Shown here: positions 1-64,000 of the stretch, piece by piece
Layout of the letters: each line of letters opens with the position of its first letter
Numbering within the stretch: the stretch's first letter is position 1
IMG/VR virus record: IMGVR_UViG_2061766007_000924
Span: 1 to 64,000 of that record
Reading direction: 5' to 3' (one strand)
Source of the DNA: a virus
Taxonomy: Duplodnaviria > Caudoviricetes
Length of the DNA: 64,000 bases
Notes under the pieces: model-generated
Told to the model about the DNA's origin: nothing
Databases searched by the model: none
Seen by the model: only the letters and a program-made list of their open reading frames with translations
Position numbers and translations under genes: made by a program

Positions 1-2
1 TG

Positions 3-1172
3 GCTGGTCATACCCGCCACAAAGCGATCAAAAAGCTGGGATGGAAAACAGTAGAGGTCATAGTCAAAGAAGGACTCACAGAAGAACAGAAAAAGAAATA
101 CAGGCTGCTGGACAACAAGACTGGTGAGCTTGCTGAGTGGAACATGGAGAAACTGAGCATGGAGCTTGAAGGGATTGACTTCGGCAGCTTTGATTTTGGC
201 TTTGGAGCTGTAAGTGATGAGAGCATACCCACAATAGGTGATGATGGGTATGACGTAGCAGAGCAAGAGTCTCATGTCGAAAACAGAGCAAAACGAGGTG
301 ATGTCTGGCAATGCGGTCAACACAGGGTTTGCTGCGGAGACAGCACAAGCGCGGAAGATGTCGCAAAGCTCATGGATGGAGAAGAGAGCAAGCTGCTGTT
401 TACGAGTCCGCCTTACAGCGATATGAGAAGCTACAGAGGCGGAAAGAATCTTGATGTAGTCTTTCTCGCAAACTTTATTCCGACTTATGCGCCTTACGCG
501 AACATTCAGGCTGTCAACTTGGGCATTCAGAGGAAAGACAATGAGATAATTCCTTATTGGGACGCTTACATAGAGAGGGCAAAGCAATCAGGGCTCAAGC
601 TTTTGTGTTGGAACGTCTGGGACAAGATGACAGCCGGGAGCATCGGAAATCAGGACGCAGTTGTGCCTATTCGTCACGAATGGATCTTCGTTTTTGGGAA
701 AAAGCCTGTAGATATCAACCTCACATGGCTGAAAAAGGCAGAGAGTATCAAAAAGGCAGGGACAACGAAGACAAAGGGCGCGAGGCAGGTCAACGGAGTC
801 GATGTAAAAGAGGTTACAACGTCTGGAGCTACAAACAAGGCTTATAAAAAGATGGAAAGCGTTGTTGACATACCGGATCAGGCGAATCTTGAGAGCGTGA
901 CAAAGCAAAGACCTGAGCAGGGAAAAATCACAAAGGAACACCCTGCTACGTTCCCGGTGTATCTTCCTGCTGAGTACATTGTTGCTTTCACAGATAAAGG
1001 AGATTCTGTAGTTGAGCCGTTTGGAGGTTCAGGAACAACTATGATTGCTTGCGAACAGCTTGGAAGACGGTGCTATTCTATGGAGCTCGATGAACATTTC
1101 ACTGACGTGCTGCTTGACAGATGGGAGAAGTTCACAGGCGGCAAGGCGGAGTTGGTATATAGAGAGGGCTAA
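3..1172 (+). CDS. ParB-N-domain / DNA (N4-C/N6-A) methyltransferase fusion, 5'-truncated by window edge
   Basis: Frame is open from nt 3 (AGHTRHKAIKKLG...RLLDNKTGE = ParB/Srx tail). FTSPPY catalytic motif, HPATFP, and EPFGGSGTT SAM-binding motif (beta-class order). Confidence 0.9.
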   Translation, partial: AGHTRHKAIKKLGWKTVEVIVKEGLTEEQKKKYRLLDNKTGELAEWNMEKLSMELEGIDFGSFDFGFGAVSDESIPTIGDDGYDVAEQESHVENRAKRGDVWQCGQHRVCCGDSTSAEDVAKLMDGEESKLLFTSPPYSDMRSYRGGKNLDVVFLANFIPTYAPYANIQAVNLGIQRKDNEIIPYWDAYIERAKQSGLKLLCWNVWDKMTAGSIGNQDAVVPIRHEWIFVFGKKPVDINLTWLKKAESIKKAGTTKTKGARQVNGVDVKEVTTSGATNKAYKKMESVVDIPDQANLESVTKQRPEQGKITKEHPATFPVYLPAEYIVAFTDKGDSVVEPFGGSGTTMIACEQLGRRCYSMELDEHFTDVLLDRWEKFTGGKAELVYREG

Positions 1173-1175
1173 GAA

Positions 1176-1661
1176 ATGATCAGGTATCTTTTTGCGACAA
1201 ATGAAGAGGCACAGAGGTTCTGCGATGCTGGTGGAGAAGACTTGCCGGGTTGCAAAATAGAGGTTGTTGGTATTGGCGCTCAGGATATGCCGTTTCATGA
1301 TGAAGAAGACGTATTGGTGAACATTGGGTATTGCAGATCCAATAATGTTATTTCTGGGATGATCGTTGAGCCGTCTTATGTCCTGAGCGCAAACACGGGG
1401 GAGATAATCAGGATCACGCCAGTTTTTCCGGTGGAGAGCAGACTATGTGTAACGTGCGACAGGCTGGAAAAGGAAACTATGAGGAACTGCTATGCGATAT
1501 ACGACACAGAGCTTTTCAACATAGCGGAGGATCACAGGGGAAAGGTTCATGCGCTGAAAATAGTCGAAGGTAATCTGAACCGGAAAGGTAGACCAGACAT
1601 AAACGAGGCAGAGCAATGGTCAAGAGTTGTAAAACTGATTCACCAGAGCTTGAAGGAGTAA
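1176..1661 (+). CDS. Hypothetical protein, possibly a degenerate nucleoside phosphorylase / MTA-SAH nucleosidase fold
   Basis: VVGIG...VNIGYC...YDTELF...ALKIVEGNL loosely resembles the PNP_UDP_1 pattern (GIG, NxGxAG, DME, KxVSD). Confidence 0.4.
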   Translation: MIRYLFATNEEAQRFCDAGGEDLPGCKIEVVGIGAQDMPFHDEEDVLVNIGYCRSNNVISGMIVEPSYVLSANTGEIIRITPVFPVESRLCVTCDRLEKETMRNCYAIYDTELFNIAEDHRGKVHALKIVEGNLNRKGRPDINEAEQWSRVVKLIHQSLKE

Positions 1662-1662
1662 C

Positions 1663-2124
1663 ATGAAGATTGAACTTGTTCCCTGTTATTTAGACAGGGA
1701 ACTTTTTTTACGCTTGGCGAAGGACTACATAGAGACTCTGCATGAGTACGACAGTTCGATAATCTGGGATGAAGGAGCAATGAGTCACATGATATGGGAC
1801 GCTCAGTTCATCATGGAGGATAGAACAATTCAAGGGTTCATCATATCAGAGGACGTAAAGTTTGCGGTCTACAAAGATGTGAAATATATAGCGGAGTTCT
1901 ATGTTGCGCCAGAGGCGAGAAGAAGAGGAGTTGGCATAGAGGCCGTAAAGGCGCTCCTTGAGAATTGGGATGGGGATGTGTTTTTATATATTCTTCACGG
2001 AAACTTTGAAGGACGGGCATTCTGGAGTGCCGTGGAGCAGAAATTGGGCTGGAGACGAATAGACAGGCCGGAGATCAGAAAAGAAGAGGGCTGTGAGCTA
2101 ATGGTGTATGAAATTGATAGGTAA
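1663..2124 (+). CDS. GNAT-family acetyltransferase
   Basis: IAEFYVAPEARRRGVG acetyl-CoA motif A; N..G..FW motif B. Confidence 0.85.
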   Translation: MKIELVPCYLDRELFLRLAKDYIETLHEYDSSIIWDEGAMSHMIWDAQFIMEDRTIQGFIISEDVKFAVYKDVKYIAEFYVAPEARRRGVGIEAVKALLENWDGDVFLYILHGNFEGRAFWSAVEQKLGWRRIDRPEIRKEEGCELMVYEIDR

Positions 2125-2296
2125 GATCTATTACTGGATCAGAGATACAATACGCCGCATAAGATGCAAGCATGAGTATGTGCTTGTATACGAGTTCAGA
2201 ATAGGCAATGAGTATATTGAGCGCAAGTATCGTTGCAGAAAATGCGGGTGCAGGAAAATTACAAAAAAGGGAAAGAAGCGAGGCAAATGGAGGTAG
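2108..2296 (+). CDS. Small Zn-ribbon phage protein
   Basis: CKHEY...CRKCG; overlaps its neighbours in operon fashion. Confidence 0.6.
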   Translation: MKLIGKIYYWIRDTIRRIRCKHEYVLVYEFRIGNEYIERKYRCRKCGCRKITKKGKKRGKWR

Positions 2297-2907
2297 ACAT
2301 GGATAAGAAAGAAGAGGTAAAAACCACAAAGAAACGTGGTAGGCAGAGGAAGAATGTTGCCGAAAAGGTTGACAAGGTAGAGAAGGTAGAGGCTGAAAAA
2401 GTAGCGGAAGGTGGAGTGAAGCGGGGAGGCGTTGGCGGAAACGGCAACCTGATTCCGCTGAATCAGCGAACAAAGGAAGAGCGAAGGGAAATATGCACGA
2501 AAGCCGGAGTAGCTTCTGGAGCGTCAAGGCGCAAGAGGAAAGCGATTCGGGAGTTTCTGAATGATTTTTTAGATGCTGAGGCTGTGCCGCTGCTCAAGGC
2601 TAATATGCAGAAACTTGGGGTTCAGGCAGAAGATCAGAGCAACTATGCTGCGCTGTGCATGTCTCTTTTCAGTAAGGCGCTGAATCATGGAGACATAAAC
2701 GCATTCAGGACGCTGATGGAGTATGCAGGTAGAGCACCTTTGCAAGAGATGCGAGAGAATGAGGCTATAGCCAGAATGTCTCAGGTGATGCAGCTTGCAG
2801 AGCACAATGACGAGGACGATAACAGCGAGATTGAGGATGTCGTTTTCTATATACCGGACAATGGGCGCACAGTAATCAAAAACGAGGACGTGGTGAATGT
2901 AGAATGA
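2287..2907 (+). CDS. terS: Terminase small subunit (probable)
   Basis: NLIPLNQRTKEERREICTKAGVASGASRRKRK and KALNHGDINAF motifs; lies just upstream of TerL. Confidence 0.7.
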   Translation: MEVDMDKKEEVKTTKKRGRQRKNVAEKVDKVEKVEAEKVAEGGVKRGGVGGNGNLIPLNQRTKEERREICTKAGVASGASRRKRKAIREFLNDFLDAEAVPLLKANMQKLGVQAEDQSNYAALCMSLFSKALNHGDINAFRTLMEYAGRAPLQEMRENEAIARMSQVMQLAEHNDEDDNSEIEDVVFYIPDNGRTVIKNEDVVNVE

Positions 2908-3128
2908 CGAGATGGAGAAACTACTACACATCGGAAATTGAACTGAAAAGGGATGTCAGGGAAAGGTTGGAAAGGGCGCGGAAGGATGGTGTTTCAAGCG
3001 GAGTCATAGCAAAGGAAAGCAGCAAGGGCATGAGCATACATGTTATCTATGACATGCTTGAAGCAAAAGCATATCCTGCGGAGATGTGGAGCAAGGTTGA
3101 CAAAGGGCTGAGGAAGCTTGGGTATTGA
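2904..3128 (+). CDS. Small hypothetical (HTH-like) protein
   Basis: 74-aa ORF coupled to terS by an ATGA overlap. Confidence 0.55.
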   Translation: MTRWRNYYTSEIELKRDVRERLERARKDGVSSGVIAKESSKGMSIHVIYDMLEAKAYPAEMWSKVDKGLRKLGY

Positions 3129-3177
3129 AAACCGGGGGGCTTTTAGAATTGAGAGCGAAAAGAGGGTGATTGAAGAA

Positions 3178-4581
3178 ATGCCAAAGATTATAAAGCCGCA
3201 AGAGGGGCCACAGACGGCATTTCTTTAGCTTTCAAGTTCGGCAGACATTGTGATATATGGAGGGGCCGCAGGTGGAGGGAAAAGTTGGGGGCTACTTCTT
3301 GAGCCAATAAGGTACAAAAACCACAAAGGCTACAATGCGACAATATTCAGGACGCAGTTTACGGATCTGATAAGAGCTGGTAGCTTGTGGGAAGAATCGT
3401 ACACGCTATACGGAAGCATTAAGAATGCAGTAGCTAAACTTGGCGATAGGCAGTGGATTTTTAGGGACAAAAAAGGAAACGTAACGTCAAAGGTCACGTT
3501 CGCATACATCAATGAGCAGAATATGGGCACTTACAAAGGTAGCCAGTTATGCATGATTGGGTATGACGAGCTGACAGATTTCTCGCAAAAAGTATTCTTT
3601 TTCATGCTTTCTCGTAACCGTTCTACTTGCGGCGTGGTGCCATATATCAGGGCGACATGTAACCCAGATCCAGACTCATGGGTGGCAAAGTTCATTGAGT
3701 GGTGGATAGATCAAGATACAGGCTACGCAATACCGGAGAGGTCTGGAGTCATAAGGTGGTTTGTCCGCAGAGACGAGAAAATATATTGGGCAGACACGAA
3801 AGAAGAACTATGGGAAAAGTTTGAGCTTAACACACCAGAGGAAAAAGAAGAGCCACGGTCTGTAACATTCATAGCATCAAGCGTATATGACAACAAAGAG
3901 CTTTTGAAGGTCAATCCTCAGTATTTGGGCAACCTAAAGGCTATGGCTGAGGTTGAAAGAGAGAGGTTCTTAAAGGGCAACTGGAAGATCAAACCTGCGG
4001 CTGGACTCATTTTTAAGCGTTCACAGGTCAATATCATTGAGGCAGAGCCAACGGACTTGCTGTTTGTATGCAGGGCATGGGATATTGCAGCGACAGAGAA
4101 AAAGGAAAAGAGTGACGATCCAGACTATACGGCTGGAGTGCTGATGGGCAAGAGAAAAAACGGCAGGTATGTTGTTTTGGATGTAATCAATCAGCAAGTG
4201 GGAGCCGCCGAGGTAGAAAATCTCATAAGGAACACAGCAATAGCAGACAGAAAGAAATATGGTCATTTAGTGAGGATCAGGTTGCCGCAAGACCCCGGTG
4301 GAGCTGGAAAGATAGTAGCAACAGACTGGGTGAGAAAGCTTGCTGGATTCTCAGTCAAGGCAGAGAGAGTAACAGGAAGCAAGGTAACGAGGGCGAATCC
4401 TTTTGCGGCACAGTGGCAGGTAGGTAATGTGGATGTGCTTGAGGCTGACTGGAATGACGCATATTTTAAGCAATTAGAGTTCTTCCCAGAGGGAAAACAT
4501 GATGACATGGTAGACGCAAGCTCAGACTCGTTCAACGAGTTATCAGCGCCTACATTCAACGTATCAAGTTTAGTTAGATGA
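3178..4581 (+). CDS. terL: Terminase large subunit, with an in-frame TAG at codon 17 (3226-3228)
   Basis: Walker A YGGAAGGGKS, Walker B IGYDEL, ATCNP coupling motif, RNase H-like RAWDIA and HDDMVDA. ATG 3178 with RBS gives MPKIIKPQEGPQTAFL* in frame with the 3250 ORF. Confidence 0.92.
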
Positions 4582-4630
4582 TGCAGTGCGGGTAGCACTG
4601 CTATTTTTGTTTGTTGAAAGGAGTATCGGG

Positions 4631-7600
4631 ATGGATGCTGCTATAAACGACTATAGAGCAAGAAGGGAGAAAAGACTTGCTGAAAGGGGTATCTATCCTG
4701 AGAAGATCAGCAAGATCATTGCATTTGCCCAAAGAAGAGCTGCAAGGCTGGATGCAAGAGGCTACAGGGCGGACGCAGAGGGAGACGATCAAGACAACAA
4801 TCAGAATGAGGGTGGCGGAGGTTCTTCTGATGGCGCTCATGGTAATACCAGACTGCCTTTTGGCCTTTGCATGAGGTTCGGCATAGACATAGACCCGTCA
4901 TGGGGGCCGAGAGAGGCTTGGGATGCTCTCGCTGGTAAGGGAATAACACCAGCAGGGGCTTATGAAAGGCTCAAGAAGGGCGAAGATCCGGGAACGCCAG
5001 ACACGCCGGAGCCCCCTAAAGAGCCCGTTAGAAAAATAGCCGATAAGGACTACGGCGGAGCAGAATATGGATCTCTCAGAGGAAGAAAAAGAGATTGGGG
5101 AAGAGGCTACGAGCCGTGGATGCTGTATGGTGATAAAATTGACGGAACCGGAGATGGGAGCTACGCGCCAAGTCGGATGTCTGAGTCGTTTTGGACGAAA
5201 ACAGACATGTTCAGGTATCTCAAAGAAAGGGGCGTAGAAGAGTTTGAAGATCCAGAAACGGGTGAGCTCATCAATCCGAAGGAGATGGAGCTGCCAAAAG
5301 CGGTGTTCAAAAGGGGAGTAACTGGGTATACGGCAGTAACAATAGGGCTTAGAGATGGAAGGTACACTGTTGTTGGCACCGACATGGACGGGAAGAAAAA
5401 GACGATAAAGGATTACGGCTCTTTGAAGGAAGCGAAAGAATATCTTGAGGCGTATGGGGTAAAGGAAGAGGACATAAAGCTGTCTCCAGCATTGAAAAAG
5501 AGAGAGAAAGAGCGCCTTGAGTGGCTGTCTTCTGACAAAAAGCTCTATTTCGAGGATGGCGGTGTTAAGTATGGCGATCCTAAGATAGAAAAAGACTGGA
5601 AAGGTTATTATTTGGAAGGTGAAGCTGAGGACGGCAGCAAATTCTCAAGAAAATTTATGTCCAAGGCAGAGCTTATTAAATACTTGAAGGATCAGGGCGT
5701 TGAAAGGGTAAAATTTGAGAAAGAGACCATCAATCCCAAAGAATACGAGATCCCGGATACGAAAGCCACAATAGGAGGAAGATCTTATCAGGATGTAGAA
5801 CTGAGAGTGAGCCCGTATGGTGAGGTGTCACTGATCGGTACGGACTTGGATGGCGAAAGCAGAGCTATTGCCATAAGAAGATATGGTGAGACGCTTGGTG
5901 CGTTCAAAGAGAGAATAAGTCAGGACTATGGGCTTGGCGAAGATAAGCTGACGATTACCGATGAGACAAAACAAAAAATGGCTGAGATAGAGAAGGAAGA
6001 GGAAGAGAAGGAGCGCAGAAGAAAAGAGTTCGAGTCAAAGGCCATAATGTGGCCCACAGGCAGGAAATATGCAGATATAGAGCTCATGAAGGACGGGGAC
6101 GGCGTTTACTCGTTCTATGGATATACGAAGGATGGAGACAAAAGGAGAATCGCTTACGGAGAAGATTTTTATGGCGCGGAGAAATATGCGGAGGAAGCAG
6201 GGCACGATATAAGCGAATTTATCAAGGATGATGATGTAAGAAAAGACTATGAACGCTACAAGGACTCGATGAAGGACTTTGAAGCGAAAGCGTCTGATTT
6301 TGCTGGAGATAAGTACGCTGATATACAGATCATTTATGAAGGTGGCATGTACAAAGTCAGGGGTATAAATCCGAGGGGCCGAATGAAGGAAATCGCCAGA
6401 GAGACAAGCTATGAGGGTCTTGAGAAAGTGCTGAATCAGTACGGCTATTCTCCGACACAGTTCCCGATGGACGATGAGGCCACAAAGCGTAAAGATAGGG
6501 CCATGAAAGCAAAGTATGCGCTTGCTACAGGTGGGTATTATTCGCTCGGCAAAAAGGACGAGGCGTTCAAGGATATCTGTGTTCAGCAAGATCCGTCCGG
6601 AGAATGGTACATTATAGGCACAGACGTTGACGGGAAAGAAAAGCAGGTCGAAATTGTTAGATCATGGGACGATGCTGTGACCAAGATGAGCAAATACGGA
6701 GTATCGGACTATAAGATGAAAGACAAGTCTGGAGCTGAGATGGGCAAGCCTACTTATGGCATGCACGGCGTAATGCTTATGAGAAAACCGGGCGGCGGAT
6801 TTGTTGTTTATGCAGACACAGACAGGTTCGGAGCGCATGAGATCATGTACGAGTCTCCGAAAGAAGAAGAAGCGAGAAAGTGGCTGAGAGACAACAATGT
6901 GCCTGAGAGTGGGATCAAGACAAAGGGCATGAATCCGAATGACGATGTTGTCAGAGTAGCGCATACAAAGACAATGAAAAACTTCGATACTCATAGAATG
7001 AAAGCCATTGAAGGAACATTTATTGAGGACATGTCAGAAGAGGACAAGAAGGATGCTGCTGACATGATGGCGGAACTGTTCAACCAAGGCGAGTACAGAG
7101 TAGCGAGAAGCACAGATTCGTTTGCTGGTATTTTGGAAAACGGGTATAAGAGTCAGATTGAAATGGGCAAGGGCGGATATGGAGCCTCAAAGGATAAAGA
7201 AGGAAGGAAAGATTGCAGCAATCAAATGTATGGGCACGGTGGGCTGGATAAAACAGAGTATGAGAAGATGGGTTATATTGCGCCTCCTGACATTGCAGAG
7301 GACTACGACACTGGGGATCATCCATTTTATGGCGGATATTCTTCGATGACATACACTCTGAAAAAAGATACACTAAAGGACAGAACAACGTATACATTCG
7401 GAGACTCGCTAAACACATATATGCATGGCAGAGGATCGTTGAAGTCTGCTGGATATGCTGGGGAAAACCCGACAATCGAGGGGCTTACAGGAATAGGCGG
7501 TAAGACATATATGGATAGAGCACTTAGGGCATACAGAGAGTACAAACGGGGAGACATTTCTTTCTCTGAAATGTTCAAAAGAGTCAGGAGCTTGGCTAAC

Positions 7601-7843
7601 AACAACTATATTGAGTTGCAATTTACAGGGCCGGTAACTGCGTCTGATATCAAGAAGGTGTCATTTGACAATGTTAAGCATATAAAAAGTGCGTTTTCAA
7701 ACATGACTCCAGAGAAGAGAAAGAAGACTATAAAGATATTAAAAGACAACGGTATTGAGGTCGAGTACAGGAAAGATAGATACAGTCCTTTTGTTGACGG
7801 ATGGGACTGGATTAAGAAAAATTATCCCGATGACGTTGCGTGA
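4631..7843 (+). CDS. Effector 1: basic leader + adaptor A + about 8 internal repeats + C-terminal DUF3626-like (ART-fold) domain
   Basis: RBS AAAGGAG before ATG 4631; YRARREKRL, RLDA/RADA, HGNTRLPFGLC...AWDALAGKG; C-terminus GYKSQIE...RTTYTFGDS...YIELQFTGPV. Confidence 0.7.
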   Translation: MDAAINDYRARREKRLAERGIYPEKISKIIAFAQRRAARLDARGYRADAEGDDQDNNQNEGGGGSSDGAHGNTRLPFGLCMRFGIDIDPSWGPREAWDALAGKGITPAGAYERLKKGEDPGTPDTPEPPKEPVRKIADKDYGGAEYGSLRGRKRDWGRGYEPWMLYGDKIDGTGDGSYAPSRMSESFWTKTDMFRYLKERGVEEFEDPETGELINPKEMELPKAVFKRGVTGYTAVTIGLRDGRYTVVGTDMDGKKKTIKDYGSLKEAKEYLEAYGVKEEDIKLSPALKKREKERLEWLSSDKKLYFEDGGVKYGDPKIEKDWKGYYLEGEAEDGSKFSRKFMSKAELIKYLKDQGVERVKFEKETINPKEYEIPDTKATIGGRSYQDVELRVSPYGEVSLIGTDLDGESRAIAIRRYGETLGAFKERISQDYGLGEDKLTITDETKQKMAEIEKEEEEKERRRKEFESKAIMWPTGRKYADIELMKDGDGVYSFYGYTKDGDKRRIAYGEDFYGAEKYAEEAGHDISEFIKDDDVRKDYERYKDSMKDFEAKASDFAGDKYADIQIIYEGGMYKVRGINPRGRMKEIARETSYEGLEKVLNQYGYSPTQFPMDDEATKRKDRAMKAKYALATGGYYSLGKKDEAFKDICVQQDPSGEWYIIGTDVDGKEKQVEIVRSWDDAVTKMSKYGVSDYKMKDKSGAEMGKPTYGMHGVMLMRKPGGGFVVYADTDRFGAHEIMYESPKEEEARKWLRDNNVPESGIKTKGMNPNDDVVRVAHTKTMKNFDTHRMKAIEGTFIEDMSEEDKKDAADMMAELFNQGEYRVARSTDSFAGILENGYKSQIEMGKGGYGASKDKEGRKDCSNQMYGHGGLDKTEYEKMGYIAPPDIAEDYDTGDHPFYGGYSSMTYTLKKDTLKDRTTYTFGDSLNTYMHGRGSLKSAGYAGENPTIEGLTGIGGKTYMDRALRAYREYKRGDISFSEMFKRVRSLANNNYIELQFTGPVTASDIKKVSFDNVKHIKSAFSNMTPEKRKKTIKILKDNGIEVEYRKDRYSPFVDGWDWIKKNYPDDVA

Positions 7844-7854
7844 TGTTGCATATA

Positions 7855-7884
7855 TTGACAACAGACTTGGCGCAGCGTTATAAT
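7855..7884 (+). promoter_or_regulatory. SigmaA-type promoter for the 7902 gene
   Basis: TTGACA-18nt-TATAAT immediately after the effector 1 stop codon. Confidence 0.8.
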
Positions 7885-7901
7885 ATAGTGGGGGTGGAGA
7901 A

Positions 7902-8267
7902 ATGGATTTTAAGCTAATAGCAAAGGTAGAAGAAGCGCTCGTTTTCGAGGTTGGAGATGGTCTATACGTCACAGTGTACTGCGATCAGGACAAGGATGAC
8001 AAAATAGACACAAGCAAGGTTCAAGTCAATATACCGTGGACAAATCCTCTCGGCAGATTTGCGTGGTCGTATACAAAGTGCAGCAGCGACCCGCTGGAGG
8101 AGGAATGCATTTCGGTTATAGAGAAAAACAAGGAAGAGATAGTTGAACGGCTGAACAGGATTCAGGAGATGTACAACGAAAATCCTGAGATGAGAGATGA
8201 AGTCATTGAAATCAGCAACGAATATCTCGATGGGTTGAAAGACGGGGAACGAGTAGACTTAGAGTAA
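7902..8267 (+). CDS. Acidic 121-aa protein, candidate immunity protein for effector 1
   Basis: Directly downstream of the toxin-like C-terminus; has its own promoter and terminator. Confidence 0.6.
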   Translation: MDFKLIAKVEEALVFEVGDGLYVTVYCDQDKDDKIDTSKVQVNIPWTNPLGRFAWSYTKCSSDPLEEECISVIEKNKEEIVERLNRIQEMYNENPEMRDEVIEISNEYLDGLKDGERVDLE

Positions 8268-8280
8268 AACAATGTGTTAA

Positions 8281-8314
8281 GAGGTCATAGCAGAGGCTAT
8301 GGCCTCTATTTTTT
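8281..8314 (+). terminator. Intrinsic terminator
   Basis: GAGGTCATAG-loop-CTATGGCCTC followed by TATTTTTT. Confidence 0.7.
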
Positions 8315-8333
8315 ATGCGCAGGAGGTGAGAAA

Positions 8334-9128
8334 ATGACAGACGTTGAAAGATTCAGACTCCGCAGGAGCAGAAGGTTGGCAGCGCGGGAAAGGATGGATG
8401 ACGAGGAAGAGAACGCAAACAACGGGGGCAAAAAAGGCGGACACGGCAACACAAAGCTGCCATACGGGTTATGCCACAAGTATGGTATCGAGATACAAAA
8501 AGGCTGGCAACCACGGGATGCTTGGGACGCTCTTGCGGAAAAAGGTGTCACTCCGGGCGATGAGTTTGCAAAGAGAGGATCTAAGCAGACAACGATCGAG
8601 ACGAAGCTTGGGACATATAAGAATACACGAGTAGAGAAGTACGGAAATCGGTATTTGATCAAGGGGGATATGCAGCCAACAGGAAAAGAGGGCTACGGGA
8701 GCAAGGGCGTTGACAACGTGCAGATAGCAGCATACACAAACAAAAAAGAGATGTTCGCGAGGCTGAAAGAGCACGGCATAACAAGTGTGGTGGATCCAGA
8801 TACGGGTGAAAAGGTGAATCCGATGAAGATGGACTTGCCAAAGGTCGTTGCTCAGAAAGGCGACAGTAGATACACAGACTTGGTGCTTGGGATTCGGTCA
8901 AATAAGTATGGTGTACCTTTCGAGAGAAAAGGCTTCACACTCGTGGCAAAGGATTTCGATGGGAAAAAGGTGGCAATGGGCACGTTCGATAGTCCAAAGC
9001 AAGCGAGAGACTATGCTATGGAAAAGTTGAAGTGCAAGAAAGAGGATATTCGAGAAACAAGAGACTACAAGGAAAAGGTAAGGCCGAAGATTGCAGAGAG
9101 CAACAGCCTATACAGACATTGGGCATAG
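8334..9128 (+). CDS. Effector-family protein 2: leader + adaptor A + about 2 repeats homologous to effector 1, no recognisable toxin domain
   Basis: AGGAGG RBS; FRLRRSRRL..RMDD, HGNTKLPYGLC; MFARLKEHG..DPDTGEKVNP matches MFRYLKERG..DPETGELINP of effector 1. Confidence 0.7.
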   Translation: MTDVERFRLRRSRRLAARERMDDEEENANNGGKKGGHGNTKLPYGLCHKYGIEIQKGWQPRDAWDALAEKGVTPGDEFAKRGSKQTTIETKLGTYKNTRVEKYGNRYLIKGDMQPTGKEGYGSKGVDNVQIAAYTNKKEMFARLKEHGITSVVDPDTGEKVNPMKMDLPKVVAQKGDSRYTDLVLGIRSNKYGVPFERKGFTLVAKDFDGKKVAMGTFDSPKQARDYAMEKLKCKKEDIRETRDYKEKVRPKIAESNSLYRHWA

Positions 9129-9347
9129 CTTTTCTCAAAAGTTGCTAAAAAGCTCTGCGAATTGCTACTTGTTTACACTTTGTTCATGAAAATGTCCATC
9201 GTAAATGATAAAATGTGCACGATGGAAAGAGTATAAGAAGCGGAAGCGCCGGGCAACTGGCGCTTTTATTATAATTGGGGCTTGCGTTTGCGGATGCATG
9301 CTTGGGAGCGCTTGGAAACAGGCGCTCTTTCTTTTTACCAACAACGG

Positions 9348-11549
9348 ATGAAGGGGAGTGACAGCTTGTACAAGAAACAGAATATAGTGGACTTCTCAAA
9401 ATTCGTTGACGGAAACGCGAAGTTCATTGAAAAGACAACAGGCAAATCTGTCAGGCCGAGGAACAAGGCGTACAATCAGGATGGATTTGTAAATCTGCTT
9501 ACGAATTATGGCACAAGCCGTGACTCGTCAGAGCATTATTTCTTCGAGTCGGAAGATCCTATTATGGACGATGAGCTGGAGAGGTTCTATGAGGGGAACG
9601 GGCTGTTCTCCAGAATCATTGACTTGCCAGCAGAAGAGGCCATAAAGCACGGGTTTGAGATAAAGGATCTTGCGGACGGCGAGACGAAGGACTTCTTCGA
9701 TGACTCTATGGATGAGCTTGAGTGGGACGAGAAGTTCATGACTGCGCTCAAGTGGGCGAGGCTTTTTGGCGGTTCAATCGGCGTAATGCTGATAAATGAC
9801 GGAAGGGGTCTGGAAGATCCGCTTGACTGGGATCATATCAAGTCAATTGATGACATTCAGGTTTACGACAGGTCGCTTGTTGTGCCGAATTATGCGTCAA
9901 TGTACAAGTATGAGGGCGAAGATCCTTCGAGGTCGAGGGGAAGCAGACTTGGCGTTCCTGAGAATTTCATGGTAACAAGCAAGTACGGTACTTTCACTGT
10001 TCACGAAAGCAGGTGCTTGATTTTCCAGAACGGCGTTCTTCCTGAAAGATGCACCAACGAGATTTACCAGATGTGGGGCATTCCTGAGTATATCAGGATT
10101 CACAGGGCAATCAAAGACGTAGAGGTTGCTCACGGCATGGCTCCGAAGATGCTGGACAGGTCGGTACAGGCTATCTACAAGATGCAGAATTTGGCGCTTG
10201 AGATGTCAACGGATCAGGGCGAAGAGAACATCTTGAAGAGGTTGCAGCTGATTGACCTTGCGAGAGGGCTTATGAACAGCATTGTCCTTGACGCTGAGGG
10301 TGAAGACTATGATTTCAAGTCTTTCACATTCACGGGCGTTTCGGATGTTATCAACACAACATGCAATTATCTGTCTGCGATTACGAACATACCGCAGACA
10401 GTTCTTTTTGGTCGTGCTCCGGCTGGTATGAATGCCACTGGTGACGGCGACATGGAGAACTACTACAACTATGTAGAGAGAATCCAGAAGCGCATGGTTA
10501 AGAAGAATCTGCGCTATTTGCTTGAAATTCTTGCGAAAGCAGGAGTCAGGAACAAAGAGATCAAGGGACATCCGCCGATCAAGATAGAGTTTAGTTCTCT
10601 TTGGTCTATGACAGAGCAGGAGAAAGTTGCGCTGGATCTGCAAAAGGCGCAGGTTGCTCAGACAAATGCCAATACAGCGAATGTCTATGTCCAGATGCAA
10701 GCGCTTGACCCGCAGGAAGTCAGGGATCAGCTTGCAAAGGATGGAGACTTTGAGATTGACACAATGCTGGATGACTACACCGATGAGGAGCTTGAGGAAA
10801 ACAATCCTGCCAACAAGCAGCAGCAAGACCAGATGGCTGCGATGATGGGCATGATGGGTGGAGGCGCACCCGGAGGCGGAGCGCCAGAAGGTGGAGCACA
10901 GAGCGGAAATCCAATGATGCCTCCAGAGGCGCAAGAAGGGGCTCAGGAAGCGCCGAAGCCTCAGATGGGTAATTTGCCGTCTGATGGCGGAAAAGACGTT
11001 CCTGATGAAAATCCGAAAGCTACAAGTGCAGAAGAAAAGAAAACTGAGAAGACAGTCGAAGAAGACGCTGACGATGTGAAGCCTCACATGCTTGGCGGAG
11101 TTGGAGTCATTGTTGTAAAGGACGGAAAGATTCTGACTGCTACGAGGATTAAAGGCAAAGGCACCGGACTCATTGGTGGGCCGGGAGGCCACATTGAGGA
11201 AGGTGAGACTCCGAAAGAAGCTGCTGTAAGAGAGACTTTGGAAGAGTTCAAAATCATTCCGAAGGATCTTGTGAGAATCGGCAGCAAGCTTGAGACGGGC
11301 ACAGGAATCAAAGTCGGCGGCGATAATGCAGAGCACTTGAGAAGCACCGTGTTCCTTTGCACCGAGTTCGAGGGAGAGCCAGAGTGTGACAATTATGAAA
11401 TGGCTATTCCCGTTTGGAGAGACTTGGATGAGCTCAGGCTTATGGATGACAGAATGTTCAAACCTTTCAAAGATGGGTTGAAGATGCTGAAAAATAAGGT
11501 CGCCAGAGGAATCATGGAAAACAAAAACTCTTGGGATGGAAAGTCCTGA
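9348..11549 (+). CDS. Portal protein (DUF1073-type) fused to a C-terminal Nudix hydrolase (alternative start TTG 9366)
   Basis: DGFVN, WARLFGGS, VHESR, IPQTVLFGRAPAGMNATGDGDMENYY portal motifs; low-complexity linker; Nudix box GGHIEEGETPKEAAVRETLEE. Confidence 0.9.
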   Translation: MKGSDSLYKKQNIVDFSKFVDGNAKFIEKTTGKSVRPRNKAYNQDGFVNLLTNYGTSRDSSEHYFFESEDPIMDDELERFYEGNGLFSRIIDLPAEEAIKHGFEIKDLADGETKDFFDDSMDELEWDEKFMTALKWARLFGGSIGVMLINDGRGLEDPLDWDHIKSIDDIQVYDRSLVVPNYASMYKYEGEDPSRSRGSRLGVPENFMVTSKYGTFTVHESRCLIFQNGVLPERCTNEIYQMWGIPEYIRIHRAIKDVEVAHGMAPKMLDRSVQAIYKMQNLALEMSTDQGEENILKRLQLIDLARGLMNSIVLDAEGEDYDFKSFTFTGVSDVINTTCNYLSAITNIPQTVLFGRAPAGMNATGDGDMENYYNYVERIQKRMVKKNLRYLLEILAKAGVRNKEIKGHPPIKIEFSSLWSMTEQEKVALDLQKAQVAQTNANTANVYVQMQALDPQEVRDQLAKDGDFEIDTMLDDYTDEELEENNPANKQQQDQMAAMMGMMGGGAPGGGAPEGGAQSGNPMMPPEAQEGAQEAPKPQMGNLPSDGGKDVPDENPKATSAEEKKTEKTVEEDADDVKPHMLGGVGVIVVKDGKILTATRIKGKGTGLIGGPGGHIEEGETPKEAAVRETLEEFKIIPKDLVRIGSKLETGTGIKVGGDNAEHLRSTVFLCTEFEGEPECDNYEMAIPVWRDLDELRLMDDRMFKPFKDGLKMLKNKVARGIMENKNSWDGKS

Positions 11550-11566
11550 GACTATGAGGTGACAGT

Positions 11567-12805
11567 ATGGACAAAGCTGTTGAAAAATTCAGAAAGCGCA
11601 GACAGGAAAGACTTGATGCGAAAAACGGAGCTAAGGAAGTCGAGTACGATAGCGTGGCTGAGTTCAGAAAACGTAGAGAAGAACGTCTCAATTCCAGAAT
11701 GGATGCTGGAGTAGGCTGGGTTTTTGGCGTTCTGAAAGAAAACGGCGTTGACACTCAGGGTATGAGTGTAAAAGAGGCTTTTGAGGCGCTTGGCAAGATT
11801 AACGGTGGTGGGAAAAATGGAAAGAGTGAAGCTGCTGCCAAAGAAAAGAACAATTCGCCAAAGAATGAACCGACAAACAGCAAAAAGTCTTCAAGTGGCG
11901 GAGAGGTAAAAGGCAGTTCCTACACCAACCGATATAAGACAAGTGGTGGAGTCAGCTATCCGAAGCTCAAGAAGGGTGCTGTGTATGATGAAGATACGTT
12001 GAAGGAAGTCAATAGGCTTGCGGATAGCACAGAAAGCAACAGGCCACCTAAAACAAGAGCACAAGAAAAAGCCCTCAAGTCGATGACAAGCAAAGATATA
12101 ACGTATCAGAAAGATCCTGATGGGACTGTTGTGGGATCTATTCCCGGACTGTCCCAGATGTATGATACAAAAGTTAAAGGGAAAAGTCAGGCTGTTCAGG
12201 ATGCGTATGATAAGAGAATCGAGCAGGGCAGACAGATCACTAAGGACATGGTTAGCATTAGTGACAAGCTTGGCTCACGCATGATGGGGCTTGAAAACTG
12301 CTTCAAGGGCGGAGAGAGCACTTCAAGAAAGATAGATAAAGTAAAAGACAAGTGGAAGCAGAAGGGCGAGGATCTGACTGATGAGCAAGCGCTTGCCAGA
12401 ATGGACGATGTTGTCCGATTCTCATACAAATGTGACCACGGTAAAATGGTAGAACAGATCAAGGGACTTGAGTCAGAACTTGAGAAAAACGGATATGAGA
12501 TAACAGAGCGTGATAACAAGTTCCTGCCTAAAGAGGATGGAACGCCGAGAGATTATAAGGCCGTTCATTTGCAGGTCAAAGCTCCGAGCGGAGAACTGTT
12601 TGAGGTGCAGGTGCAGTCGGAAGAAACGATCAAGGTAAAGAACAAGAATCACTCACTCTATGAGAGGTCAAGGGTTCTGGATGATAAAGATCCGAAACAG
12701 GCCGCTGAGAAAACAAAACTGGTAAACGATATGGTAAATAACTGGTCTGGGATGGCAGAGCCTGACGGAATTTTAGATCTGCCAACATTCAAGAAAAAGA
12801 AGTAG
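11567..12805 (+). CDS. Effector 3: double leader + RelA/SpoT-type small alarmone synthetase (toxSAS/Apk2-like)
   Basis: FRKRRQERLDA and FRKRREERL..RMDA; synthetase motifs K..ES..RKI, DDVVRFS, DYKAVHLQ, FEVQVQS. Confidence 0.85.
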   Translation: MDKAVEKFRKRRQERLDAKNGAKEVEYDSVAEFRKRREERLNSRMDAGVGWVFGVLKENGVDTQGMSVKEAFEALGKINGGGKNGKSEAAAKEKNNSPKNEPTNSKKSSSGGEVKGSSYTNRYKTSGGVSYPKLKKGAVYDEDTLKEVNRLADSTESNRPPKTRAQEKALKSMTSKDITYQKDPDGTVVGSIPGLSQMYDTKVKGKSQAVQDAYDKRIEQGRQITKDMVSISDKLGSRMMGLENCFKGGESTSRKIDKVKDKWKQKGEDLTDEQALARMDDVVRFSYKCDHGKMVEQIKGLESELEKNGYEITERDNKFLPKEDGTPRDYKAVHLQVKAPSGELFEVQVQSEETIKVKNKNHSLYERSRVLDDKDPKQAAEKTKLVNDMVNNWSGMAEPDGILDLPTFKKKK

Positions 12806-12821
12806 GATGTTGCAGAAACGG

Positions 12822-12850
12822 TTGACAAAAATATATGACAGCGGTAAAAT
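12822..12850 (+). promoter_or_regulatory. SigmaA-type promoter for the 12869 gene
   Basis: TTGACA-17nt-TAAAAT. Confidence 0.8.
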
Positions 12851-12868
12851 ATACACGGGGGTGAGTAG

Positions 12869-13156
12869 ATGAAGAAATACGCATATTTCAGGGACGGGCT
12901 TCTGCCTGATTATATTGTTCGTGAGACGATAGACGGCAAAGAAGCAATTGCCGAGGCTTGGGATTACAAGAACAAGCGGTGGGTTCCAGATGCTGCTGCA
13001 TGGGAGACTATCGAAGATGGTCAAGGAAACTGGGCTCTTGATGCTGACTATGTTGACGAGTACATTCAGAAGATGATTGAGCGTTTTCCTGATGTGGAAG
13101 AGCGTGAACTGAAAGTCAAGGAGGATGGCGCAAAGCGCAAATATCCTTGGTGGTAG
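12869..13156 (+). CDS. Candidate immunity protein for the alarmone synthetase (IapK-like position)
   Basis: 95 aa, Trp-rich, between the SAS and the HD hydrolase, with its own promoter. Confidence 0.6.
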   Translation: MKKYAYFRDGLLPDYIVRETIDGKEAIAEAWDYKNKRWVPDAAAWETIEDGQGNWALDADYVDEYIQKMIERFPDVEERELKVKEDGAKRKYPWW

Positions 13157-13191
13157 AAAGCAATTCAGACTGCTAAATGTTGCAGAAACGG

Positions 13192-13220
13192 TTGACACAA
13201 ATTCACTTCTGCGGTAAAAT
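13192..13220 (+). promoter_or_regulatory. SigmaA-type promoter for the HD hydrolase; duplicate of the 12822 promoter
   Basis: TTGACA-17nt-TAAAAT; shares ATGTTGCAGAAACGGTTGACA and GCGGTAAAATA with 12808-12851. Confidence 0.8.
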
Positions 13221-13244
13221 AACTGCGGAAGGGAAGTGGTTAGC

Positions 13245-13667
13245 ATGAATGAGCTGCTGAAAAAGGCAGAGGAGTTTGCTGCTCTGATGCACAGCGGACA
13301 GGTTGATCGTGGAGGATCACCTTACATTGAACACCCTCGCGCTGTGGCTGCAAAGGTGGACGGAGAGACTGAGAAGATTGTAGCTTGGCTGCATGACACG
13401 GTTGAGGACACGGATGCGACTATAGAGCAGATCGAGGACATGTTCGGTGCTGAGGTTGCTGGAGCTGTAGCATTGCTCACGCATGACAAAAGTGAGCCGT
13501 ACATGGATTACGTCAGAAAACTAAAGGGCAATGAGATTGCTCGTAAGGTCAAGATGGCGGATCTGAGTCACAACATGGACGTTTCCAGACTGCCAATAAT
13601 CACGGATGCAGACTGGTGCAGAGTCAAGAAATACAAGAAAGCTTATGATCTTCTGAGTGAAGATTGA
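13245..13667 (+). CDS. HD-domain small alarmone hydrolase (Mesh1/Aph1-like)
   Basis: HSGQVDRGGSPYIEHP, WLHDTVEDT, KVKMADLSHN. Confidence 0.9.
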   Translation: MNELLKKAEEFAALMHSGQVDRGGSPYIEHPRAVAAKVDGETEKIVAWLHDTVEDTDATIEQIEDMFGAEVAGAVALLTHDKSEPYMDYVRKLKGNEIARKVKMADLSHNMDVSRLPIITDADWCRVKKYKKAYDLLSED

Positions 13668-13686
13668 ATCGCAGAGGTGATAGTCA

Positions 13687-14487
13687 TTGGATGACCGCAT
13701 TTCAACATGTGCAGATAAAATCATAAACATATGCAATGAGTTGAAGGTGCTGTTATCCAATGACGGCACCTTCGATGCTTACAAGCAGAAATTGCTTGGC
13801 AAGCTGCAAAGGGCTTCTCTTAAAATCGGAGAAATCGACTTTAGGGAAGATGCGTCAATTGATCTGAGCAAGTTTGCTGGGGGAAGGTGGGTAACCACTG
13901 ATGACGGCAACAAGATCTTTGTGGACAAGGACGGGAATCCTATAGCTGGGAATCCATTTGTTCTTCAAGCGATTTCTGGAGCTGCTGACAAGAAAGCAGA
14001 CAGGGAAGCAGCAATAAAGAAATATCCTCGCAAGAACGAGATGGTTTGTGAGGACAAGGTTGAGTATAAAAACCACGGAGCAATAACAAAAGACAGTGTT
14101 GGCAGAACGGTTACGCACTTCAATCATGATGAGGACACAATGAAAATCACTCGTCAGGTGAAGGTTGAAGATGCGCTTGGTAAACAGTATAAGATTTGCC
14201 GTGAGCCTATAGAGCACTTGACTGTGTTTGCTGCGAAAGACGTTGGCAGAGGGCTTGATGTTGCCGAGAAAATTGCGGAGCAGTCAGGCGGTTCAGTGGA
14301 TTCGTGGAAGCACGTAAAAGGAATAGGGACTGTCGTAGACAATGAAGGGAACAAGAGAAAAGCGGATCTTCACTGGTTTGAAAGTCCTGAGACTGGGCAA
14401 GTTGGCTGGAAGATCAAGCAGTTCTTGGATGATATGAGTGAGGAAGACAAGTATTGGATTGAGGGGGACGATAAGAATGGAAAATAA
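13687..14487 (+). CDS. Effector 4: REDA site + adaptor B + uncharacterised toxin-like C-terminal domain
   Basis: GRWVTTDDGNKIFVDKDG..GNP; C-terminus VFAAK...WKHVKG...ADLHWFE..G..GWKIK, a domain I recognise from phage head-gene extensions. Confidence 0.6.
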   Translation: MDDRISTCADKIINICNELKVLLSNDGTFDAYKQKLLGKLQRASLKIGEIDFREDASIDLSKFAGGRWVTTDDGNKIFVDKDGNPIAGNPFVLQAISGAADKKADREAAIKKYPRKNEMVCEDKVEYKNHGAITKDSVGRTVTHFNHDEDTMKITRQVKVEDALGKQYKICREPIEHLTVFAAKDVGRGLDVAEKIAEQSGGSVDSWKHVKGIGTVVDNEGNKRKADLHWFESPETGQVGWKIKQFLDDMSEEDKYWIEGDDKNGK

Positions 14488-14656
14488 GGAAGTCATGGTA
14501 AAATACATTGGGAGAGGCGATCCTTTGTATTGCCTCAAGGGGAAGGTATACAAGAAAGTTGGCGAGTCACACGGGCTGTGGAGAATCATAGATGAGTCTG
14601 GAGAAGATTATCTGTATGCTCCAGAGCTGTTTGAGATTGTGAAAGAAGACAAGTAA
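14477..14656 (+). CDS. Candidate immunity protein for effector 4
   Basis: 59 aa, overlaps the effector 4 stop; VKYIG...GKVY...RIIDESGEDYLY motif. Confidence 0.65.
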   Translation: MENKEVMVKYIGRGDPLYCLKGKVYKKVGESHGLWRIIDESGEDYLYAPELFEIVKEDK

Positions 14657-14691
14657 AACGGCGTTCATGAAACGCCTTGGGGGTGTTTCTT

Positions 14692-16152
14692 ATGGACAAT
14701 GCCGTTATTGAATATAAGAAAAGAAGACAGAAGAGGCTTGATGCCAAGGCGGTAGAACAGTACAGGATCAGGCGAGAAGCAAGGCTTCACGGCAGAATGG
14801 ATGCCGATGGAGACGAAGAAAACAATGGAGGCGGCAAGAGAGGCCACGGTAATACAAGGCTTCCGTTTGGACTGTGCCAAAGGTTTGGGATTCAGATAGG
14901 TAAAGATTGGGGGCCGTCCGAAGCATGGGATGCGCTTGCAGATAAAGGAATTACACCGAAGGGCGCATTCGACAGGCTAAAGCGAGGGTACGATCCCGGA
15001 GACCCCGGCAGTGATGAGGAATTTGTGGATATCAGCTCGTTGGCGGCGATTACAAAGAAAGCGTTCACAGCAGAATCCGCGACTGAGTATCTGAAAAATA
15101 TAAAAGAAAGAGAACAGAAAAGAAAAGAAGAAGAGAAAAGAATACAGGATGAACTATGGGCAACAAAAAGTGTGAGGGATAACGCATTATTAGATTATAA
15201 GAATACGCAAAAATCAATAGATAATTTCAGAAAAATGCTGGAAGATGACTCAATTGATGATATCACAAGGCTTAGATGTAGCAGGGCAATTGAAAAATAC
15301 AAAACATGGCAAAAGAATTTATCGGAACAAGTTGATAAATATACAAAGACAGAAAAAGAGCTACAGGAAAAGCTTGAGGGGCTGAAATCTGGATTCAAGG
15401 ATTACGAAAAAGAGAGGATCAAGGAAGCGATAGAGGCTAAGTATCCGTCTTGGGACAACTGCAACACAAGTCAGGAAGTGTTAGAAAGAGCAGATGCACT
15501 TGCGCTGGCGGATTCAAAATATGGGCGTGTAGCCGCCGCTGTTAAATCAGCAGAGAAACATAATGTAAAATACTTCAAGCCAGAGAAGACGGCAACGAAG
15601 TTGAGCGATGATGAGATCATTCAGAGCCTTGGCGGCGGAGACATGACAAAAGGTTCTTGCGCTTCGCTGTGTATGGCCTACATAGCGAAAAAGATGGGCT
15701 ATGATGTCAATGATTTCCGAGGAGGATCTTCACAGAGCACGTTTTCCCATGAGTGCAGGAGTCTCATGAAGGGAGTAGGCGCTGAGGAAGAGACGAATCG
15801 AGACGGCTACAAATCAGCTCATGCAACGCTTGACAAGATGGTCGAGGGCAAAGAATACTGGTTTGAGTGCGGACGGCATGCGGCAATTGTAAGGAAAACC
15901 GAAAAAGGGTATGAATATCTGGAACTGCAAAGCAGTTCTAACAACGGCTGGTTTCCGCTTACAGATAGGACACTCAAGAATAGATTCGCTCTTCACAGGA
16001 CGAGGAGCCATGCTGGAATAAGATTTGACATATCTTCGTCTATTGTAGACATTGAAAAGGCTATGAACGACCCGGCTTTTCAGGCGGTGTTTGGGTTTAT
16101 CAATACAGCAGAGGGAGAACGGAAGATGGGGAGGAGTGGCTATGCGAAGTGA
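14692..16152 (+). CDS. Effector 5: double leader + adaptor A + coiled coil + papain-like cysteine peptidase domain
   Basis: YKKRRQKRLDA, YRIRREARL..RMDA, HGNTRLPFGLC; GGGDMTKGSCASL (Cys) ... GRHAAIVRK (His) ... YLELQS. Confidence 0.7.
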   Translation: MDNAVIEYKKRRQKRLDAKAVEQYRIRREARLHGRMDADGDEENNGGGKRGHGNTRLPFGLCQRFGIQIGKDWGPSEAWDALADKGITPKGAFDRLKRGYDPGDPGSDEEFVDISSLAAITKKAFTAESATEYLKNIKEREQKRKEEEKRIQDELWATKSVRDNALLDYKNTQKSIDNFRKMLEDDSIDDITRLRCSRAIEKYKTWQKNLSEQVDKYTKTEKELQEKLEGLKSGFKDYEKERIKEAIEAKYPSWDNCNTSQEVLERADALALADSKYGRVAAAVKSAEKHNVKYFKPEKTATKLSDDEIIQSLGGGDMTKGSCASLCMAYIAKKMGYDVNDFRGGSSQSTFSHECRSLMKGVGAEEETNRDGYKSAHATLDKMVEGKEYWFECGRHAAIVRKTEKGYEYLELQSSSNNGWFPLTDRTLKNRFALHRTRSHAGIRFDISSSIVDIEKAMNDPAFQAVFGFINTAEGERKMGRSGYAK

Positions 16153-16378
16153 GTTTTATAAGGAGAAATCAGGGGACAAAGTCTGGTGGTTAGATAACGA
16201 CAGCATAGGTGAGTTCGTTTTTAGCTTTGACAGGAAGAAGACATACAACTTGTTTCAGGACTATCCGCACAAACTGAGTGTGGAAGAGTGGAAGACATTC
16301 AACAGAGAGAATCCTTATTGGGAAAACTTTTTCAAGGACAGAAACGAAAAATACAAGAAAAAGCACGATATTGATTGA
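16142..16378 (+). CDS. Candidate immunity protein for effector 5
   Basis: 78 aa, overlaps the stop; FYK..DKVWW...FSFD.K..YNLF.DYP...ENPYW..FF.DR. Confidence 0.65.
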   Translation: MRSEFYKEKSGDKVWWLDNDSIGEFVFSFDRKKTYNLFQDYPHKLSVEEWKTFNRENPYWENFFKDRNEKYKKKHDID

Positions 16379-16384
16379 AACGGA

Positions 16385-17677
16385 GTGATTCTGTTGGACG
16401 GTGCGAGAAGACAAAAGCGAATGGATGATAAGGCCGTTCAACTCTATAAAATGCGCAGGGATGAGCGACTTTTGCGCAGGTATGATGCAGAAGAGGAAGA
16501 GGGCAACAATGGAGGGGGGAACGGCGGAGGTCATGGAAACACAAAAATCCCGTTCGGATTATGCCAAAGAGAGGGCATAAAAGTAGACCCGAACTGGACA
16601 CCGAGGGACGCTTGGGATGCGTTGGCTGGTAAGGGCTACAGTGCAGGAGATGTCTACAAAGAGCTCAAAGAGACCGGAAAAGTTGGCAAGAAGAGCTCCA
16701 CCAAGACGAAGAAACCACCAACGAGAATAGAGGAAAGCCATTTTCAGCCGGAATTTACATCAAAGACATACAGAAAAAACACAATGGTTTTCGCTGACTA
16801 TATAAGCGACCATTGTGACGATGGAAACATAACCGAGTTTCTTGGCGCAGGTGCAGCTGGAGGGAAAAAGCCGTCAAAGTTCAAAGTCACGAGACTGTCA
16901 GGAGCAGACGGGGCTTGCGTAACTTATACACGGGATCTGGACGATATTGAGATTCGTATTCCGAATTTTGCTTCTATAAAAGACGAGAGGACAAGGGCTC
17001 AAGCAATAAGGACATTTGCTCATGAGTATACGCATTACCTTGACATGCTTGCCAGAGGTGAGCACGGGGATCATTTTACCGGGGCAAATTCAAAGATAGC
17101 TGATGAGCTGGAAAAGGCAAAAAGCAAGGGGATCGGAGAAGAAGTCTCAAATGTCTTCAAAGAGTACAATAAAGGCTACGAGAAGCTCAAGAATGACTAC
17201 GATGCCAAGGTAAAGACGTTCGACCGAGATTTTGCCAAGCAAAAGTTTGGTGACAATTTCCCGGAGTGGCTGAAAGAGGACGGAACGTGGAATTATTCCC
17301 TTGGGTGGAGAGCTTGGCAAGCGCATCAACCGGAAATGAAGAAATACAGCTCGGAGAGGAAAAAGGCGGCTAAAAAAATGGCTACTGATAGTTCTTTCGA
17401 GAGACGGGCGTATATGGACGGCGCAACAAGCTTGCAGGGGATATACGATTCGATTCATGGCGGAGAGCTGAGAGACCAAAAGGTTGTAAAGTACGGACAT
17501 TCACTTGGTTATTTCAAGAGAGACAAGGAAAACAGAGCGGTAGAGGTCATAGCTGACTATGTGGCTTTAAGGGCAACTAACTCAAAGTATGCAGATATGT
17601 TCGCGAAGGATCATCCGGGGCTTGCCGCTGCACTGGATGAGGCCATAGTAGAGATGACTAAGGTTTTGAGGGGGTAA
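16385..17677 (+). CDS. Effector 6: leader + adaptor A + HExxH zinc metallopeptidase domain
   Basis: YKMRRDERL..RYDA, HGNTKIPFGLC; FAHEYTHYLD; YGHSLGYF...EVIAD. Confidence 0.75.
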   Translation: MILLDGARRQKRMDDKAVQLYKMRRDERLLRRYDAEEEEGNNGGGNGGGHGNTKIPFGLCQREGIKVDPNWTPRDAWDALAGKGYSAGDVYKELKETGKVGKKSSTKTKKPPTRIEESHFQPEFTSKTYRKNTMVFADYISDHCDDGNITEFLGAGAAGGKKPSKFKVTRLSGADGACVTYTRDLDDIEIRIPNFASIKDERTRAQAIRTFAHEYTHYLDMLARGEHGDHFTGANSKIADELEKAKSKGIGEEVSNVFKEYNKGYEKLKNDYDAKVKTFDRDFAKQKFGDNFPEWLKEDGTWNYSLGWRAWQAHQPEMKKYSSERKKAAKKMATDSSFERRAYMDGATSLQGIYDSIHGGELRDQKVVKYGHSLGYFKRDKENRAVEVIADYVALRATNSKYADMFAKDHPGLAAALDEAIVEMTKVLRG

Positions 17678-17681
17678 AAGT

Positions 17682-17930
17682 ATGGATGAGAGCATGAGAA
17701 AGTTTTTCGAGAATGACAGGCTGTATATGGAAGTGATGCGGCTGTATGGAGAATGCGATGATGAGGGCGTGATGAGGTATTTTGACGCAGACAGTGAAAA
17801 GAACCTTAGAAAAAAGATCAAAGTGCTCAAGAAACTGAATGATGGGGTGTCTCCAGAGGAAATTGGAGCTGACTATTACGAGATTCTTGAGAATCTGCCT
17901 GACGGAGACAAAAACAGGGGCAGTTGGTAA
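17682..17930 (+). CDS. Candidate immunity protein for effector 6
   Basis: 82-aa acidic ORF 4 nt after the effector stop, followed by a terminator. Confidence 0.6.
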   Translation: MDESMRKFFENDRLYMEVMRLYGECDDEGVMRYFDADSEKNLRKKIKVLKKLNDGVSPEEIGADYYEILENLPDGDKNRGSW

Positions 17931-17938
17931 CGAATAAC

Positions 17939-17970
17939 AAGAGCGTTCTACTTAGGTAGGGCGCTCTTTT
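17939..17970 (+). terminator. Intrinsic terminator
   Basis: AAGAGCGTTCTAC-TTAG-GTAGGGCGCTCTTTT. Confidence 0.7.
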
Positions 17971-17989
17971 CATTTGCGGAGGTTGTTTA

Positions 17990-18940
17990 ATGGCTACAAT
18001 CGCTACAGTGAAAGATCCGCCTATCAGGACGCTGATGGCGGTTAGTAGCTCAAGGGGCAATTCAAGCACAGAGAAGATACCGAGAAGAAAGCCAGTTTAT
18101 CCGATTTCTGCGGAGAGAGAGCTTGCAAGGGTGTTTCTTCCTGTAGCTGTCATGATAAGAAAGAAGTCGAAGCCGTACATTGACAGGCTGATGGCTGTAT
18201 ACGATGTCTGGTCACAAGAGAATGTGAGAACGGACGCGAGAATCAGCATGCAGGATGCAGCCGGGATGATTCTGGATGAGTACGGCGCAGACATACAGGG
18301 TGACTTAGACATCGAGCAAATAACAAAAGGCGTTCAGAGGACTGCAAAATATGCCAGAGGCATTTCAATCAGAGACTGGAAAAGTCTTGTGGATGATGCC
18401 TTGGGCTTTGATATAGACGAGCCTTTCTACGTGGAGCAGACGGAAGATTTGCTTAACAAGTGGGTGTATGAGAGCGTTCAACATATCACGAGTTATCCAC
18501 AGGAGTATTTAGGGAAGGTTCAGGAGGCTATCATTTGGGGGTACACAACGCACCAACCGATGGTCAACGTGTATCGAAGAATTGAGAAGCTGACAGGCGA
18601 CACAAGAGCTCACGCAAGGATGATTGCACGGGATCAGATGGGGACGCTCAATTGCAGAATGACACGATATGAGCATGAAAGCATGGGCGTTTCAAAGTAT
18701 AAGTGGGTTACAAAACACGATTTCCGAGTGAGAGAATGTCACAGGGAATTGGATGGGCATATATTTGACTGGAACAATCCTCCTGCTCAATGGTACATGA
18801 CTAAGAGTAGGGGGATTGTTTATACAGGGGAGTACGCACATCCCGGTGAAAGTTATTGTTGTCGGTGCCGTGCAGCTCCTGTGTTTGATGAAAAAATCGT
18901 AGAGGCGGCAAAGGCCAACAGAAAGTTTTATGCTGTATAG
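17990..18940 (+). CDS. Minor head protein MuF (SPP1 gp7 family), short form with no toxin extension
   Basis: RARMIARDQ-like (HARMIARDQ), YKWVT..DFRVRECH..LDG..F.W, HPGESYCCRC. Confidence 0.9.
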   Translation: MATIATVKDPPIRTLMAVSSSRGNSSTEKIPRRKPVYPISAERELARVFLPVAVMIRKKSKPYIDRLMAVYDVWSQENVRTDARISMQDAAGMILDEYGADIQGDLDIEQITKGVQRTAKYARGISIRDWKSLVDDALGFDIDEPFYVEQTEDLLNKWVYESVQHITSYPQEYLGKVQEAIIWGYTTHQPMVNVYRRIEKLTGDTRAHARMIARDQMGTLNCRMTRYEHESMGVSKYKWVTKHDFRVRECHRELDGHIFDWNNPPAQWYMTKSRGIVYTGEYAHPGESYCCRCRAAPVFDEKIVEAAKANRKFYAV

Positions 18941-18945
18941 AGAAG

Positions 18946-21900
18946 GTGATTGCCATTAAGGACTACAAAGCCATATACGAATACAGAGAAAGACGGCAAT
19001 ATAGGATTGATGGCAAGCGTCTTGATGATGAGTGGAAGACGATCAAAGGCACTCATGTCATGATAGATGATGAAGGATCTATCACAAAAGGGCCTGAGAA
19101 GCTGAGGAATCTGTCAAGTAAAAAGCCAAAAAACTTGACAGTCGGCAAAGAGATGTCTCCAATCAATTCGGACTATGTCTATGATGATGGAGACACCGAG
19201 GACGATTTCACTCATAAGAATCTCAAAAAGCTCAAGAAAATCTATGATGAGCAGGGCATGGATGCTGTTCATGATGAATGGTACAAGTTCAGAATGGCAG
19301 ACAGCACCAAGGATATACACCAGATAAGCAAAGACGAGGCGGACGAGATCATGTATGATAACGTCCGTCAAAGCATTTATGATGGCTGGTTTCGAGCAGC
19401 AGACAGTTCTTACAAGCCGCAGTTGACGGATGCAATTGTAAAGAATCCAGAGATGCGGAACGCAGCTCTGAATTTGGCTTATGAGAACTACAGGAACAAC
19501 ACTGAAAATCCGTTGCCTTTTGAAGAGTTTCTGGTAACACCTATTAAGATGTACAGAGGCGAAAAGGGTCAAAAGCATGTCGAAGATGACATTTTCGATG
19601 CCTACACCTTTGATCCTAAGATGGCAAGGCATTTTGCAGGTGACAATGGCACTGTAACTGAGACTGAGGTAAGGCCGATTGACACTTACGGAAGCATGAG
19701 GGCGGTTGGCGAGGCTGAGATATGGGTGCCGAGACAGCTTTCTCCTGTTGGCTACAAGGGCGACTCCAGAGAGGACGGTATCACTTGGGAGAGGTTCGAT
19801 CCTCAGAAGTGGGCTCTTGAAGACTACAAGGAAGAGGATGACGGCTGCGAGGATCTGCTTGAATCTATCATTCAGGAAGCTGAGATGGTCAAGCTGTTTG
19901 ACGGCAGCAGCAAGGAATCTGACAGACTGACGATGCAGAGATGCATTGAGAGCATTCAGATCATGGCCTTGCAGCTGACAGCGAAGCTTAGGCCAAAGCA
20001 TGAAGACAGCGCTTTCTTCGCTGGAGAGTTGAACAGCAATCTTGGTGAGAGAAACATTCTTTATCCAGAAGTACAGGCATTCAGAGAGCGCAGACAAAAG
20101 AGACTGGATGCAAAGAGTGACGAAGATGAAGGGCGCTGGGTAACGACAGAGGAAAAGCATAAAGTTCATATCAACGAAGAGGGAGTACCGGACAAGGGAA
20201 ATCCTCATGTAATAGCAGCAATGAAGGGTGAGGGCAAGAATCCAAAAACAAGAGCCGAGGTTATAACCGCAAGAGTTAAGAAAAAGTCGGCGGCTATAAA
20301 GGAACTTGTCAAGAGAGTCAACGAGAAAAATGAAGCTCATGAAAAAGCAATAGACGAAAAAAGCGAAGCAGACAAGGAACTGAGAAATGCCAAAAGAGGG
20401 CTCAGACGAGTTAAATCCAAAAAAGACTTTATCAAAGGGCTTGGATATAAAGAGGGCGATAAGAATAAAATGCTTAGAGATTCCGATGATTTGCAAATTC
20501 AGATGGACAAGCTAAGAGACAGTCGGCCCGTTTATAGACTTAGCGATGAAGAAAAGGCCAAATACACAGAGCTTGAGAGCAGAAAGAATCAAGTAGATTA
20601 TGCGGCAGGTGTATATGATGATTGCTTTGGGCCAGACGCTTTTACAAGAGAAAAGGTGGCGCAAGCACGGGAACGGTCAGCGGCTGCTGACAAAAAGATG
20701 AGGCAAGCTGAGAAGGAGTATCGTCAGGCGAGAAAAGAGCTCAAGCAAAAGGCGAAGAACGGAGATATAAACAAAGCGCGATTGTACACAGATGAAGAGA
20801 GAGCGTCTGAGATCAAAAAAGTTGTTGAATCGCCACAATGGGGAGACTTAAGCCAAGAGCAGAGAGACAAAGCTATGGCGGCTATCAACGGAGCGTCTGA
20901 TGCAGAAATACAGCTGTTAAGCAGGACGTTTGATAAAGTAAGATTCAACGACAGCTACGGAGCAACGACAATAGGCGGCTCAACGGCTTGGTACACTCCA
21001 AGAACAGGGGCAATCACGTTGTCACAAGAGGACATGGGAAAGCCAAAAACAGTGTGGCACGAATTTGGGCATTTCTTGGACGATGCAGAGGTTAGTGGCT
21101 GTGACGCTGGAGAAACGAGGCTGATGGGGTCAACATACAAAGACACCTTGTCACATCGAGTCTCAAGTGATAAAATATTGCACAGTGAAAAAGCGGCTGC
21201 GGATATGCAAAAGCTGTTGGATGAAGAAGCTCCCGGAAAGTATCGAATTGAGTCTTCCAACGGCAACATGCTTCGCGTCTTCGATGTTGAAAAGGGTGAA
21301 TATGTGGATGCTTCGGAAGATATGTCATATGACTATTATCTATCTGAGGTAACATGCAGACATTTTCATGAATTCACCTTTAGGGACAAGGAATATGATG
21401 ATTATTTAAGGTCTATTGGTTATCCTTTGGATAGTGAAATGCCGAAATACAGTGATTTCATGGAGACATATACGACTCCAAAGCGCAAATTGGAAAGAGA
21501 AAGAGAAAAGTATCCGGGTGCGAAAAAAGAGTACATGAACAAAATGAGCAAATTCCATTTGCAAAGGAATCAAGCGATAGACAAGAATTTGGAAGAGTAC
21601 AGAAGACAGACTAAAGCATATGACGATAGGTGCACAGAGAGGGGAAATCAAGTTGGAGCAATATCGGACATTATGTGCGGTATGATGCGAGGAAAAGGGG
21701 CATGGATATACGGATGCCACAAGGAAGATTATTATAGCATTATGGATGCACCTGCTAAAGAAGCTGTCGCACATTATCATCAAATGAGAGTCATGGGAAG
21801 CAAGTATGGGATGGAGCTTCTGAATAGTTTGCTGCCGAGCGTGGCGCATGGGCTGGAAGAGGCTTACAATGAATGGCTGTGGAGGAATGTAGATGTATAA
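18946..21900 (+). CDS. Effector 7: tandem [leader + adaptor B + ART-like domain]-[leader + adaptor B + coiled coil + HExxH metallopeptidase]
   Basis: YRERRQYRIDG/RLDD, WKTIKGTHVMIDDEG; MYRG..AYT..A..F..GEAEIWV; internal FRERRQKRLDA + GRWVTTEEKHKVHINEEG..GNP; VWHEFGHFLD. Confidence 0.7.
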   Translation: MIAIKDYKAIYEYRERRQYRIDGKRLDDEWKTIKGTHVMIDDEGSITKGPEKLRNLSSKKPKNLTVGKEMSPINSDYVYDDGDTEDDFTHKNLKKLKKIYDEQGMDAVHDEWYKFRMADSTKDIHQISKDEADEIMYDNVRQSIYDGWFRAADSSYKPQLTDAIVKNPEMRNAALNLAYENYRNNTENPLPFEEFLVTPIKMYRGEKGQKHVEDDIFDAYTFDPKMARHFAGDNGTVTETEVRPIDTYGSMRAVGEAEIWVPRQLSPVGYKGDSREDGITWERFDPQKWALEDYKEEDDGCEDLLESIIQEAEMVKLFDGSSKESDRLTMQRCIESIQIMALQLTAKLRPKHEDSAFFAGELNSNLGERNILYPEVQAFRERRQKRLDAKSDEDEGRWVTTEEKHKVHINEEGVPDKGNPHVIAAMKGEGKNPKTRAEVITARVKKKSAAIKELVKRVNEKNEAHEKAIDEKSEADKELRNAKRGLRRVKSKKDFIKGLGYKEGDKNKMLRDSDDLQIQMDKLRDSRPVYRLSDEEKAKYTELESRKNQVDYAAGVYDDCFGPDAFTREKVAQARERSAAADKKMRQAEKEYRQARKELKQKAKNGDINKARLYTDEERASEIKKVVESPQWGDLSQEQRDKAMAAINGASDAEIQLLSRTFDKVRFNDSYGATTIGGSTAWYTPRTGAITLSQEDMGKPKTVWHEFGHFLDDAEVSGCDAGETRLMGSTYKDTLSHRVSSDKILHSEKAAADMQKLLDEEAPGKYRIESSNGNMLRVFDVEKGEYVDASEDMSYDYYLSEVTCRHFHEFTFRDKEYDDYLRSIGYPLDSEMPKYSDFMETYTTPKRKLEREREKYPGAKKEYMNKMSKFHLQRNQAIDKNLEEYRRQTKAYDDRCTERGNQVGAISDIMCGMMRGKGAWIYGCHKEDYYSIMDAPAKEAVAHYHQMRVMGSKYGMELLNSLLPSVAHGLEEAYNEWLWRNVDV

Positions 21901-22207
21901 GGATACGTTCAAGCTCAATCAAGAGCTTGTTGAGCTCTTGAATGATGGGTTTTTTGATGATATAGAGTTCAAAATGTGCGTAGGCAAAGACGGAAAGCTC
22001 GATTTTGATGGATTGCTGAGTTTCTGGATTGGCTTGGGCGGAAGAAAGTATACAATGAAGTATCTTTTGAAGTATGGCGGGTTGGGGTCGCCTTGGGTTC
22101 AATATGATAACAGAGACGAGGATGAAAAAAAGTACAAGAAACTGATTGAGGAAAACAAGACTTGGGAAGAGGCGTATGGAAAGCCGCCCAAGGATGTGCT
22201 TTTGTAG
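21893..22207 (+). CDS. Candidate immunity protein for effector 7
   Basis: 104 aa, overlaps the effector stop, followed by a terminator. Confidence 0.55.
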   Translation: MYKDTFKLNQELVELLNDGFFDDIEFKMCVGKDGKLDFDGLLSFWIGLGGRKYTMKYLLKYGGLGSPWVQYDNRDEDEKKYKKLIEENKTWEEAYGKPPKDVLL

Positions 22208-22225
22208 AAGCCAATATTGTAAAGC

Positions 22226-22258
22226 AGCATCGTGCAGATAATAGCACGGTGCTTTTTT
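22226..22258 (+). terminator. Intrinsic terminator
   Basis: AGCATCGTGC-loop-GCACGGTGCT followed by TTTTT. Confidence 0.7.
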
Positions 22259-22358
22259 AATAGATTGATGTTGCTAAATAGCGAAAATATTGCGCTATAC
22301 AGGAAAATAATCGTTGTATTACCCATGTCACAGCGTTAAAATTAGCCGAGGTGATTAT

Positions 22359-23012
22359 ATGGGAAGATACATTGATTTAACGGGAAAGCAGTATGGACGC
22401 TTAACAGTCTTGTACAGGACACAAGACCACATTTCAAAATCTGGAAGACCTGCTGTTGTGTTTCATTGCAGATGTACATGTGGAAAAGAATGTGACGTAA
22501 TGAAGTTGGCGTTGGTTAAGGGATATACGAAGTCATGTGGATGCTTGAGATCGGAAGAAACAAAGAAGAGGCGTACAAAAAGAGACGATATATCCAGAAA
22601 ACTGAGAATTATTTATAGGCACATGTGCGAAAGGTGCTATGACGAAGCAGATAAAAGGTATGAAAGATATGGCGGAAGAGGCATTGCAATTTGCGATGAA
22701 TGGATTGAGGAAGATGGAATGGAGAGGTTTATAGAGTGGGCGAGAAATAACGGGTACTCTATTGGACTGACAATAGATAGAATAGATAACAATGGAAACT
22801 ACAGTCCTACAAATTGCAGATGGACAACGCCAAAAGAACAATCAAACAACAGGTCAACGAACACAATGCTTACTGTCGATGGGACAACAAAGACAATAGC
22901 ACAATGGCTGGACTTCTTGGGAGTAAAATCTACAAGGCTTTACTATTACGATGAAGACAGAAAAGTCGAATTCGTAAGAGAAAAAATAAAGCAAAAAAAT
23001 TTAATAGATTAA
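22359..23012 (+). CDS. Free-standing HNH-like homing endonuclease
   Basis: DLTGKQYGRLTV, CRCTCG, TKSCGC, YGGRGIAICDEW, TIDRIDNNGNYSPTNCRW; own promoter (TTGTAT-17-TAAAAT, 22314-22342). Confidence 0.85.
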   Translation: MGRYIDLTGKQYGRLTVLYRTQDHISKSGRPAVVFHCRCTCGKECDVMKLALVKGYTKSCGCLRSEETKKRRTKRDDISRKLRIIYRHMCERCYDEADKRYERYGGRGIAICDEWIEEDGMERFIEWARNNGYSIGLTIDRIDNNGNYSPTNCRWTTPKEQSNNRSTNTMLTVDGTTKTIAQWLDFLGVKSTRLYYYDEDRKVEFVREKIKQKNLID

Positions 23013-23034
23013 GGGCACGAAAGTGCCCTTTTTT
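23011..23034 (+). terminator. Intrinsic terminator
   Basis: AAGGGCAC-GAAA-GTGCCCTT-TTTT. Confidence 0.8.
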
Positions 23035-23059
23035 CTATGCCAAAAAGAGGGGATGAAAA

Positions 23060-24619
23060 ATGGAGATTAGAGATGCGCCTAAACTCGTGAAAGTAACGAG
23101 GCTTGATAGTATGCCGATGCCAAGGGCATATTTCACACCGGAAGGATATCTGAAAGATAAGCCCGTGCTCACGTCTACGGGAATATTCGAGTATGCAAAT
23201 CCTGATGGAAGTATAAGGCGCGAACTAAGGCTTCCCGAGGATGTTTTCGATCCTAAAAGTCTCAAGAGCTATCTGGGGAAACCAATAGTGGTGACTCATG
23301 ATGCCGGGCTGATTGACAAAGACAACGTGGCAGAGAATCAGATTGGCACTATCTTGAGCGAAGGGGAAAGAAAAGGAAATGATGTTGTCGCTTCTATAAT
23401 CATTCACGACACTGAAGCTATGAAGGATGCAGGGTACAAAGAATTAAGCCTTGGATACAACTTGGATCTGGACGAGACTCCGGGCGAATGGCAGGGGCAA
23501 CATTATGATGCGCGGCAGCGTAACATAGTTATCAACCATTTGGCTCTTGTGCGTGAGGCAAGGGCTGGAGAACAGGCACGGCTGAATATGGACGGTCGTG
23601 ACAAAAACACACTTATAGGGGGTAAAAAAATGAGCAAGAAACTCACCAAGACTCGTCATGGTGACTCTGTTCTTTCTCAGGAAGAGTTTGAGAAAGCCAT
23701 TGACGAGTACAAGATGCGTAAGGCCCAGCGTGAGAAGACTGACGCTGATGATGTTGTTGAGGAAGAGGCCGTTGAGGAAGTCAAGGATCGCAACCCCAAG
23801 GACATTGAGGCGCAGCTTGCCGAAGTCAAGGCCAGACGTGACCGCCGTGACGAGGCTGGAGATCCTGAGGACATGGAAGACGCAATGAGCGTCATTGCCC
23901 ATCAGGACGAGGACATCGACATTCTGTATGACATCATTGACACACTGCTTGCAAAGCAGGATTTCGATGCGGCTGACGAGGAAGAGGAAGTCACTGCCGA
24001 GGAGGAAGTCATTGATGACGAGGACGAGAACCTTGATGAAATTGATGATCTGAACAAGCTCAAGGACAACAAGGCCAAGGCTGACGCTGACGATGATGAA
24101 GCGTTTGTTGAGGAAGAGGAAGTCAAGGAAGATGCCGATGACATCGAGGATGTCGAGGACGAAGAGATGGTAGATGAGGAAGAGGAAGTCAAGGAAGACG
24201 CTGACGATACCGAGGAAGAGGTTGTCGAGGATAAGGAAGAGTGGGAAGAGGACGGAGATGACTGCGGCACCAAGAAGGAGCGCATGGACTCCGCTATCAG
24301 CCGTTCTGTTCGCAATCACCTGATCATGGGCAACATCGGTCGGCAGGTCGGTCTGAACAATCTTGAGATGAAGGATATTCGCGATGCGAAGATTGCCATT
24401 ATCAAGAAGGTTCGTCCCGACATGCGTCTGGATGGCAAGTCCAATGCGTACATCAACGGCGCTTTTGAGAGTGCCCGTAAGGCTATCAAGGCGAAGAAGG
24501 TCAAGGACACTTCCTACCAGAAGCGTCAGATGTTCAACAAGGATTCTCGCGATGTAGTAGAAAAAAACACTGCTGAGAGTGCTCGTGACCGCATGATCAA
24601 GAGACTCTACAAGAAGTAA
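23060..24619 (+). CDS. Prohead protease/scaffold (DUF2213-type) with a long acidic scaffold region
   Basis: TPEGYL, RRELRLPEDVF, KELSLGY, NHLALVREARAG; located before the decoration and capsid genes. Confidence 0.85.
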   Translation: MEIRDAPKLVKVTRLDSMPMPRAYFTPEGYLKDKPVLTSTGIFEYANPDGSIRRELRLPEDVFDPKSLKSYLGKPIVVTHDAGLIDKDNVAENQIGTILSEGERKGNDVVASIIIHDTEAMKDAGYKELSLGYNLDLDETPGEWQGQHYDARQRNIVINHLALVREARAGEQARLNMDGRDKNTLIGGKKMSKKLTKTRHGDSVLSQEEFEKAIDEYKMRKAQREKTDADDVVEEEAVEEVKDRNPKDIEAQLAEVKARRDRRDEAGDPEDMEDAMSVIAHQDEDIDILYDIIDTLLAKQDFDAADEEEEVTAEEEVIDDEDENLDEIDDLNKLKDNKAKADADDDEAFVEEEEVKEDADDIEDVEDEEMVDEEEEVKEDADDTEEEVVEDKEEWEEDGDDCGTKKERMDSAISRSVRNHLIMGNIGRQVGLNNLEMKDIRDAKIAIIKKVRPDMRLDGKSNAYINGAFESARKAIKAKKVKDTSYQKRQMFNKDSRDVVEKNTAESARDRMIKRLYKK

Positions 24620-24633
24620 GGGAGGAAAGAAAA

Positions 24634-25134
24634 ATGCAGCTTAACTACAACTACAATACTACTATTGGAGCCGCTGGCGGTATCGTTGATCTGGCTCCGC
24701 ACTACGTTCGTTCTTTCATCAATGAGGCCGCAAATGGCGCTATGCTGTTCGGCATGGGTGTCACTGCTGGCACTCTGGCTGGTCAGGGCGTTAAGGTTCC
24801 TGCCACTGCCGACACTGCTGGCAAGTTCGAGGGCATTGTCACCAATCGCCGCACCACCGAGCTCAACCTTGAGGGTGGTCTGACTCTGCGCAACAAGTGC
24901 GCTCTTGGTGTCATGCAGTACGGTGTCATTTATGGCCTCGTGGCTGATGACATCACACCCGCCTACGGCGATGCGACTTATCTTATCACCAGTGGTGATG
25001 AGGCTGGTTATTTCACCAACGCGGCTGCTGGGCAGGGTGACACATTTACGACTGTCGCCGTCAAGGGCCGTTTCGTGAGCACTGTCAGTGACGGCGTTGC
25101 CGCCATTGAGCTCTACAATCAGGCTCAGGCTTGA
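24634..25134 (+). CDS. Head decoration/cement protein
   Basis: Ala/Gly-rich 166-aa protein (FGMGV) between scaffold and MCP; strongly biased codon usage. Confidence 0.7.
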   Translation: MQLNYNYNTTIGAAGGIVDLAPHYVRSFINEAANGAMLFGMGVTAGTLAGQGVKVPATADTAGKFEGIVTNRRTTELNLEGGLTLRNKCALGVMQYGVIYGLVADDITPAYGDATYLITSGDEAGYFTNAAAGQGDTFTTVAVKGRFVSTVSDGVAAIELYNQAQA

Positions 25135-25162
25135 TTGAGTTCACAAGAAGGAGGATAAGTTA

Positions 25163-26194
25163 ATGAAAAACAACACTGCTTACAAGGCCGACTATAAGGC
25201 CATTCGCAATTCTGCTATTCCTGCTGCTGTTATGCAGTCTGGACTGACTCACTTCGACAGTGCCGATGAGGTTTCCGCTTTCTTTGCGAGAGAGCTGGAT
25301 TACGTCAAGGCCAAGAGCTATGACAAGCTCTATCCTCAGTTCACCGCCATGAATCTGTTCCCCATCTCTTCCGAGGCAGATCCCGGCGCTGAGACTGTCA
25401 CCTACTACACCTACGACCGCGAGGGTTTTGCGAAGGTCATTGACAACTACAGCGATGACCTGCCCCGTGCCGATGTCAACGGCAAGCCCAACATTGCTCA
25501 GGTCAAGTCTCTGGGCGCTTCCTACGGCTACTCCGCTCAGGAGATGCGCGCAAGCCGCATGGCTGGCAAGTCTCTGGATGCTCGTAAGGCCGAGTCCGCT
25601 CGTTACCAGATCGACAACCTGAACAACAAGATTGCTTGGAGGGGCGATGCCGCCTCTGGTCTGATGGGCGTTCTTTCTGCTGGACAGAATGTTCCCACCT
25701 ACTCCATCACTGCGGGTGCTACTTCCAACAAGACCAAGTGGACTGAGAAGACCGCTGACGAGATCCTTGCTGATGTCAACGGCATGGCTGCTCAGGTGTC
25801 CCGTGTCACTAAGGACGTTGAGCGTCCCGACACTCTTTGCGTTCCCAACGATGTCTTCATGGACATCTCCACTCGTCAGCTGCCCAACACTGCTGTCACT
25901 GTGAAGAAGTTCATCCTTGACAATGCTCCTTATCTCAAGGACATCGTTTCCACTCCTGAGCTGAATCCTGATTCCGTTGAGACGAATCCCTATGCTCTTT
26001 CCAGCGGCGGTCAGGGCGTTGCGTTCCTGTTCACCAACAGCGCGGATAAGATGTCTCTGGAGAATCCGATGCCGTTCATGCAGTACCCTGTGCAGCCCCA
26101 CAATCTTGAGACTGTGGTGCCTTGCGAGGCTCGTACCGCTGGCGTTATCTTCTACTATCCTCTGTCTGCGCTGATTGCTGTCGGCGTGTCCTGA
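25163..26194 (+). CDS. Major capsid protein (DUF2184-type)
   Basis: FFARELDYV, SDDLPRADV, YGYSAQEM, GDAASGLMG, GVIFYYP; highly biased codons; followed by a terminator. Confidence 0.9.
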   Translation: MKNNTAYKADYKAIRNSAIPAAVMQSGLTHFDSADEVSAFFARELDYVKAKSYDKLYPQFTAMNLFPISSEADPGAETVTYYTYDREGFAKVIDNYSDDLPRADVNGKPNIAQVKSLGASYGYSAQEMRASRMAGKSLDARKAESARYQIDNLNNKIAWRGDAASGLMGVLSAGQNVPTYSITAGATSNKTKWTEKTADEILADVNGMAAQVSRVTKDVERPDTLCVPNDVFMDISTRQLPNTAVTVKKFILDNAPYLKDIVSTPELNPDSVETNPYALSSGGQGVAFLFTNSADKMSLENPMPFMQYPVQPHNLETVVPCEARTAGVIFYYPLSALIAVGVS

Positions 26195-26216
26195 TAGTAG
26201 GAAAACCTAATAGGCT

Positions 26217-26244
26217 GGCAGGGACATAAATGTCCCTGCCTTTT
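26217..26244 (+). terminator. Intrinsic terminator after MCP
   Basis: GGCAGGGACA-TAAA-TGTCCCTGCC-TTTT. Confidence 0.85.
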
Positions 26245-26275
26245 AACATGTAGATGATATGGAGGTCAAATACCA

Positions 26276-26590
26276 ATGGTCACTATTTACAACAAGTCCA
26301 AGAAGCCTATCGGCGTAGGAAAGCAGTTCTGTCTCCCCGGCGATGAGATGCAGGTTCAGGACAAAGATGCCTACTGCGAAATCTTTGACGAATACGGCAA
26401 GCCAACCGGAAAGAAGCAGATTCTTCCGGGGCTGCAAGCCATTGAGAGGCAGGGTTTTATCACAATCACGGAGCAGAAAGCCGCGAAGGTGGAGCCTGTC
26501 GCTGAAAAGGCTGCGGAGACTCCTGCCGCCGCAGAGGCTGTTCCTGAGAAGAAGACCCGCACCAGAAAGAGCAAAGCAAAAGACGAGTAA
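26276..26590 (+). CDS. Hypothetical head-associated protein
   Basis: GGAGG RBS; usual small gene after the MCP. Confidence 0.65.
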   Translation: MVTIYNKSKKPIGVGKQFCLPGDEMQVQDKDAYCEIFDEYGKPTGKKQILPGLQAIERQGFITITEQKAAKVEPVAEKAAETPAAAEAVPEKKTRTRKSKAKDE

Positions 26591-26605
26591 CAAGGAGGAA
26601 TCGCC

Positions 26606-27013
26606 ATGACAGTCGTAGAGATGGTCAGATTGATTTCTGGCGATGAGTTTGCGTCAATGACAGACGAACAGATCGGGCAGTGGGATGAGTTCGTCAGTCC
26701 TCTGGTGAGTAAGAAGCAATTCGGAAAGCTGTATGACAGAGCGAAAGCACTGCTTATCTGCCACAAACTTAAAATGGCTGGGTATGGCGAGAACGACCTT
26801 GGAGCATTGGGAAAGATTGGAAACAGCTTTGTTGCGTCCAGTGTTTCCGATGGCGGAAGCAGCATAAGTTTTGCGAACGGCGGAGCAAGCAACATTGCGA
26901 TGAATGCTGAGTTTGGCATGACTGTCTATGGAATGCAGTATTTACAGCTGTTAAGGACTTGCATTGTGCCTATCAACATTTCAAGAGGGGTGCTGTTAGA
27001 TGGCGAGTTTTAA
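26606..27013 (+). CDS. Head-tail adaptor (DUF4054-like)
   Basis: ALLICH, SVSDGGSSISF, TVYGMQYLQL. Confidence 0.8.
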   Translation: MTVVEMVRLISGDEFASMTDEQIGQWDEFVSPLVSKKQFGKLYDRAKALLICHKLKMAGYGENDLGALGKIGNSFVASSVSDGGSSISFANGGASNIAMNAEFGMTVYGMQYLQLLRTCIVPINISRGVLLDGEF

Positions 27014-27506
27014 TGACATCTATAAGCAGACTATAACCCTGTTCAATCGCGTCAAGATCCCTGACAGTGATGACTCTGTTTGGCTTCCTACAGTGATTGA
27101 TGGCGTTCATCTGGTAACAACGAGCTCGTCTGCATGGAATACACGGGGTGAACGAGAGACAGATGATGTGCGTCTCCATGTAAGGTATGCTCAAACAGGG
27201 AACGATGTACTTATTTCGTGCCGAGGCCAAGGCGGAGAAGTCATTAGGAAAAAATGGTATGAGCCGAAAGCGTGGCGAAAACTTGAAGAAAAGGACGGAA
27301 GCCTTACGTTTGCCTTTGGCGATACAGAGGCTTTTGACTTTTTCATGGAGGGTGTCTATGAGGACGGCGAGGGGGAAATCTACGATTCCAGCTATCCTCG
27401 CAAGGGGTTCTACAATTACATGAATACCAACTATGACAATGTTTTCGCCATCACTTCTGTTGCAAAGTACAATTTGATTCCGCATTTCGAGATCATGGCG
27501 AGGTGA
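27000..27506 (+). CDS. Head closure / minor capsid protein
   Basis: Position; TITLFNR and C-terminal IPHFEI. Confidence 0.6.
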   Translation: MASFNDIYKQTITLFNRVKIPDSDDSVWLPTVIDGVHLVTTSSSAWNTRGERETDDVRLHVRYAQTGNDVLISCRGQGGEVIRKKWYEPKAWRKLEEKDGSLTFAFGDTEAFDFFMEGVYEDGEGEIYDSSYPRKGFYNYMNTNYDNVFAITSVAKYNLIPHFEIMAR

Positions 27507-27919
27507 TCAGGATGAGTTTTGTTCAGCCAAATTTTCAAGACATCGTTATGAGAAATGGAACCTTGCAATGCCACATTGGCCTTGCAAAGTTTGGAGGAAG
27601 GTTCAAAAGGGCTCAGATATGGTTTGATAAAACGCTGATGTCAAAAATGCATCCGTATATTCCGTATAAAACTGGTGTTTTTCTTGGGAAAATCATAAGC
27701 GCCAATGCGCAGAGATACGGAACAGGAAACCTCGTAGTTGCTGTGCCGCCGCAGGGAAGAAGACTTTATCCCGGCTACTCGTTGTCTGGTAAGCCTTTCA
27801 ATTGGACAAACCCGCAGACAAAACCGCGCTGGGGGACATATACATATAAGCTGTACAAGAACGAGTTGCACAGGGGAGTAAAGGACATACTTCTTGGTAA
27901 AAAGAAAGGCAATTATTGA
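27503..27919 (+). CDS. Neck / minor capsid protein
   Basis: PYIPYKTG motif; position. Confidence 0.6.
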   Translation: MIRMSFVQPNFQDIVMRNGTLQCHIGLAKFGGRFKRAQIWFDKTLMSKMHPYIPYKTGVFLGKIISANAQRYGTGNLVVAVPPQGRRLYPGYSLSGKPFNWTNPQTKPRWGTYTYKLYKNELHRGVKDILLGKKKGNY

Positions 27920-28437
27920 TGAGGGGCAAAAAGAACAATCAACAGCAGCCTACTCCTGATCTCGAAGGGTTTCCTCACGTCACAAGTGCTTTGATGGAGA
28001 CGATAAACAAGTTTCCGGGACTCGAACAGGGTGAGAAATTCACCTTTTCGACAATGCTCACAAACGAACAGGGGCTCACGGTCGCTGCGATTGCAGGATC
28101 TGCAATCGTGGATGAGATGGAGAGCATTACGGGGCACGTTTTGCAGACGTGCTCCTATCCTTTTACTGTTATGAGCAGGTATTCGGGGTTGAGCAACGGC
28201 AGGAAAATCGAAGCCAAGGAATGGATGGAGACTTTGGCAGAGTGGCTTTGCCGTAAAGAAGTAGTGATCAACGGGGAGACATACCATCTCGAAAAATGGC
28301 CTCCGCTTGATGGAGACAGGGAGATCAGGCTGATTACACGAATGACCCCTGCGTATCTTGGGGGGATCAATGAAGATAAATCAGAAGACTGGGTGATGGA
28401 TATGATCATTCAGTACAGAAACGAATTCGACCGATAG
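27916..28437 (+). CDS. Tail terminator/completion protein (probable)
   Basis: Position immediately before the tail tube gene. Confidence 0.55.
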   Translation: MMRGKKNNQQQPTPDLEGFPHVTSALMETINKFPGLEQGEKFTFSTMLTNEQGLTVAAIAGSAIVDEMESITGHVLQTCSYPFTVMSRYSGLSNGRKIEAKEWMETLAEWLCRKEVVINGETYHLEKWPPLDGDREIRLITRMTPAYLGGINEDKSEDWVMDMIIQYRNEFDR

Positions 28438-28454
28438 AATAGGGGGAAAAGCTT

Positions 28455-28952
28455 ATGATCGAGCGCAAATATCTGTTCCATTTTGTAGATGCTGCTTTCG
28501 CCAAGCTCACAAGCGATGACGGAACACCTCCGACTGGAACAAATTATGTACGCCTTGGAAAGTACCTTCAAGCTTACAATGAGGATCTTAACCCTCAGAC
28601 GAATGTGTTTTCAAACATCTTGGGCGAACAGATAGTCATTCACACCGGGTATCAGGTTTCCAGCACTGCGGAGCCTTATTATGCGGAGTATGATGAGCCT
28701 CTGTGGGAGCAGCTCCAGCAGATTGCCAACGAGCGTCTTACTGGGGACGGATGTGAGACCACCAGAATTGACGGGCTCCTTGACGATAAAGGAGACGTGG
28801 AGTGGGCATACATGGAGTCCTGCAAGGTTATTCCCAACAGCCTTGGCGGTGACACCAGCGGAGTTCAGATTCCGTTTCAGGTTATCAACAATGGTAACCG
28901 TCACAGGGTCAATTTTGACATTAACACCAAGACAGCTACAAAGTATACGTAA
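28455..28952 (+). CDS. Major tail (tube) protein
   Basis: RLGKYL...LNP...NILGE, GGDTSGVQIPF; followed by a terminator. Confidence 0.75.
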   Translation: MIERKYLFHFVDAAFAKLTSDDGTPPTGTNYVRLGKYLQAYNEDLNPQTNVFSNILGEQIVIHTGYQVSSTAEPYYAEYDEPLWEQLQQIANERLTGDGCETTRIDGLLDDKGDVEWAYMESCKVIPNSLGGDTSGVQIPFQVINNGNRHRVNFDINTKTATKYT

Positions 28953-28960
28953 AAGGCCAA

Positions 28961-28994
28961 AGGGCCATCGCACAAGATGGCCCTTTGTTTTTTA
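28961..28994 (+). terminator. Intrinsic terminator
   Basis: AAGGGCCATC-loop-GATGGCCCTT-TGTTTTTT. Confidence 0.75.
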
Positions 28995-29029
28995 AACACT
29001 GAATAGAATCATAATTGGAGGTCAAAATT

Positions 29030-29539
29030 ATGAACGAGGAATACAAAGTCGATCAGGTGAACGGATTCGAGCCAAAGAAGATTGTCATTGACGATGGCAA
29101 GATTGATGTGCCTATTGAAAATCAGAATCACGAGAGGATAGGCGTTCTCCGCTTTAGCCCGACCGACATAAACATAATCAACAGGTACAATGAAGTATCT
29201 GGGAAGCTGGACAGTGTGCTCAGGCCGCTGACAGACGCAAATATCACGAACACTGGTGAAGGAACCGATGAGGAGTCAATCAAGATCCTTAACGAAGTTG
29301 GGGATAAGGTGATTGACATGCTTGACTATATCATTGATGGAGATTCCAGAGAAGCATTCTTCAAAAAGATGCACATTTTCAGCATCGTGAAGGGGCACTT
29401 CTACTGCGAGAACGTATTTCGCGTTGTAGGGGATTTCATTTCTCAGGAATTTGAATCAGAGGTAAAGAAAGTCAACCTTCACATCAACGAGCATACGCAC
29501 GGTTATAAAACCGGAAAGCATGCCAAAGGGAAAACATGA
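29030..29539 (+). CDS. Tail assembly chaperone
   Basis: Lies between tube and tape measure; FSPTDINI. Confidence 0.65.
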   Translation: MNEEYKVDQVNGFEPKKIVIDDGKIDVPIENQNHERIGVLRFSPTDINIINRYNEVSGKLDSVLRPLTDANITNTGEGTDEESIKILNEVGDKVIDMLDYIIDGDSREAFFKKMHIFSIVKGHFYCENVFRVVGDFISQEFESEVKKVNLHINEHTHGYKTGKHAKGKT

Positions 29540-30093
29540 ACTTTGGCTTGCCAAAATCGTTGATTGTAAATGGCAGGGAAGAGCCGATTCGGTGGGAGTA
29601 CACGGCTGTTCTTGATGTCATAAGTGCAATGAACGATCCTAATTTAGAGGATAATGAGAAAGTATACTCTTGCCTTTTTATCTTCTATGAGAACTTTGAA
29701 TACTTCACGAAAGATGATTATAAGCCAGCGTTTGAGGAAATGATTAAGTTCATAAACAATGGCGATGATTCAGAAGATGGAAGACGGGCAAAAACAGTAG
29801 ACTTTGAACAAGATTATAACATTTTGATTCCAGCGGTGAATAGAGTTGCGGGGAAAGAAATAAGAACCTGCGATGATATTCACTGGTGGACTTTTTTGTC
29901 TTGGTTTATGGAGATAGGCGAATGTACCTACTCTACGGTTTTGAGCATTCGGGCAAAAAAGAAGAACGGAAAGTCACTCGAAAAATGGGAACAGGAATTC
30001 TATGCGCAGAACAGAAAGCTCGTAGATATAAAAGAGAAACTCACGGACGAGGAAAAGGCGCACGAAGAGTGGCTTAATTCACTGCTTGACTAA
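29536..30093 (+). CDS. Gp15-like tail assembly protein
   Basis: LPKSL, DFEQD, IHWWTF, IRAKK motifs. Confidence 0.75.
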   Translation: MNFGLPKSLIVNGREEPIRWEYTAVLDVISAMNDPNLEDNEKVYSCLFIFYENFEYFTKDDYKPAFEEMIKFINNGDDSEDGRRAKTVDFEQDYNILIPAVNRVAGKEIRTCDDIHWWTFLSWFMEIGECTYSTVLSIRAKKKNGKSLEKWEQEFYAQNRKLVDIKEKLTDEEKAHEEWLNSLLD

Positions 30094-30110
30094 CTGCATG
30101 AGAGGGAGGG

Positions 30111-33100
30111 ATGTGGATGGAAGACGTTATAACTATTGCGACTGAGCTTAGTACAAAGGGCTTTGAGGCTGGATCAAAGGCTTTGACTCAGGCAATGAAC
30201 AATCTTTCTCGGACAGCCCAAAAGATGGGGAGCTCCTTTAAAAGAATTATTCCAACGATAATTGGCGTGGGCTCTGCTTATCAGGTGCTGTCAAAAGCGA
30301 TCAACACCTACATGTCTCAAAACGAAGAGCTTTCCAAGAAAATGAATTCCATATGGACGGCGCTTGGAAATGTCATTGGGCCTATTATTGAGCGAATCGT
30401 TGACTGGATCACGACTGCCGTTTCATATCTCCTCTCTTTCTTGAAGGCGCTTGGCGTAACAAGCAAAACAGCGTCTCAACTTTCCCAAAGTGCCAAGAAG
30501 AACAACGAGGAATTAAGAAAGACAATATTCGGGTTTGACGAGCTGAACATTCTCCAAAAACAGCAGAAAACCAACGACAGGACATTAAACGATGTAGAGC
30601 TCCCGGAATGGGTCAACAATATTATTGGCTTCCTGCGGAACGGGGAGTGGGACAGTGCTGCGGATCTTCTCATAGAAAAGCTGGATGAGCTGATTCACAG
30701 ATTCAGGGATAAGGCGCAAGAGCTTGGTGAATCAATCAGCAAGACCTTTGGCGACATCTTGCATGCAATCGCAATGGTACTGGATAAAACAGACTGGAGT
30801 GCCGTTGGACAGGGAATAGCGAGATTCCTAAACGGGCTTTTTAGCGAAGTGAATGGAGAGGACATAGGGAAAATCCTTGTCTCTAAAATCACGATTGCTT
30901 TCAAGGTCTTAACTGGTTTTCTCGAAGATCTGGACTATAAGCAGCTCTCGGAAATACTTGTTGGCATGTTTACCGGAGCACTTGATTCGCTTGCGAGTGC
31001 TATCGAGGGGGCTGACTTTCAGAAAATAGGCGCTGGGATTCGGACATTTTTTGAGAACATAGACTGGGAAGGGATCAAGACTTCCCTTGGGAATTTCTTT
31101 GAAGAAGCGTGGAGAGGCGCAATTGACTTTCTCAAAGGCATCATTACCGGAGAATCTGAGGGCGGAGAAGACATTCCCGTTGTGAAGAGTCTTGAGCGTC
31201 TTGGCAAGTCAATAAATGATCTTGCTGAGGCTGCTGGGCCGAAGCTGAAAGAATTCTGGGAAGAAAAGATCTTGCCAATTCTTGAGTGGGTCGGAGAAGT
31301 TGCGCTGCCGGGGATTCTCGATGCTATTTCAACAGAGCTTGAAAGATTCTCGCAGCTGCTCAATGGAGAAATGAGCTGGGATGAATTTACTTCATCCATG
31401 ACAGAGCTGGAAAAAATACTGACTGCTGTCGGAATAGCTCTTGGGCTGATCAAGCTGGTGCAGTTTGCCGCTGACGTTGTAAAAACGGTTCAGGAGGTTA
31501 AAACTGCAATTACAACTGCAATAGAGTACGCCGGGAAGATAAAAACCGTGTTTCAAGAGGCATGGACTCTGATCGCCGCTCACCCGTTTGTCATCCTTGC
31601 CGCTGCGATTATTGCTTTTGTTGCTCTTATAGCAATAAAGGGTGACGAAATACAGGCGGTGTTGCAGAAGGTTGATGATTACTTGCAAGGAATATTCACG
31701 AAAGACTGGAGAGAGACATTTGGGCCTGTTCTCGGCGCAATTCTGAACGGGTTTTTCGGCGTTGTGAAAGAAAAATGGGACGCAATTAAAAAAATCTTAG
31801 ATGGATTCATCGACTTTATAAGAGGCATCTTCACCGGAGATTGGGAACGTGCTTTCAAAGGGCTGGAGGAATCTATCACGGGGCTGTTCGAGCTCTTCGG
31901 CTTAGACTTCGATGGGATGGAGGAAATCCTTCACGGGATCGTGGAGTTTATTGCAGGGATTTTCACCGGAGACTGGGACAGAGCTCTGGGTGGACTTCAC
32001 ACTGCCATTGATGCGCTAAAGAATGTCGTACAGGAAAAAATAGACTGTGCGAAACAAGTATTCGAAAATCTGGCTACATACATAGGCGGCGTGTTCTCAA
32101 CCGATTGGAGAGATGTATTTGGAACCACGCTCGGCGGAATCTTGAACGGATTCTTCAAAGAAGTTGACCGAATTTGGGGAGACATAAAAGACGTTTTCAA
32201 CGGCGTAATAACATTTGTGACAGGTGCGTTCAAGGGCGATTGGGAAGAGGCGTTCGGCGGACTCGAAACAGCCGTAAAGGGGCTGTGCGATCTGGTCGGG
32301 CTTGATTTCGATTCAATAGAAAAAATATTCAGGGGAATTGCTACGTTTGTTTCCGGCATATTCAAGGGGGACTGGGACACTGCCTTTAGCGGCATAAAAG
32401 AGACCATAAGCGGATTTGAAACCCTTGTTTCTGAAAAAATAGATGATGTGAGAGACATATTCGACTCCATATCAGAGTTTGTTAGTGGGATTTTCACGCA
32501 GGACTGGACAACTGTTTTCGGAACGACATTGGGCGGCATTCTTAATGACTTCTTCTCAAATGTTCAGTCGTTCAAAGACGATATCGAAGGAGTATTTGAC
32601 GGAATAACGGATTTTATCAGCGATATTTTCAGTGGAAATTGGGAGTCTGCATGGAACGGCGTAAAAGACATCTTCAGCGGAATATTCGACAGCCTTGAGG
32701 GGATAGTGAAAGCTCCTATCAACGGAATAATAAGAATCATAAATAATTTCATTGAAAAAGTTAACGATAAGATTTCAGCAATAAGCAGCCTTTCTGAGTA
32801 TGTAGGTATAAGTCTCTCGACAATAGATCCCATTCCAGAACTTGCTCGCGGTGGCGTGCTGAAAAAAGGGCAGATCGGTTTTCTCGAAGGAGATGGGGCA
32901 GAAGCGGTCGTACCTCTGGAAAAGAACACAGAGTGGATAAAGAAAGTCGCAGATCAGTTTGTGTCAGCCGTAAAGGACGGGGATCTGAAACTGAAAAGCG
33001 AAACAATCATGCTGCCAGCGATGAAGGGAATATCCGAAACCGTTGATTATCGCACTCCTGCAATAGCGAAAGGCACGGTTCTTCCTTACGGAATAGATGG

Positions 33101-33299
33101 AGGAGTGGAGAGCAAAAACACGAGCACGGAGATAACTGAGATCCTTGATGTGCTGCGCGAATTTACCGGGAAAATAGATGACATCATAGCTCTTCTGGAT
33201 GACTTTGAATTTGTCGCGGAGTTTGATGACATTCGGGCTCTTGCCAAGAGGATCAGGAGAGAAATCAGGAAAGAGCAGATTTCAGAAGGGAGCTGGTAA
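30111..33299 (+). CDS. Tape measure protein
   Basis: GFDELN, periodic GIFTGDW-type repeats, LARGG...GAEAVVPLE. Confidence 0.9.
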   Translation: MWMEDVITIATELSTKGFEAGSKALTQAMNNLSRTAQKMGSSFKRIIPTIIGVGSAYQVLSKAINTYMSQNEELSKKMNSIWTALGNVIGPIIERIVDWITTAVSYLLSFLKALGVTSKTASQLSQSAKKNNEELRKTIFGFDELNILQKQQKTNDRTLNDVELPEWVNNIIGFLRNGEWDSAADLLIEKLDELIHRFRDKAQELGESISKTFGDILHAIAMVLDKTDWSAVGQGIARFLNGLFSEVNGEDIGKILVSKITIAFKVLTGFLEDLDYKQLSEILVGMFTGALDSLASAIEGADFQKIGAGIRTFFENIDWEGIKTSLGNFFEEAWRGAIDFLKGIITGESEGGEDIPVVKSLERLGKSINDLAEAAGPKLKEFWEEKILPILEWVGEVALPGILDAISTELERFSQLLNGEMSWDEFTSSMTELEKILTAVGIALGLIKLVQFAADVVKTVQEVKTAITTAIEYAGKIKTVFQEAWTLIAAHPFVILAAAIIAFVALIAIKGDEIQAVLQKVDDYLQGIFTKDWRETFGPVLGAILNGFFGVVKEKWDAIKKILDGFIDFIRGIFTGDWERAFKGLEESITGLFELFGLDFDGMEEILHGIVEFIAGIFTGDWDRALGGLHTAIDALKNVVQEKIDCAKQVFENLATYIGGVFSTDWRDVFGTTLGGILNGFFKEVDRIWGDIKDVFNGVITFVTGAFKGDWEEAFGGLETAVKGLCDLVGLDFDSIEKIFRGIATFVSGIFKGDWDTAFSGIKETISGFETLVSEKIDDVRDIFDSISEFVSGIFTQDWTTVFGTTLGGILNDFFSNVQSFKDDIEGVFDGITDFISDIFSGNWESAWNGVKDIFSGIFDSLEGIVKAPINGIIRIINNFIEKVNDKISAISSLSEYVGISLSTIDPIPELARGGVLKKGQIGFLEGDGAEAVVPLEKNTEWIKKVADQFVSAVKDGDLKLKSETIMLPAMKGISETVDYRTPAIAKGTVLPYGIDGGVESKNTSTEITEILDVLREFTGKIDDIIALLDDFEFVAEFDDIRALAKRIRREIRKEQISEGSW

Positions 33300-33301
33300 G
33301 A

Positions 33302-33667
33302 ATGCCGTATTGCAGACTAAACGGATATGATATCACAAGGTACATTCTTTTGGGCGGCTTTTCCGCTTCCGAAAACGACATTGAGTCTCCAGACGCAGGA
33401 AGAACTATGGATGCGCTGATGCACAGAGATAAAATCGGGCAAAAGAACAGGGCGGACATAAAGCTTGTTCCTGTGAAAAAGGCTGTTTTGGATGATATCA
33501 TTCCGATTCTCAGGAATCAGTACATAACGTGCGAAACAGATCTTTTCGCAGGGATGCCGCTGTCCATGCAAATGTACAACAGCACAAGGAAGTACGGAGC
33601 AAATCTGATAGATACCCAAGGAGAGACGTGGTACTTAGACACTGCTTTCAACATTATCGAACGATGA
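33302..33667 (+). CDS. Distal tail protein
   Basis: DAGRTMDALMHRD, FNIIER; follows the TMP. Confidence 0.7.
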   Translation: MPYCRLNGYDITRYILLGGFSASENDIESPDAGRTMDALMHRDKIGQKNRADIKLVPVKKAVLDDIIPILRNQYITCETDLFAGMPLSMQMYNSTRKYGANLIDTQGETWYLDTAFNIIER

Positions 33668-33693
33668 CTGCTTGAGCGGATGGGGGATCACAT

Positions 33694-35385
33694 ATGAGAG
33701 AATTTTCTCCATTGTACAAAGAGCTTCGGTCAAGAGAAGACTCGAAATATGAAGTCAAAATTGTAAGAGGCGATACGACATACGCGATGGATAGATTGCA
33801 GAGTGTTTCAATCCATCAGGCGTTGTTTGACGGCGGTGGGCCCAAGATAGGTGGCGTATACTCATCGAGATGCATTGCGAAAATAAGGGAAGAGTCCACA
33901 AACTGGCCCAGAGCAGCATCATTTGAAGTCTTCATCAGACTCTTGAGTGCGGATGGTACTCAAGAGTCTGAATGGGAATCAATGTCCACGTATTACACGG
34001 ACGAGCGGCACACAGACAAATACGGAAACATCACGATAACGGCGTATGACGGCATGGCTCTTCTGGAGCAGCCGTGGACAGACAAGATACTGAATACACC
34101 GGATACATGGCCCGTAACTGCAAAGAGAGCTTGCGACATGCTGACAGAGGCACTCGGAGTAAGCTTCGACAGAAGAACCGTTCTTGATAACACAGTGCCG
34201 TTTATAGGGTTAGATACTACAAGCACGGCGAGAGACACACTTGCCGCTGTCGCTGGCGGACTTGGCGGAAACTGGTATCTAACAGCAGAAGGAAAACTCA
34301 GGCTTGTAATACTTAGAAACATACTTGATTTAACACCAGCTGTTGCGGGAATAGCTGTAGTTGGAAAAACCGTTGTCGGAGACGATACTTCTGGCATAAT
34401 TAACGAAAACATTGGAATGTCCGTTGAAAGTATAGATATCGGAACATCTACTGGCGGCACTACCAATGTGGAATTGCAGACATCAAGCGGTATTACGGCA
34501 AGGGTTGATCGAGGAAACGGGTACACGATAAAAGGAACGTGTGATTTTTCAAACAGTCAGATTGCGGAAGTTTGTGCCAACAACGTGTACGGGTTTGCAT
34601 ACAAGCCTTTCTCGGCGAAAAAGGCGAGGCTCGATCCTATTGCAGAGCTTGGCGATGTAGTAGAGATTGATGGTGACACCTATCAGATGTACACGATCAA
34701 CTGGAACATAAATCAGCACATCACAGCGGACATATCTGCGCCTTATGAAGAGTCTGTTGATCATGAGTATCCTGTTTTGAGCGAGAGCGCAAAGAATTAC
34801 AGAAAAGCGATTGGATATATTGATGGGACAAACCAGCAAACGGGCAGCTTTATCCAGCAGACGGCGGACGCAATCAGAACATCTGTTTCTCAAACATATG
34901 TGCAGAGAAATGACCTGAATCAACGGCTCACAGAACTTAATCAGGATATTGCGGACACGTATTACACATATGAAGAAGGAACCGACCTAAGATCGAGAGT
35001 ATCAACACTTGAGCAAACAAGTAGCGGCTTTCAACTTAATATTACGCGATTTGAGAACAATATAAATGGAAGAGTACAGACCATTGAAAGCTACGTCCGA
35101 TATGATGGAGAATTAGATCCACCTGCTATTGTTATAGGGAAAAAAGGTGATCCTGCATCTTTCCGACTGTCAAATAAGCAAATCAGCCTCTACTATGAAA
35201 ACACTGTGGTAAGTTATTGGAATCAACAGAAACAGGTTACACCGAGTGAGCTGGAAATACCTTTTAATAATTCTGCCCGTGGTAAGTTTACTCTGGGGAG
35301 CATACTATTCCAGCCCAGATCCACAGGGAACATGTCCATATTGTGGGTAGGACAAAATGACAGCTCCGCACCAAGCGGACAATGA
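33694..35385 (+). CDS. Tail tip / hub protein
   Basis: Position; AYDGM, DPIAELGD, C-terminal coiled coil. Confidence 0.7.
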   Translation: MREFSPLYKELRSREDSKYEVKIVRGDTTYAMDRLQSVSIHQALFDGGGPKIGGVYSSRCIAKIREESTNWPRAASFEVFIRLLSADGTQESEWESMSTYYTDERHTDKYGNITITAYDGMALLEQPWTDKILNTPDTWPVTAKRACDMLTEALGVSFDRRTVLDNTVPFIGLDTTSTARDTLAAVAGGLGGNWYLTAEGKLRLVILRNILDLTPAVAGIAVVGKTVVGDDTSGIINENIGMSVESIDIGTSTGGTTNVELQTSSGITARVDRGNGYTIKGTCDFSNSQIAEVCANNVYGFAYKPFSAKKARLDPIAELGDVVEIDGDTYQMYTINWNINQHITADISAPYEESVDHEYPVLSESAKNYRKAIGYIDGTNQQTGSFIQQTADAIRTSVSQTYVQRNDLNQRLTELNQDIADTYYTYEEGTDLRSRVSTLEQTSSGFQLNITRFENNINGRVQTIESYVRYDGELDPPAIVIGKKGDPASFRLSNKQISLYYENTVVSYWNQQKQVTPSELEIPFNNSARGKFTLGSILFQPRSTGNMSILWVGQNDSSAPSGQ

Positions 35386-35399
35386 TAGGAGGAATATAA

Positions 35400-38300
35400 T
35401 TGGCTGATTATGCTGACATTACAGTGAATGCTGTTTTTCCGGTTACTGTTTACGAATATAGCTCTTTCGTGAGAGGTTGGACGTCAGGGTTTCAGGTTGA
35501 TAAGGATTATGAGATAAACGGCCAAATGACAAATGAAATGGTCTTGTATGAATTCAAACCTGATCCAAACGATAAAGTTGAAGGAGAGGTTAAAAAAGTT
35601 GAATTCGGAGTTAAATTCGCATCGTATGATAACATTCCCGTAAAAGCCTATTTGTTCAAAGAAAAAGGCAAATATTCCGATATGTATAATGGGGAGGGTA
35701 AACTCGGCGAGGTTACGGTAACATCAAACGGCTGGTATGTGGCACAGTTGACTTTTTCTGGACTGAACATAGAAAATTACGAAAACCTATATATTGGTTT
35801 CGTAGACAACAGCAACTCAGGCGAATGGTGCTCGTGTACTTATCAATTCAATTATGCCAAGATTACAACACGGACACCGAGTTTGAAGATCACTCCAGAG
35901 ACTGGATCTGTTGTGTTGAGCGAGAATCATTTTGAAACATATTTCACAATTCAGAATGACTTGGGGATAGACGAACTTGCAGTACAATTTAAGATAGGAC
36001 AATCACCTGTTACTGGTTCCAAACAGACTCTCGATGTTGAGGATATTGAAGGGACAAAACGAACAACGACATATAGCACAGACACAATATATGCGTGGAT
36101 GAAAACATCACCGAATACGAAATATTCGGTTTCCTTCACTGTGGAAGCTACAGACAAATACGGGAGAACAGCCTTAGCAACAATCAAAATAGCTCTTCCG
36201 GCTCTCACAATAAATGCAGATAATAGGAGTCTGACGTTCAACGATATAATCGAAGTATATCAGACTGACGCTATAACAGGTGAAGATAATCCTGTTATAA
36301 TTACTCTAACGTCCAACCAAAACTCAGAGTATATACAAAATGGAAGTACGTGCGAATATGACTGGTTTTCTCAAACCGGGCAAGGCTCGAAAGATGAAAT
36401 AACCATATCCGCGAAAGCGACTGACAGCTTCAGAAGAAATTCCGACAGTTTGACCATAAAAGCATCAAAACCTCCAATCGGTGCGACAGTAAGTCAAAAC
36501 GAATACCAAATAAACACCCTTATTCATATAAAAAAAACAGACAATACGAGAGACATAAATGTTACTATAAAATCGGGAAATGTAGAATTTGTTAAAGACC
36601 TCCTTTTTCCTTGGCGAGACTCTGACGCCGACATACTTGTTTCTGCTGCATGGTTTGACAAGGTGGCTGGTAATAACGGGAAAATTACAGGCGTAGAGAT
36701 AGATTTTACGGATGAAATATATCGAAGTCAAAAGATAAGCCCTATAACCATAAGCGGAATCGTAGACGGTGAAAATAAAATCGTTCCTCAATTATCCTCC
36801 TTTTGGCTTACAAATGTCGGAGATAATAGACTAAATAATACGCAATATGCAAATAGCTTTGTTTCCGGTTACAGCAAAGTTAACACTGAGGTGTATGTAT
36901 CATCTCTTCCGGGATCAGATATAAGTTCCGTGAAGTTTTCTGGGGGCGGATTCAACGATGTTCAGATGGAGAAAAAAACTGGATCGGCATACCATCGCGG
37001 AACAACGCCTGATGCGGTTACGGTTTCTGGAACAGAGGTTACCTTCACGGTATCTGCAACAGACGAATGGAACAGGACTAACACTAAAACCAGAAAACAA
37101 ACTTTTGTAAAGCTTCCAACATGGCAAATAAAACAACTTACTCCCTCGACAGTTATCACCGGAAACAAAGTGACATGCGTCATCGCTGGTCGTGTTGATA
37201 AAACTAATGGAACAACTGAATCAACATATACGTTAAAGCGAGGAGACGCGCTACTAACGAAAGAACCAGTCAAGTTCACCGATACTACCTTTGCAATAGA
37301 TGTTGCTGCTTCTTGGGTTCCAGATTCGGCATCAGAGGCAAAAATAACGCTAATAGTAACTGACTATTTAGGAAGAACTGCATCAAAGGATTTCATAGCA
37401 AAACTCCCGGTTTTCGCGGTAAATGTTCCTGAAGATCCTGTAATAATTGACAGCGATGTGACGTTCACATTTGAAGGGACATCAGGCCAGTCTGTAAATC
37501 TTTCTCTCATGGTTGGAAATGCTGCTAAGTATAATGAAACGATAGAAGGAGACTCTGTAACAGTACACTGTCCTAAGGATTGGATTACAAGCGGATCATA
37601 TGTAGATGTGACGGTGAATGCAACTTGCGGGAATAGAACGGATAATACGAAAAAATTCACGCTCAAATATCCAGATCTTGTGTTAGAGACAGACAAAACA
37701 GAATCTACGCCATATGGATATGTTATCTACACATTTAGCAATCGTGAGGGACAGTCGGTATATTTGGAATATTACTATGGGAGTCGGAGACTATTAAGAG
37801 AAGGGCCTTTTTCAGAAGACTTTGGAGGGCCGCTTGCAGACTTTTTTGACTTAGTACCGATCACCACTGCTCAGGTTATGTATATAGATATCTGCGCAAC
37901 AGATGCGATTGGGAGGATGTCAAATAAAGTTAAGCTAAAATTGACCCCGTCATTTATGATGGATCCAAGGCTTCTCAATTACGCATTTACAGCTATACAG
38001 CCGGAAACAGTTGATCCTGCGTTAGCAAATTGCGTTTTTCTTGGAATAACAAGAATACGACTGTCTGGAGCGTACGAATTGCCAACATTGGCAAAAATGA
38101 GCAAGGTGAGAATCTCACTCAAGAAGCTTTACAGTCTTGGATACGCTACAATAAATAGCGAAACAGATACCTTCGTATTTGAGCAAACAGATAATGAAGG
38201 AAATCCGGTTCCAATAACGGAAGATGTGCCGCGCTTGATTGAGTTCACAGATGAAAGAGGGCTGGAATCTACATACGAGACAGCGGAAATTCCGAGTATC

Positions 38301-38846
38301 AATTACAGAGCTCCGAGAATAAACGTATCGTATCACAGGTGCGATTCCAACGGGGTTAAAAGCGATACTGGAGATCATTGCCAAATTACGGTTGAATACT
38401 CTGTCGATCATATTAGCGGACGAACCTTTGACGGAACATGGCTATATAATGCAAATCGGGCAACGATAACGATTTCAACTACTGGATATGAAGAAACGGT
38501 AAGCATACCAACGTATGAAAGTGGAGAAGCCGTCTATGAGTCCACATTTACAGACATATTCCCAGCGGATATTGAAAAATCTTTTGAAATATCGGTCAAC
38601 GTAAAGGACAGAGTTATGGAATACACCAACACGTATCTGCTTTCTACCGCAGGAGTCATTATGGACTTTAGAAGAGGCGGAAAAGGTGTTGGAATTGGGA
38701 AAGTCGCTGAGGGAGATAAGAGAGTAGAGATTCACCCGGAATGGAAACTGATGGCAAGTGTCCAAATAAGCGGTCGCGCTCAATTGCAGGATCTAAGTAC
38801 ATTGCTTGAAGAAATTCTGACTCGGTTGTCAAACGGCGGACTATAA
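35400..38846 (+). CDS. Large minor tail protein / fibre with Ig-like beta repeats
   Basis: Repeated ATD..GR motif; RCDSNG and C-terminal MDF..GGKGVGIGKVAE. Confidence 0.7.
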   Translation: MADYADITVNAVFPVTVYEYSSFVRGWTSGFQVDKDYEINGQMTNEMVLYEFKPDPNDKVEGEVKKVEFGVKFASYDNIPVKAYLFKEKGKYSDMYNGEGKLGEVTVTSNGWYVAQLTFSGLNIENYENLYIGFVDNSNSGEWCSCTYQFNYAKITTRTPSLKITPETGSVVLSENHFETYFTIQNDLGIDELAVQFKIGQSPVTGSKQTLDVEDIEGTKRTTTYSTDTIYAWMKTSPNTKYSVSFTVEATDKYGRTALATIKIALPALTINADNRSLTFNDIIEVYQTDAITGEDNPVIITLTSNQNSEYIQNGSTCEYDWFSQTGQGSKDEITISAKATDSFRRNSDSLTIKASKPPIGATVSQNEYQINTLIHIKKTDNTRDINVTIKSGNVEFVKDLLFPWRDSDADILVSAAWFDKVAGNNGKITGVEIDFTDEIYRSQKISPITISGIVDGENKIVPQLSSFWLTNVGDNRLNNTQYANSFVSGYSKVNTEVYVSSLPGSDISSVKFSGGGFNDVQMEKKTGSAYHRGTTPDAVTVSGTEVTFTVSATDEWNRTNTKTRKQTFVKLPTWQIKQLTPSTVITGNKVTCVIAGRVDKTNGTTESTYTLKRGDALLTKEPVKFTDTTFAIDVAASWVPDSASEAKITLIVTDYLGRTASKDFIAKLPVFAVNVPEDPVIIDSDVTFTFEGTSGQSVNLSLMVGNAAKYNETIEGDSVTVHCPKDWITSGSYVDVTVNATCGNRTDNTKKFTLKYPDLVLETDKTESTPYGYVIYTFSNREGQSVYLEYYYGSRRLLREGPFSEDFGGPLADFFDLVPITTAQVMYIDICATDAIGRMSNKVKLKLTPSFMMDPRLLNYAFTAIQPETVDPALANCVFLGITRIRLSGAYELPTLAKMSKVRISLKKLYSLGYATINSETDTFVFEQTDNEGNPVPITEDVPRLIEFTDERGLESTYETAEIPSINYRAPRINVSYHRCDSNGVKSDTGDHCQITVEYSVDHISGRTFDGTWLYNANRATITISTTGYEETVSIPTYESGEAVYESTFTDIFPADIEKSFEISVNVKDRVMEYTNTYLLSTAGVIMDFRRGGKGVGIGKVAEGDKRVEIHPEWKLMASVQISGRAQLQDLSTLLEEILTRLSNGGL

Positions 38847-38858
38847 GGAGGTCAAGAG

Positions 38859-41414
38859 ATGATCTTTGACTTTGAAAAACTGACTTATGAAGATCTAATA
38901 ACACTGATACCCGCGCAAAACTTAAACGACATACAGGATGCGATTCTGGCGCTATTGGGTCAGTCTGACGGAAATGAGCAGGTCTATAAAGCGGAAGAAT
39001 CAAGCGGGAGTGCTGCAAATTTTGATGCTCCATCTGCCGGGTTGCCGCTCGATGGGTTGAAGGTGAATATTGTACCTGAGCAATCCGGCAGCGGTGATCC
39101 GAGTCCGAGTAACATTCGACAGTTTGTCAGCAGGACATCCGTGAAGGTTTATCATGCAGGGAAAAACATATATGTGGATGAGGTAACACCGTCTACTGTT
39201 ATCAATCCGAGCGGAGTTCCTACAGAAAACACAGGATACTCAACCGTGCTTACGTACATCCCGGTTGTCGGAGGCGAATCGTACTCATTTCAGTTTAAGG
39301 TTGATGCTGCGTCTGCGGCACGTATAATTGTGGCGTTTTATGACGAGAACAAAGCTTTCCAAGGGGACAGACCATATGCGACTGGCACGGCGGCGATAGG
39401 GTTAAACACAGGAACTGTACAGGCCCCGAGCTATGCAAAGTGGATGCGCATATCTTTGCCGAAGTTGGCATATGATCTGCAAATTGAAAAAGGCACCACG
39501 GCAAGCGAATATGAGTCTCCTGCGAAAATCATTACCATATCATTTCCTACAGAGGCTGGCTCGGTCTACGGCGGTGAGCTGGATGTAACGAAAGGCAAGC
39601 TGACCGTTAACTGGACGGCTGTGGACATGGGTACGCTCCAATATTGGGCATACTCTTCTGTGGCAAACGCCTTTACGTTCCACACGGTAGGCAGAGACAC
39701 CAGTGCAGCCAATAAAGAAAAGCTTTATTCAGAGCGCTATAAGACTCAGATAGATCAGTTTTATGCCAGAATTGAAAACGGATGCATTATGCCGCACCCC
39801 GGTGATAGTGCAGCTGGCATTCTGAGAGACAGCAACTTCTCAACGCCAAGCGATGTGACCGATGAGAATGATGGACTACACGGTGTGCTTATGTGCTATC
39901 CGGTGACTACGGAAACTGTTTATCAAGTCACGCCACAAGAATTTTTCACGTTTCCCGGTGAAAACAACATCTGGTCGGACGCTGGAGACGTTGAGGTCAC
40001 ATATGGTGCGTATTTAGAGCTGGTTAGTGAAAAAGCGTTTGGGCCGAAAGTCTACCATGTATCCAAATCTGGGAATGGAGATTATACGAGCTTCACTCAA
40101 TGCCTCCTTGATCTAAAGGACGATAGCACTCAAAAGATAATCTATGTCGATGGCGGGGACTATGACATTTATCAGGAGTATCAGGCGGCTGGAGTCCCAG
40201 TTTATACAGGCTCGAATCCAACCCTTGAGTATTGGGATTATAATGTCTGGATTCCAGTCAACACTCATATTATCGGTCGGGGTATAGTGCGGCTGATATG
40301 GATGCCAGATCCGGTGACTTATCCAGAGCTTACAACGGTGCAATGTCAAGCTGTTTCTCCGGTAAACGTAGCCGGGAGCATGATATTGGAAAACGTGGAG
40401 ATCCACTGCAAAAACGGGCGCTATTGCATTCATGACGATCCTCTCGGAAAAGGGCGCTACAGTAACGCCGTAAAGGTCTATAGAAACGTAAGGTGCTATC
40501 ACTACATCAATGACCGCAAAAACAATGTTGCCTACGGCTTTGCAAACACGATTGGGATGGGCCTTGATAAGCAGATGCATTATCTGTTTGACCGCTGCTA
40601 TTTCTGGAATGAGGGTACGGGCTATGCATTTTATTGCCACACCCGTCAAAAGGTGGACAACGTAACACTCACAGAGGCGGAATCCAGCGAACTTGTCTTG
40701 AAAAACTGCGTGTGTAAAACGGGCCGCGCTCAGGCAGCTAAGTTTGGGAACAGTGGGAGCACAACAAATCTCCGCATCAGGGTTGGCCTTTTCAGCTGTT
40801 GGTTAAGTGGCGGTGTGGACATTATTGACGAAAGCGGAACCGCTGGGAATCAGAACGCATATGACCTGACGATGGCACTATGCAGCGCAGGAAGCATATC
40901 TGTTATGGACAGCAACAACAGATATCCGCCCAAAATTTTTGGGTCACTTGGTACAGCGAGGCTCCAGATACTCAAGCAGCCGGAGAGCCTCACGGTGCCT
41001 CCCAGCGTCCCATTTAGCATGTACATCATTACAAACACCGTCTCAGATGTAACCTACCAGTGGCAGTATTACTTCAACAATCAGTGGAACAACTTTGTCG
41101 GCGGCAATGCCGCAACGCTAACAAAGACACCAATGGTGACTTGGAACGGCTGGAAGATCCGTTGCATCGTCACTGGAGCTGACGGTACGGTGCTGACTTC
41201 TAACGAGGCCACGCTGACTGTGAATGCTGGCGCGATTGCACAGCAAGAAGCATCGTTCACTTCGACCCGTGCCTATACGGTCGGCTCTTACCTTATTGTT
41301 GACACAAATCTTTACAAGGTCATTTCTCCAATTTCCGTTGGTGGCACCATCACGCCGGGCACGAACGTAACACAAACTACAGTAGCCGCGCAGCTTACTG
41401 CTCTTTCAAATTGA
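38859..41414 (+). CDS. Receptor-binding / tail spike protein with pectin-lyase-like beta-helix and Ig-like domain
   Basis: VSKSGNGDYTS..IIYVDGGDY, LENVEIHCKNGRYCIHDD; QPES..YQWQY..RCIVT Ig domain. Confidence 0.7.
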   Translation: MIFDFEKLTYEDLITLIPAQNLNDIQDAILALLGQSDGNEQVYKAEESSGSAANFDAPSAGLPLDGLKVNIVPEQSGSGDPSPSNIRQFVSRTSVKVYHAGKNIYVDEVTPSTVINPSGVPTENTGYSTVLTYIPVVGGESYSFQFKVDAASAARIIVAFYDENKAFQGDRPYATGTAAIGLNTGTVQAPSYAKWMRISLPKLAYDLQIEKGTTASEYESPAKIITISFPTEAGSVYGGELDVTKGKLTVNWTAVDMGTLQYWAYSSVANAFTFHTVGRDTSAANKEKLYSERYKTQIDQFYARIENGCIMPHPGDSAAGILRDSNFSTPSDVTDENDGLHGVLMCYPVTTETVYQVTPQEFFTFPGENNIWSDAGDVEVTYGAYLELVSEKAFGPKVYHVSKSGNGDYTSFTQCLLDLKDDSTQKIIYVDGGDYDIYQEYQAAGVPVYTGSNPTLEYWDYNVWIPVNTHIIGRGIVRLIWMPDPVTYPELTTVQCQAVSPVNVAGSMILENVEIHCKNGRYCIHDDPLGKGRYSNAVKVYRNVRCYHYINDRKNNVAYGFANTIGMGLDKQMHYLFDRCYFWNEGTGYAFYCHTRQKVDNVTLTEAESSELVLKNCVCKTGRAQAAKFGNSGSTTNLRIRVGLFSCWLSGGVDIIDESGTAGNQNAYDLTMALCSAGSISVMDSNNRYPPKIFGSLGTARLQILKQPESLTVPPSVPFSMYIITNTVSDVTYQWQYYFNNQWNNFVGGNAATLTKTPMVTWNGWKIRCIVTGADGTVLTSNEATLTVNAGAIAQQEASFTSTRAYTVGSYLIVDTNLYKVISPISVGGTITPGTNVTQTTVAAQLTALSN

Positions 41415-41426
41415 GGAGGATAAAAC

Positions 41427-41639
41427 ATGAAACTTGCAATCATTCAGTGCGTTAATGGAGTTTTTTCTGTAGTTGCCGAGGGCATTGAAACAGATCAAGC
41501 GGCGCTCGTATCTTTCCACAGCCAGTGCAAAATCTTGTGGAATGCCTCTGATGTCATTACAGGGGAAGTCGCCATTGTTGATGAGCAGCTCGACATCTAT
41601 CACGGCTACAAAGAGTTTATCAGGCACGAGGAAGCATGA
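41427..41639 (+). CDS. Hypothetical protein (fibre-associated)
   Basis: GAGGAGG RBS; 70 aa. Confidence 0.6.
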   Translation: MKLAIIQCVNGVFSVVAEGIETDQAALVSFHSQCKILWNASDVITGEVAIVDEQLDIYHGYKEFIRHEEA

Positions 41640-41689
41640 TGGAAGATGACGAAAAATCCTACAGCGGTTTACTGACGGAGGACTGAGCA

Positions 41690-42580
41690 ATGACAATCAC
41701 ACAAGCTAAAAGCAGTCTGATCCTCTGGTTACAATCGCAGGTCGGCTATCATGAGGAGGCTGGGAACTGGAACAAGTATGCCAACATGCCAGCAGTCCAA
41801 AGATTGTACGGCGGGAGCATCCAGAACGCCCCGTGGTGCGACCTGTTCACCGATGCGGCGTTCCTCTCTGTGTTTGGTCTTGAGCGCGGAGCTGCAATGA
41901 CCTACCAGACGGTAGGCAACGGCTCCGCAGCATGCAGGACGAGCGCTGACTATTTTAAGGAACACGGGGCATTCTATTACGAGCCAGAGATTTGTGATGT
42001 GATCTTCTTTTTTGTTGACGGTGCCATCAACCATCAAGGCATCGTTGTCAGAATTGACGGTGGTTACGTCTATACAATTGAGGGAAACAGTTCTGATGCC
42101 GTCTCTGAGCGCTGCTACAGCATCAATGACAGAAGTCGAATTGCCGGGTATGGTCGGCCTGATTGGGCACTCGTTGCCGATGAGGGAGACGCAGACGCTC
42201 CAATAACGGAGGTTCCTGAAACAGATGTTTACATCAACAAGGACAGTGTACGTTGTTATGAACTGAGACTCCCGTATCTTGCTCTCGGCAGCAGGGGAGA
42301 CGCAGTGCGTTCTGTGCAGATCTTGCTCCTCTCGCACAACATCACCTGCGGGACTTGGGGCGCGGACGGCGATTTTGGAGCAGACACAGAAAAAGCCGTG
42401 AAAGAGTATCAGCGGAAAAACAGGCTCAACGAAGACGGAATTGTTGGGCCTGACACTGGAGCGAAGCTCTTCGGCGTGACTGTAGAAAAAGCGGTAATAC
42501 TCAAAAAAGAAGAGCAGACGAAAGAAGACATAAAACCGGACACGTTTTGGAATAATCTGCTTGAAAAGATCAGAAAGTGA
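41690..42580 (+). CDS. Endolysin (CHAP + peptidoglycan-binding domain)
   Basis: APWCD, HQGIV, TIEGNS, GYGRP; GSRGDAV, DGDFG..T..AV..YQ, DGIVG. Confidence 0.9.
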   Translation: MTITQAKSSLILWLQSQVGYHEEAGNWNKYANMPAVQRLYGGSIQNAPWCDLFTDAAFLSVFGLERGAAMTYQTVGNGSAACRTSADYFKEHGAFYYEPEICDVIFFFVDGAINHQGIVVRIDGGYVYTIEGNSSDAVSERCYSINDRSRIAGYGRPDWALVADEGDADAPITEVPETDVYINKDSVRCYELRLPYLALGSRGDAVRSVQILLLSHNITCGTWGADGDFGADTEKAVKEYQRKNRLNEDGIVGPDTGAKLFGVTVEKAVILKKEEQTKEDIKPDTFWNNLLEKIRK

Positions 42581-42644
42581 TGCACAGAGTGAAACAGTTT
42601 GTAAAAGACCTTGAAAAAGGTAAAGTTTGAAAGGAGAAAACAAA

Positions 42645-42908
42645 ATGAATATTCCCGAAGTTGCGACAGTTGTGTCAATCGTCATTATTTGCTATCTCAT
42701 TGGCGTGGGAATCAAGCTCAGTCCTCTGGATGACAAGTGGATTCCTTTGATCGTGGGCGTTGCTGGAGGCATTCTTGGCGTTGTCGGCATGCATGTTGTG
42801 CCGAATTATCCTGCTGACAATATCATGGACGCAATTGCTGTCGGAATCGTTTCAGGGTTCGCGGCGACAGGTGTTGATCAGGCTTTCCGCAAACAGCTTG
42901 GAAAGTAA
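42645..42908 (+). CDS. Holin
   Basis: Three hydrophobic helices; KWIP, AIAVGIVSGFAATG. Confidence 0.85.
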   Translation: MNIPEVATVVSIVIICYLIGVGIKLSPLDDKWIPLIVGVAGGILGVVGMHVVPNYPADNIMDAIAVGIVSGFAATGVDQAFRKQLGK

Positions 42909-42966
42909 CTAAGCGCATAAAAGGGAGCTCATTTCGAGCTCCCTCATTTGAAAAGAGGGCAGTGAA

Positions 42967-43410
42967 ATGAGCGAAGTAATTAAAAGCTTCTTACTCTTCT
43001 TGTTTGGCGCTGGCGGTTTGGCATTGATCAATGTGTTGCAGGAAAGATGGAAATTCAGGGCTCAGAGGAAAGCGGAAAAAGAAGACCGAAAAGAAGAGAA
43101 AGAAGACCAATTGAAAAACATTCAGGAGCAGCTTGAAGAGATCAAAGAGCAGCAGAGAAAAGACAATCAGGAAATTGCTGCAAAAATGGAAGAGCTGGAG
43201 AAGCAGAACAAAGCGCTAAAGGACGGCATGAAGTATGTTCTGCTTGACAGGATTCTTTATTTAGGACATTCGTACATTTCGGATGGACAAGTGAGTTTTG
43301 ACAACAGAAAGAGGCTTGGCGACATGCATAGCGTGTATCACAATGGGCTTGGCGGCAACGGTGACGCTGATGCTGTGATGCATGATGTATATGAGCTTCC
43401 TCTATTATAA
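42967..43410 (+). CDS. Membrane-anchored coiled-coil lysis-module protein
   Basis: N-terminal TM helix; YHNGLGGNG motif. Confidence 0.65.
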   Translation: MSEVIKSFLLFLFGAGGLALINVLQERWKFRAQRKAEKEDRKEEKEDQLKNIQEQLEEIKEQQRKDNQEIAAKMEELEKQNKALKDGMKYVLLDRILYLGHSYISDGQVSFDNRKRLGDMHSVYHNGLGGNGDADAVMHDVYELPLL

Positions 43411-43420
43411 TAGATGAGTA

Positions 43421-45907
43421 GTGAGAGGTGGTGCACGATTGAAAACTGTCACTATATCAACTAACAGCATCTCAGAATATACCACTTTTGGAATTGGTGA
43501 GAGGGGAGAAAACGAAGTATCTGCTATCTCATTTGATTTCGGAGAGTGGATTGAAGAATATGGAGACGGAGCGCTATCTTTATATGTAAAGAGAAGCGGG
43601 GACAAAAACGCATATCCTGTTGCTTTACAGATTGAAGATACAATAGCAACGTGGAATATTTCTGACGTAGATACTGCGAATAAAGGACGAGGAGAAGCTG
43701 AACTTGTATATGTCTCTGACGGCAAGATCGAAAAGTCGGCTGTTTTCGGATTTGTCGTAAAAAGAGATATTGGGAAACCATCTGATACTCCTCCAGATCC
43801 TTATGAATCATGGCTCGATACTCTTACGGAGCTTGGAAGCCAGACACAGGAAAATGCCAATTTGGCAAGGGCCAGTGCTGATGAGGCAAAGGAAAGTGCT
43901 GACTCAGCAGCAGAGAGCTTGGAAGGTATAGGAGAGTATACAGAGAGAGCCGAGACAGCCGCCGAAAGTGCCGAACAGTCCGCGCAGGATGCGGCGGCGG
44001 CACTGGAAAACGTGCAGGAGACCGTTGACAACGCCTTGCAGGAGGCCAAAGACAGCGGCGAGTTTGACGGCAGAGACGGCACTGACGGGGAGGACGGCGT
44101 GACCTATACGCCGTCCGTGGATGCTGCTGGCAACATCTCATGGACAAATGACGGCGGCTTGCCTAATCCACAGCCGAGAAACATCATGGGGCCGCAGGGC
44201 GATCCTCTCACCTATGCTGATCTGACTCCAGCCGACAAAGCAGACCTGATTCAAGGGCCGATTGCTGAAGCGCAGACTGCGGCTGTCGAGGCGGTCAATC
44301 AGGCTGGCACAACGCAGGTTGACAATGTCAACGCTGCCGGGGCCGCGCAGGTGGAAGCCGTGGAAGACAAAGGCGAGGACGTGCTGGAGAGCATCCCGTC
44401 CGACTATACCGAGCTGTCCGAGGACGTTGATACCTTAAAGAGCCAGATCAACGACAAAGCGGCTGTTATCGTTGACACCGCCTCCGGCGCGATTGCGTCA
44501 TTCCCGGACGGCGCGGACGGTGTGCCCGTCAAATCCCTGACCGTAGCCGTTGAGCCTGTGCAGGATTTGCATGGTTACAACAGCCCGTGGCCTGCCGGGG
44601 GTGGGAAGAATAAACTTTCTTATCCTTATGGATTTGACACCAACACGATCAACGGATGCACGGCAACAGTCGCAACTGATGGAACAATGACATTTAGCGG
44701 AATACCAACCGAAAGTGCTTTGTTCAATATTAAACGTAGAGTAGATACCACTGGAAACTTCTATTTGTTTCTGCCAGAAGGAGAATACACTCTGAATGGG
44801 TGCCCGTCTGGTGGTTCTGGAACAACGTATCAAATATCCGTCACTACTTCCAGTGGAGCGGTTGCCACAGACAGAGGTTCAGGGGCAACATTTACATCAC
44901 CGAGTGGTGGCACTTACTGTACAGTTCAGGTTGCAATTTTCAGCGGAACAAATCCCAATTCCATTGTCTTCAAGCCGATGATTCGCCTTGCATCTGTATC
45001 CGATGCAACCTACGCCCCCTACTCCAACATCTGCCCCATCAGCGGCAGGACGAGCGCGACTGTGACGAGGACGGGGAAGAATCTGCTGTCGCTTTCGACT
45101 GTCGAACTTGGCGGTACTAACCAGAGAACAATAAGCGTAAGTATCGGAACAATCCCGCCCGGAACATATCGTTTCAGCGCGGTCAAAAGCGGAACTGCAA
45201 CAGGGAATTTTGGTATTCAGTTTCTTGACAGCGGCGGCAAAATAGCGGGGCAGATAAATACTGTTTTGCAAAATGTTACACTGACTGTCCCAGCTGTTAG
45301 GGCTTACGCTTATATGGCAAGCGGAGACTACAGTGACGGTAAAACGCTGGTCTTGTCCGACATACAGATTGAGATTGGCTCCACCGCCAGCGCCTATGAT
45401 CCATATCAAGCCAACACCTACACCATCGCCCTCGGCGATACCGTCTACGGCGGGACGCTCGATGTGACGCAAGGGAAGATGGTGGTGACGCACATGCTTT
45501 TCAACCGCAATTCCGCAACGATGAACAATTCAAATGCATATCCCGGTTGGAATGATGCTGGATTAAAAGCTCTTGGGTATACGGGCGGTCGCAGTGGGAT
45601 GAACACCTTGCTAAATATTGGATCAGAATTCAGCTATAACTGTTCTGGAAAGAACGACGTCCTCTTCTTTGGAGCTGGTGCTTACCACAAAACACAAGAA
45701 GAATGGAAAGCACTTGCTCTTGACATCCAAATTGTTATTCCTCTCGTTACCCCCATCGAAATCACTCTCACGCCCACGCAGATTGACACCTTGTTCGGCA
45801 CGAACAACATCTGGGCGGACGCTGGCCCGGTCGATGTGGACTACAGAGCGGATACCAAACTGTACATCGACAAGAAGTTAGCTGCCCTTGTTGCGGCGCT
45901 CAGTTAA
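43421..45907 (+). CDS. BppU-like baseplate/fibre protein with carbohydrate-binding-like cassettes
   Basis: IGERGENEV, AYPV, GEAEL N-terminus; YIDKK C-terminus; scaffold segments shared with the 38859 protein. Confidence 0.7.
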   Translation: MRGGARLKTVTISTNSISEYTTFGIGERGENEVSAISFDFGEWIEEYGDGALSLYVKRSGDKNAYPVALQIEDTIATWNISDVDTANKGRGEAELVYVSDGKIEKSAVFGFVVKRDIGKPSDTPPDPYESWLDTLTELGSQTQENANLARASADEAKESADSAAESLEGIGEYTERAETAAESAEQSAQDAAAALENVQETVDNALQEAKDSGEFDGRDGTDGEDGVTYTPSVDAAGNISWTNDGGLPNPQPRNIMGPQGDPLTYADLTPADKADLIQGPIAEAQTAAVEAVNQAGTTQVDNVNAAGAAQVEAVEDKGEDVLESIPSDYTELSEDVDTLKSQINDKAAVIVDTASGAIASFPDGADGVPVKSLTVAVEPVQDLHGYNSPWPAGGGKNKLSYPYGFDTNTINGCTATVATDGTMTFSGIPTESALFNIKRRVDTTGNFYLFLPEGEYTLNGCPSGGSGTTYQISVTTSSGAVATDRGSGATFTSPSGGTYCTVQVAIFSGTNPNSIVFKPMIRLASVSDATYAPYSNICPISGRTSATVTRTGKNLLSLSTVELGGTNQRTISVSIGTIPPGTYRFSAVKSGTATGNFGIQFLDSGGKIAGQINTVLQNVTLTVPAVRAYAYMASGDYSDGKTLVLSDIQIEIGSTASAYDPYQANTYTIALGDTVYGGTLDVTQGKMVVTHMLFNRNSATMNNSNAYPGWNDAGLKALGYTGGRSGMNTLLNIGSEFSYNCSGKNDVLFFGAGAYHKTQEEWKALALDIQIVIPLVTPIEITLTPTQIDTLFGTNNIWADAGPVDVDYRADTKLYIDKKLAALVAALS

Positions 45908-45918
45908 GGAGCTAAGAA

Positions 45919-45999
45919 ATGGAATTTGTCGTTGGTGTTGTTGTTGGCACGATCATCGGCTTGTTTGTTGTTGCGCTGGTATCAGCAAATCGAGAGTAA
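45919..45999 (+). CDS. Small single-TM peptide
   Basis: AAGGAG RBS; MEFVVGVVVGTIIGLFVVALVSANRE. Confidence 0.5.
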   Translation: MEFVVGVVVGTIIGLFVVALVSANRE

Positions 46000-46071
46000 A
46001 ACGGCGCAGCAGAAAAATAAATCTGGCATAAACTGCCCTGACCTCCGGCAGTTTTGCACCGCATAGCGGTT

Positions 46072-46108
46072 TCCCCCACTCAGGCATAGCTTGGGTGGGG
46101 GATTTTTT
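46072..46108 (+). terminator. Terminator ending the structural/lysis operon
   Basis: TCCCCCACTCAGGC-ATA-GCTTGGGTGGGGGA-TTTTTT. Confidence 0.8.
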
Positions 46109-46159
46109 GTGTTTATGGAGCGATTGCTAAATAGCGAAATGCACAATCTGCAAAGCAAA

Positions 46160-46215
46160 AATCCGTGCAGAACGCCAATTGCTATAAAGCGAATACAGCG
46201 GTATTATAGTCATGC
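46160..46215 (+). promoter_or_regulatory. Conserved early-promoter element, copy 1
   Basis: AATCCGTGCAGAACGCCAAT...CAGCGGTATTAT..ATGC; repeated at 49001 and 50378. Confidence 0.7.
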
Positions 46216-46251
46216 AAGAGAGGTTTATCGTGTGGTTTTTGGAGGTGCAAG

Positions 46252-47565
46252 ATGAAATATTCGATTCCTGAAATCAATATCGAGTCTCTGGAAAAGAAGC
46301 TCACTCGCATCCAGAACAAGTGCAAGAAATATGGCTGCGAGTTCAAGTATGAGCGTCTTGGTGAGCACTTCGAGGAGAAGACGTTCTACGCTTACGATTA
46401 CGATGCTGTTGATGCTTTCGGCACTCCGGCAAGCAAGAAGTGGAAAGAGATTGTGAAGTACATCGACATTGATGTCGAGGGCACTGCGGCTGTCAATGGC
46501 TGGCGTTACGTTGCAAGTCTTGAATACACTGAGAAGGGCAATATCATTGCTGGCACTGGAGACGTTGAGATTCCTGAGAAGTATTATCATTGTGCTCCTT
46601 GGTGTGAGCACTGCAAGACTGCTCGTGACAGGCGTTACAGCTACATCGTGATCAATGAGGAGACTGGTGAGTTCAAGCAGGTCGGCAAGAGCTGCTTGAA
46701 GGACTTCACTGGCGGACTGAGTGCTGAGTATGTGGCGAATTTCGAGAGCTTTCTGAAAGAGATTGAAGAGGCTCGTGAGTTTGAGAGCTTTGGCGGTTCT
46801 GGAGTGAAGTATTTCAACGTCAAAGAGTTCATGGAGGCCATTGCTGAGACGGTTCGGCTTTATGGGTACTGCAAGCGTGACGGCATGAACATTAGCACTG
46901 CTGACAGGGCTGAGGAAATCTACCGTGAGGCAAATGGCATGAGGATCACGGAGGCTGCTTATGAGAGAGTTCTTGATGCAAAGGATCGCGGACTCAATCT
47001 CAAAAATGCGGAGAGCGTTGAGCTTGCAAAGACGGTTCGTGAGTGGATTCTTGGGAACGAGAGAGAGGACAATTACTTTCACAATCTGAAAGTTGCTTGC
47101 GCTCTTGAGTATGGCGATTACAAGGTGCTTGGTCTTCTGGCCTCTGCTTTTCCGACTTACAATCGGGAGCTTGAGTTTGAGGCTGAGAAGAAAGCTCGTG
47201 AGGCGGCTGAGAAAGAGGCTGCTGCAAGGGCTGCTTGGATGGGCAAGGTTGGAGACAAAGTCAGATTCAAGATTGCAGATTTCAAGCGGATTTCTTCTTG
47301 GGAGACTCAGTGGGGATTGACTTGTGTGTACAAGTTCGTTGACGAGAATGGCCTTGAGGCCACTTGGAAGACGAACAACTGGGTCAATGACAGACGGATC
47401 ATCGGCAGCGTGATCAGCGGCAAGATCAAGGAGCTCAAAGAGTACAGAGGGATCAAGCAGACCGAGCTGACTCGCTGCAAGATTGAGTACAAGGAAGAGG
47501 AGAAAAAGCCGTACAACAATGAAGCTGAGAAAGCGTTTGAGGCTTTTCTGGAGGAGACGGCATGA
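46252..47565 (+). CDS. Early phage protein with Zn finger and C-terminal OB-like domain
   Basis: CEHC..R.R..Y...QVGKSC motif; GKVGDK...YRGIKQTELTRC. Confidence 0.7.
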   Translation: MKYSIPEINIESLEKKLTRIQNKCKKYGCEFKYERLGEHFEEKTFYAYDYDAVDAFGTPASKKWKEIVKYIDIDVEGTAAVNGWRYVASLEYTEKGNIIAGTGDVEIPEKYYHCAPWCEHCKTARDRRYSYIVINEETGEFKQVGKSCLKDFTGGLSAEYVANFESFLKEIEEAREFESFGGSGVKYFNVKEFMEAIAETVRLYGYCKRDGMNISTADRAEEIYREANGMRITEAAYERVLDAKDRGLNLKNAESVELAKTVREWILGNEREDNYFHNLKVACALEYGDYKVLGLLASAFPTYNRELEFEAEKKAREAAEKEAAARAAWMGKVGDKVRFKIADFKRISSWETQWGLTCVYKFVDENGLEATWKTNNWVNDRRIIGSVISGKIKELKEYRGIKQTELTRCKIEYKEEEKKPYNNEAEKAFEAFLEETA

Positions 47566-47978
47566 AGGTAGTGGTTATGAGCAGGAGAGAGGCTGTAAGC
47601 TACAGTTTCTCTCCGCATGACGAAAAAAGCGTTGTTGTGTCAATTGGAAGCATTGAAGGAAAGTATGATACAGCGGTTTATGCAAGCCCGTACAATGGAA
47701 TCTGCGCAGTTCTGCCGCTGAGGTTTGATGATGAAGAGGGCGGAGAAAACTGCATGGTAGTTGAAGAGGCGGTACAGATCAAGACGTTTGTAGAGAGGCA
47801 CAAAGACAAATTGATCATTGTTCACTGTGACGCTGGAGTTTCAAGATCCGCAGGAATTGCAGCGGCTTTGCTGAAACACTACAACGGAGACGATTCGGCA
47901 ATATTTGACAATCCAAGGTATGTGCCGAACATGCTGTGCTACAGAACGATGCTGAATGTGCTGGAGGGCAATACATGA
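47562..47978 (+). CDS. Protein-tyrosine/dual-specificity phosphatase-like protein
   Basis: VHCDAGVSRS (HCX5R) P-loop; FDD acid loop; PN motif. Confidence 0.85.
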   Translation: MKVVVMSRREAVSYSFSPHDEKSVVVSIGSIEGKYDTAVYASPYNGICAVLPLRFDDEEGGENCMVVEEAVQIKTFVERHKDKLIIVHCDAGVSRSAGIAAALLKHYNGDDSAIFDNPRYVPNMLCYRTMLNVLEGNT

Positions 47979-48235
47979 ATCGAAAGAGCTGGTACAAAGA
48001 CATGGAGAAGTTTCGGGTGACTCGTGAAAGGCAAAAGGCAAGATACTATGGGAAGACAACGGATGCAGAGAATCGCCGACAGCCGTGGACAGTTCATGAG
48101 CTTGAAGCAATCATGAAGAGAGAAAAAAGTGACACTGAGTTGTCTGCGGAGCTTGGCAGAAGTGTAAAGGCAATACAGGTTAGAAGAAGCACAGAGAAGA
48201 GGAGACTAAGAGAGGAGAAAAGAGATAATGGCTAA
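47975..48235 (+). CDS. HTH DNA-binding protein
   Basis: WT..E...LSAELGRSVKAIQVRR. Confidence 0.65.
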   Translation: MNRKSWYKDMEKFRVTRERQKARYYGKTTDAENRRQPWTVHELEAIMKREKSDTELSAELGRSVKAIQVRRSTEKRRLREEKRDNG

Positions 48236-48536
48236 GTACGAGATTTATCAGGTGAAGCTTGACGGCGAAACCTTCATGAAATTTGCGTTCATGGACTATG
48301 AGCAGACGATCAGGATGCACGGCGAAGGCTCGACCAAGAAAGAGAATTACGATATGGTTTATGAATTGGAAAGTGAAATGGAGCTGAGTCTTGATGATCT
48401 GTTCTACATTTTCAACATGCAGCACCCGGCAGATTTCAAGGGACACAGCTTGAGTGTGAGTGATGTGGTAAAGACTCCAGACGGCTATTTCTTCTGCGAT
48501 AGCTTTGGATGGGTCAAGCTGGACTGGGAGGGCTAA
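48228..48536 (+). CDS. YodL-like domain protein
   Basis: YEIYQ, YDMVY, FN..HPADFKGHSLSVSDVV, CDSFGW. Confidence 0.85.
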   Translation: MAKYEIYQVKLDGETFMKFAFMDYEQTIRMHGEGSTKKENYDMVYELESEMELSLDDLFYIFNMQHPADFKGHSLSVSDVVKTPDGYFFCDSFGWVKLDWEG

Positions 48537-48538
48537 AG

Positions 48539-48799
48539 ATGAATTATGAACAGGCTGTAGTGTTCTTGAGAAATCAGGGGAGGAATCTGCGGAAGATCAA
48601 CAACGTGAGGTTTGTTCACAAAGGGTACGAGTACAGGCTTAAATATGAGGGCGGATTTGCAGCATTTGTTGCAATTGAACGGAGAGAGATAGGCAAGAGG
48701 AATTTCAAGTATTATAACGGGTTTGGAGCTTATAACTGCTGGAACGCTGGAGAGGCTTTGAAAACGGCTATGGATGTTATTGAGGGGAGAGCAGCATGA
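48539..48799 (+). CDS. Hypothetical protein
   Basis: GGAGG RBS, in operon. Confidence 0.6.
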   Translation: MNYEQAVVFLRNQGRNLRKINNVRFVHKGYEYRLKYEGGFAAFVAIERREIGKRNFKYYNGFGAYNCWNAGEALKTAMDVIEGRAA

Positions 48800-48966
48800 T
48801 ACTTTCAATTCGGGCAGACAAGTGCAAAGGTTACTACTATGTTCAGGAGAAGACGGAAAACTGTTGCAGACTTGTGCGCAAGCAGTTTTTGGATGAAGAG
48901 GATCTGGAGTTCATTCGCAACGCAAAGACAAGAAACGAAACGCCATATATGATCAGATGGGCTTGA
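48796..48966 (+). CDS. Hypothetical protein (56 aa, below the ORF-track cutoff)
   Basis: ATGA overlap and RBS. Confidence 0.5.
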   Translation: MILSIRADKCKGYYYVQEKTENCCRLVRKQFLDEEDLEFIRNAKTRNETPYMIRWA

Positions 48967-49000
48967 ATTACCCGGCCTTTCGCACAAAATCATACACGCG

Positions 49001-49056
49001 AATCCGTGCAGACCGTCAATATCTTTTCGATTGCAGCAGCGTTATAATTATTATGC
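49001..49056 (+). promoter_or_regulatory. Conserved early-promoter element, copy 2
   Basis: AATCCGTGCAGACCGTCAAT...CAGCGTTATAAT..ATGC. Confidence 0.7.
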
Positions 49057-49129
49057 TGATAGGGCAACTGTCAGCCGCACCTTGACAACCGAATATCGGC
49101 GGTGCTAAAATGCTCGTGAGGTGGATTGT

Positions 49130-49423
49130 ATGTTAGATGAGAAAGACTTACAGGCAATAGCGAATCTGATTGACTCAAGACTTGAAGTTAAGCTTGCTGA
49201 AAACAACAAGGCTTTGAGGAAAGAGATTCATGAGGATTTTATGACAGTCATTGAATCTGAGGTGATGCCGAAGATTCAGTTGATTGCCGAGGCGCAGGGA
49301 ATCATGGCGGAAAAGATGATTTCTACTGACAGGATTGAGAGAATTGAGACTGATGTCTTCGCTTTGAAAGCTGCTTACAAGAGACTGAGCGAGAAAGTAA
49401 CGGCTTTAGAGAACGCACGGTAA
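49130..49423 (+). CDS. Coiled-coil hypothetical protein
   Basis: MLDEKDLQAI; preceded by TTGACA-18-TAAAAT and flanked by a 17-bp inverted repeat. Confidence 0.65.
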   Translation: MLDEKDLQAIANLIDSRLEVKLAENNKALRKEIHEDFMTVIESEVMPKIQLIAEAQGIMAEKMISTDRIERIETDVFALKAAYKRLSEKVTALENAR

Positions 49424-49488
49424 TAAGGAACTGATTGACGCACCGCTGATATTCGGCGGTGCGTTATTTTTGTTTGGAGGTGTATTCG

Positions 49489-49650
49489 ATGGAAGAGAAA
49501 AGAGTAGCAGAGCTCAAGGCGGAGATTGAGAAGATTGAATACGCGATGTTTATTGAGCAGATGGCTGATTTCATGGATTGGGGAGTTTACTACAAGCTCA
49601 GAGCAAAGAAACTCGCGTGTGAGGAAGAGTTGGCAAAGCTTGCTGCGTGA
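49489..49650 (+). CDS. Hypothetical protein
   Basis: GGAGGTG RBS. Confidence 0.55.
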   Translation: MEEKRVAELKAEIEKIEYAMFIEQMADFMDWGVYYKLRAKKLACEEELAKLAA

Positions 49651-49665
49651 TATGGAGGGCTGATT

Positions 49666-50109
49666 ATGAGAAGACTGGACAAGTATCCTGACACAAAGAC
49701 GTTTCATTTCTTCAATGCGAATCCGAAGGGCAGATACACAACGGATTGCGTGATCAGAGCGATTAGCACGGCAGATGGCATTCCTTATGGTGAGGTCGTA
49801 ATGGAAATGGCTGAGATGCAGTGCAAGACGGGATACGACATGTCGGAAAGCAAGCTGATTGACATGTATTTGAGCAGCAAGGGCTATGTGAAATACAAGC
49901 AGCCGAGAAAGATGGACGGTCGGAAATACACTGGAGCTGAGTTCTGCGATGTGCTCAGACACAGAGAGTTCGTGGACGGGATAATGCTCAAAGACAAGAT
50001 CATAGCGAACATTGGAGGACATCATATCGTTGCTATCATGGGCGGCAAGGTGTGGGACACTTGGGACAGCACTGGCGGATGCATTGGGAACTACTGGGTA
50101 AAGGGGTGA
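49666..50109 (+). CDS. Conserved phage protein with Cys/His motifs (peptidase-like fold possible)
   Basis: NANP...DCVIRAIS...HIVA...DTWDS. Confidence 0.6.
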   Translation: MRRLDKYPDTKTFHFFNANPKGRYTTDCVIRAISTADGIPYGEVVMEMAEMQCKTGYDMSESKLIDMYLSSKGYVKYKQPRKMDGRKYTGAEFCDVLRHREFVDGIMLKDKIIANIGGHHIVAIMGGKVWDTWDSTGGCIGNYWVKG

Positions 50110-50114
50110 AAAGA

Positions 50115-50279
50115 ATGAAACAAGTATTCACGATAGAAGAGCAGGAGTTTATTAGGGGTTACGCAAGCAAGCTGCTTGCTGGGGTAGAGACAACAAGGGA
50201 AGAGGACGCGAGGCTGTATGAGCTTCGGGATAAGTTCATTGAAGAATATGAGAAAGAGCGTGAGATACATGGGAGTTGA
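50115..50279 (+). CDS. Hypothetical protein
   Basis: RBS, in operon. Confidence 0.5.
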   Translation: MKQVFTIEEQEFIRGYASKLLAGVETTREEDARLYELRDKFIEEYEKEREIHGS

Positions 50280-50377
50280 GCATGGATATTGATGAAAGTA
50301 TAGTTTAATGAAATCGCGCATTTCATATAAGTATAGTTACAATTTTACCCTCCCTTTTCAACAAAAACATGATCGTA

Positions 50378-50433
50378 AATCCGTGCATAACGTCAATGGA
50401 TTACCTTATCTCACAGCGTTACAATAATGATGC
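50378..50433 (+). promoter_or_regulatory. Conserved early-promoter element, copy 3
   Basis: AATCCGTGCATAACGTCAAT...CAGCGTTACAAT..ATGC. Confidence 0.7.
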
Positions 50434-50469
50434 TGGAGGGACATCCTCTGGCGGATTGGAGGGCATCTC

Positions 50470-50619
50470 ATGAAAGTTTATTATGTGGTTTACAGCTTTG
50501 GTAGCTACTATCGTGAGCGCACTCATGTCTATGCTGATAGCAAGCGTGAAGTTCGGAAGATCATGAAGAATCAGTTCGGCAGCAATGTCGTGATTCATGA
50601 GATTGAGATGGAGGGTTGA
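50470..50619 (+). CDS. Hypothetical protein (49 aa)
   Basis: GGAGGG RBS; first gene after promoter copy 3. Confidence 0.5.
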   Translation: MKVYYVVYSFGSYYRERTHVYADSKREVRKIMKNQFGSNVVIHEIEMEG

Positions 50620-50621
50620 TC

Positions 50622-50897
50622 ATGAAATACATCGTTGAGGTCAGGTATCGGTATCAGTATGACTCCAGCACGGCATTGCCGGGAATCTTGAATTTCTTCA
50701 CGGAAGAGGAGCTTCAAGAAGAGGTTGTGTGCAGCGATTGGGATTACGTTTGGGCTGAGTCAGCTGAGGAGGCAATTCGTGTCTTTACGAGGAAGATCAA
50801 GATTCAGGTAGAGGATGTAAAGCTTTGCGAGAAGTATTCTTTCAGGTTCACGGAGATCAAGGTGAGCGAGGATCTTTCAAAGAAGCGGATTTGGTGA
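50622..50897 (+). CDS. Hypothetical protein
   Basis: RBS, in operon. Confidence 0.55.
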   Translation: MKYIVEVRYRYQYDSSTALPGILNFFTEEELQEEVVCSDWDYVWAESAEEAIRVFTRKIKIQVEDVKLCEKYSFRFTEIKVSEDLSKKRIW

Positions 50898-50909
50898 GGA
50901 GGGTATACG

Positions 50910-51209
50910 ATGACTTTTGAGAAGCTGAATGAGATTTGTGGCGAGACTGTAAAGTATCTGAGTGAAAACGGTGTTGGATTTGTTGAAGTCTGGCCTTATC
51001 ATGAAGATCTTCCGGTGATCGAGGTTTGCATTGATGGGGGAGACTGGAAGCACGACCATCTCAGGGCCAAAATGCTGATGCAGCAGCTTGGAGCTGTTCA
51101 TATCGGCAGCGAAGTTCTGGAGGAGAATGGATCTGATACTTACTCTGCAATTCACAGGTTCATCGTGAGTGAGGACATTTTCAAGGAGGGTGCAAATGAA
51201 AATTTGTGA
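50910..51209 (+). CDS. Hypothetical protein
   Basis: GAGGAGG RBS; GDWKHDH motif. Confidence 0.6.
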   Translation: MTFEKLNEICGETVKYLSENGVGFVEVWPYHEDLPVIEVCIDGGDWKHDHLRAKMLMQQLGAVHIGSEVLEENGSDTYSAIHRFIVSEDIFKEGANENL

Positions 51210-52011
51210 GGTAACCGGGGATTTCAGCAGAGTCAAGGTCATCCTGTACAACAGCAAGGGAGACAAGGCTGTTTTTCACTGGAAGAACATTCGGCCCATG
51301 ATAGACAACATCTGGGTAGGAGAGGGAGAGCCTGACAAATACGGGACTGTGTATTACAAGGTGTATGCAAAGTGGCCTGATGTAGATGTGGCGCTTTACT
51401 TCAACGAAACGAGCGGATGGAGAACTGAGGATGAACTGATTGAGTGGTTTGATCGAGAGTATTTGCTGACGAAAGAATCATTCATTGACGGCATGAAAAG
51501 ACGGATTGAGGGGACGAGCTGGATCAAGCTGACCGAGGTGGAAATGATCAAGCTTGTTGCTCCTGAGCTTCTGGATGCTGCAATGGATGTGAGAGACAGA
51601 ATCACGGCTATTCGCGAGAAAAAGCATGCGGAGATGGCAAAACAGCGGCAGGAAGAGGACGAGAAGTTCGTCAAGGAATCGAATGAGATTTCTGAGAGTA
51701 TTTTGGTCAAGGCGATTGAAAGAATCAAGGTTGGCGGCGTGGTCAAAAATGATGAAATCACTTTCTGGAAGGATCGCTATGATCACAAGAAAGTCTCTGT
51801 CATTACTGAGCTCATGGATCGGTACAAGATCAACGTGCCGATTAGGACAAGAGGCTGGATTATGAACAGGCTCAATAGCGTGACTATCAAGGATGGGAAT
51901 GTAGTTGGCTGCCACTGGCAGAAATCAGGTCGTGCGGTTGTTTCGGATAAGTTCTGGGATTACATGGATCAACTTGTAAAGGCGGTGACTACTGATGCTG
52001 AATCAGCTTGA
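51196..52011 (+). CDS. Hypothetical protein
   Basis: AGGAGG RBS; VPIRTRGW motif. Confidence 0.6.
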   Translation: MKICEVTGDFSRVKVILYNSKGDKAVFHWKNIRPMIDNIWVGEGEPDKYGTVYYKVYAKWPDVDVALYFNETSGWRTEDELIEWFDREYLLTKESFIDGMKRRIEGTSWIKLTEVEMIKLVAPELLDAAMDVRDRITAIREKKHAEMAKQRQEEDEKFVKESNEISESILVKAIERIKVGGVVKNDEITFWKDRYDHKKVSVITELMDRYKINVPIRTRGWIMNRLNSVTIKDGNVVGCHWQKSGRAVVSDKFWDYMDQLVKAVTTDAESA

Positions 52012-52165
52012 GGAGTTTGATTTGATAAAGCTACGCGAGGCACGAAAGTTAATTGCTGAGGTATACAATTATTACTATGGCTTTAATCCTGCAAGGCGAG
52101 AAGTAGCAAGGCTTGAAACGATACTCAGCAAATTAGATTATCTGATTGGTGGTGAGAACGGTTGA
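51995..52165 (+). CDS. Hypothetical protein (56 aa)
   Basis: Fills the gap and overlaps both neighbours. Confidence 0.5.
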   Translation: MLNQLEEFDLIKLREARKLIAEVYNYYYGFNPARREVARLETILSKLDYLIGGENG

Positions 52166-52449
52166 AAATGTATAAAATTGACGGCTTTCGCAGAATTGCG
52201 AAGATAAAAGCGCGGAAGCGGTACGACAACGGGGAGACAATTTATCTGTGTCCTATCAAGCTGCGCCCCGGCTATCCGTGGCACCCAGAGGTTGCGATTA
52301 CTAAGGCCGGGGACAGGTCAGATGATTTGGTGCAGTATTTTGTATCAAGCACAAGTGAGTTCGATGACGTGGTAAATTCCTTCGCATACTACAACTGCAA
52401 CTATGGCGTTGGGATTTACCCTGCATTCTACGTTAAAGAAGGAAGCTGA
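52162..52449 (+). CDS. Hypothetical protein
   Basis: F.YYNC...G.YPAFY motif. Confidence 0.6.
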   Translation: MKMYKIDGFRRIAKIKARKRYDNGETIYLCPIKLRPGYPWHPEVAITKAGDRSDDLVQYFVSSTSEFDDVVNSFAYYNCNYGVGIYPAFYVKEGS

Positions 52450-52451
52450 CT

Positions 52452-53057
52452 ATGACAGACGCAGAATACATATTTCGGCAAACGAGCAAAGAGCGAAAAA
52501 GAAACGGTCGCGGGGATTATTGCAAGAAACGGAAGGGCGGCAAGGTTGTTCACTTTCCGTCAGATCATTTGAGCAGAAAGGAGAAAAAAGCATTGAACGG
52601 TGAGGTAAAGACGTACAGTTTCAGAGATCCTTTGACGTGGCAGCAGTTTAGGGAGATGCCGAGGGATATCAAGCAGCAGTATCTTGACACGCTTACAGAC
52701 AAGTTCCATGGAGTTCTTTTGACTATGATTGCTGAATCAATGGGAGTTAAGATCACGACACTGACTCCATACATGATCAGGCAAGAGCTCAAGTTTAACA
52801 GCAAAAAAGATTTGGGCGCACCGAGATCAGCAAGAAAGAAATTCCTTGAGTCCGAGGATGGTAAGGCGTGGGTGAAGTGGCATGAGGACAGCAAGAGGCA
52901 ACAGAAGCTTGATGAAAAGACTGAAATTGAGCCTATTGAGGCAGAGGATTTTGAAGATCAGGACGAGCCGGAGTCAAGCGATGTCGAGAAGCTTGCTAAT
53001 CTGATAGCAAGTCTCAAGGGCACTGGCGCTAAAGTCACAATAGAAATTACTCTGTAA
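52452..53057 (+). CDS. Hypothetical protein (possible DNA-binding)
   Basis: PSDHLS, NGEVKTY, FREMP.D.KQQY. Confidence 0.6.
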   Translation: MTDAEYIFRQTSKERKRNGRGDYCKKRKGGKVVHFPSDHLSRKEKKALNGEVKTYSFRDPLTWQQFREMPRDIKQQYLDTLTDKFHGVLLTMIAESMGVKITTLTPYMIRQELKFNSKKDLGAPRSARKKFLESEDGKAWVKWHEDSKRQQKLDEKTEIEPIEAEDFEDQDEPESSDVEKLANLIASLKGTGAKVTIEITL

Positions 53058-53073
53058 AATGTTGCTCAAACGG

Positions 53074-53103
53074 TTGACATGCTGCGTAGCTATGCGGTAT
53101 AAT
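53074..53103 (+). promoter_or_regulatory. SigmaA-type promoter with downstream operator-like palindrome
   Basis: TTGACA-18nt-TATAAT; TTGCTAAATAGCGA at 53139-53152. Confidence 0.75.
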
Positions 53104-53152
53104 GAATTTGCTGGAAAGCATTTTTTAATCGTCAGCATTTGCTAAATAGCGA

Positions 53153-53479
53153 GTGGAGGATGCTATGAGGAAAATAGACCCGCATTATGTGATTCTTGGT
53201 GCATGGGATAAGCCTGACAAGGCGATAATAGGGTTTAGAAGGAAAGACAGCAAAGGGGCTGGAGTAGCAATCTGTAGGATAGAGAATGACGGGAGATATG
53301 ACTTTCACAGCTCGGATGTTCGACAAGAGGACATTAAAAGCGTCTGCGATGTTTTGTGGTTTTGCAAGGAAAAATCCCTTGATTCTATGATTGATTGCTT
53401 GATCAAGCTAAAAGAAGATATGAAAAGGAGCGAAAATGAAAGAGTTTCTGATACTTCACAAGGATCTGGACGGGACTGA
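53153..53479 (+). CDS. Hypothetical protein
   Basis: First ORF after the promoter. Confidence 0.55.
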   Translation: MEDAMRKIDPHYVILGAWDKPDKAIIGFRRKDSKGAGVAICRIENDGRYDFHSSDVRQEDIKSVCDVLWFCKEKSLDSMIDCLIKLKEDMKRSENERVSDTSQGSGRD

Positions 53480-53621
53480 GATTTTAATTAGGACAAGTGC
53501 AGTTCACGACCTGAGTAAATTCAATGGGAAAACTTCTGTTGGACTCGGTGGAGATGTGGAGAATTATTATCTTGTGAAAGAAACTTATGACGAAGTGAAG
53601 GAGATGCTGCTTAATGGATGA
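53436..53621 (+). CDS. Hypothetical protein
   Basis: AAGGAG RBS; VKETYDEV. Confidence 0.55.
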   Translation: MKEFLILHKDLDGTEILIRTSAVHDLSKFNGKTSVGLGGDVENYYLVKETYDEVKEMLLNG

Positions 53622-53859
53622 GATCAAGAGTCCGATTAAGGCAATCAGAGCGTTTTGCTTGGACTGCTGCGGAGGGAATGCAAATGATGTGAGAACGTGC
53701 ACCTCAAAGATTTGCCCACTCAAGCCGTTCAGGTTCGGTAAGAATCCTTATTTGCACAGGGAGATGACAGAAGAGCAGAAGGAAGCAAGTGCGAAGAGGC
53801 TTGCTGAGGCAATGAAAAAGAAAGCGAGTGTGCAAATAGCAGATGATGACGCTGATTAG
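53614..53859 (+). CDS. Cys-rich Zn-binding phage protein
   Basis: AIRAFCLDC...C....CPL.PFR.G. Confidence 0.65.
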   Translation: MDEIKSPIKAIRAFCLDCCGGNANDVRTCTSKICPLKPFRFGKNPYLHREMTEEQKEASAKRLAEAMKKKASVQIADDDAD

Positions 53860-54307
53860 AGTGTTAGCTATCATAGCTGGTGGAGCGAGTTTTTCTGCAC
53901 TCTTTGCTCTAATGATTGCAGGTATTGAATGGAGCGCTACAAAGTTCTGTACTTTAGGGAAGATAAGTTTTGACCATTTCAAAGGCTTGTATCGAACGAA
54001 TCCTAAAAGATGGGTGCTTTATGGTGGACAAGTAGCTTACAAAGAAGAGAGTTCTTCGTGGGGAGAATATCGTTTCTATTTCGGATTCTGGGATTTTCTG
54101 AGATATCGGAACTGGAAAGAAAAGATTGACGAGCAAAGGAAGAAAGAAGAGAACAATAAAGCTCTTAGAGCTCGCGTAGAGAGTTGGAACAGGGATCTTG
54201 AAGAGTACAGTTTGAAGATCAAGAGCAAAAAGATGTGCGAAAAATGTAGGCTGGATGGTATCTGTGATCGTGCGTGTCCCGATGTTCTTGATGGAGGTAA
54301 CAAATGA
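53843..54307 (+). CDS. Membrane-anchored hypothetical protein
   Basis: N-terminal TM; C-terminal Cys cluster. Confidence 0.55.
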   Translation: MMTLIRVLAIIAGGASFSALFALMIAGIEWSATKFCTLGKISFDHFKGLYRTNPKRWVLYGGQVAYKEESSSWGEYRFYFGFWDFLRYRNWKEKIDEQRKKEENNKALRARVESWNRDLEEYSLKIKSKKMCEKCRLDGICDRACPDVLDGGNK

Positions 54308-54594
54308 ACAATTACAGCGATTATGACGAGCTTGCAAAAGAACTGCGTAACTGCGTTGATTCCTTGTGCGGTGAGTGCAAATACCAGCATCTCCAGAAGC
54401 CCGGTAATTTCGTCCCGTGCATGAATGCTATGATAACGGAAGCCGCCGATGCTATCGAGCAGTTGAGCGAGTACGCCGATACTATTGGGCGGCTGAAATG
54501 TGAAGGATGGTATCTACAGCAAACCAAGTTTCATGACGGTTGCCAAGCTATCGCAACAATGCCGCTCCCAGAGCCGCCGAAGGAGGAAACATAA
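54304..54594 (+). CDS. Hypothetical protein
   Basis: EAADAIE and MPLPEPPKEE phage motifs. Confidence 0.6.
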   Translation: MNNYSDYDELAKELRNCVDSLCGECKYQHLQKPGNFVPCMNAMITEAADAIEQLSEYADTIGRLKCEGWYLQQTKFHDGCQAIATMPLPEPPKEET

Positions 54595-54727
54595 TGTTTG
54601 GACATGATCCAATAACAGAGGCATATCTATTAAGAGACGATCCATACTGGCGTCAAAAGTGGGAAGAACTGAGAGCTAAATACAAGCAAAGTGTGCGCGA
54701 TAGCAAGCCGTCGAAGGAGGAAAGCTG

Positions 54728-54874
54728 ATGAAATACAAGGTCAGGTATTACGGCTTTGTCATTGTCGAGGCAGATGACGCGCAGGATGCACTTGACAAGG
54801 CACAGAACGATGAAGAAGAGTACAAAGAATATGAGTGGGAATACCCGGAGCGGCTGTTCGGGGAGGAAAGCTGA
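54728..54874 (+). CDS. Hypothetical protein (48 aa)
   Basis: AGGAGG RBS; VEADD..DA. Confidence 0.5.
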   Translation: MKYKVRYYGFVIVEADDAQDALDKAQNDEEEYKEYEWEYPERLFGEES

Positions 54875-55104
54875 TGGCTAAACTTCCAGAGTTCTTTCAT
54901 TTTCAGGTGCTTGGTGGCTTAACAAAAATAGGGATACAGGATGTTTCCGACCACGATTTTGTAGAGGTTGTGCGGTGCAAGGACTGCGAACATAGTGAAC
55001 CGTGGTATTCGGATAAGTCACGATGTTTCCTTTGGGCGGAAAGCGGGATTGATGTATTCAATGACGGTTTCTGCTCATACGGGAGAAAGAAGGCTGAAAC
55101 TTAA
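54874..55104 (+). CDS. Hypothetical Cys-rich protein
   Basis: VVRCKDC...FCSYG. Confidence 0.6.
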   Translation: MAKLPEFFHFQVLGGLTKIGIQDVSDHDFVEVVRCKDCEHSEPWYSDKSRCFLWAESGIDVFNDGFCSYGRKKAET

Positions 55105-55295
55105 TGAAACTTAAACCTTGCAGACGCTGTGGCTCAAAGCATATTGAGATGCACGGCACAGAATCGGGTGACTCGCCGTGGATATTCTGCCGAGACTGTG
55201 GGCTTTTGTTTGATTGCCGTGATGCAACGGGACGAGTTATACCATCTGTTGATAGGTTGGTCACGAATTGGAACAGGAGAGTAGACAATGTATGA
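55104..55295 (+). CDS. Lar-like (restriction alleviation) Zn-ribbon protein
   Basis: KLKPCRRCG...CRDCG...WNRR. Confidence 0.6.
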   Translation: MKLKPCRRCGSKHIEMHGTESGDSPWIFCRDCGLLFDCRDATGRVIPSVDRLVTNWNRRVDNV

Positions 55296-55593
55296 CGAAC
55301 GGATAAAGCGGCTGAGAGAAGTCGCAAATGAACAATGCTTTATCGGATGCTTTGGCATTTGCGATCATTGCAAAATTAGCGAAGAGTTAAACTGCGCCGC
55401 CGATGCAACTGAGGAACTGCAAGACGCTCTGCTCTTGATGGTTTTGCAATACTGCACCACGGATGACGGATTGCTGTATAACTCGTTTATGTCGGCAGGA
55501 GAAAATGCATTCGCTGTGTTGGGCCTTAAAAATGGACAGCAAGCAGACCCGTTATGGGATAGGGTGCTTCAAAAGCCGCAAAAGGAGGAATAG
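55288..55593 (+). CDS. Hypothetical protein
   Basis: In operon. Confidence 0.55.
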   Translation: MYDERIKRLREVANEQCFIGCFGICDHCKISEELNCAADATEELQDALLLMVLQYCTTDDGLLYNSFMSAGENAFAVLGLKNGQQADPLWDRVLQKPQKEE

Positions 55594-55594
55594 C

Positions 55595-55897
55595 ATGGGA
55601 GTTTATATCAACATGGAGATGCCCGTATTTGAGCATCAGAGTTGGGATATCCGGGAAGGTGCGGATGGAAAGTGGTATATGGTGGACACCAACGCAGAAA
55701 CATCGGATGGTGAGTGGCATGAAATAGTCCCCGTCCCGCCGCATTATGACTTGATAGACCACAATGCGCTGAAAATTGCTGTGATGAACTGTGATTGTGA
55801 GACGAGGATAGATTTCCTAAAGCATACTATGGACTGTATCAACAAAGCACCTGTTGTTATTCCGTCTGATATGCCGACTTATGAAGAGGAGGAATAA
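55595..55897 (+). CDS. Hypothetical protein
   Basis: AGGAGG RBS; MGVYI, LID, AP.V. Confidence 0.55.
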   Translation: MGVYINMEMPVFEHQSWDIREGADGKWYMVDTNAETSDGEWHEIVPVPPHYDLIDHNALKIAVMNCDCETRIDFLKHTMDCINKAPVVIPSDMPTYEEEE

Positions 55898-55899
55898 AC

Positions 55900-56121
55900 G
55901 TGGATAACAACAAAAGTGAAGAGTTTCGGTATGTATCCAAAGAAGAGTTTATCGAATTTCTGAGGTCATATCCTTATCCGCTTGCAAGAGACTTCTACAT
56001 GGATTGGTGGTCTTGGAACGACTTTCGAGATGGAAGAAAGTGGCCTGAAAGCATGGTCGCTATGACTGATGACTATGGAGAAGAAAGCGTGTACAAGATC
56101 AGAGATTGCTACATAAAATGA
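55900..56121 (+). CDS. Hypothetical protein
   Basis: GAGGAGG RBS. Confidence 0.55.
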   Translation: MDNNKSEEFRYVSKEEFIEFLRSYPYPLARDFYMDWWSWNDFRDGRKWPESMVAMTDDYGEESVYKIRDCYIK

Positions 56122-56127
56122 TGAGGT

Positions 56128-56613
56128 ATGTGTATGGAGAGAACAGACAAGGAAAACTATTATCTTGACATAGCTGATGCTGTGCTGGAGAGGTCAACGT
56201 GTCTAAGACGCAAGTATGGGGCTATCATAGTCAGGAATGATGAGATCATATCAACAGGGTACAACGGAGCACCGAGAGGTAGAAAGAACTGCTCTGATTT
56301 GGGAAGTTGCACGAGAGAAAGACTTGGCATTCCTTCTGGAGAGCGTTACGAGCTGTGCAGGTCTGTTCATGCAGAGGCCAATGCGATTATCTCAGCTTCG
56401 CGCAGGGAGATGATAGGGGCAACGCTTTATCTGGTAGGACGTGACGCTAAGACGAACGAGCTTTTGACAGATGCTATGAGCTGTTCTATGTGCAAGAGGC
56501 AGATAATCAATGCAGGTATATTCAGGGTGATTATTCGCACGAGTCCGAAAGAGTACAAGATTGTCTATGTGAACGATTGGGTAGATAACGATGAGTCAAT
56601 CAAAGAAATGTAA
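56128..56613 (+). CDS. dCMP deaminase family protein
   Basis: RSTCLRR.YGA, GYNG.P.G, VHAEANA, SCSMC. Confidence 0.9.
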   Translation: MCMERTDKENYYLDIADAVLERSTCLRRKYGAIIVRNDEIISTGYNGAPRGRKNCSDLGSCTRERLGIPSGERYELCRSVHAEANAIISASRREMIGATLYLVGRDAKTNELLTDAMSCSMCKRQIINAGIFRVIIRTSPKEYKIVYVNDWVDNDESIKEM

Positions 56614-56782
56614 GGATTGTGAACATTTCAAAATCGAATATGAGCCGTATAGAAGTGGCGGTATGCTGTTAGACTTTGGTCTGGCAAGGTGCTTGAAGCA
56701 TGACCTTGTAACCGACTTTATCACTCACAAGAAGTTTGAAAAATTGGAATGTGTGGAGGGAAATAATTATGCCGACAACTGA
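56591..56782 (+). CDS. Hypothetical Cys-rich protein
   Basis: CKDCEHF; in operon. Confidence 0.5.
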   Translation: MSQSKKCKDCEHFKIEYEPYRSGGMLLDFGLARCLKHDLVTDFITHKKFEKLECVEGNNYADN

Positions 56783-57224
56783 GGAAATTCGCGCAGAGTG
56801 GAAGAATATCAGATCATCTCTTGGAAATCTGCTTTGCTGTATTGATGGAAAGCTGGAGAGTCTGAAAACACTTGAAGAGGCTTATCAGAAGGGAGTGAGA
56901 GACGGGTGCCATGATGCCTACGAAAAGGGGCTTGAGGATGCTTGGGAGATGGCGAGACAGATTCCCGGATTAACGACTAAAGAGGCTTGTGATATTTGGG
57001 GACTGGAAAAGTGGTTTGATGTATATGACATGACAGCAAATCAGGCACTGGAAAAGTGGAAAGAGTATAATGACAAGCAGGTGGTGACTAACGGCAGGAA
57101 ATTCGTTGAGACGTTCGGATTCATTCCCGGATATGAGATCCTTGATGATGGTCGGTCGTATTATCCGAGTCTGGAGAAATTCTTTGAAAGCGAGTACAAG
57201 CCGCCAGAGGGTAATGACGAATGA
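56769..57224 (+). CDS. Hypothetical protein
   Basis: AYEKGLEDAWE; TNG.KF.E.FG. Confidence 0.6.
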   Translation: MPTTEEIRAEWKNIRSSLGNLLCCIDGKLESLKTLEEAYQKGVRDGCHDAYEKGLEDAWEMARQIPGLTTKEACDIWGLEKWFDVYDMTANQALEKWKEYNDKQVVTNGRKFVETFGFIPGYEILDDGRSYYPSLEKFFESEYKPPEGNDE

Positions 57225-57895
57225 AATTGCTTGAGATTACAAGAGATGAAGACAGAGACATTATCTCAAGAATGAGACTGTGGAAAATGCCAGATGTCAC
57301 TGAACATCAAGCAAACATGATGCTTCATGCAATAGGCGCTGATAACAAAGGGTATAGGAGCTATCTTGGGGGCAAGTATTATCACGCATACAGGAATTAT
57401 TTTGACGCAGGTGGTACGGATGCTGAGGAATGGGATGACTTGGTAAAAAAGGGCTATGCAGAAAAGCGGAGAATGTACCATGTTACTGACTTGGGGCTGG
57501 ACTTGCTCGAAACGCTTACAGGAAAAAGCACAATTTACGGGAACTATCACAATTACGCAGACTGTAGAGGAGCTGTGCTGACAAGGTTTCTCAGCGCTGA
57601 TGTATATTGCGGCTACGGCTGCTGGTATCCAACGTCAGCAAAAACAGTCTCAGAAGTGCTGCATATTCCGTTGAAGCTTGTGCGCGATGCATGCAGGAGA
57701 CTTGTCGAAGAGGGGTTTCTTATTAAGGGGCACGAGGGCGGAATGGATGAAGATGGATGCATTCACTGCTATCACGGCTATTTCATAACGAAAAAAGCAA
57801 GAGGGCTTGACGAGTGGAAAGCGCTATATGATGAGGAAATGGAGTATATAAACAGGATGGGGAGAGAAGATGAGGCCAAACACGATTCATTATAA
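57221..57895 (+). CDS. Hypothetical protein, probably two winged-helix-like domains
   Basis: YRNYF...W..LV..GYA...YHVT..G and LV.EGF. Confidence 0.55.
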   Translation: MKLLEITRDEDRDIISRMRLWKMPDVTEHQANMMLHAIGADNKGYRSYLGGKYYHAYRNYFDAGGTDAEEWDDLVKKGYAEKRRMYHVTDLGLDLLETLTGKSTIYGNYHNYADCRGAVLTRFLSADVYCGYGCWYPTSAKTVSEVLHIPLKLVRDACRRLVEEGFLIKGHEGGMDEDGCIHCYHGYFITKKARGLDEWKALYDEEMEYINRMGREDEAKHDSL

Positions 57896-58088
57896 TGACT
57901 GTGGGAACTGCAAGCATTGGCACGAGTGGCCTAAAGGAAAGCAGAGGTGGAGTTTACATCTTGGAACTTGCGACAAAATAGCAAAAGGGACTGTATTTGA
58001 TGGGTCAACTTACGATGGGCACAGCTTTGAGGATGAGTGCTATGATGAGGCTTTTAACTGTTTTGAGCCGCTGGAGGATGGCGAATGA
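57870..58088 (+). CDS. Hypothetical Cys-rich protein
   Basis: CGNCKHW. Confidence 0.5.
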   Translation: MRPNTIHYNDCGNCKHWHEWPKGKQRWSLHLGTCDKIAKGTVFDGSTYDGHSFEDECYDEAFNCFEPLEDGE

Positions 58089-58300
58089 TCAAACTTACGA
58101 AGGAAGAGAAAGCTGCAAGGTATGATGCACTGCAAGCTGCGATAAAGCATACGATTGAATGCTACAAGAGACACATAGCGTATAACTACAAGAGATATGA
58201 GGAGCTTACAAGTGAGGGCGTGTTGGGGGCGTATAATTATGGAGTTGCAGATGGTTTCAAATCTGCCTTGGAGGATCTGGAGAGGTGGGCTGATTCGTGA
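58085..58300 (+). CDS. Hypothetical protein
   Basis: In operon. Confidence 0.5.
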   Translation: MIKLTKEEKAARYDALQAAIKHTIECYKRHIAYNYKRYEELTSEGVLGAYNYGVADGFKSALEDLERWADS

Positions 58301-58473
58301 CTGGGCGTGAGTTGATTGTGTGGATTTTAGAGAACGAGGCAGAAGACATGCAGTTTGAGGTGCAGTATCGTGACTATGGTGGGGATTATGAAGGAACGGA
58401 CAAGAAATTATATCTGCAAGAGGACATTGGAACAACAGACAGTGGATGGCAGTACGAGAGAATATTGCTGTAA
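58297..58473 (+). CDS. Hypothetical protein (58 aa)
   Basis: GTGA overlap; MTGRELI. Confidence 0.5.
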   Translation: MTGRELIVWILENEAEDMQFEVQYRDYGGDYEGTDKKLYLQEDIGTTDSGWQYERILL

Positions 58474-58486
58474 TGGAGGATGACGA

Positions 58487-58693
58487 ATGATCGGAATTGA
58501 GGCTACAACCTGCTATTGCTATCAGTGCGGGAAAGCGTTCAGGCCAGCGGTGAAGGATAAGTGGGAATTTCAGAGGAGCGTTCGCAAGTCGGAAAGAGTG
58601 AAGAATGAGACAAAGCGGTATTTTTGCAGCTGGAGATGCATGAGAGACTATGACAACAGGTTTTCGCCGCGCAGGGCTCTAAATTTTGACTAA
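58487..58693 (+). CDS. Zn-finger protein
   Basis: CYQCGKAF...YFCSWRC. Confidence 0.6.
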   Translation: MIGIEATTCYCYQCGKAFRPAVKDKWEFQRSVRKSERVKNETKRYFCSWRCMRDYDNRFSPRRALNFD

Positions 58694-58794
58694 GATTTGC
58701 TATATAGCAGATAGGAGGAACAAATGGAAATAGTTGCGGCTGTTGGAATTGTTGCACTCGTTGTAATTATATTTGGGCTTACAGGAGGACGGCA

Positions 58795-59022
58795 ATGATT
58801 GTTATTGAAGACAACGACTTTCCGGTAGATGCAGCAGCGAAGATCATAAAAGGCACAAGGCCAGCGGAGCTTAACGAGCTGCAAAAGAGAATGAGAGGAT
58901 ACCTGCTTCCAGAAAGCTTGAAGGACGATCAAACAATGGACATGTTTACAATCGAGGAAATCAGGGAAATAGCAGAGCATTTGATGGTTTACTACAATGC
59001 TCACAGCATGGATGGTGACTGA
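58795..59022 (+). CDS. Hypothetical protein
   Basis: AGGAGG RBS; EIAEHL.VY. Confidence 0.55.
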   Translation: MIVIEDNDFPVDAAAKIIKGTRPAELNELQKRMRGYLLPESLKDDQTMDMFTIEEIREIAEHLMVYYNAHSMDGD

Positions 59023-59023
59023 C

Positions 59024-59239
59024 ATGGACGATCAAATAGAAAGAATAGCTGCTTTTCTCAGGCAATATGTAGAGTATGATGGCGGATTATTGCTGCCAGC
59101 AGACAGAGAAGCTATCAAGGATGCAGTTTCACTGATGATTGAAAACAAAATTATGAGCGTTGATGAAATGCGGCGTGAAGCGCTCAGAGAATACAATGTA
59201 ATTATACCGTGGGATCTGTTTCCAAAGGAGAGTCAATAA
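59024..59239 (+). CDS. Hypothetical protein
   Basis: In operon. Confidence 0.5.
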   Translation: MDDQIERIAAFLRQYVEYDGGLLLPADREAIKDAVSLMIENKIMSVDEMRREALREYNVIIPWDLFPKESQ

Positions 59240-59577
59240 TGTCAAAGAACCAATATGCAAAGGCTTTACAGCAAGCGAGAAAGACAGTGAGCAATGACTA
59301 CGCAGAAATCAGAGGACAGATTGATTGCGATGGGGCTATGCTTGCCGCAAATGAAGTGTTCCAGATGGGGCCGGGAAGAGCAAGACAGTTCTATGAGGCG
59401 ATGGTACGGTACGTGAACGAGATTTCGGAGCTGTTTGTTGAAGATTCAAAGGGAGATGTAACATTGGAGTATGCGAAACATACTCTTGACAAACGCATAA
59501 TTGAAATCGTTGGAGAGGAAAATTTTGCTCCTTGGGATGTCAGGTATGGAAGACAGGTTTTCAAGAAAAGAGGTTAA
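59239..59577 (+). CDS. Hypothetical protein
   Basis: AAGGAG RBS; PW..RY. Confidence 0.6.
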   Translation: MSKNQYAKALQQARKTVSNDYAEIRGQIDCDGAMLAANEVFQMGPGRARQFYEAMVRYVNEISELFVEDSKGDVTLEYAKHTLDKRIIEIVGEENFAPWDVRYGRQVFKKRG

Positions 59578-59702
59578 TGACTTGATGCTGGAGCTTGCTT
59601 TGGCAAAGGCGGAAATATCAAGTCTGAGAGAACAAAGAGACAAATACAGAGAGTGGAGCAATTTTTGGAGATCAATAGCAGAAACAATGTGGAGGTTTTG
59701 CA

Positions 59703-60119
59703 ATGAAACTCAAGATAAAGCTTGATGAAAATGCCATAGCGCCCGTGCGGGAGCATGAGGATGATGCAGGGCTCGACCTTCGTAGCACGGAGACAAAATG
59801 GGTGCATCCCGGCACTCATGAATTCTTCGACACTGGAGTGCATGTAGCCATTGAAAAGGGCTACTATGGGCAGATTGCAAGCAAAAGTGGGTTGATGCTC
59901 AAGGGAATTACAACGCGAGGTGTAATAGACTCAGCTTACAGGGGGAGCATAGGGGTTGTTCTATACAATCACAGCGGCGAAGGATATCTTATTCACAAGG
60001 GAGATAAGATTGCTCAGTTGCTCATTGTCCCGATTGAGCTTCCTGAGATTGAGTATGTCAATGAGCTTGACGAAACAGACAGAGGCAACGGGGGTTTTGG
60101 GAGCACAGGTCGGCAATGA
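59703..60119 (+). CDS. dut: dUTPase (trimeric)
   Basis: DAGLDL, KSGL, GVIDSAYRG, KIAQL, RG.GGFGSTG. Confidence 0.95.
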   Translation: MKLKIKLDENAIAPVREHEDDAGLDLRSTETKWVHPGTHEFFDTGVHVAIEKGYYGQIASKSGLMLKGITTRGVIDSAYRGSIGVVLYNHSGEGYLIHKGDKIAQLLIVPIELPEIEYVNELDETDRGNGGFGSTGRQ

Positions 60120-60322
60120 CAAATTCAGAACTGAAAGATGCACTGATGGATGGAAGACCAGTCAGGTGCAACGGGATAGAATACAAGTGCGTAGACGCTA
60201 TTATATATAATAATGTAGGCGGCAGGATAGCTGTTGCTGCTGAACTGCTGGATAAGAACAGCAATTGCATTGTCAGAGTTCAGGCTGACAAGGTTCAAAA
60301 CTTGGAGGAACAGAATGATTAA
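60116..60322 (+). CDS. Hypothetical protein
   Basis: MTNSELKDAL; ATGA overlap. Confidence 0.6.
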   Translation: MTNSELKDALMDGRPVRCNGIEYKCVDAIIYNNVGGRIAVAAELLDKNSNCIVRVQADKVQNLEEQND

Positions 60323-60668
60323 AGACAGTGGAGAAAGAACAGAGTTCAGCACGGGAGCTCTTAGAGATATGCATGAGGGCAAGGGAAGATACGACCTTCT
60401 TCCTTGGGAAGCAATTTGGGAGGTATCAAAGCATTGTGAGAATGGGGCTATCAAATATGGGGAGCACAATGTAGATAAGGGCATTCCTGTTCATTCCCTG
60501 TTTGACAGCGGTATTAGGCATGCTGTGAAGTGGTGGCTTGGATGGAATGATGAGCCACACTTGGTCGCTGCATGCTGGAATCTTTTGTGGGCGTTGCAGA
60601 TGACAATTTGCAAGACCGAGATGGACGATAGACCGTGCGTAAAGGAGCATGATCAAAGTGCAGATTGA
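60315..60668 (+). CDS. dATP/dGTP diphosphohydrolase-like (DUF5664) protein
   Basis: FSTGALRD...KGRYDLLP, GAIKYG..N..KGI, SGIRH, HL.AACWN. Confidence 0.8.
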   Translation: MIKDSGERTEFSTGALRDMHEGKGRYDLLPWEAIWEVSKHCENGAIKYGEHNVDKGIPVHSLFDSGIRHAVKWWLGWNDEPHLVAACWNLLWALQMTICKTEMDDRPCVKEHDQSAD

Positions 60669-60849
60669 ACAGATTAACAGCAAGTGCGTAGCGTTCAAAA
60701 CTTTGACGGATCTTATGGTAGGACGCTACAGGGAGAGGCTTCTTGGGCAAGAGGTTGAGTCGGTAACTGCTGCTGAGAAGCTGCTTGATGCTGCTGAAAG
60801 AGTCGTGTCGTATATAATGGAGGTCACAGAAGATGAGGAATTGCATTAA
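60649..60849 (+). CDS. Hypothetical protein
   Basis: AAGGAG RBS. Confidence 0.5.
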   Translation: MIKVQIEQINSKCVAFKTLTDLMVGRYRERLLGQEVESVTAAEKLLDAAERVVSYIMEVTEDEELH

Positions 60850-61105
60850 CTGCGGTGCGCCTCTACGCGGGAGGAAATGTGATTATTGCGGCACTGAGTA
60901 TACAGAAGACGGAAATATTCAGGCTGAGTTCGATGCAAGAGATGGGATAGGCGTTGTGAATCTTATGGGTCAGAAATACACTTGCTATGTTGCAAAGATG
61001 GAGGCAGTTGGAATTGATGGCCCAAATTCAGGGCGAGACATGTATGGAAGGATGCATAGAGAGACTATATGTTACAAGCACAGATTTACTCTTGTGGAGG
61101 TGTAA
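60833..61105 (+). CDS. Zn-ribbon protein
   Basis: CINCGAP....CDYCGT. Confidence 0.6.
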   Translation: MRNCINCGAPLRGRKCDYCGTEYTEDGNIQAEFDARDGIGVVNLMGQKYTCYVAKMEAVGIDGPNSGRDMYGRMHRETICYKHRFTLVEV

Positions 61106-61106
61106 T

Positions 61107-61322
61107 GTGAAAGCAAACGAAATTTGCGTTGTGTTAAGTTCTGAAAAGGGCGTTGTGTGTGGATTTAGCAATAAAGAGATATATTCAATCCGAGTTGACG
61201 GAGGTGCGACAACTGTCGAAGCGGTAAAAGACGGGGTCAACTACAGGATGACAGTTCCCAATGAAAATGCTGAGTTCATAGACAAGTATGAATATGAGAG
61301 GCGAAGAAACACATGGAGATGA
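61107..61322 (+). CDS. Hypothetical protein
   Basis: GGAGGTG RBS before GTG. Confidence 0.5.
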   Translation: MKANEICVVLSSEKGVVCGFSNKEIYSIRVDGGATTVEAVKDGVNYRMTVPNENAEFIDKYEYERRRNTWR

Positions 61323-61690
61323 CACCAGTGAGCGCCGTCCACGTTCTCGGAGAGACATACAAAGTATTCAAGAAAGACTATAAAGACGATGAGGCTTTTG
61401 AGAGAAATCAGATAAGCGGATATTGTGATGGGCTACAAAAGATAATCGTCTTTTGCAACATGAACACATACAAAGACTGGGAGTATGAGCCGGAGGCGAC
61501 TAAGAGGGCTTGCGAAAAGCAGACGCTCAGGCACGAGATTGTACATGCTTTCTTTAACGAAAGTGGATTGGCGGAGTGCGCTCACGTATCAGAAGGATCA
61601 TTTGCAAAGGATGAGGAGCTTGTAGACTGGATAGCAAATCAAGGAGCTAAAATCTACAGGGCATGGGAAGAGGCCGGGTGCTTGCCTTGA
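61313..61690 (+). CDS. HExxH metallopeptidase-like phage protein
   Basis: GYCD, LRHEIVHAF.NESGL, EELVDWIA. Confidence 0.75.
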   Translation: MEMTPVSAVHVLGETYKVFKKDYKDDEAFERNQISGYCDGLQKIIVFCNMNTYKDWEYEPEATKRACEKQTLRHEIVHAFFNESGLAECAHVSEGSFAKDEELVDWIANQGAKIYRAWEEAGCLP

Positions 61691-61715
61691 CAGGTGGTGA
61701 AATGTTAACTATAAT
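61687..61715 (+). promoter_or_regulatory. Consensus sigmaA promoter for the HTH gene
   Basis: TTGACA-17nt-TATAAT. Confidence 0.8.
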
Positions 61716-61743
61716 GGCAACAGAGAGCAAAGGAGGGGCTAAG

Positions 61744-62001
61744 ATGAAAAACGACCCCTACACACAAGATGTGATAGAAGTCTTTGAGCAGATCATGGAG
61801 GGGTGCGAGACAAATTACTCCAAGACTGCTGCATTGATTGAGACAAACGGAAAGCCGATGTCCAGACAGGCTATTTTCAAGATGGTCAAGCAAGGCTCTA
61901 TGAAGCTGTCTGCATTTTTCAAAATCATGGATGCACTCAATGTGCAGGTGGTTTTCAAGAAGGGCGGAAAGATCATTTCTGCAAGGATGCCTAAGTTTTA
62001 A
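61744..62001 (+). CDS. XRE/Cro-like HTH regulator
   Basis: AGGAGG RBS; YSKTAAL...SRQAI...MKLSAFFKIMDAL. Confidence 0.7.
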   Translation: MKNDPYTQDVIEVFEQIMEGCETNYSKTAALIETNGKPMSRQAIFKMVKQGSMKLSAFFKIMDALNVQVVFKKGGKIISARMPKF

Positions 62002-62003
62002 TC

Positions 62004-62288
62004 GTGGTAGCCGTGGTAGCCAACTGTGGTAGCCAAACATACAAAAAGACGTATGAACTTATCCAAAGAAGTCAGAAGACGCATCCTAAGAAAACCGCAG
62101 AAAATCTAACATTTTTGAAGATACCAGATGCCAGCCTCATAGATGGCATTCAAGAGGTCAGCGGTTCGATCCCGCTTATCTCCACCAAGGGGTAAAAGGA
62201 CGGAAACGAAGGTTTTCGTCCTTTTTTTGTACTTTTTGGGCAATTTGGAGTAACGGCAAAATGGTCGTGGTAGCCAAAAAAGGTAGCC
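62004..62288. mobile_element. attP: attP: tRNA-Ala(GGC) 3'-half core (62143-62187) with integrase arm-type repeats on both sides
   Basis: ATGGCATTCAAGAGGTCAGCGGTTCGATCCCGCTTATCTCCACCA (anticodon loop to CCA); GTGGTAGCC at 62004, 62013, 62026, 62267 and GGTAGCC at 62282; next to the integrase. Confidence 0.85.
62194..62228 (+). terminator. Terminator supplied for the reconstituted tRNA
   Basis: AAAAGGACGGAAAC-GAAG-GTTTTCGTCCTTTT-TTT directly after the CCA. Confidence 0.75.
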
Positions 62289-62391
62289 AAACTTGATTTT
62301 TGAGGCTAATTTTTTCAAAAAGGGGCTATCTCCGAAGATAAGAAATGATATATAATGAAATCAGAAGCAAGCTGTCTGGAGGGTGTGTGGC

Positions 62392-63681
62392 ATGGCGGTT
62401 ATCAGGGAGAGAAAAGACAAGAATGGGGTTGTCACAGGGTACAAGGTCGTTGTTACTCTGGGACGGGATGACCACAACAAGAAAATCTATGTCTCAACCA
62501 CGATCCCAAGGCAAGAGGGTCTTACTCCTAAGAAAGAGGAAAAGGAGATCCACAGGCTTGCCGAGGAGTGGGAGCATGAGCAGAGGGAGCTGTTTGAGCA
62601 GAATAAGGATGCGCTAAAGGATAAGGCCAACAAGAAAAAAATCACTCTGAAAGAGTTTATAGATGAGATATGGTTTAAGAAGCATGTCAAGGATGGAACG
62701 CATACTCCAGAGACGATATCTTTCTACACCTACATGTCTCAGGACATAAAAAACTATTTTGGAGATAAAAAACTTGCCGACATAAGCAAGAATGACATAC
62801 TGGACTATCTCCTGTTCATGAGGACGGAGGCAAAGACGAAACAAGGGAAGCCGTATAGCAAAGCGACCATACAGCACCACTTCAACACGATCAGGAATAT
62901 TTTAGAGTATGCTGTTTACATTGAGTACAAAAAGGATAATCCTTGTCTGAGATTAAAGACGGCGGATAAGCCAAAAAGGGGAGAAGGAGAGATTGACTTC
63001 CTTGAAGAGGAAGAGGCCATAAACTTCATGAGCTGTCTGGAGTCAGAAAAGGAAATAGAGCACTGGAGGAAAAACAGGAGCAGCTATCTCAGGTGGAAAA
63101 CGATGGTCAACATCATGATAGTTACCGGGCTCCGCAGAGGCGAGATTGTTGGCTTGCAATGGGGGGACATAGATAAAAAGAACAACACGCTCAAGGTGTG
63201 CAGGAACGTAACGCCGGACACTTCTCACAAGGGAGAGAAAGAAAGCAAAGATAAGGTTCATGTTGGCGAAACGAAGGGGAAGAAGATCCGGCGAGTGCCA
63301 GTATCGAAATATCTCGTAGAGCTGCTTGATGAGTATAAAGAGGAGCAGGAGCAGAAATACAAAGAAATTGCAGATGACGATTACATCTTTTGCAGGGATG
63401 ATGACACAAAGCTTTCCATCTATCCAACTGTGCCTACGAGGATGATGAAGAATTTCATAAAGAGGCACGGGCTCCCGAATGTCAGTCCTCACGATTTAAG
63501 GCATACGGCGGCTTCGCTTGCTATTCAGAGTGGGGCTAACGTGAAGGAGATTCAGGCACTGATGGGGCACAAGGATGCTGCAACAACGCTCAAATTTTAT
63601 GCGGGTATCAGTGAGAAGGCTCAGAGGGACACAATAGATGGAATTGAAGGGATTTTGAGGAAAAGCAACGATGTCAAATAA
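62392..63681 (+). CDS. int: Tyrosine integrase
   Basis: TGLRRGE, HDLRHT, MGH, TL.FY catalytic motifs; N-terminal arm-binding and SAM-like domains. Confidence 0.95.
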   Translation: MAVIRERKDKNGVVTGYKVVVTLGRDDHNKKIYVSTTIPRQEGLTPKKEEKEIHRLAEEWEHEQRELFEQNKDALKDKANKKKITLKEFIDEIWFKKHVKDGTHTPETISFYTYMSQDIKNYFGDKKLADISKNDILDYLLFMRTEAKTKQGKPYSKATIQHHFNTIRNILEYAVYIEYKKDNPCLRLKTADKPKRGEGEIDFLEEEEAINFMSCLESEKEIEHWRKNRSSYLRWKTMVNIMIVTGLRRGEIVGLQWGDIDKKNNTLKVCRNVTPDTSHKGEKESKDKVHVGETKGKKIRRVPVSKYLVELLDEYKEEQEQKYKEIADDDYIFCRDDDTKLSIYPTVPTRMMKNFIKRHGLPNVSPHDLRHTAASLAIQSGANVKEIQALMGHKDAATTLKFYAGISEKAQRDTIDGIEGILRKSNDVK

Positions 63682-63707
63682 AGTCGGAATTTGCTATATG
63701 ATAAATA

Positions 63708-63736
63708 TTGACACGCTAAAAAGCAAATGATATTAT
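63708..63736 (+). promoter_or_regulatory. Promoter for the excisionase, with operator-like sites
   Basis: TTGACA-17nt-TATTAT with TG extension; ACGCTAAAAAGCAA in the spacer. Confidence 0.65.
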
Positions 63737-63768
63737 GGTGACAGTCATTTTGAACGGAGGGCTTACTT

Positions 63769-63945
63769 ATGGTTAAGCTGATGACTGTCAAGAACGTAGC
63801 GAAAGAATACGGGCTATCTGAGGATATGCTGCGTTCGTGGATCAAGCGCGGCGAATGTCCCGGATTTTACAACGGTAACAGGTTCATGATAAACGTGGAT
63901 CTTCTGGAGAAGAAAATCACGGAGATTTCCACAAAAAGACAATGA
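63769..63945 (+). CDS. xis: Excisionase (HTH_17/MerR-like)
   Basis: GGAGG RBS; LMTVKNVAKEYGLSEDMLRSWIKRGECPG...RFMIN. Confidence 0.8.
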   Translation: MVKLMTVKNVAKEYGLSEDMLRSWIKRGECPGFYNGNRFMINVDLLEKKITEISTKRQ

Positions 63946-64000
63946 GAGGGTCACAATTTGTGGCTCTCTCATTTGTGCGCTTTAAGGTATAATCAGTCTC

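Follow-up and report, generated by a model that had tools for sequence, protein, structure and literature searches.

Tagged Effector-Type Proteins in the Head Module of an Uncultured Gut Phage and a Candidate Signal for Capsid Loading

Organization of the Locus

The DNA under study, referred to as the window, is a stretch of 64,000 nucleotides from an uncultured gut phage of about 100 kb. Its head module contains an array of seven genes on the + strand in the interval from terL to the prohead protease gene, termed cargo 1 to 7 after their proposed role. All of them are co-oriented and lie inside the head module as it extends from terL to the major capsid protein. An earlier, sequence-only reading had placed seven interleaved + strand genes in this interval, and each of the seven ORFs is present with the start proposed there; the internal ATG starts at positions 4631, 8334, and 14692, which belong to g4586, g8274, and g14677, respectively, were accepted because homologues support them. 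Six of the seven proteins carry differing effector domains at the C-terminus. The exception is g8274, as had been implied. A small ORF is found 3′ of each of the six effector genes, and this pairing, already proposed, is kept in relatives. The top three + strand promoter matches within 20 kb are located directly upstream of three of these partner genes. A possible temperate lifestyle is inferred from one tyrosine recombinase (62383-63681) together with the occurrence of relatives on long contigs.

The Common N-Terminal Tag

The tagged proteins are built in the order leader, junction, acidic Gly/Asn-rich linker, small adaptor, and, in last place, a variable payload. The Arg-rich leader, present in six of the seven cargo proteins, is a basic amphipathic helix that ends in a conserved R-h-D-A-[DE] junction (h being a hydrophobic residue). 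A leader HMM built from homologues retrieved exactly six of the 166 ORFs of the genome at E <= 3e-8, one of which, g18946, is matched twice (residues 8-44 and 376-399). Adaptor A, of about 60 residues and with the consensus GHGNTRLPFGLCxRFGI...PRDAWxAL, is found in four cargo proteins (g4586, g8274, g14677, and g16385; E 1e-32 to 5e-13 in blastp between the paralogues) and as a degenerate copy in a fifth. Adaptor B (WxTxxGxHVxIxxxGxxxxGxP) occurs in two, namely g13687, which is devoid of a leader, and g18946 (blastp, E 2.6e-7). Paralogue blastp and leader HMM agree on the N-terminal signals that the sequence-only reading had seen as common to the seven genes. In relatives, an HPRDxxGRF motif takes the place of the adaptor, and orthologous payloads carry interchangeable adaptors.

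Adaptor A makes up a family of about 500 clusters (509 at 50% identity) that lies outside Pfam. The adaptor is mostly N-terminal in proteins of 81-1,886 aa, and its partners include ADPrib_exo_Tox, NUDIX, ADP-ribosyl cyclase, Zeta toxin, Methylase_S, and Peptidase_M90 domains. A phage often has several tagged genes, and arrays in IMG/VR contigs comprise 2-5 adaptor-A genes per locus of about 20 kb. By tblastn, neither leader plus adaptor A nor leader plus adaptor B matched anything in 50,697 GenBank phages, and the nearest isolate, FP_Brigit, is without an adaptor A match.

The junction motif lies N-terminal to 105 of 150 adaptor A copies, as against 2.8% of control windows. Related acidic motifs, DAD[DG] or DAE[EG], are confined to six of the 166 ORFs, that is, three cargo proteins, the scaffold (four times), the portal protein, and one other; such motifs could just mirror composition.

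Payloads and Partner Genes

Cargo 1 (g4586, 1,070 aa; 4631..7843, + strand) opens with two leader helices and a linker that is acidic and Gly-rich. Adaptor A and about seven repeats come next, each repeat pairing a beta-sheet with a helix-extended-helix-like motif (weakly matched by Ish1), and the protein is completed by a C-terminal domain. In the AF2 model (pLDDT 88), which was compared with known folds, this last domain is clearly predicted to have the fold of a SopF/DarT-like ADP-ribosyltransferase (ART). Residues 776-1051 gave a Z score of 12.7 with SopF (7dn8; 232 residues, rmsd 4.8) and of 8.5-9.4 with DarT, the next best being 4.9, and the Foldseek probability was 1.0. The DUF3626/ART-like domain noted in the sequence-only reading is in line with these values. 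DUF3626, which is contained in SopF (PMC6682159), provides the nearest named language-model clusters; the Pfam DUF3626 model itself gave no match, and sequence and profile searches of the PDB with the C-terminus returned nothing. The domain is kept in 21 of 21 long homologues. Its partner gene g7902 (7902-8267, + strand; 121 aa) lies in the interval 7855..8307 with a perfect TTGACA-18-TATAAT promoter of its own at 7855-7884 and a terminator at 8280-8307, both found in a promoter and terminator scan. Homologues of g7902 lie 3′ of the SopF-like gene in the relatives L013 and L014 (27% and 49% identity, respectively).

Cargo 2 (g8274, 264 aa; 8334..9128, + strand) comprises leader, adaptor A, and one beta-plus-helix repeat. 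It is related to g4586 (blastp, E 6e-30), and homologues of about 250-340 aa are widespread. From these two proteins it may be argued that part of the array, with g4586 and g8274 foremost, has a structural role inside the head or in ejection, for instance by binding DNA or as a conduit; the enzyme domains would then be secondary, and the array would be no toxin arsenal. The conservation of g4586-like and g8274-like proteins across the clade and the repeats with their Ish1 resemblance would fit such a role. Against it stand the ART fold of g4586, the retention of its partner gene under a separate promoter, and the other five proteins, which carry bona fide toxin-type cassettes, so that this explanation is given very little credence.

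Cargo 3 (g11567, 412 aa; 11567..12805, + strand) carries two leaders, an adaptor A in degenerate form, a linker of low complexity, and a RelA/SpoT synthetase domain, as had been read from the sequence. The domain matches a small alarmone synthetase structure (E 2.9e-5), the C-terminus of XopAD (E 1e-18), and the C-terminus of a MuF/Apk2 protein of a Mannheimia phage (29% identity, E 8e-8), by which it qualifies as a predicted Apk2-type synthetase, with (p)ppApp or (p)ppGpp as candidate products. A preprint on the T7 portal and the stringent response was judged irrelevant to this case. Two genes follow on the + strand, each with a sigma-70-like promoter (12822-12850 and 13192-13220; 11/12 matches each). 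The first, g12869 (12869-13156; 95 aa), lies directly 3′ of cargo 3 and is a candidate IapK-like inhibitor by position; it has no similarity to the Mannheimia IapK, nor to anything in the GenBank phage collection. The second, g13236 (13236-13667), with an HD_4 match, is an Aph1-type HD hydrolase, 46% identical to that of the Mannheimia phage (E 1e-41), and occupies the place that this hydrolase has in the Apk2-IapK-Aph1 triad.

Cargo 4 (g13687, 266 aa; 13687..14487, + strand) begins with an N-terminal helix of another type, continues with adaptor B, and ends in a conserved domain whose invariant residues among 39 homologues include E122, H147, E149, H177, WKH207-209, and HWFE229-232. The family of these 39 homologues has no Pfam or PDB match and the C-terminus gave nothing among 50,697 GenBank phages; its description as an unknown domain is upheld at the level of sequence comparison. 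The partner (14477..14656, + strand; phrog_34144), a protein of 59 aa when counted from M14 of the ORF, overlaps g13687 by 11 nt, and ORFs of 97% and 66% identity follow the orthologues in L013 and L014.

Cargo 5 (g14677, 486 aa; 14692..16152, + strand) contains two leaders, adaptor A, a coiled-coil hairpin, and a C-terminus which had been called a papain-like Cys peptidase. The best fold matches of the AF2 model (pLDDT 89.5) are all papain-like, which agrees with that assignment, but they are weak (E >= 0.018). Sequence and profile searches of the PDB returned nothing for this domain, and a second structure comparison of the model (VIA) was swamped by the coiled coil and uninformative both on this domain and on adaptor A. 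The domain is homologous to MuF C-termini of Butyrivibrio virus Ceridwen and of Streptococcus prophages. Its partner (16142..16378, + strand), overlapping by 11 nt, is a DUF7675 protein (Pfam, 6e-28); in Ceridwen and IPP45, the ORF behind the MuF-papain gene shares 52% and 50% identity with it, respectively.

Cargo 6 (g16385, 430 aa; 16385..17677, + strand) has its zincin domain (HEYTH) behind a leader and adaptor A. The partner (17682..17930, + strand; 82 aa, phrog_29156), kept 3′ of the zincin gene in the relatives L002 and L013, is followed by a terminator (17939-17968, from the scan). Cargo 7 (g18946, 984 aa; 18946..21900, + strand) is a fusion of two units. Unit 1, in which leader and adaptor B precede a domain with invariant YRG and GExE motifs, also exists as a standalone protein, of 398 aa in L002 and of 375 aa in the case of P0205. 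Unit 2 comprises leader, adaptor B, coiled coil, and a second zincin (HEFGH). The two HExxH motifs proposed from the sequence are present; the accompanying SprT-like/WLM matches are weak and sub-threshold, and the family had no counterpart in the PDB by sequence or profile search. To regard the zincins as toxins was overstated, since they may instead be processing peptidases.

Unit 1 had been read as a second ART-like domain. The YRG/GExE motifs and a language-model lead to DRAT speak for this, but the probability was 0.2 when hhalign compared the unit with ADPrib_exo_Tox-type domains from adaptor-A proteins, and because of this low value unit 1 is not called an ART here. It also had no match in the PDB by sequence or profile search. 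The orthologue of g18946 in L013 contains an extra ADPrib_exo_Tox domain; the Pfam ART match of that protein lies in this insertion (residues 72-243) and is not a match to unit 1. The partner of cargo 7 (21893..22207, + strand; 104 aa) is conserved in position, L013 and L014 having ORFs of 48% and 29% identity at the corresponding site, and is followed by a terminator (22226-22253, terminator scan).

Exchange of Cassettes

Partner ORFs co-vary with payloads in relatives. The N-terminal 80 or so residues of g11567 closely match an L013 protein that ends in a Zeta toxin (59% identity in a 135-column alignment including the linker), so that the same leader precedes an Apk2-like domain in the window and a Zeta toxin in the near-identical phage. 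The small ORF of the Zeta toxin accompanies it to a different position in L014. On MuF proteins elsewhere, the papain-like plus DUF7675 cassette occurs in Ceridwen and Streptococcus phages and the Apk2-like plus Aph1-like cassette in a Mannheimia phage, and the effector domains are to this extent of the kind found on MuF, as had been stated, or on the portal. The description of the array as polymorphic applies to these swapped payloads; it does not apply to the SopF-like protein and the zincin, which are conserved in about 20-25 clusters each, and some members may therefore have structural or processing roles.

Ties to the Head

The portal gene (9282..11549, + strand) encodes a Phage_portal_3 protein (2e-72) fused to a C-terminal NUDIX domain (1e-15), with EEDADD immediately before the latter. 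The prohead protease/scaffold fusion (23060..24619, + strand; phrog_530, 4e-72) contains four xDADD sites. Elsewhere, the portal carries further modules: P0129 combines portal, NUDIX, adaptor A, and ART in one protein, the L001 portal has adaptor B and, judged by eye, a probable acetyltransferase-like domain, and that of FP_Brigit has the order NUDIX-HPRDENGQF-extra domain. Portal-NUDIX-adaptor A-ART fusions link the carrier to the head, as do the two cassettes that other phages have on MuF and the exchange of the Apk2-like domain for a Zeta toxin behind the same leader.

These fusions also bear on the assumption that the cargo proteins are late-expressed, unpackaged toxins, released by lysis or active in the producer; their shared N-terminus would then have a part only in regulation, oligomerisation, or recombination. 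For the MuF toxin Bxa, activity following its release from cells has been reported (PMC11699363), and each cassette has its own terminator and some their own promoter, as this assumption would lead one to expect. Adaptor A or B payloads are fused to the portal, however, the location across relatives is strictly within the head module, and the cargo N-termini are charged helices in which nothing like a signal peptide is seen; toxins of this unpackaged kind appear quite improbable.

A weak resemblance exists between the C-terminal SARDRMIKR helix of the scaffold and the type-2 cargo leaders of relatives. The type-2 leader HMM has its best non-cargo match at residues 504-516 of the window scaffold; scaffolds were matched in the window and in Brigit only (E 4e-4 and 0.016, respectively), with no match to those of L001 or L002. 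A leader that is a copy of the scaffold helix was rejected as a firm claim because the type-1 leader HMM, representing the window's own leaders, misses the scaffold.

The MuF protein is encoded between cargo 6 and cargo 7 (17990..18940, + strand). It is the short, separate, toxin-less form that the sequence-only reading had described, with 316 aa, Phage_Mu_F at residues 193-295 (7e-15; phrog_324, 1e-48), and no C-terminal extension. A MuF domain was found neither on the seven window proteins (Pfam, PHROGs) nor on any of the 87 adaptor-A proteins scanned. The carrier is accordingly MuF-independent, as proposed, but only in cis, because the relatives examined keep the short MuF, which could be the docking partner. 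The system might then be a split MuF toxin system, packaged in trans through the short MuF or the portal, with the adaptor as a MuF- or portal-binding module. A short MuF stands beside cargo genes in every related locus examined, payload cassettes are common to MuF fusions, and adaptors are found fused directly to the portal. The lack of MuF on the adaptor-A proteins argues in the other direction, as does the frequency of short MuF proteins in toxin-less phages (PMC5576092), and packaging in trans is considered unlikely.

Relation to Known Systems

MuF polymorphic toxins of temperate phages (Jamet et al. 2017, PMC5576092; Apk2, PMC12226406; Bxa, PMC11699363) likewise have variable C-terminal toxin-type domains in the head/packaging module, each with a small immunity-type ORF behind it. 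A toxin-type domain of this kind plus an ORF of <150 aa is seen for six of the seven genes, and the papain-like/DUF7675 and Apk2-like/Aph1-like cassettes are homologous to MuF cassettes. The differences lie in the carrier, as the payloads are not on MuF and the N-terminal MuF domain (PF04233/PF06152, MuF3/4) is replaced by a leader and adaptor outside Pfam, and in the number of genes, which is six or seven per phage instead of one.

The loading of several effectors into the head, inferred in the sequence-only reading, was overstated as a general idea; several tagged genes per phage are found, but multiple head-packaged effectors and packaged enzyme genes beside head genes are already published ideas (PMC5512222, PMC9503650). 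Polyvalent-protein effectors of phages and conjugative elements were predicted to be head-packaged and coinjected (Iyer et al. 2017, PMC5512222). They and head-associated ART/Nudix genes (PMC9503650) share with the present array ARTs, zincin metallopeptidases, RelA/SpoT domains, and a portal-fused Nudix, and both g18946 and its L013 relative join several effectors in one polypeptide with a zincin at the end. At least two effector-type domains on one polypeptide in head context are found in g18946 only; the array mostly has separate genes with the same detachable tag and a partner each. No LPD or PolyVal signature domain was matched in Pfam at E <= 0.01, the zincin giving only the sub-threshold hits mentioned above.

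In T4, the capsid-targeting sequence of IPI-III and Alt is removed by the gp21 prohead protease (PMC3012670). Here, too, a short N-terminal tag, known from sequence alone, is attached to otherwise unrelated proteins including an ART, and the conserved junction would be consistent with removal by the prohead protease. In contrast to T4, the tag is longer (leader, linker, and adaptor), has no sequence similarity, and is found on cargo that has immunity-type genes and is exchanged as cassettes. P1 Dar and phiKZ/SPN3US-like ejection proteins (PMC9024508, PMC7411985) are further cases in which several nonstructural proteins are packed in the head and travel with the DNA into the host, as is predicted here, but these depend on dedicated loading proteins or unrelated propeptides and are without toxin/immunity cassettes. 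Summarizing this comparison, the system is a new carrier variant of known head-packaged polymorphic toxin/polyvalent protein systems.

Proposed Pathway and Implications

Modular anatomy, tag family, cassette exchange, and portal fusions are matters of observation. On this basis, the tagged proteins are probably capsid cargo, injected with the DNA, with payloads that would be neutralised by their partners. Leader and adaptor would dock the protein in the assembling procapsid, where the contact could be with the coat, the scaffold, the portal, or the short MuF. Cleavage by the prohead protease at the acidic junction would follow, just as this enzyme would act on the comparable DADD sites of the scaffold and of the linker between portal and NUDIX. 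After the cut, the payloads would remain in the head and exit with the DNA, for which cargo of at least 100 kDa would have to unfold or be cut for passage through the tail. Action would take place in the newly infected cell, as takeover, counter-defence, or harm to non-immune hosts, while the small downstream genes would neutralise the payloads in the producer and, if driven by a promoter of their own, perhaps also in the lysogen. Leader and adaptor sequences, being shared, may serve as recombination sites at which payload-plus-partner cassettes are exchanged, so that cassettes could move among tagged carriers and between these and MuF or portal fusions.

To our knowledge, no MuF toxin or polyvalent protein has been described other than as a fusion to a head protein, and the capsid entry of free-standing head-adjacent enzymes has been explained only for T4, P1, and jumbo phages. 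The tag described here is widespread and defined, with about 500 clusters, several copies per phage, and portal-fused forms, and is a concrete candidate for a loading signal. It would account for the delivery of an entire enzyme set by one phage right at the start of infection. The toxin-plus-partner cassettes are seen to move between carriers, and new candidate toxin/partner pairs are provided, including one domain without a known fold relative by sequence. Should the tag really direct encapsidation, it could be used for loading chosen proteins into phage heads.

A wider proposal, to be taken as tentative and with some doubt, is that leader, acidic junction, and adaptor are a portable, protease-releasable address for capsid loading, partly copied from the C-terminal helix of the scaffold and used by a large clade of gut Bacillota phages for any payload, with adaptor A, adaptor B, and HPRDxxGRF as interchangeable docking modules. 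If true, tailed phages would possess a modular code for cargo loading that is general and akin to the targeting peptides of encapsulins.

Gene order and source record

The head-module genes listed from terL (3250-4581) to the major capsid protein gene all lie on the + strand. Behind terL follow g4586 (true start 4631) with g7902, g8274 (true start 8334), and the gene of a portal-NUDIX protein (9282-11549). The next cassettes are g11567 with g12869 and g13236, the latter encoding an HD hydrolase, g13687 with g14438, g14677 (true start 14692) with g16091 (DUF7675), and g16385 with g17682, ahead of a short MuF gene (17990-18940), which is followed by g18946 and g21893. Between this last cargo cassette and the prohead protease/scaffold gene (23060-24619), after which the cement and major capsid proteins are encoded, an HNH endonuclease is found (22314-23012; phrog_374 at 1.5e-63). 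It looks like a mobile insertion, since it is missing from the equivalent place in the closely related phage locus L013 and has a 140-amino acid homologue in the related locus L014. The best three + strand sigma-70-like sites in 20 kb are located directly upstream of g7902, g12869, and g13236, and terminators are found downstream of most cassettes.

The source record is linear, comprises 101,395 bp, of which the window covers the first 64 kb, and is 92% complete (CheckV). The major capsid protein of the record shares 62.6% identity with its counterpart in the Faecalibacterium phage FP_Brigit, and one cargo-protein homologue originates from a Lachnospiraceae MAG. A tyrosine recombinase (62383-63681; Phage_integrase at 5.6e-32) is the sole lysogeny-type gene found among those sought in the window, where no serine recombinase is present. 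GC skew is about 0.25-0.31 and AT skew up to 0.28 (a strong + strand purine excess) at 1-24000 and 46000-64000; the excess falls to near zero over 24-46 kb, which holds the capsid-to-tail structural genes.

Leader and adaptor modules

The proposal of the sequence-only reading that the cargo genes share N-termini is borne out by blastp among paralogues and by a leader HMM. Adaptor A, a module of about 60 residues (GHGNTRLPFGLCxRFGI...W.PRDAWDAL..KG), is present in g4586, g8274, g14677, and g16385 (paralogue blastp E 1e-32 to 5e-13). Of the 166 genome ORFs, six and no more match an HMM of the Arg-rich, frequently doubled leader ([YF]RxRRxxRL) that precedes adaptor A; g18946 matches it twice (residues 8-44 and 376-399). 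The g11567 protein combines a leader with a degenerate adaptor A, and g13687, without a leader, has adaptor B (RWVTxxxGxKVxIxxxGxPxxGNPxV) in common with g18946 (blastp). AF2 models built with alignments (pLDDT 89.5 and 88.1) show a predicted order of leader helix or helices, disordered acidic Gly-rich linker, small helical adaptor A, and payload.

As judged from profile searches, the carrier is a real, wider family. When 1.84 billion representatives were searched with a profile of leader plus adaptor A, 509 clusters (50% identity) were retrieved, 306 with E <= 1e-10. Protein lengths span 81 to 1,886 amino acids, and the module is N-terminal in nearly all cases. Adaptor A has no Pfam or PHROGs coverage: in a sample of 87 adaptor-A proteins scanned with Pfam, none gave a match over the module and none contained a MuF domain. 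The parts behind it matched ADPrib_exo_Tox (5), NUDIX (2), ADP-ribosyl cyclase (2), and Zeta toxin, Methylase_S, Peptidase_M90, and Phage_portal_3 (1 each). In IMG/VR loci, between 2 and 5 adaptor-A ORFs are found within ~20 kb, and some proteins have two copies; the distant relative L001 has five. One L001 protein of 148 amino acids (1514-1960) is made up of two type-2 leaders, EHPRDEGGRFTSG, and a short tail; it resembles a tag that carries hardly any payload.

Links to the portal and possible links to the scaffold

The homologous protein P0129 unites, within 1,620 amino acids, portal (80-438), NUDIX (808-914), adaptor A (937-1010), and ART (1399-1584). In L001, NUDIX-adaptor A-ART is found on its own gene, and the portal bears leader-like repeats, adaptor B and, as it looks by eye, an acetyltransferase-type domain. 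The FP_Brigit portal is arranged as portal-NUDIX-'HPRDENGQF'-extra domain; NUDIX resides in the portal also in L013 and L014. In the window, it is C-terminal in the portal, behind a Gln/Met/Gly/Pro-rich linker. Some g13687 orthologues contain the HPRDxxGRF motif, and some orthologues of g18946 unit 1 contain adaptor A, instead of adaptor B. Because of these portal fusions and adaptor swaps, the adaptors are interchangeable joints connecting head-associated parts to payloads. Three FP_Brigit genes between terL and portal (2429-6786) end in D-x-[ED]-V-x-[ED]-M-L-x-x-V-F (for example, DAEVTEMLTEVFG), with a further internal copy in the first; this motif is unrelated to the window's leader and adaptors.

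An R-h-D-[AD]-[DE] junction stands ahead of 105 of 150 adaptor A copies versus 2.8% of control windows. Only 6 of 166 ORFs contain DAD[DG]/DAE[EG]. In three of these, which are cargo proteins, the motif stands at the leader end; elsewhere, it is found four times in the scaffold and, as EEDADD immediately N-terminal to NUDIX, in the portal. A second leader type of the relatives (ARDRMIRRMLRMDAEE) resembles the extreme C-terminus of the scaffold (SARDRMIKR in the window), and with its HMM the window scaffold is the top non-cargo protein (E 4e-4), followed by that of FP_Brigit (0.016). Since this HMM does not match the scaffolds of L001 or the related locus L002, and the HMM of the window's own leaders gives no scaffold match, possible scaffold mimicry by leaders is a lead, not a result.

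Payload domains

Toxin-type C-termini had been proposed for six cargo genes. An ART fold is predicted for g4586 residues 776-1051 (Foldseek probability 1.0; SopF, Z 12.7 over 232 residues; DarT chains, Z 8.5-9.4; following match, 4.9), and g11567 is, from its sequence, a predicted Apk2-like RelA/SpoT synthetase. The nearest named language-model clusters to g4586 are DUF3626, a family contained in SopF (PMC6682159). For g14677, the top fold matches are without exception papain-like (OspI, ComA C39, AvrPphB, a CdiA-CT, and others), albeit weak (best E 0.018). The HExxH motif of g16385 and g18946 unit 2 is confirmed, but SprT-like/WLM matches are below threshold. The proposed second ART-like domain, g18946 unit 1, has invariant YRG, RPIDT, and GExE motifs and a language-model lead to DRAT, but neither hhalign nor PDB search supports this assignment. 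No relative was detected for the conserved domain that forms the g13687 C-terminus, and g8274 is devoid of an effector domain.

The g4586 protein further contains about seven tandem modules (window 5036-6900), each composed of a sheet with 3-4 strands and a helix-extended-helix-like motif, with a weak Ish1 match at residues 281-295 (ORF numbered from 4586); g8274 has a single copy. Fold search of these modules gave no convincing match; DNA binding is possible.

Cassette exchange and partner genes

Polymorphism of the array holds in part: the SopF-like end is retained in each of the 21 long g4586 homologues, and the zincin forms a group of 25 clusters, but other payloads vary. The L013 post-portal gene closely resembles g11567 over the initial ~80 residues (59% identity over a 135-column alignment including the linker), has a Zeta toxin in place of the Apk2-like domain, and is followed by a different small ORF. 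The latter is 51% identical to an L014 copy located after a Zeta toxin gene at another position; the two genes move as a pair. The papain-like plus DUF7675 cassette is also missing from L013, where the protein encoded after MuF bears an additional ADPrib_exo_Tox domain. The g14677 leader is nearer to those of the zincin orthologues P0002 and P0006 than is g16385's own truncated leader, which suggests that the papain-like plus DUF7675 cassette was inserted via recombination inside leader/adaptor sequence (14692-16684).

Some payloads also occur on MuF proteins. MuF ends in the papain-like domain in Butyrivibrio virus Ceridwen and in 16 prophages of Streptococcus; the small ORF behind MuF-papain shares 52% and 50% identity with g16091, and payload gene and small ORF overlap by 11 nt in Ceridwen as in the window. 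In Mannheimia phage 1152AP2, the C-terminal part of MuF is matched by the Apk2-like domain and the hydrolase encoded downstream shares 46% identity with g13236, an arrangement equated with the published Apk2-IapK-Aph1 layout (PMC12226406). In the region L013 9356-9981, compared with window 12869-13667, the Aph1-like HD hydrolase is kept at 89% identity despite the change of toxin and first small ORF, so its role may extend past neutralising the adjacent synthetase. That partner ORFs are tied to payloads is upheld by adjacency: those of g4586, g13687, g16385, and g18946 still adjoin the respective payload gene in the relatives L002, L013, and L014.

The phage carriers named in the searchable literature are MuF and portal fusions only (PMC3482391, PMC5576092, PMC5512222, PMC9503650, PMC11699363). 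The present genes are best read as separately encoded effectors that would bear a detachable tag for loading into the capsid. Such a system would be a variant of those known from MuF toxins and polyvalent proteins, with payload and head protein no longer joined in one polypeptide.

Follow-up and report, generated by a model that had tools for sequence, protein, structure and literature searches.

In an uncultured 101-kb Clostridia phage, six proteins of the head gene block that are otherwise unrelated share an arginine-rich N-terminal helix. We are inclined, if only slightly, to read this helix as a propeptide for prohead targeting, copied from the protease-scaffold protein of the same phage, that would load cargo for injection. 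The window analyzed here comprises the first 64,000 nucleotides of the phage record IMGVR_UViG_2061766007_000924. The element is a helix of approximately 16 residues, present in one or two copies at the start of six modular proteins, hereafter cargo A to F, and we infer from sequence the packaging and cleavage of these proteins as well as the binding partner of their leader.

The leader helix and the cargo gene block

The core motif of the leader, [YF][RK]xR[RK]xxR[LIM], occurs nine times in the six reading frames of the whole 101,395-bp genome, versus a mean of 0.048 and a maximum of 1 in residue shuffles of the + strand open reading frames. An earlier note on this DNA had raised the frequency of the motif outside the head genes as a concern; all nine copies proved to be confined to six genes of the head module, each on the + strand and between the terminase gene and the protease-scaffold gene. 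The peptides that it had listed under 4631, 8334, 11567, 14692, 16385, and 18946, which are the start coordinates of cargo genes A-F, are all present on the + strand at or a few codons from these positions, and the tandem arrangement it described is borne out by cargo C and D. Eight copies are N-terminal or nearly so, and the ninth is an internal copy in F. Shine-Dalgarno-like sequences precede the starts of A-D, a weak site of this kind precedes the GTG of F at 18946, and TTG 16394 is the better-placed start of E. Six different codons are used at the invariant arginine positions and the mean nucleotide identity between copies is 53%, indicating that the leader is conserved as protein and that its copies are not DNA repeats. 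The nine conserved positions (A, V/I, Y/F, R/K, R, R, R, L, and R/K) form a single stripe on one face of the helix (conservation moment 0.32, permutation p = 0.0002), a pattern that holds across at least 100 clusters at 50% identity and is as would be expected of a docking surface.

The proteins sharing this tag (nine copies in six proteins) diverge after approximately residue 130. Cargo A (1070 aa; 4631-7843, +) carries a 13-residue leader at 4640-4678 and a weak second copy at about 4715-4762, followed by a Y-R-A-D-A site, an acidic/Gly linker, and adaptor A (about 4838-4975). Cargo B (264 aa; 8334-9128, +) contains a leader at 8340-8378, an R-M-D-D site, and adaptor A (about 8442-8580). The leaders are in tandem in cargo C (412 aa; 11567-12805, +), at 11576-11614 and 11651-11689 with an R-M-D-A site and a diverged adaptor A, and in cargo D (486 aa; 14692-16152, +), at 14701-14739 and 14749-14787 with R-L-D-A between the copies, R-M-D-A at their end, and adaptor A at 14845-14982. 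The AF2 model of D places helices at residues 2-15 and 18-40 and disorder at 40-52, followed by three short helices. Cargo E (16385-17677, +; approximately 430 aa, with its likely start at the TTG) has a truncated first copy and a full leader (16433-16471), then R-Y-D-A and adaptor A (about 16532-16670). Cargo F (984 aa; 18946-21900, +) comprises two cassettes in one open reading frame, the first with leader 18970-19008, R-I-D-G / R-L-D-D, and adaptor B at 19033-19077, and the second with the internal leader 20068-20106, R-L-D-A, and adaptor B at 20134-20184. Adaptor B recurs at about 13882-13944 in a leaderless 266-aa protein (13687-14487, +), whose N-terminal helical domain elsewhere precedes leaders or adaptor A (P0010, P0099, P0131, and P0142).

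Most cargo domains of the window have no assigned family in Pfam searches, and sequence searches of the PDB with A and F found nothing. The C-terminal part of A weakly matches DUF3626, an identity that we rejected as the match reached only E 0.12; Ish1 matches lie elsewhere in A, fall below threshold, and lend no support to an identity for adaptor A. The C-terminal domain of C is common to the C-terminus of the XopAD effector family (NCBIfam NF041399, 1.1e-18, partial match), and C matches the 'head morphogenesis' family phrog_7625 in its C-terminal part only; a RelA/SpoT domain considered for C was not confirmed by Pfam. Weak SprT/WLM metallopeptidase hints were found at the C-terminus of E, and a relative of F in locus L002 contains an ADP-ribosyltransferase domain. 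Small open reading frames lie downstream of A, C, D, E, and F, one of them DUF7675. When the model of D residues 1-116 was compared with the PDB using Foldseek, nothing was returned below E 5, leaving the candidate assignments of adaptor A as a helix-extended-helix or SAP-like domain unsupported.

At least 522 protein clusters are defined by the N-terminal module. No Pfam, PHROG, or NCBIfam model covers its leader or adaptor, and a tblastn search of 50,697 deposited phage genomes gave no match. In relatives, the same module carries ADP-ribosyltransferase, Zeta-toxin, NUDIX, and ADP-ribosyl cyclase domains, cargo genes form arrays of 6-10 per phage, and portal-NUDIX-ART fusions of 1270-1620 aa occur. 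Cargo contexts that reach the head genes all have the same head gene set, with DUF2213 in every locus extending that far.

Among the cargo genes of the window lie a portal protein fused to a NUDIX hydrolase (9282-11549, +; PF06381 2.1e-72, PF00293 1.2e-15) and a stand-alone MuF / SPP1 gp7-like minor head protein of 316 aa (17990-18940, +; PF04233 6.6e-15, phrog_324). The latter has no fused effector and is directly upstream of F, which begins 6 bp later; Pfam found PF04233 in none of the six cargo proteins and only in this separate gene. This interleaving, the unfused state of MuF, and the matches of the C-terminal domains of C and D to C-terminal parts of PHROG head morphogenesis families would suit an alternative in which the leader addresses cargo not to the scaffold/capsid lattice but to the portal vertex, via the portal or MuF/gp7-like protein, as an in trans substitute for a covalent MuF fusion. 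We consider portal targeting quite unlikely, as the leader HMMs described below match only scaffold helices and no portal or MuF protein of any locus. Moreover, portal-bound gp7-like proteins are usually present in few copies, as for SPP1 gp7, a number that 6-10 cargo genes per phage would exceed.

The putative cleavage site

Every leader ends in [R/N/K/H]-hydrophobic-D-[S/A/G], and the same motif lies between tandem leaders. It is also fixed where the capsid propeptide ends and at no fewer than three domain borders of the scaffold. In the major capsid protein (gene 25163-26194), the putative propeptide end is H-F-D-S at residues 30-33 (25250-25261, +), positions that across 22 distinct homologues are occupied by R (15) or H (7), F (21), D (22), and S (15). 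Of 139 family members, 121 have this cleavage-like motif in the 45 residues before adaptor A, leaderless internal junctions included. The occurrence of one motif at leader ends, the capsid propeptide end, and scaffold borders suggests that it is probably a prohead-protease site. Genome-wide, the cleavage-like motif is present 37 times versus 18, an approximately 2-fold excess that is driven by the proteins that defined this short motif. There is precedent for prohead proteases that cut after an acidic residue when a small one follows, as at E120/S121 in P1 (PMC9024508).

The Asp-containing site after every leader also fits a reading in which the helix serves the prohead protease as a docking or recognition element that ensures efficient processing, with packaging via adaptor A or B or another feature. 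Consistent with this, the scaffold helix directly follows the protease domain and has an Asp-containing site on either side, and internal polyprotein junctions retain both site and acidic linker whether or not a leader is present. In addition, approximately 10 of the 139 family members have adaptor A and no leader, such that the adaptor could be the true packaging element. However, the best-conserved putative site, that of the capsid protein, has no adjacent basic helix, and tandem copies together with the three mimic flavours described below suit an assembly lattice better than one enzyme. We therefore regard protease docking as an unlikely role for the helix.

Scaffold and capsid segments resembling the leader

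The protease-scaffold gene (23060-24619, +) encodes a 519-aa DUF2213 protein (Pfam PF09979, 116.1 bits versus a cut-off of 22, 2.1e-33) with its protease domain at about residues 23-175, and precedes the cement gene (PF22758, 24634-25134) and the major capsid gene, whose product is homologous to solved phage capsid proteins. From its PHROG annotation as a 'head maturation protease' (phrog_530, 3.9e-72) and the motif described above, we infer a proteolytic role. The protein is a distant homologue of the Pa193 gp24 scaffolding protein (PDB 9b40), and its AF2 model contains helices at residues 207-313 and 408-518 past the protease domain. A leader-like helix at residues 213-231 (23696-23752, +) lies inside AF2 helix 207-230, flanked by H-G-D-S upstream (23657-23668) and K-T-D-A downstream. 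This copy keeps seven of the nine conserved stripe positions, fails the strict motif, and is undetected by the window-only and family leader HMMs. A relaxed stripe pattern selected after the fact, [ASV][VI]..[YF][RK].[RK][RK]..[RK], gave eight matches in six frames of the genome versus 0.03 expected; seven are leaders, and the window's scaffold helix is the only non-cargo site.

Judged by alignment and HMM scores, the resemblance of the leader to the scaffold is stronger in relatives than in this phage. An alignment of 40 DUF2213 proteins revealed that the helix at this position is a canonical leader in approximately ten lineages. The sole matches with E<0.01 to an HMM built from the window's nine cargo leaders, searched against 1.7 million residues of other loci, were scaffold helices (iE 0.002 in L004/L005 and 0.0055 in L008). 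A family-wide cargo HMM scored scaffold helices at 1e-6, 4.7e-6, and 0.066, and every non-cargo match below iE 1 was a scaffold helix. Leaders and both scaffold elements are predicted by AF2 as isolated helices between disordered linkers. Taken together, these comparisons support the view that the leader and the post-protease scaffold helix of DUF2213 proteins are the same element. The resemblance claimed by the earlier note is thus carried by HMM and alignment in relatives, whereas the window's own copy is degenerate and not significant alone. We searched for, and did not find, a simple co-variation of leader flavour with scaffold helix. The scaffold helix is non-basic in phages whose leaders are of type 2, and leader-bearing cargo is absent from the 10 kb examined in several phages where that helix is canonical.

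The same searches bear on whether the shared N-terminus is a trace of gene duplication in one family, with the scaffold resemblance arising by compositional chance. Cargo A, B, D, and E do share approximately 100-130 N-terminal residues and could be paralogues. However, the leader also occurs internally and without adaptor A (in F and in gene 15006 of L085), the scaffold matches are the only significant non-cargo ones among the 1.7 million residues, and conservation over the 100 or more clusters is confined to one helix face. This explanation is already disfavoured, and we find it hardly credible.

The scaffold resemblance first proposed stands for the post-protease helix, and the picture is wider, with two more flavours. 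A conserved C-terminal tail helix of the scaffold protein (residues 505-519; 24572-24616, +; core A-R-x-R-M-I-x-R-L), preceded by K-D-S at residues 494-496, is on HMM evidence the model for a second leader flavour in relatives. The only non-scaffold match to a scaffold-tail HMM is a leader in L001 (iE 9e-4); on 101,654 cargo residues its top 17 matches are all N-terminal leaders, and one phage has eight leaders whose motif is almost identical to that of its scaffold tail. As type-1 leaders are not scored by the tail HMM, the two flavours are linked only by position and a shared register and not by significant similarity. A third cargo class in relatives, as judged by a capsid N-arm HMM that matches six cargo proteins at residues 43-76, copies the N-arm of the capsid protein.

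With four to five invariant Arg/Lys in the helix, and a small three-helix domain next to it that could bind DNA, the leader might instead bind nucleic acid, either as a tether to the packaged genome for co-ejection or, after injection, by binding RNA inside the host. In known phages the scaffold protein leaves or is degraded before DNA enters. The homologous helix belongs to that scaffold protein, and the helix face that bears the arginines also bears invariant hydrophobic residues. Arginine richness of this kind is not a feature of the type-2 and capsid-arm flavours, and no fold match to a DNA-binding domain was obtained. Nucleic acid binding is, in our assessment, very unlikely to account for the leader.

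Proposed head loading and comparison with known systems

In the targeting propeptide reading that we favour, the leader would take the site normally used by the scaffold helix during prohead assembly, on the inner face or N-arm of the capsid protein or within the scaffold core, and cargo would therefore be enclosed together with the scaffold. The DUF2213 protease would then cut at the putative site, taking the capsid propeptide off, fragmenting the scaffold, detaching the cargo leaders, and splitting polyprotein F. Mature cargo, comprising the acidic linker, small adaptor domain, and variable effector, would stay in the head and enter the host with the DNA. Counting against this proposal are the degenerate scaffold helix of the window, the failure of leader and scaffold helix to co-vary, the leaderless adaptor A members, the weak genome-wide excess of the cleavage motif, and Pa193 gp24, the sole homologue with structural data, which is without the basic helix.

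The earlier note had drawn an analogy with the capsid targeting sequence (CTS) of T4, a short N-terminal tag on the diverse injected head-internal proteins IPI-III and Alt that sends them to the scaffold core and is cut off by the prohead protease (PMC3012670, PMC9026906). The likeness is one of proposed function only, a short N-terminal tag being common to several unrelated head-block proteins of one phage, and does not extend to homology with T4 internal proteins: no Pfam or PHROG match to them was found, and the protease is DUF2213 and not gp21-like. The leader also differs in being a longer helix with a strict consensus, often in tandem and homologous to a scaffold segment, and in its putative cut after Asp, where T4 cuts after Glu. 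[quoted passage not shown] Here, one consensus is present in 6-10 proteins per phage and in hundreds of clusters.

The nested protease/scaffold genes C/Nu3 of lambda and I/Z of Mu provide a short terminal segment that is shared with or binds the scaffold. The HK97 protease reaches the prohead interior via a C-terminal targeting tail (Duda et al. 2013, as cited in PMC12749128). It is plausible by analogy that the conserved DUF2213 C-tail is the counterpart of these protease targeting segments, with the difference that its motif is here re-used at the N-terminus of unrelated cargo proteins. Encapsulin cargo-loading peptides are likewise short conserved peptides on diverse cargo that bind the interior of an HK97-fold shell, although they are usually C-terminal, extended rather than helical, and stay on the cargo, in systems that have neither scaffold nor protease.

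MuF polymorphic toxins and polyvalent proteins are variable effectors (ADP-ribosyltransferase, NUDIX, alarmone-related, and others) whose genes sit next to that of the portal, often followed by small genes, and they have been proposed to be packaged and injected (PMC5576092, PMC5512222). The cargo genes resemble them in their position beside the portal, and the toxin domains of relatives and the small open reading frames after A, C, D, E, and F may correspond to the variable C-terminal toxin and its downstream immunity gene. They differ in that MuF is a separate gene and that cargo uses a helix-site-linker-adaptor module. F, with its two leader-adaptor cassettes in one polypeptide, may be comparable to the polyvalent proteins, which combine several effector domains in one chain encoded among virion genes (Iyer et al. 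2017). Pa193 gp24, the DUF2213 homologue, forms a helix-turn-helix under pentons, with unassigned density of approximately 16 residues under hexons (PMC11456595). The P22 scaffolding helix-turn-helix on the coat N-arm and Pa193 gp24 offer a likeness in short basic scaffold helices that make electrostatic contact with the inner capsid; the differences are that only scaffold-coat contacts, and not cargo mimicry, have been described there, and that gp24 has no basic post-protease helix.

We raise as a possible, though doubtful, generalization that protein packaging in this lineage of gut Clostridia phages follows a modular code readable from sequence. Cargo would carry, as its address, a copy of one or the other side of the contact between scaffold and capsid (post-protease helix, C-tail, or capsid N-arm), and an Asp-specific DUF2213 protease would release it at a site common to all cargo. 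Were this true, adding the leader, site, and linker to any protein would bring about its loading into the head and its injection, and the capsid interior would be where whole polyproteins are cut into units. How a phage chooses the proteins that it encloses and injects is understood in very few model phages, where the signals have no recognisable consensus; the signal here has a strict consensus, an origin traceable to the phage's own scaffold, and a likely release site. The leader system offers a direct test of which scaffold elements touch the capsid in this head type. Its natural cargo variants in uncultured gut Clostridia phages number in the hundreds, and many of these variants are NAD-directed enzymes or toxin-like domains. 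Its confirmation would define the specificity of the widespread DUF2213 protease, provide a compact tag for loading proteins into the capsids of phages that infect gut anaerobes, and make injected effectors predictable from metagenome sequence.

Head gene block and cargo leaders

The viral record, 101,395 bp long and 92% complete by estimate, is represented in the window by its first 64 kb, and nearly all of its genes lie on the + strand. Over most of positions 1-64000 the coding strand shows strongly positive GC skew (0.2-0.3) and AT skew, and both collapse at 24-26 kb and at 36-46 kb. Judged on the scaffold protein, the closest cultured relative is Faecalibacterium phage FP_Brigit (50% identity). 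The head block (3.2-26.2 kb) opens with the large terminase gene (3250-4581), which is followed by the genes for cargo proteins A (4631-7843) and B (8334-9128), a portal-NUDIX fusion (9282-11549, +), cargo C (11567-12805), an HD_4 hydrolase (13236-13667) preceded by a 95-aa ORF, a 266-aa protein, cargo D (14692-16152) and E (16385-17677), a MuF protein that stands alone (17990-18940, +) and cargo F (18946-21900). The gene for the DUF2213 protease-scaffold protein (23060-24619, +) comes next, and those for a cement protein and for the major capsid protein close the block.

The earlier note had proposed that the cargo proteins share a basic leader helix that resembles a scaffold helix and targets them to the capsid, and the leader peptides it listed are all present in the sequence. 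The core motif, [YF][RK]xR[RK]xxR[LIM], occurs nine times in the six frames of the whole genome versus 0.048 expected, and these copies are confined to the six cargo genes; non-head proteins thus do not carry the motif equally often. Shine-Dalgarno-like sites upstream of the starts of A-D place their leaders at residues 2-5, while TTG at 16394 is the likelier start of E and the Shine-Dalgarno-like site before F is weak. Proteins A, B, D and E have approximately 100-130 residues in common and diverge completely beyond them. Mere paralogy could account for such a shared N-terminus, yet this explanation is disfavoured. Six different codons encode the invariant arginines and DNA identity among the leader copies is 53%, which indicates selection at the peptide level.

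The shared module starts with a single or double leader helix, continues with a short [R/K]-hydrophobic-D-[A/D/G] element and a linker that is acidic and rich in glycine, and leads into adaptor A, a small conserved domain beginning H-G-N-T-x-L-P-F-G-L that has diverged in cargo C. In an AF2 model of residues 1-116 of D, confident helices at 2-15 and 18-40 precede a disordered linker, beyond which lie three short helices; a fold search with this model gave no match. In F the small element is instead adaptor B (W-x-T-x-x-G-x-H-V), which is present twice, each copy behind a leader, so that F comprises two cassettes in one ORF. Adaptor B sites (W-x-T-x-x-G-x-H-V-x-I) lie at 19033-19077 and 20134-20184 in F and at 13882-13944 in the leaderless 266-aa protein; no family model matches this domain, which also comes after type-2 and type-1 leaders in gene 15006 of the related locus L085 and in L100. 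At its N-terminus the 266-aa protein has a helical domain (C-A-D-K-I-I-x-I-C ..., 13687-13880) that recurs ahead of leaders or adaptor A in P0010, P0099, P0131, P0142 and gene 2956 of L090, and that may be another assembly-related module.

Resemblance of the leader to a scaffold helix

In an alignment of 40 DUF2213 proteins drawn from 79 related viral loci, the scaffold segment directly after the protease domain opens with an [ST]-P-E-E helix cap and, in approximately ten lineages, goes on to give the sequence of a canonical leader, A-I-x-x-Y-K-x-R-R-x-x-R-[LIM] with an acidic stretch behind it. The scaffold of FP_Brigit likewise carries a leader-like helix together with the conserved C-tail, whereas no cargo with a leader was found in the region of this phage that was analysed. 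The corresponding segment of the window scaffold (residues 213-231) is degenerate and keeps seven of the nine stripe positions, the conserved leader positions on one helix face. The resemblance was confirmed by two independent HMM tests. A model of the nine window leaders alone was run on the fetched loci translated in six frames (1.7 M residues), leaving the window and L002 aside; below E 0.01 it matched nothing but the scaffold helices in L004/L005 and in L008. A model of 125 distinct cargo leaders recovered these helices at 1e-6 and 4.7e-6 and that of L072 at 0.066, with no other non-cargo match below E 1.

In the 125 leaders the conserved residues line a single face of the helix, 3-4 positions apart, through five turns (moment 0.32, p 0.0002), a sequence pattern that points to a protein-docking stripe and not to general basic character. 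One rival reading of the leader is that it binds nucleic acid, a second that it is a protease-docking element, and a third that it targets cargo to portal or MuF. Leader flavour shows no simple co-variation with the phage's own scaffold helix, which is degenerate in the window, non-basic in phages with the second leader flavour (type 2), and canonical in several cargo-free phages.

A putative release site and other copied elements

An Asp-containing element follows every leader and is also found between tandem leaders and at the F junction. Among 22 distinct capsid proteins, [RH]-F-D-[SGD]-x-E-D is nearly invariant approximately 8 residues before the conserved N-arm. In the scaffold, related Asp motifs are fixed where the protease domain ends and just before the leader-like helix, with others before and within the C-terminal domain and approximately 10-20 residues before the tail motif; AF2 places the scaffold sites in disordered linkers flanking isolated helices 207-230 and 505-518. 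Prohead proteases are known to cut after an acidic residue with a small one next to it, such as P1 E120/S121 (PMC9024508). The Asp-containing element is a probable processing site, and we infer cleavage at the Asp or beside it. Across the whole genome the motif is in only two-fold excess.

Portal N-termini have x-x-D-G right before a conserved [YF]-V-N-x-L-N-K-x-G-T (window 9282-9530; L001 7084-, L082 10713-, L085 3761-), and may be processed by the same protease. In FP_Brigit an Arg-rich helix precedes the conserved portal segment, and the Pa193 portal lacks its first 93 residues in the virion.

Two further head-protein elements recur in cargo. The extreme C-terminus of DUF2213 proteins, A-R-x-[RK]-M-I-x-[RK], is conserved across the family, and cargo leaders of three related loci (L001, L083 and L085) bear this motif in place of type 1; in L083, eight cargo leaders almost match the scaffold tail in motif. 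An HMM of the scaffold tail had an L001 leader as its sole non-scaffold match (iE 9e-4), and on the cargo set its best 17 matches were all N-terminal leaders. In a third class (P0109, P0116, P0118, P0119, P0122 and P0141; for example, P0116 at L090:8072-11656), the capsid propeptide end and N-arm are copied at residues 43-76 as S-V-F-F-A-G-E-L ... Y-E-T-x-Y-P, followed by the Asp site and adaptor A. Cargo of this lineage thus borrows short pieces of head-assembly proteins.

Approximately 100 residues of the window scaffold (309-408; window 24300-24260 region) are almost pure Asp/Glu and predicted to be disordered, and in L083 this run is extended to approximately 180 residues plus a Pro/Lys/Gln-rich repeat. 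Basic leaders could associate electrostatically with this acidic core.

Spread of the module and a proposed route into the head

A module profile search identified 522 clusters at 50% identity, 308 of them below 1e-10, with lengths of 92-1886 aa, and genomic copies are found in MAGs of Clostridia and Christensenellaceae. The module had no match among 50,697 deposited phage genomes and no model in Pfam, PHROG or NCBIfam. Analysis of the 139 top proteins placed the start of adaptor A within 110 residues of the N-terminus in 131. The type-1 leader is strict in 76 of the 139 and relaxed in 16 (tandem in 27 of those 92), 11 have the second flavour, and approximately ten are leaderless, beginning directly at the acidic linker. 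Including internal leaderless junctions, the Asp-containing element lies at most 45 residues upstream of adaptor A in 121 of the 139.

Eight of the nine leader- or mimic-bearing contexts fetched belong to the same head type and are placed among its terminase, portal (PF06381) and MuF genes; the ninth (L098) is an uninformative 3.8-kb contig. DUF2213 is present in every context extending far enough downstream, and a PF09950 capsid gene is also found in L001, L002 and L090. One leaderless member belongs to another type of phage, which has a Terminase_3 gene, and one whose N-terminus fits neither flavour is outside any head module.

Cargo arrays reach 7-10 genes per phage. Among the few C-terminal domains that can be recognised are ADP-ribosyltransferase, ADP-ribosyl cyclase, DUF3626, HEPN and type I specificity domains, to which genes nearby in relatives add Zeta toxin and NUDIX. 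Residues 205-406 of cargo C (12179-12784) partially match the XopAD/skwp type III effector family of NCBIfam (1.1e-18, covering its last ~190 residues), and Pfam did not call RelA/SpoT in this domain. A 95-aa DUF7675 protein (6.2e-28; 16091-16378), a candidate cognate immunity or partner protein, overlaps the end of cargo D; in L100 (11710-11997) a member of this family comes after a related cargo gene. The portal itself carries effector domains, being fused to a NUDIX hydrolase in the window (9282-11549) and to NUDIX plus ADP-ribosyltransferase in relatives (1270-1620 aa).

The best reading is that the leader is a removable address tag derived from the scaffold. During prohead assembly the leader would take the site normally used by the scaffold helix, the protease would next cut it off, and the mature effector would remain in the head awaiting injection. 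Both scaffold elements and the capsid N-arm have copies in cargo. On the analogy of P22 (cited in PMC11456595), this suggests that scaffold helices touch the capsid N-arm and that either side of this contact may be open to mimicry. In function the leader system resembles the CTS of T4 and the DarB signal of P1 but has no T4 homology and is a member of neither; similarly, the cargo module resembles MuF toxins and polyvalent proteins in gene content, yet lacks a MuF domain and belongs to neither group. The new element is a consensus tag that is both strict and widespread and whose origin in the scaffold protein is demonstrable, together with alternative leader flavours and a common candidate release site.

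Follow-up and report, generated by a model that had tools for sequence, protein, structure and literature searches.

In the herpesvirus assemblin-scaffold polyprotein, an N-terminal serine protease precedes a scaffold. The protease cleaves the junction between the two (R-site) and a second point ~25 residues from the scaffold C-terminus (M-site), with cutting between Ala and Ser. In the T1-like coliphages, the protease-scaffold and the capsid protein are gp50/gp47 in T1 and gp33/gp36 in TLS, and Rtp belongs to the same group. Edman sequencing has shown that the mature TLS capsid protein starts with ASDMGIW, directly after ..KND (PMC11447400), and the first residue of the T1 capsid cryo-EM model is A27, directly after ..KQD (PMC11945409). 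For T1-like proteases, S121 has been named as the catalytic residue (bioRxiv 10.1101/2023.05.21.541620). Our literature search found no paper that states an Asp cutting rule for DUF2213 proteases. In T4, a short N-terminal tag, the capsid-targeting sequence (CTS), is described as loading the non-structural proteins IPI-III and Alt into the prohead, from where they are delivered with the DNA, and the prohead protease gp21, which also trims the proteins of capsid and scaffold, is described in the same sources as removing the cargo tag (PMC9026906; Mullaney and Black 1996, cited in PMC12991175). Likewise, the prohead proteases phiKZ gp175 and SPN3US gp245 act at a short motif on a large number of proteins inside the head and remove propeptides, among them those of ejection proteins (PMC5694885, PMC10052503). 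Finally, toxin-like C-terminal domains are found in the head module of temperate phages as MuF-fused polymorphic toxins, in a study that does not discuss cleavage (Jamet et al. 2017, PMC5576092).

We have analysed a stretch of 64,000 nucleotides of viral DNA (the window), which carries the head module of a gut-type phage, an uncultured one related to Faecalibacterium phage FP_Brigit; all features described below are on the + strand. Its major capsid protein (25163..26194; PF09950, 205 bits) is homologous to that of T1 (PDB 9kmg, E=1.5e-33), and has a predicted 32-residue propeptide with a predicted maturation cut after D32, within HFDS (aa 30–33; 25250..25261). A first-pass annotation had placed HFDSA at the boundary of the pro-region, and this placement is well supported, as the Asp before the TLS Edman N-terminus and the Asp before T1 A27 both align with D32. 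That is, the cut after the aligned Asp has been shown by experiment in the homologues TLS and T1, and the sites of the window are homologous and conserved. The proposal that the DUF2213 protease cuts at Asp is thus well supported by homology, and for the window itself it is a prediction. The pattern [HRN]-F-D-[SD] is invariant across 14 relatives. In 116 representative capsid proteins, the column of D32 (P1) is Asp in 109, while P3 is R/N/H/K in 83 (72%), P2 is L/M/F in 98 (84%), and P1' is A/S/D/G in 112 (97%). The P3 and P1' residue classes of the first-pass annotation therefore recur at the capsid Asp column, and the window site fits the [RNHK]-[LMF]-D-[AS] context at the propeptide boundary. 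The propeptides themselves are unconserved in the family and vary from 5 to 70 residues. In PB1-like phages P3 is not basic, which means that the rule varies within the family.

A scoring matrix was built only from the capsid cut sites of the family representatives, and 18,738 positions of the window were scanned with it. The best match is the leader end RMDA of a toxin-like cargo protein, effector 5, and the window capsid site is second. Within 70 residues of their N-termini, the cargo proteins have 5 matches of at least 7 bits against 0.53 expected. High-scoring matches were found in tail and early proteins too, which means that a site cannot be recognised from its sequence only; low scores were obtained for the sites in portal and MuF and for several of the conserved ones in the scaffold.

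The product of the protease-scaffold gene (23060..24619) combines a DUF2213 prohead protease (aa 1–~178) with a scaffold domain (aa ~180–519) in one chain, and matches PF09979 with 116 bits (cut-off 22) and PHROG 530, 'head maturation protease', with E=4e-72. Between the window and T1, TLS, and Rtp, the residues H80, S130, and H160 do not vary, and S130, which aligns with S121 of the T1-like proteases, is the predicted catalytic Ser. An AlphaFold model of aa 1–197 reached a pLDDT of 35, and a language-model search for look-alikes of the protease gave a weak lead to Mu-like_Pro (score 0.88). To the eight motif sites listed earlier in this protein, four more can be added: NPDG 47, HYDA 148, KADA 340, and NKDS 493. 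NPDG and HYDA are situated inside the protease fold, which counts against the motif as first stated. In the scaffold, the conservation of motif Asp is 0.86 and that of other Asp 0.48 (p=0.0005), and conserved motif Asp extend as far as T1.

The protease/scaffold junction carries NMDG (23585..23596; L-N-x-D↓[SGA], where ↓ marks the cut), a probable self-cleavage site. It does not vary in any of the 17 aligned homologues (17/17), T1, TLS, and Rtp among them, nor in a set of 120 (100%), and its T1 equivalent is the best matrix match among the T1 head and tail proteins. Near the protease N-terminus, RLDS (23099..23110; R-x-D-S) is kept in 17/17 homologues including the T1-like phages and in 99% of 120, and may serve as a cut site or may be structural. 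HGDS (23657..23668; [RK]-x-D-[SGA]), which keeps its Asp in all 120 homologues (100%) and is also found in T1, TLS, and Rtp, lies upstream of a scaffold helix (23681..23752) that resembles the cargo leader unit and ends in KTDA (23735–23746; Asp 97% conserved in 120 homologues). A leader HMM made from outside homologues matches this helix at aa 211–222 (i-E 0.03), its best non-cargo match in the window. Further on, an acidic stretch (24077..24202) with x-D-A-D-D repeats holds KADA, KEDA, and KEDA at matrix ranks 17, 24, and 25 of 18,738; their Asp are 61–90% conserved, and P3 in relatives is mostly not basic. RMDS (24281..24292) appears as [RNK]-x-D-[SAG] in 16/17 homologues including T1-like phages (Asp 98% conserved). 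RLDG (24425..24436; R-L-D-G-K-S) is kept by every one of 120 homologues (100%), and the alignment has no site at this column in the T1-like phages. NKDS (24536..24547), 24 residues before the scaffold C-terminus, appears as [NKH]-x-D-[SGA] in 16/17 homologues, including T1 (KGDS) and TLS (KGDA).

A common leader unit is found in six of the seven cargo proteins, and the remaining one has another leader type. In effector 1 the leader (4631..4777; HMM i-E 5e-4) ends in RLDA (4745–4756) and RADA (4766–4777), with matrix ranks 18 and 27. The effector 2 leader (8334..8402) ends in RMDD (8391–8402, rank 41), with an acidic linker next and then the shared adaptor domain. Double leaders are seen in effector 3 (11567..11707; two HMM matches), with RLDA (11609–11620) and RMDA (11696–11707, rank 7), and in effector 5 (14692..14805), with RLDA (14734–14745, rank 19) and the top-ranking RMDA (14794–14805). 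Effector 6 (16385..16489; HMM i-E 6.5e-6) carries RMDD (16418–16429) and RYDA (16478–16489, rank 12). Effector 4 has the other, non-homologous leader (13687..13854), which ends in F-R-E-D-A (13843–13854) with a low matrix score (rank 206); its homologue P0011 has the same leader type, ending in F-R-S-D-D before the linker. Effector 7, which contains an HEFGH motif, has an N-terminal leader (18946..19029) with RIDG (19003–19014) and RLDD (19018–19029), and an internal leader unit (20068..20112; HMM match at aa 376–387) that ends in RLDA (20101–20112, rank 11) and is conserved in the relatives L006 and L012 (RLDA, RRDA). RLDD is conserved, its column reading R-M-D-E in the L006 orthologue, whereas RIDG is not, since that orthologue lacks an Asp there. 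REDG (19768..19779, rank 1286) in the same protein is also unconserved there and is probably a chance match, so that neither RIDG nor REDG, both put forward as sites earlier, is supported.

In the AlphaFold model of effector 5, a helix (2–36) is followed by a disordered linker (36–52) and a small helical domain (53–98). The second site RMDA (D37, model numbering) is exactly at the helix/linker junction, in agreement with the earlier description of the sites as domain boundaries as far as the leaders are concerned, while the first site of double leaders is within the predicted continuous helix. Among relatives, all 48 distinct leader units (48/48) end in R-x-D. Since the leader ends are top matches to the capsid matrix, since R-x-D closes every one of these units, and since the site is at a junction of helix and disordered linker, we strongly infer from sequence and model that the DUF2213 protease would remove the leaders. 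The cargo may thereby be freed inside the head.

The first-pass annotation had also placed the pattern at the expected pro-region boundaries of the portal and MuF. The portal NQDG (9474..9485; [NRKH]-x-D-[GS]-[YF]) is conserved in the relative L017, Brigit, T1, TLS, and Rtp, and in T1 its equivalent is only 7 residues from the start; RTDA (18227..18238; R-x-D-[AD]) in MuF, here a separate gene (17990–18940, 316 residues), is kept in 9/9 relatives having the region, i.e., only in the clade, and is absent from T1-like MuF proteins. Although both are conserved in relatives, they score poorly on the capsid matrix (ranks 2207 and 1914), and they are weak candidates for cut sites.

Every tetrapeptide listed in the first-pass annotation is present in its claimed gene at its claimed position. 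Could their recurrence be an effect of chance or composition, given that the pattern is degenerate, spans four residues, and lies in proteins rich in Asp, Arg, and Lys? With 2000 shuffles per protein, the loose motif [RKNH]-x-D-[ASGD] appears at about the expected rate in the seven cargo proteins (26 vs 23.2), in portal, MuF, and capsid (5 vs 5.4), in neck/tail proteins (24 vs 20.1), and in early genes (17 vs 14.2), which, together with the unconserved RIDG and REDG, agrees with chance. The enrichment in head over tail and early proteins that had been proposed as a check is thus found for the protease-scaffold only (12 vs 4.6, p=0.0025), and the loose motif, at chance level elsewhere, is too loose to be a general code. 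Overall, the earlier interpretation is partly supported. On the other hand, the narrow motif R-[LMIYVF]-D-[ADG] occurs 12 times in the cargo against 1.4 expected (z=9), nearly always at leader ends, although these are not independent events since the leaders are paralogous. Controls with Glu for Asp or with the motif reversed were flat in the shuffles, the T1 scaffold is enriched (13 vs 2.2), as are those of TLS, Rtp, and Brigit, so that five protease-scaffolds of distant phages are strongly enriched, and alignments of 116 capsid families and of 120 scaffolds keep the Asp in its column. Enrichment, matrix scan, and column conservation have already largely refuted chance, which we regard as hardly credible.

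The capsid could also be cut after Asp as in T1 and TLS, with the R-x-D at leader ends serving only the structure or the binding of a targeting helix, for example through a coiled-coil salt bridge with the scaffold, and the cargo staying full length in the virion. The leader units are homologous and paralogous, so their conservation alone is no proof of a cut site; the scaffold has the same helix type, the first R-L-D-A of double leaders is inside the helix, and P1' varies more at leader ends than at capsid sites. Actually, E, T, K, and V occur there too, and the P1' class given earlier is too narrow for them. However, this explanation does not account for leader ends being the best matches in the window to a matrix made from capsid cut sites alone, for a non-homologous leader that likewise ends in F-R-x-D, for a terminal site that always adjoins a disordered acidic linker, or for the conservation of internal leader units within long cargo proteins, and we consider it unlikely. 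Even less probable is that another peptidase, i.e., the zinc peptidase domain marked by HEFGH in effector 7 or a host protease, processes the cargo and that the resemblance to the capsid site is a coincidence. The HEFGH motif is indeed present, and zincin-like peptidases have been proposed to self-process packaged polyvalent proteins (Iyer et al. 2017, PMC5512222), but relatives have leader-bearing cargo with identical R-x-D ends, the site equals the capsid site of T1-type phages while the T1 head module shows no such zinc peptidase gene, and the scaffold of the DUF2213 protein itself bears the same conserved sites.

The best explanation as a whole, to which we assign a probability of about 0.7, is that an Asp-cutting head protease trims the capsid protein, the scaffold, and the cargo leaders. 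The DUF2213 serine protease, fused to the scaffold, would cut after Asp at a preferred site [R/N/H/K]-[L/M/F]-D↓[A/S/D], and only when the site is exposed. It would take the 32-residue propeptide off the capsid protein (HFD↓S), then free itself from the scaffold at L-N-M-D↓G and chop the scaffold at about five more conserved sites, one of them 24 residues from the C-terminus, and then clip the N-terminal helical leaders from the seven toxin-like cargo proteins at the unit-ending R-x-D. The leader, which resembles a scaffold helix, most likely lets the cargo co-assemble with the scaffold core; cutting would uncouple the two, so that the scaffold fragments exit and the cargo stays for delivery with the DNA. 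Leader and scaffold cutting, the targeting role of the leader, and the retention of the cargo are the steps that we infer here.

The DUF2213 family is very large: a single search gave ~2,900 homologues, among them those of T1-like, Klebsiella, and PB1-like therapeutic phages. As the motif matches the trimming point of the coliphage capsid, it is probably the cutting rule of this little-studied head protease family. We lean slightly towards the broader view that DUF2213 proteins are Asp-specific serine proteases with the rule [R/N/H/K]-[L/M/F]-D↓[A/S], and that gut Firmicutes phages exploit this rule to bring interchangeable toxin-like enzymes into the capsid, using a helical tag that mimics the scaffold and is clipped off. 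If true, phages would have two capsid-targeting systems of independent evolutionary origin, that of T4 and this one, and the latter would be usable for loading chosen proteins into phage heads.

Compared with known systems, the window shares with the T1-like phages the PF09979 and PF09950 pair, the gene order (portal, MuF, protease-scaffold, decoration protein, capsid protein), a capsid propeptide that ends at the aligned Asp (by Edman in TLS, with a consistent cryo-EM model in T1), and the junction, C-terminal, and several internal scaffold sites, at only 26–34% identity. Unlike the window, the T1-like phages have no leader-like helix in the scaffold and no R-x-D-A region in MuF, and T1, TLS, and Rtp have no genes for a cargo array amid terminase, portal, MuF, and protease-scaffold. 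With assemblin, the protease shares its place in front of a scaffold, a probable cut at the junction, and a similar order and spacing of His, Ser, and His (H80, S130, and H160 in the window), and the position of NKDS is analogous to the M-site; the predicted cuts in the window follow Asp and not Ala. As in the MuF-toxins, toxin-like ends are present: effector 3 aa 196–389 and effector 5 aa 179–430 match the C-terminal toxin parts of the MuF-fusion PHROGs 7625 and 4728. The carrier, however, is not MuF, for which profile searches gave no match in any of the seven effectors; the cargo uses a helical leader and adaptor instead. The phiKZ and SPN3US systems differ in their motif, [S/A/G]-x-E, and in belonging to jumbo myoviruses with a T4-gp21-like protease. 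Like T4 with its CTS, the window has N-terminal tags on otherwise unrelated head-module proteins. However, gp21 is from another protease family, and P1 is Glu in T4 ([L/I]-x-E) and Asp in the window. The tags have no sequence similarity to the CTS either, that of the window being a basic helix of 15–40 residues that often occurs twice and leads into a linker and an adaptor domain. That is, the window system would work like the CTS system but is not a member of it.

We have compared the major capsid protein of the window (PF09950, 25163-26194, + strand) with 1.8 billion cluster representatives, which gave 2,695 matches at E-values up to 0.001, and have aligned 122 near-full-length proteins (295-380 residues) from the best 150 of them. 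The column of Asp 32, the residue before the putative cut in H-F-D|S, holds Asp in 109 of the 116 proteins that have residues there. Among the 116, the third position before the cut (P3) is R in 31, N in 30, H in 13 and K in 9, P2 is L in 70, M in 16 and F in 12, and P1' is A in 81, S in 21, D in 9 and G in 1, while P3' is for the most part E. That is, the capsid alignment yields, independently of the cargo of the window, the motif [RKNH]-x-D-[ASGD], which the first-pass annotation had proposed as the cleavage code of the DUF2213 protease. The segment upstream of the site is unconserved and varies between 5 and 70 residues, as fits a discarded propeptide.

T1-like coliphages assemble their heads from the same capsid family and with the same protease family. 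By Edman sequencing, the major virion protein of phage TLS starts with ASDMGIW (PMC11447400), a peptide whose single match in the TLS genome lies within the capsid gene, right behind ..A-K-N-D. For T1 gp47, the cryo-EM model begins at residue 27 (PMC11945409), an Ala that follows ..V-K-Q-D. Both Asp residues align to the column of Asp 32 in the window capsid, and the Rtp capsid shows E-K-A-D|A-A at the equivalent place. Overall, experiment has shown in these homologues, TLS and T1, that the capsid protein matures by cleavage behind the aligned Asp. As a side observation, the Edman sequence maps to TLS capsid residue 33 (15168-15188 of the TLS locus), so that 32 residues are removed, whereas the text of the TLS paper infers the removal of 45 residues, at odds with its own Edman sequence (PMC11447400). 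In Pa193, E217 and PB1, the capsid models begin at residue 66, two residues past A-M-D-S; in PB1 this sequence, in the region of capsid residues 61-66, recurs at about residues 396-402 of the scaffold, in its C-terminal region. The PB1-like site is compatible with an Asp cut but is not an exact match, and its P3 is non-basic; it suggests that in the PB1-like therapeutic phages the Asp rule takes a variant form, with P3 being Ala.

In the window, where all genes lie on the + strand, the capsid gene closes a head module (3250-26194) that also encodes the large terminase subunit (3250-4581), a portal-NUDIX fusion (9282-11549), MuF (17990-18940), the DUF2213 (PF09979) protease-scaffold (23060-24619) and a cement protein (24634-25134). 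Interspersed among these head genes are seven large genes for effectors, along with small companions. The cargo array also contains an HD-domain protein (PF13328, HD_4; 13236-13667), directly after the small gene behind effector 3, and an HNH endonuclease gene (22314-23012; PHROG 374, E=1.5e-63) lies between the array and the protease-scaffold gene, probably as a homing-type insertion in the head module. For comparison we have used 15 uncultured relatives with capsid identity of 66-90%. The nearest cultured phage, Faecalibacterium phage FP_Brigit, shares 62% capsid and 50% protease identity with the window; as it has no leader-bearing cargo, it is unfit as an experimental proxy for the leaders.

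All the tetrapeptides named in the first-pass annotation are found where it had placed them. Counted against per-protein shuffles, the loose motif [RKNH]-x-D-[ASGD] is enriched in the protease-scaffold alone (12 observed vs 4.6 expected, p=0.0025). Elsewhere the counts are those of chance, with 26 vs 23.2 across the seven effectors, 5 vs 5.4 in portal, MuF and capsid together, 24 vs 20.1 in the neck and tail proteins and 17 vs 14.2 in the early proteins. Controls with Glu for Asp and with the reversed motif gave no signal in the same shuffles. Judged by the refuting condition that the first-pass annotation had set, the code in its loose form thus fails statistically. What is left is a signal that is tighter and tied to position: a narrower motif, R-[hydrophobic]-D-[A/D/G], occurs 12 times in the cargo vs 1.4 expected, and nearly all of these are leader ends.

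Three residues of the protease-scaffold, H80, S130 and H160, do not vary across the range from the window phage to T1, and S130 aligns with S121, which has been named as the catalytic residue of T1-like proteases (bioRxiv 10.1101/2023.05.21.541620). In an alignment of 17 homologues, with T1, TLS and Rtp among them, all 17 keep R-x-D-S at 14, L-N-x-D-[SGA] where the protease domain ends, [RK]-x-D-[SGA] at 200 and Asp 342, while 16 keep [RNK]-x-D-[SAG] at 408, and likewise [NKH]-x-D-[SGA] 24-26 residues before the C-terminus. In the 120 closest homologues among the matches listed (identity at least 73%, mean column identity 0.52), the conservation of the motif Asp residues of the scaffold domain is 0.86, vs 0.48 for the other 45 Asp (p=0.0005). 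Other protease-scaffolds show an excess of the loose motif too, namely those of T1 (13 vs 2.2), TLS (13 vs 1.9), Rtp (9 vs 1.9) and FP_Brigit (10 vs 3.5), but not that of PB1, whose P3 is non-basic. Two further occurrences, NPDG at 47 and HYDA at 148, have been rejected as cut sites because both lie within the conserved protease fold, where they are probably structural. As for the protease domain itself, an AlphaFold model from 11 close relatives was unusable (pLDDT 35), a language-model atlas look-up returned only weak leads (YonD_N and Mu-like_Pro, 0.88), and Pfam at E<=10 gave no second family.

The leaders of the cargo consist of a helical unit, acidic-x-A-[V/I]-x-x-[Y/F]-[R/K]-x-R-R-x-x-R-[L/I], which is closed by Asp either immediately or after a four-residue insert ending in R-x-D. 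The unit is often doubled, and is followed by a Gly/Asn/Asp/Glu-rich linker and then by a conserved small domain. We have collected 48 distinct units, both from homologues in the databases and from the related loci, and every one ends in R-x-D. Their P2 is mostly L, M or F, and their P1' is A in 28, D in 9, E in 4, and T, K and V in one each. Hence the P1' class [ASGD] of the proposed motif is too narrow for the leaders. In effector 4 and its homologue P0011, a different, non-homologous leader likewise carries F-R-x-D before the linker, which argues for a functional site rather than an inherited helix sequence. For effector 7, the internal unit ending in R-L-D-A is kept in two of the related loci (L006 and L012), while RIDG and REDG, also proposed as sites, have been discarded as neither is conserved. 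In the AlphaFold model of effector 5 (23 sequences, mean pLDDT 70), residues 2-36 form a helix, 36-52 are disordered and 53-98 form a helical domain; the terminal site falls exactly at the helix/linker junction and the first site inside the predicted helix. When the window was searched with a profile of leader units from outside homologues, the best non-cargo match was scaffold residues 211-222 (i-E 0.03), a helix flanked on both sides by the conserved H-G-D|S and K-T-D|A; this sequence likeness is suggestive only.

We have further built a seven-column log-odds matrix from 113 capsid sites, with close kin of the window excluded, and run it over all 18,738 positions of the window proteins. The top-ranking position is where the second leader unit of effector 5 ends, and the capsid site of the window itself comes second; further leader ends take ranks 7 (effector 3), 11 (the internal unit of effector 7), 12 (effector 6), 18 (effector 1), 19 (effector 5) and 27 (effector 1). 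Within residues 1-70 of the seven effectors there are 5 matches of at least 7 bits vs 0.53 expected (Poisson p=2e-4, weakened by paralogy), and the head-interior proteins hold 12 of the 21 such matches on 31% of the length (p=0.01). Good matches are also found in tail and early proteins, which a prohead protease would never meet, so the motif is a necessary context and not a sufficient predictor.

Of the sites claimed for portal and MuF, NQDG of the portal, at most a candidate cut site, belongs to a conserved [NRKH]-x-D-[GS]-[Y/F] that is present also in T1, TLS and Rtp, just seven residues from the start in T1, but its matrix score is poor (rank 2207); the T1 portal model begins at residue 32 and is thus uninformative on K-H-D-G at 5-8. 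RTDA of MuF is R-x-D-[A/D] in all nine relatives with the region, but is absent from T1-like MuF and also scores poorly. Apart from these, portal residues 592-598 (11055-11075), between a Q/M/G/P-rich linker and the NUDIX domain, read V-E-E-D-A-D-D, a copy of the V-K-E-D-A-D-D repeat type seen in the scaffold. Right before NUDIX, relatives show different Asp-rich sequences of the form x-x-D-[ADG], of which T-N-A-D|A-A-D in FP_Brigit scores 11 bits. These sequences hint at a release of the NUDIX enzyme from the portal by cleavage.

The small helical domain behind the linker, an adaptor domain, spans 14845-14985 in effector 5 (residues 52-98 from the Met at 14692) and occurs also in effectors 1, 2 and 6. 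It bears the motif H-G-N-T..P-F-G-L-C..A-W-D-A-L..K-G and is modelled at pLDDT 82-88; a Foldseek search of the leader and adaptor model of effector 5 against the PDB returned nothing at E<=0.001. The domain may serve in binding to the scaffold, to the portal or to DNA. The C-terminal domains of effectors 3 (11567-12805) and 5 (14692-16152) match only the C-terminal parts of PHROG 7625 and 4728 ('head morphogenesis'). These parts are toxin ends of MuF fusions, here transferred to a non-MuF leader/adaptor carrier, and the match fits packaging in the head. P0025, an 836-aa ADP-ribosyltransferase exoenzyme-type protein (PF03496) from an NCBI genome, has the same kind of double leader, with the ends R-Y-D-E / R-F-D-D, and the adaptor domain as well; the carrier is thus reused with other toxin classes outside this phage.

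Overall, the capsid, scaffold and leader sites of the window share a common, conserved consensus, and the system is a member of the T1-type head-maturation family. The DUF2213 serine protease would be the head-maturation enzyme, with specificity for Asp. The leader helix may co-assemble with the scaffold core, after which the protease would cut behind the leader-end Asp, split itself off the scaffold and fragment it, so that the cargo would stay in the head and enter the host along with the DNA.

For the prohead proteases of T4, phiKZ and HK97, the cutting rules are known, which makes mature virion proteins predictable and allows foreign proteins to be loaded into capsids. The range of the DUF2213 family is much wider than theirs: it takes in T1-like coliphages, hundreds of phages of Klebsiella and Vibrio, PB1-like Pseudomonas phages, cyanophages and phages of gut Firmicutes. 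In open-access papers and preprints we have found no statement of an Asp rule for this family or of these leaders, and work on Rogue1, Pam3, dwarf myoviruses and MuF toxins, together with two CBASS-protease preprints, gave no cut-site data for it. As the rule is based on published TLS and T1 data and on a family-wide alignment, cultured phages allow a direct test of it. The rule would make the annotation of virions better, and would account for the packing of polymorphic toxin-like cargo by gut phages with no need for a MuF fusion. It is also relevant to recent work in which bacterial CBASS immunity senses prohead proteases, including T1-like ones.

Among known systems, those of T4, with gp21 and the capsid-targeting sequences, and of phiKZ/SPN3US would be the ones that the window system resembles in its working. 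On the other hand, those sites have Glu at P1, whereas the window has another protease family, Asp at P1 and unrelated tags. Herpesvirus assemblin is processed at an R-site and an M-site, and the layout in the window, with one site at the protease/scaffold junction and another about 25 residues before the scaffold C-terminus, parallels this pair.
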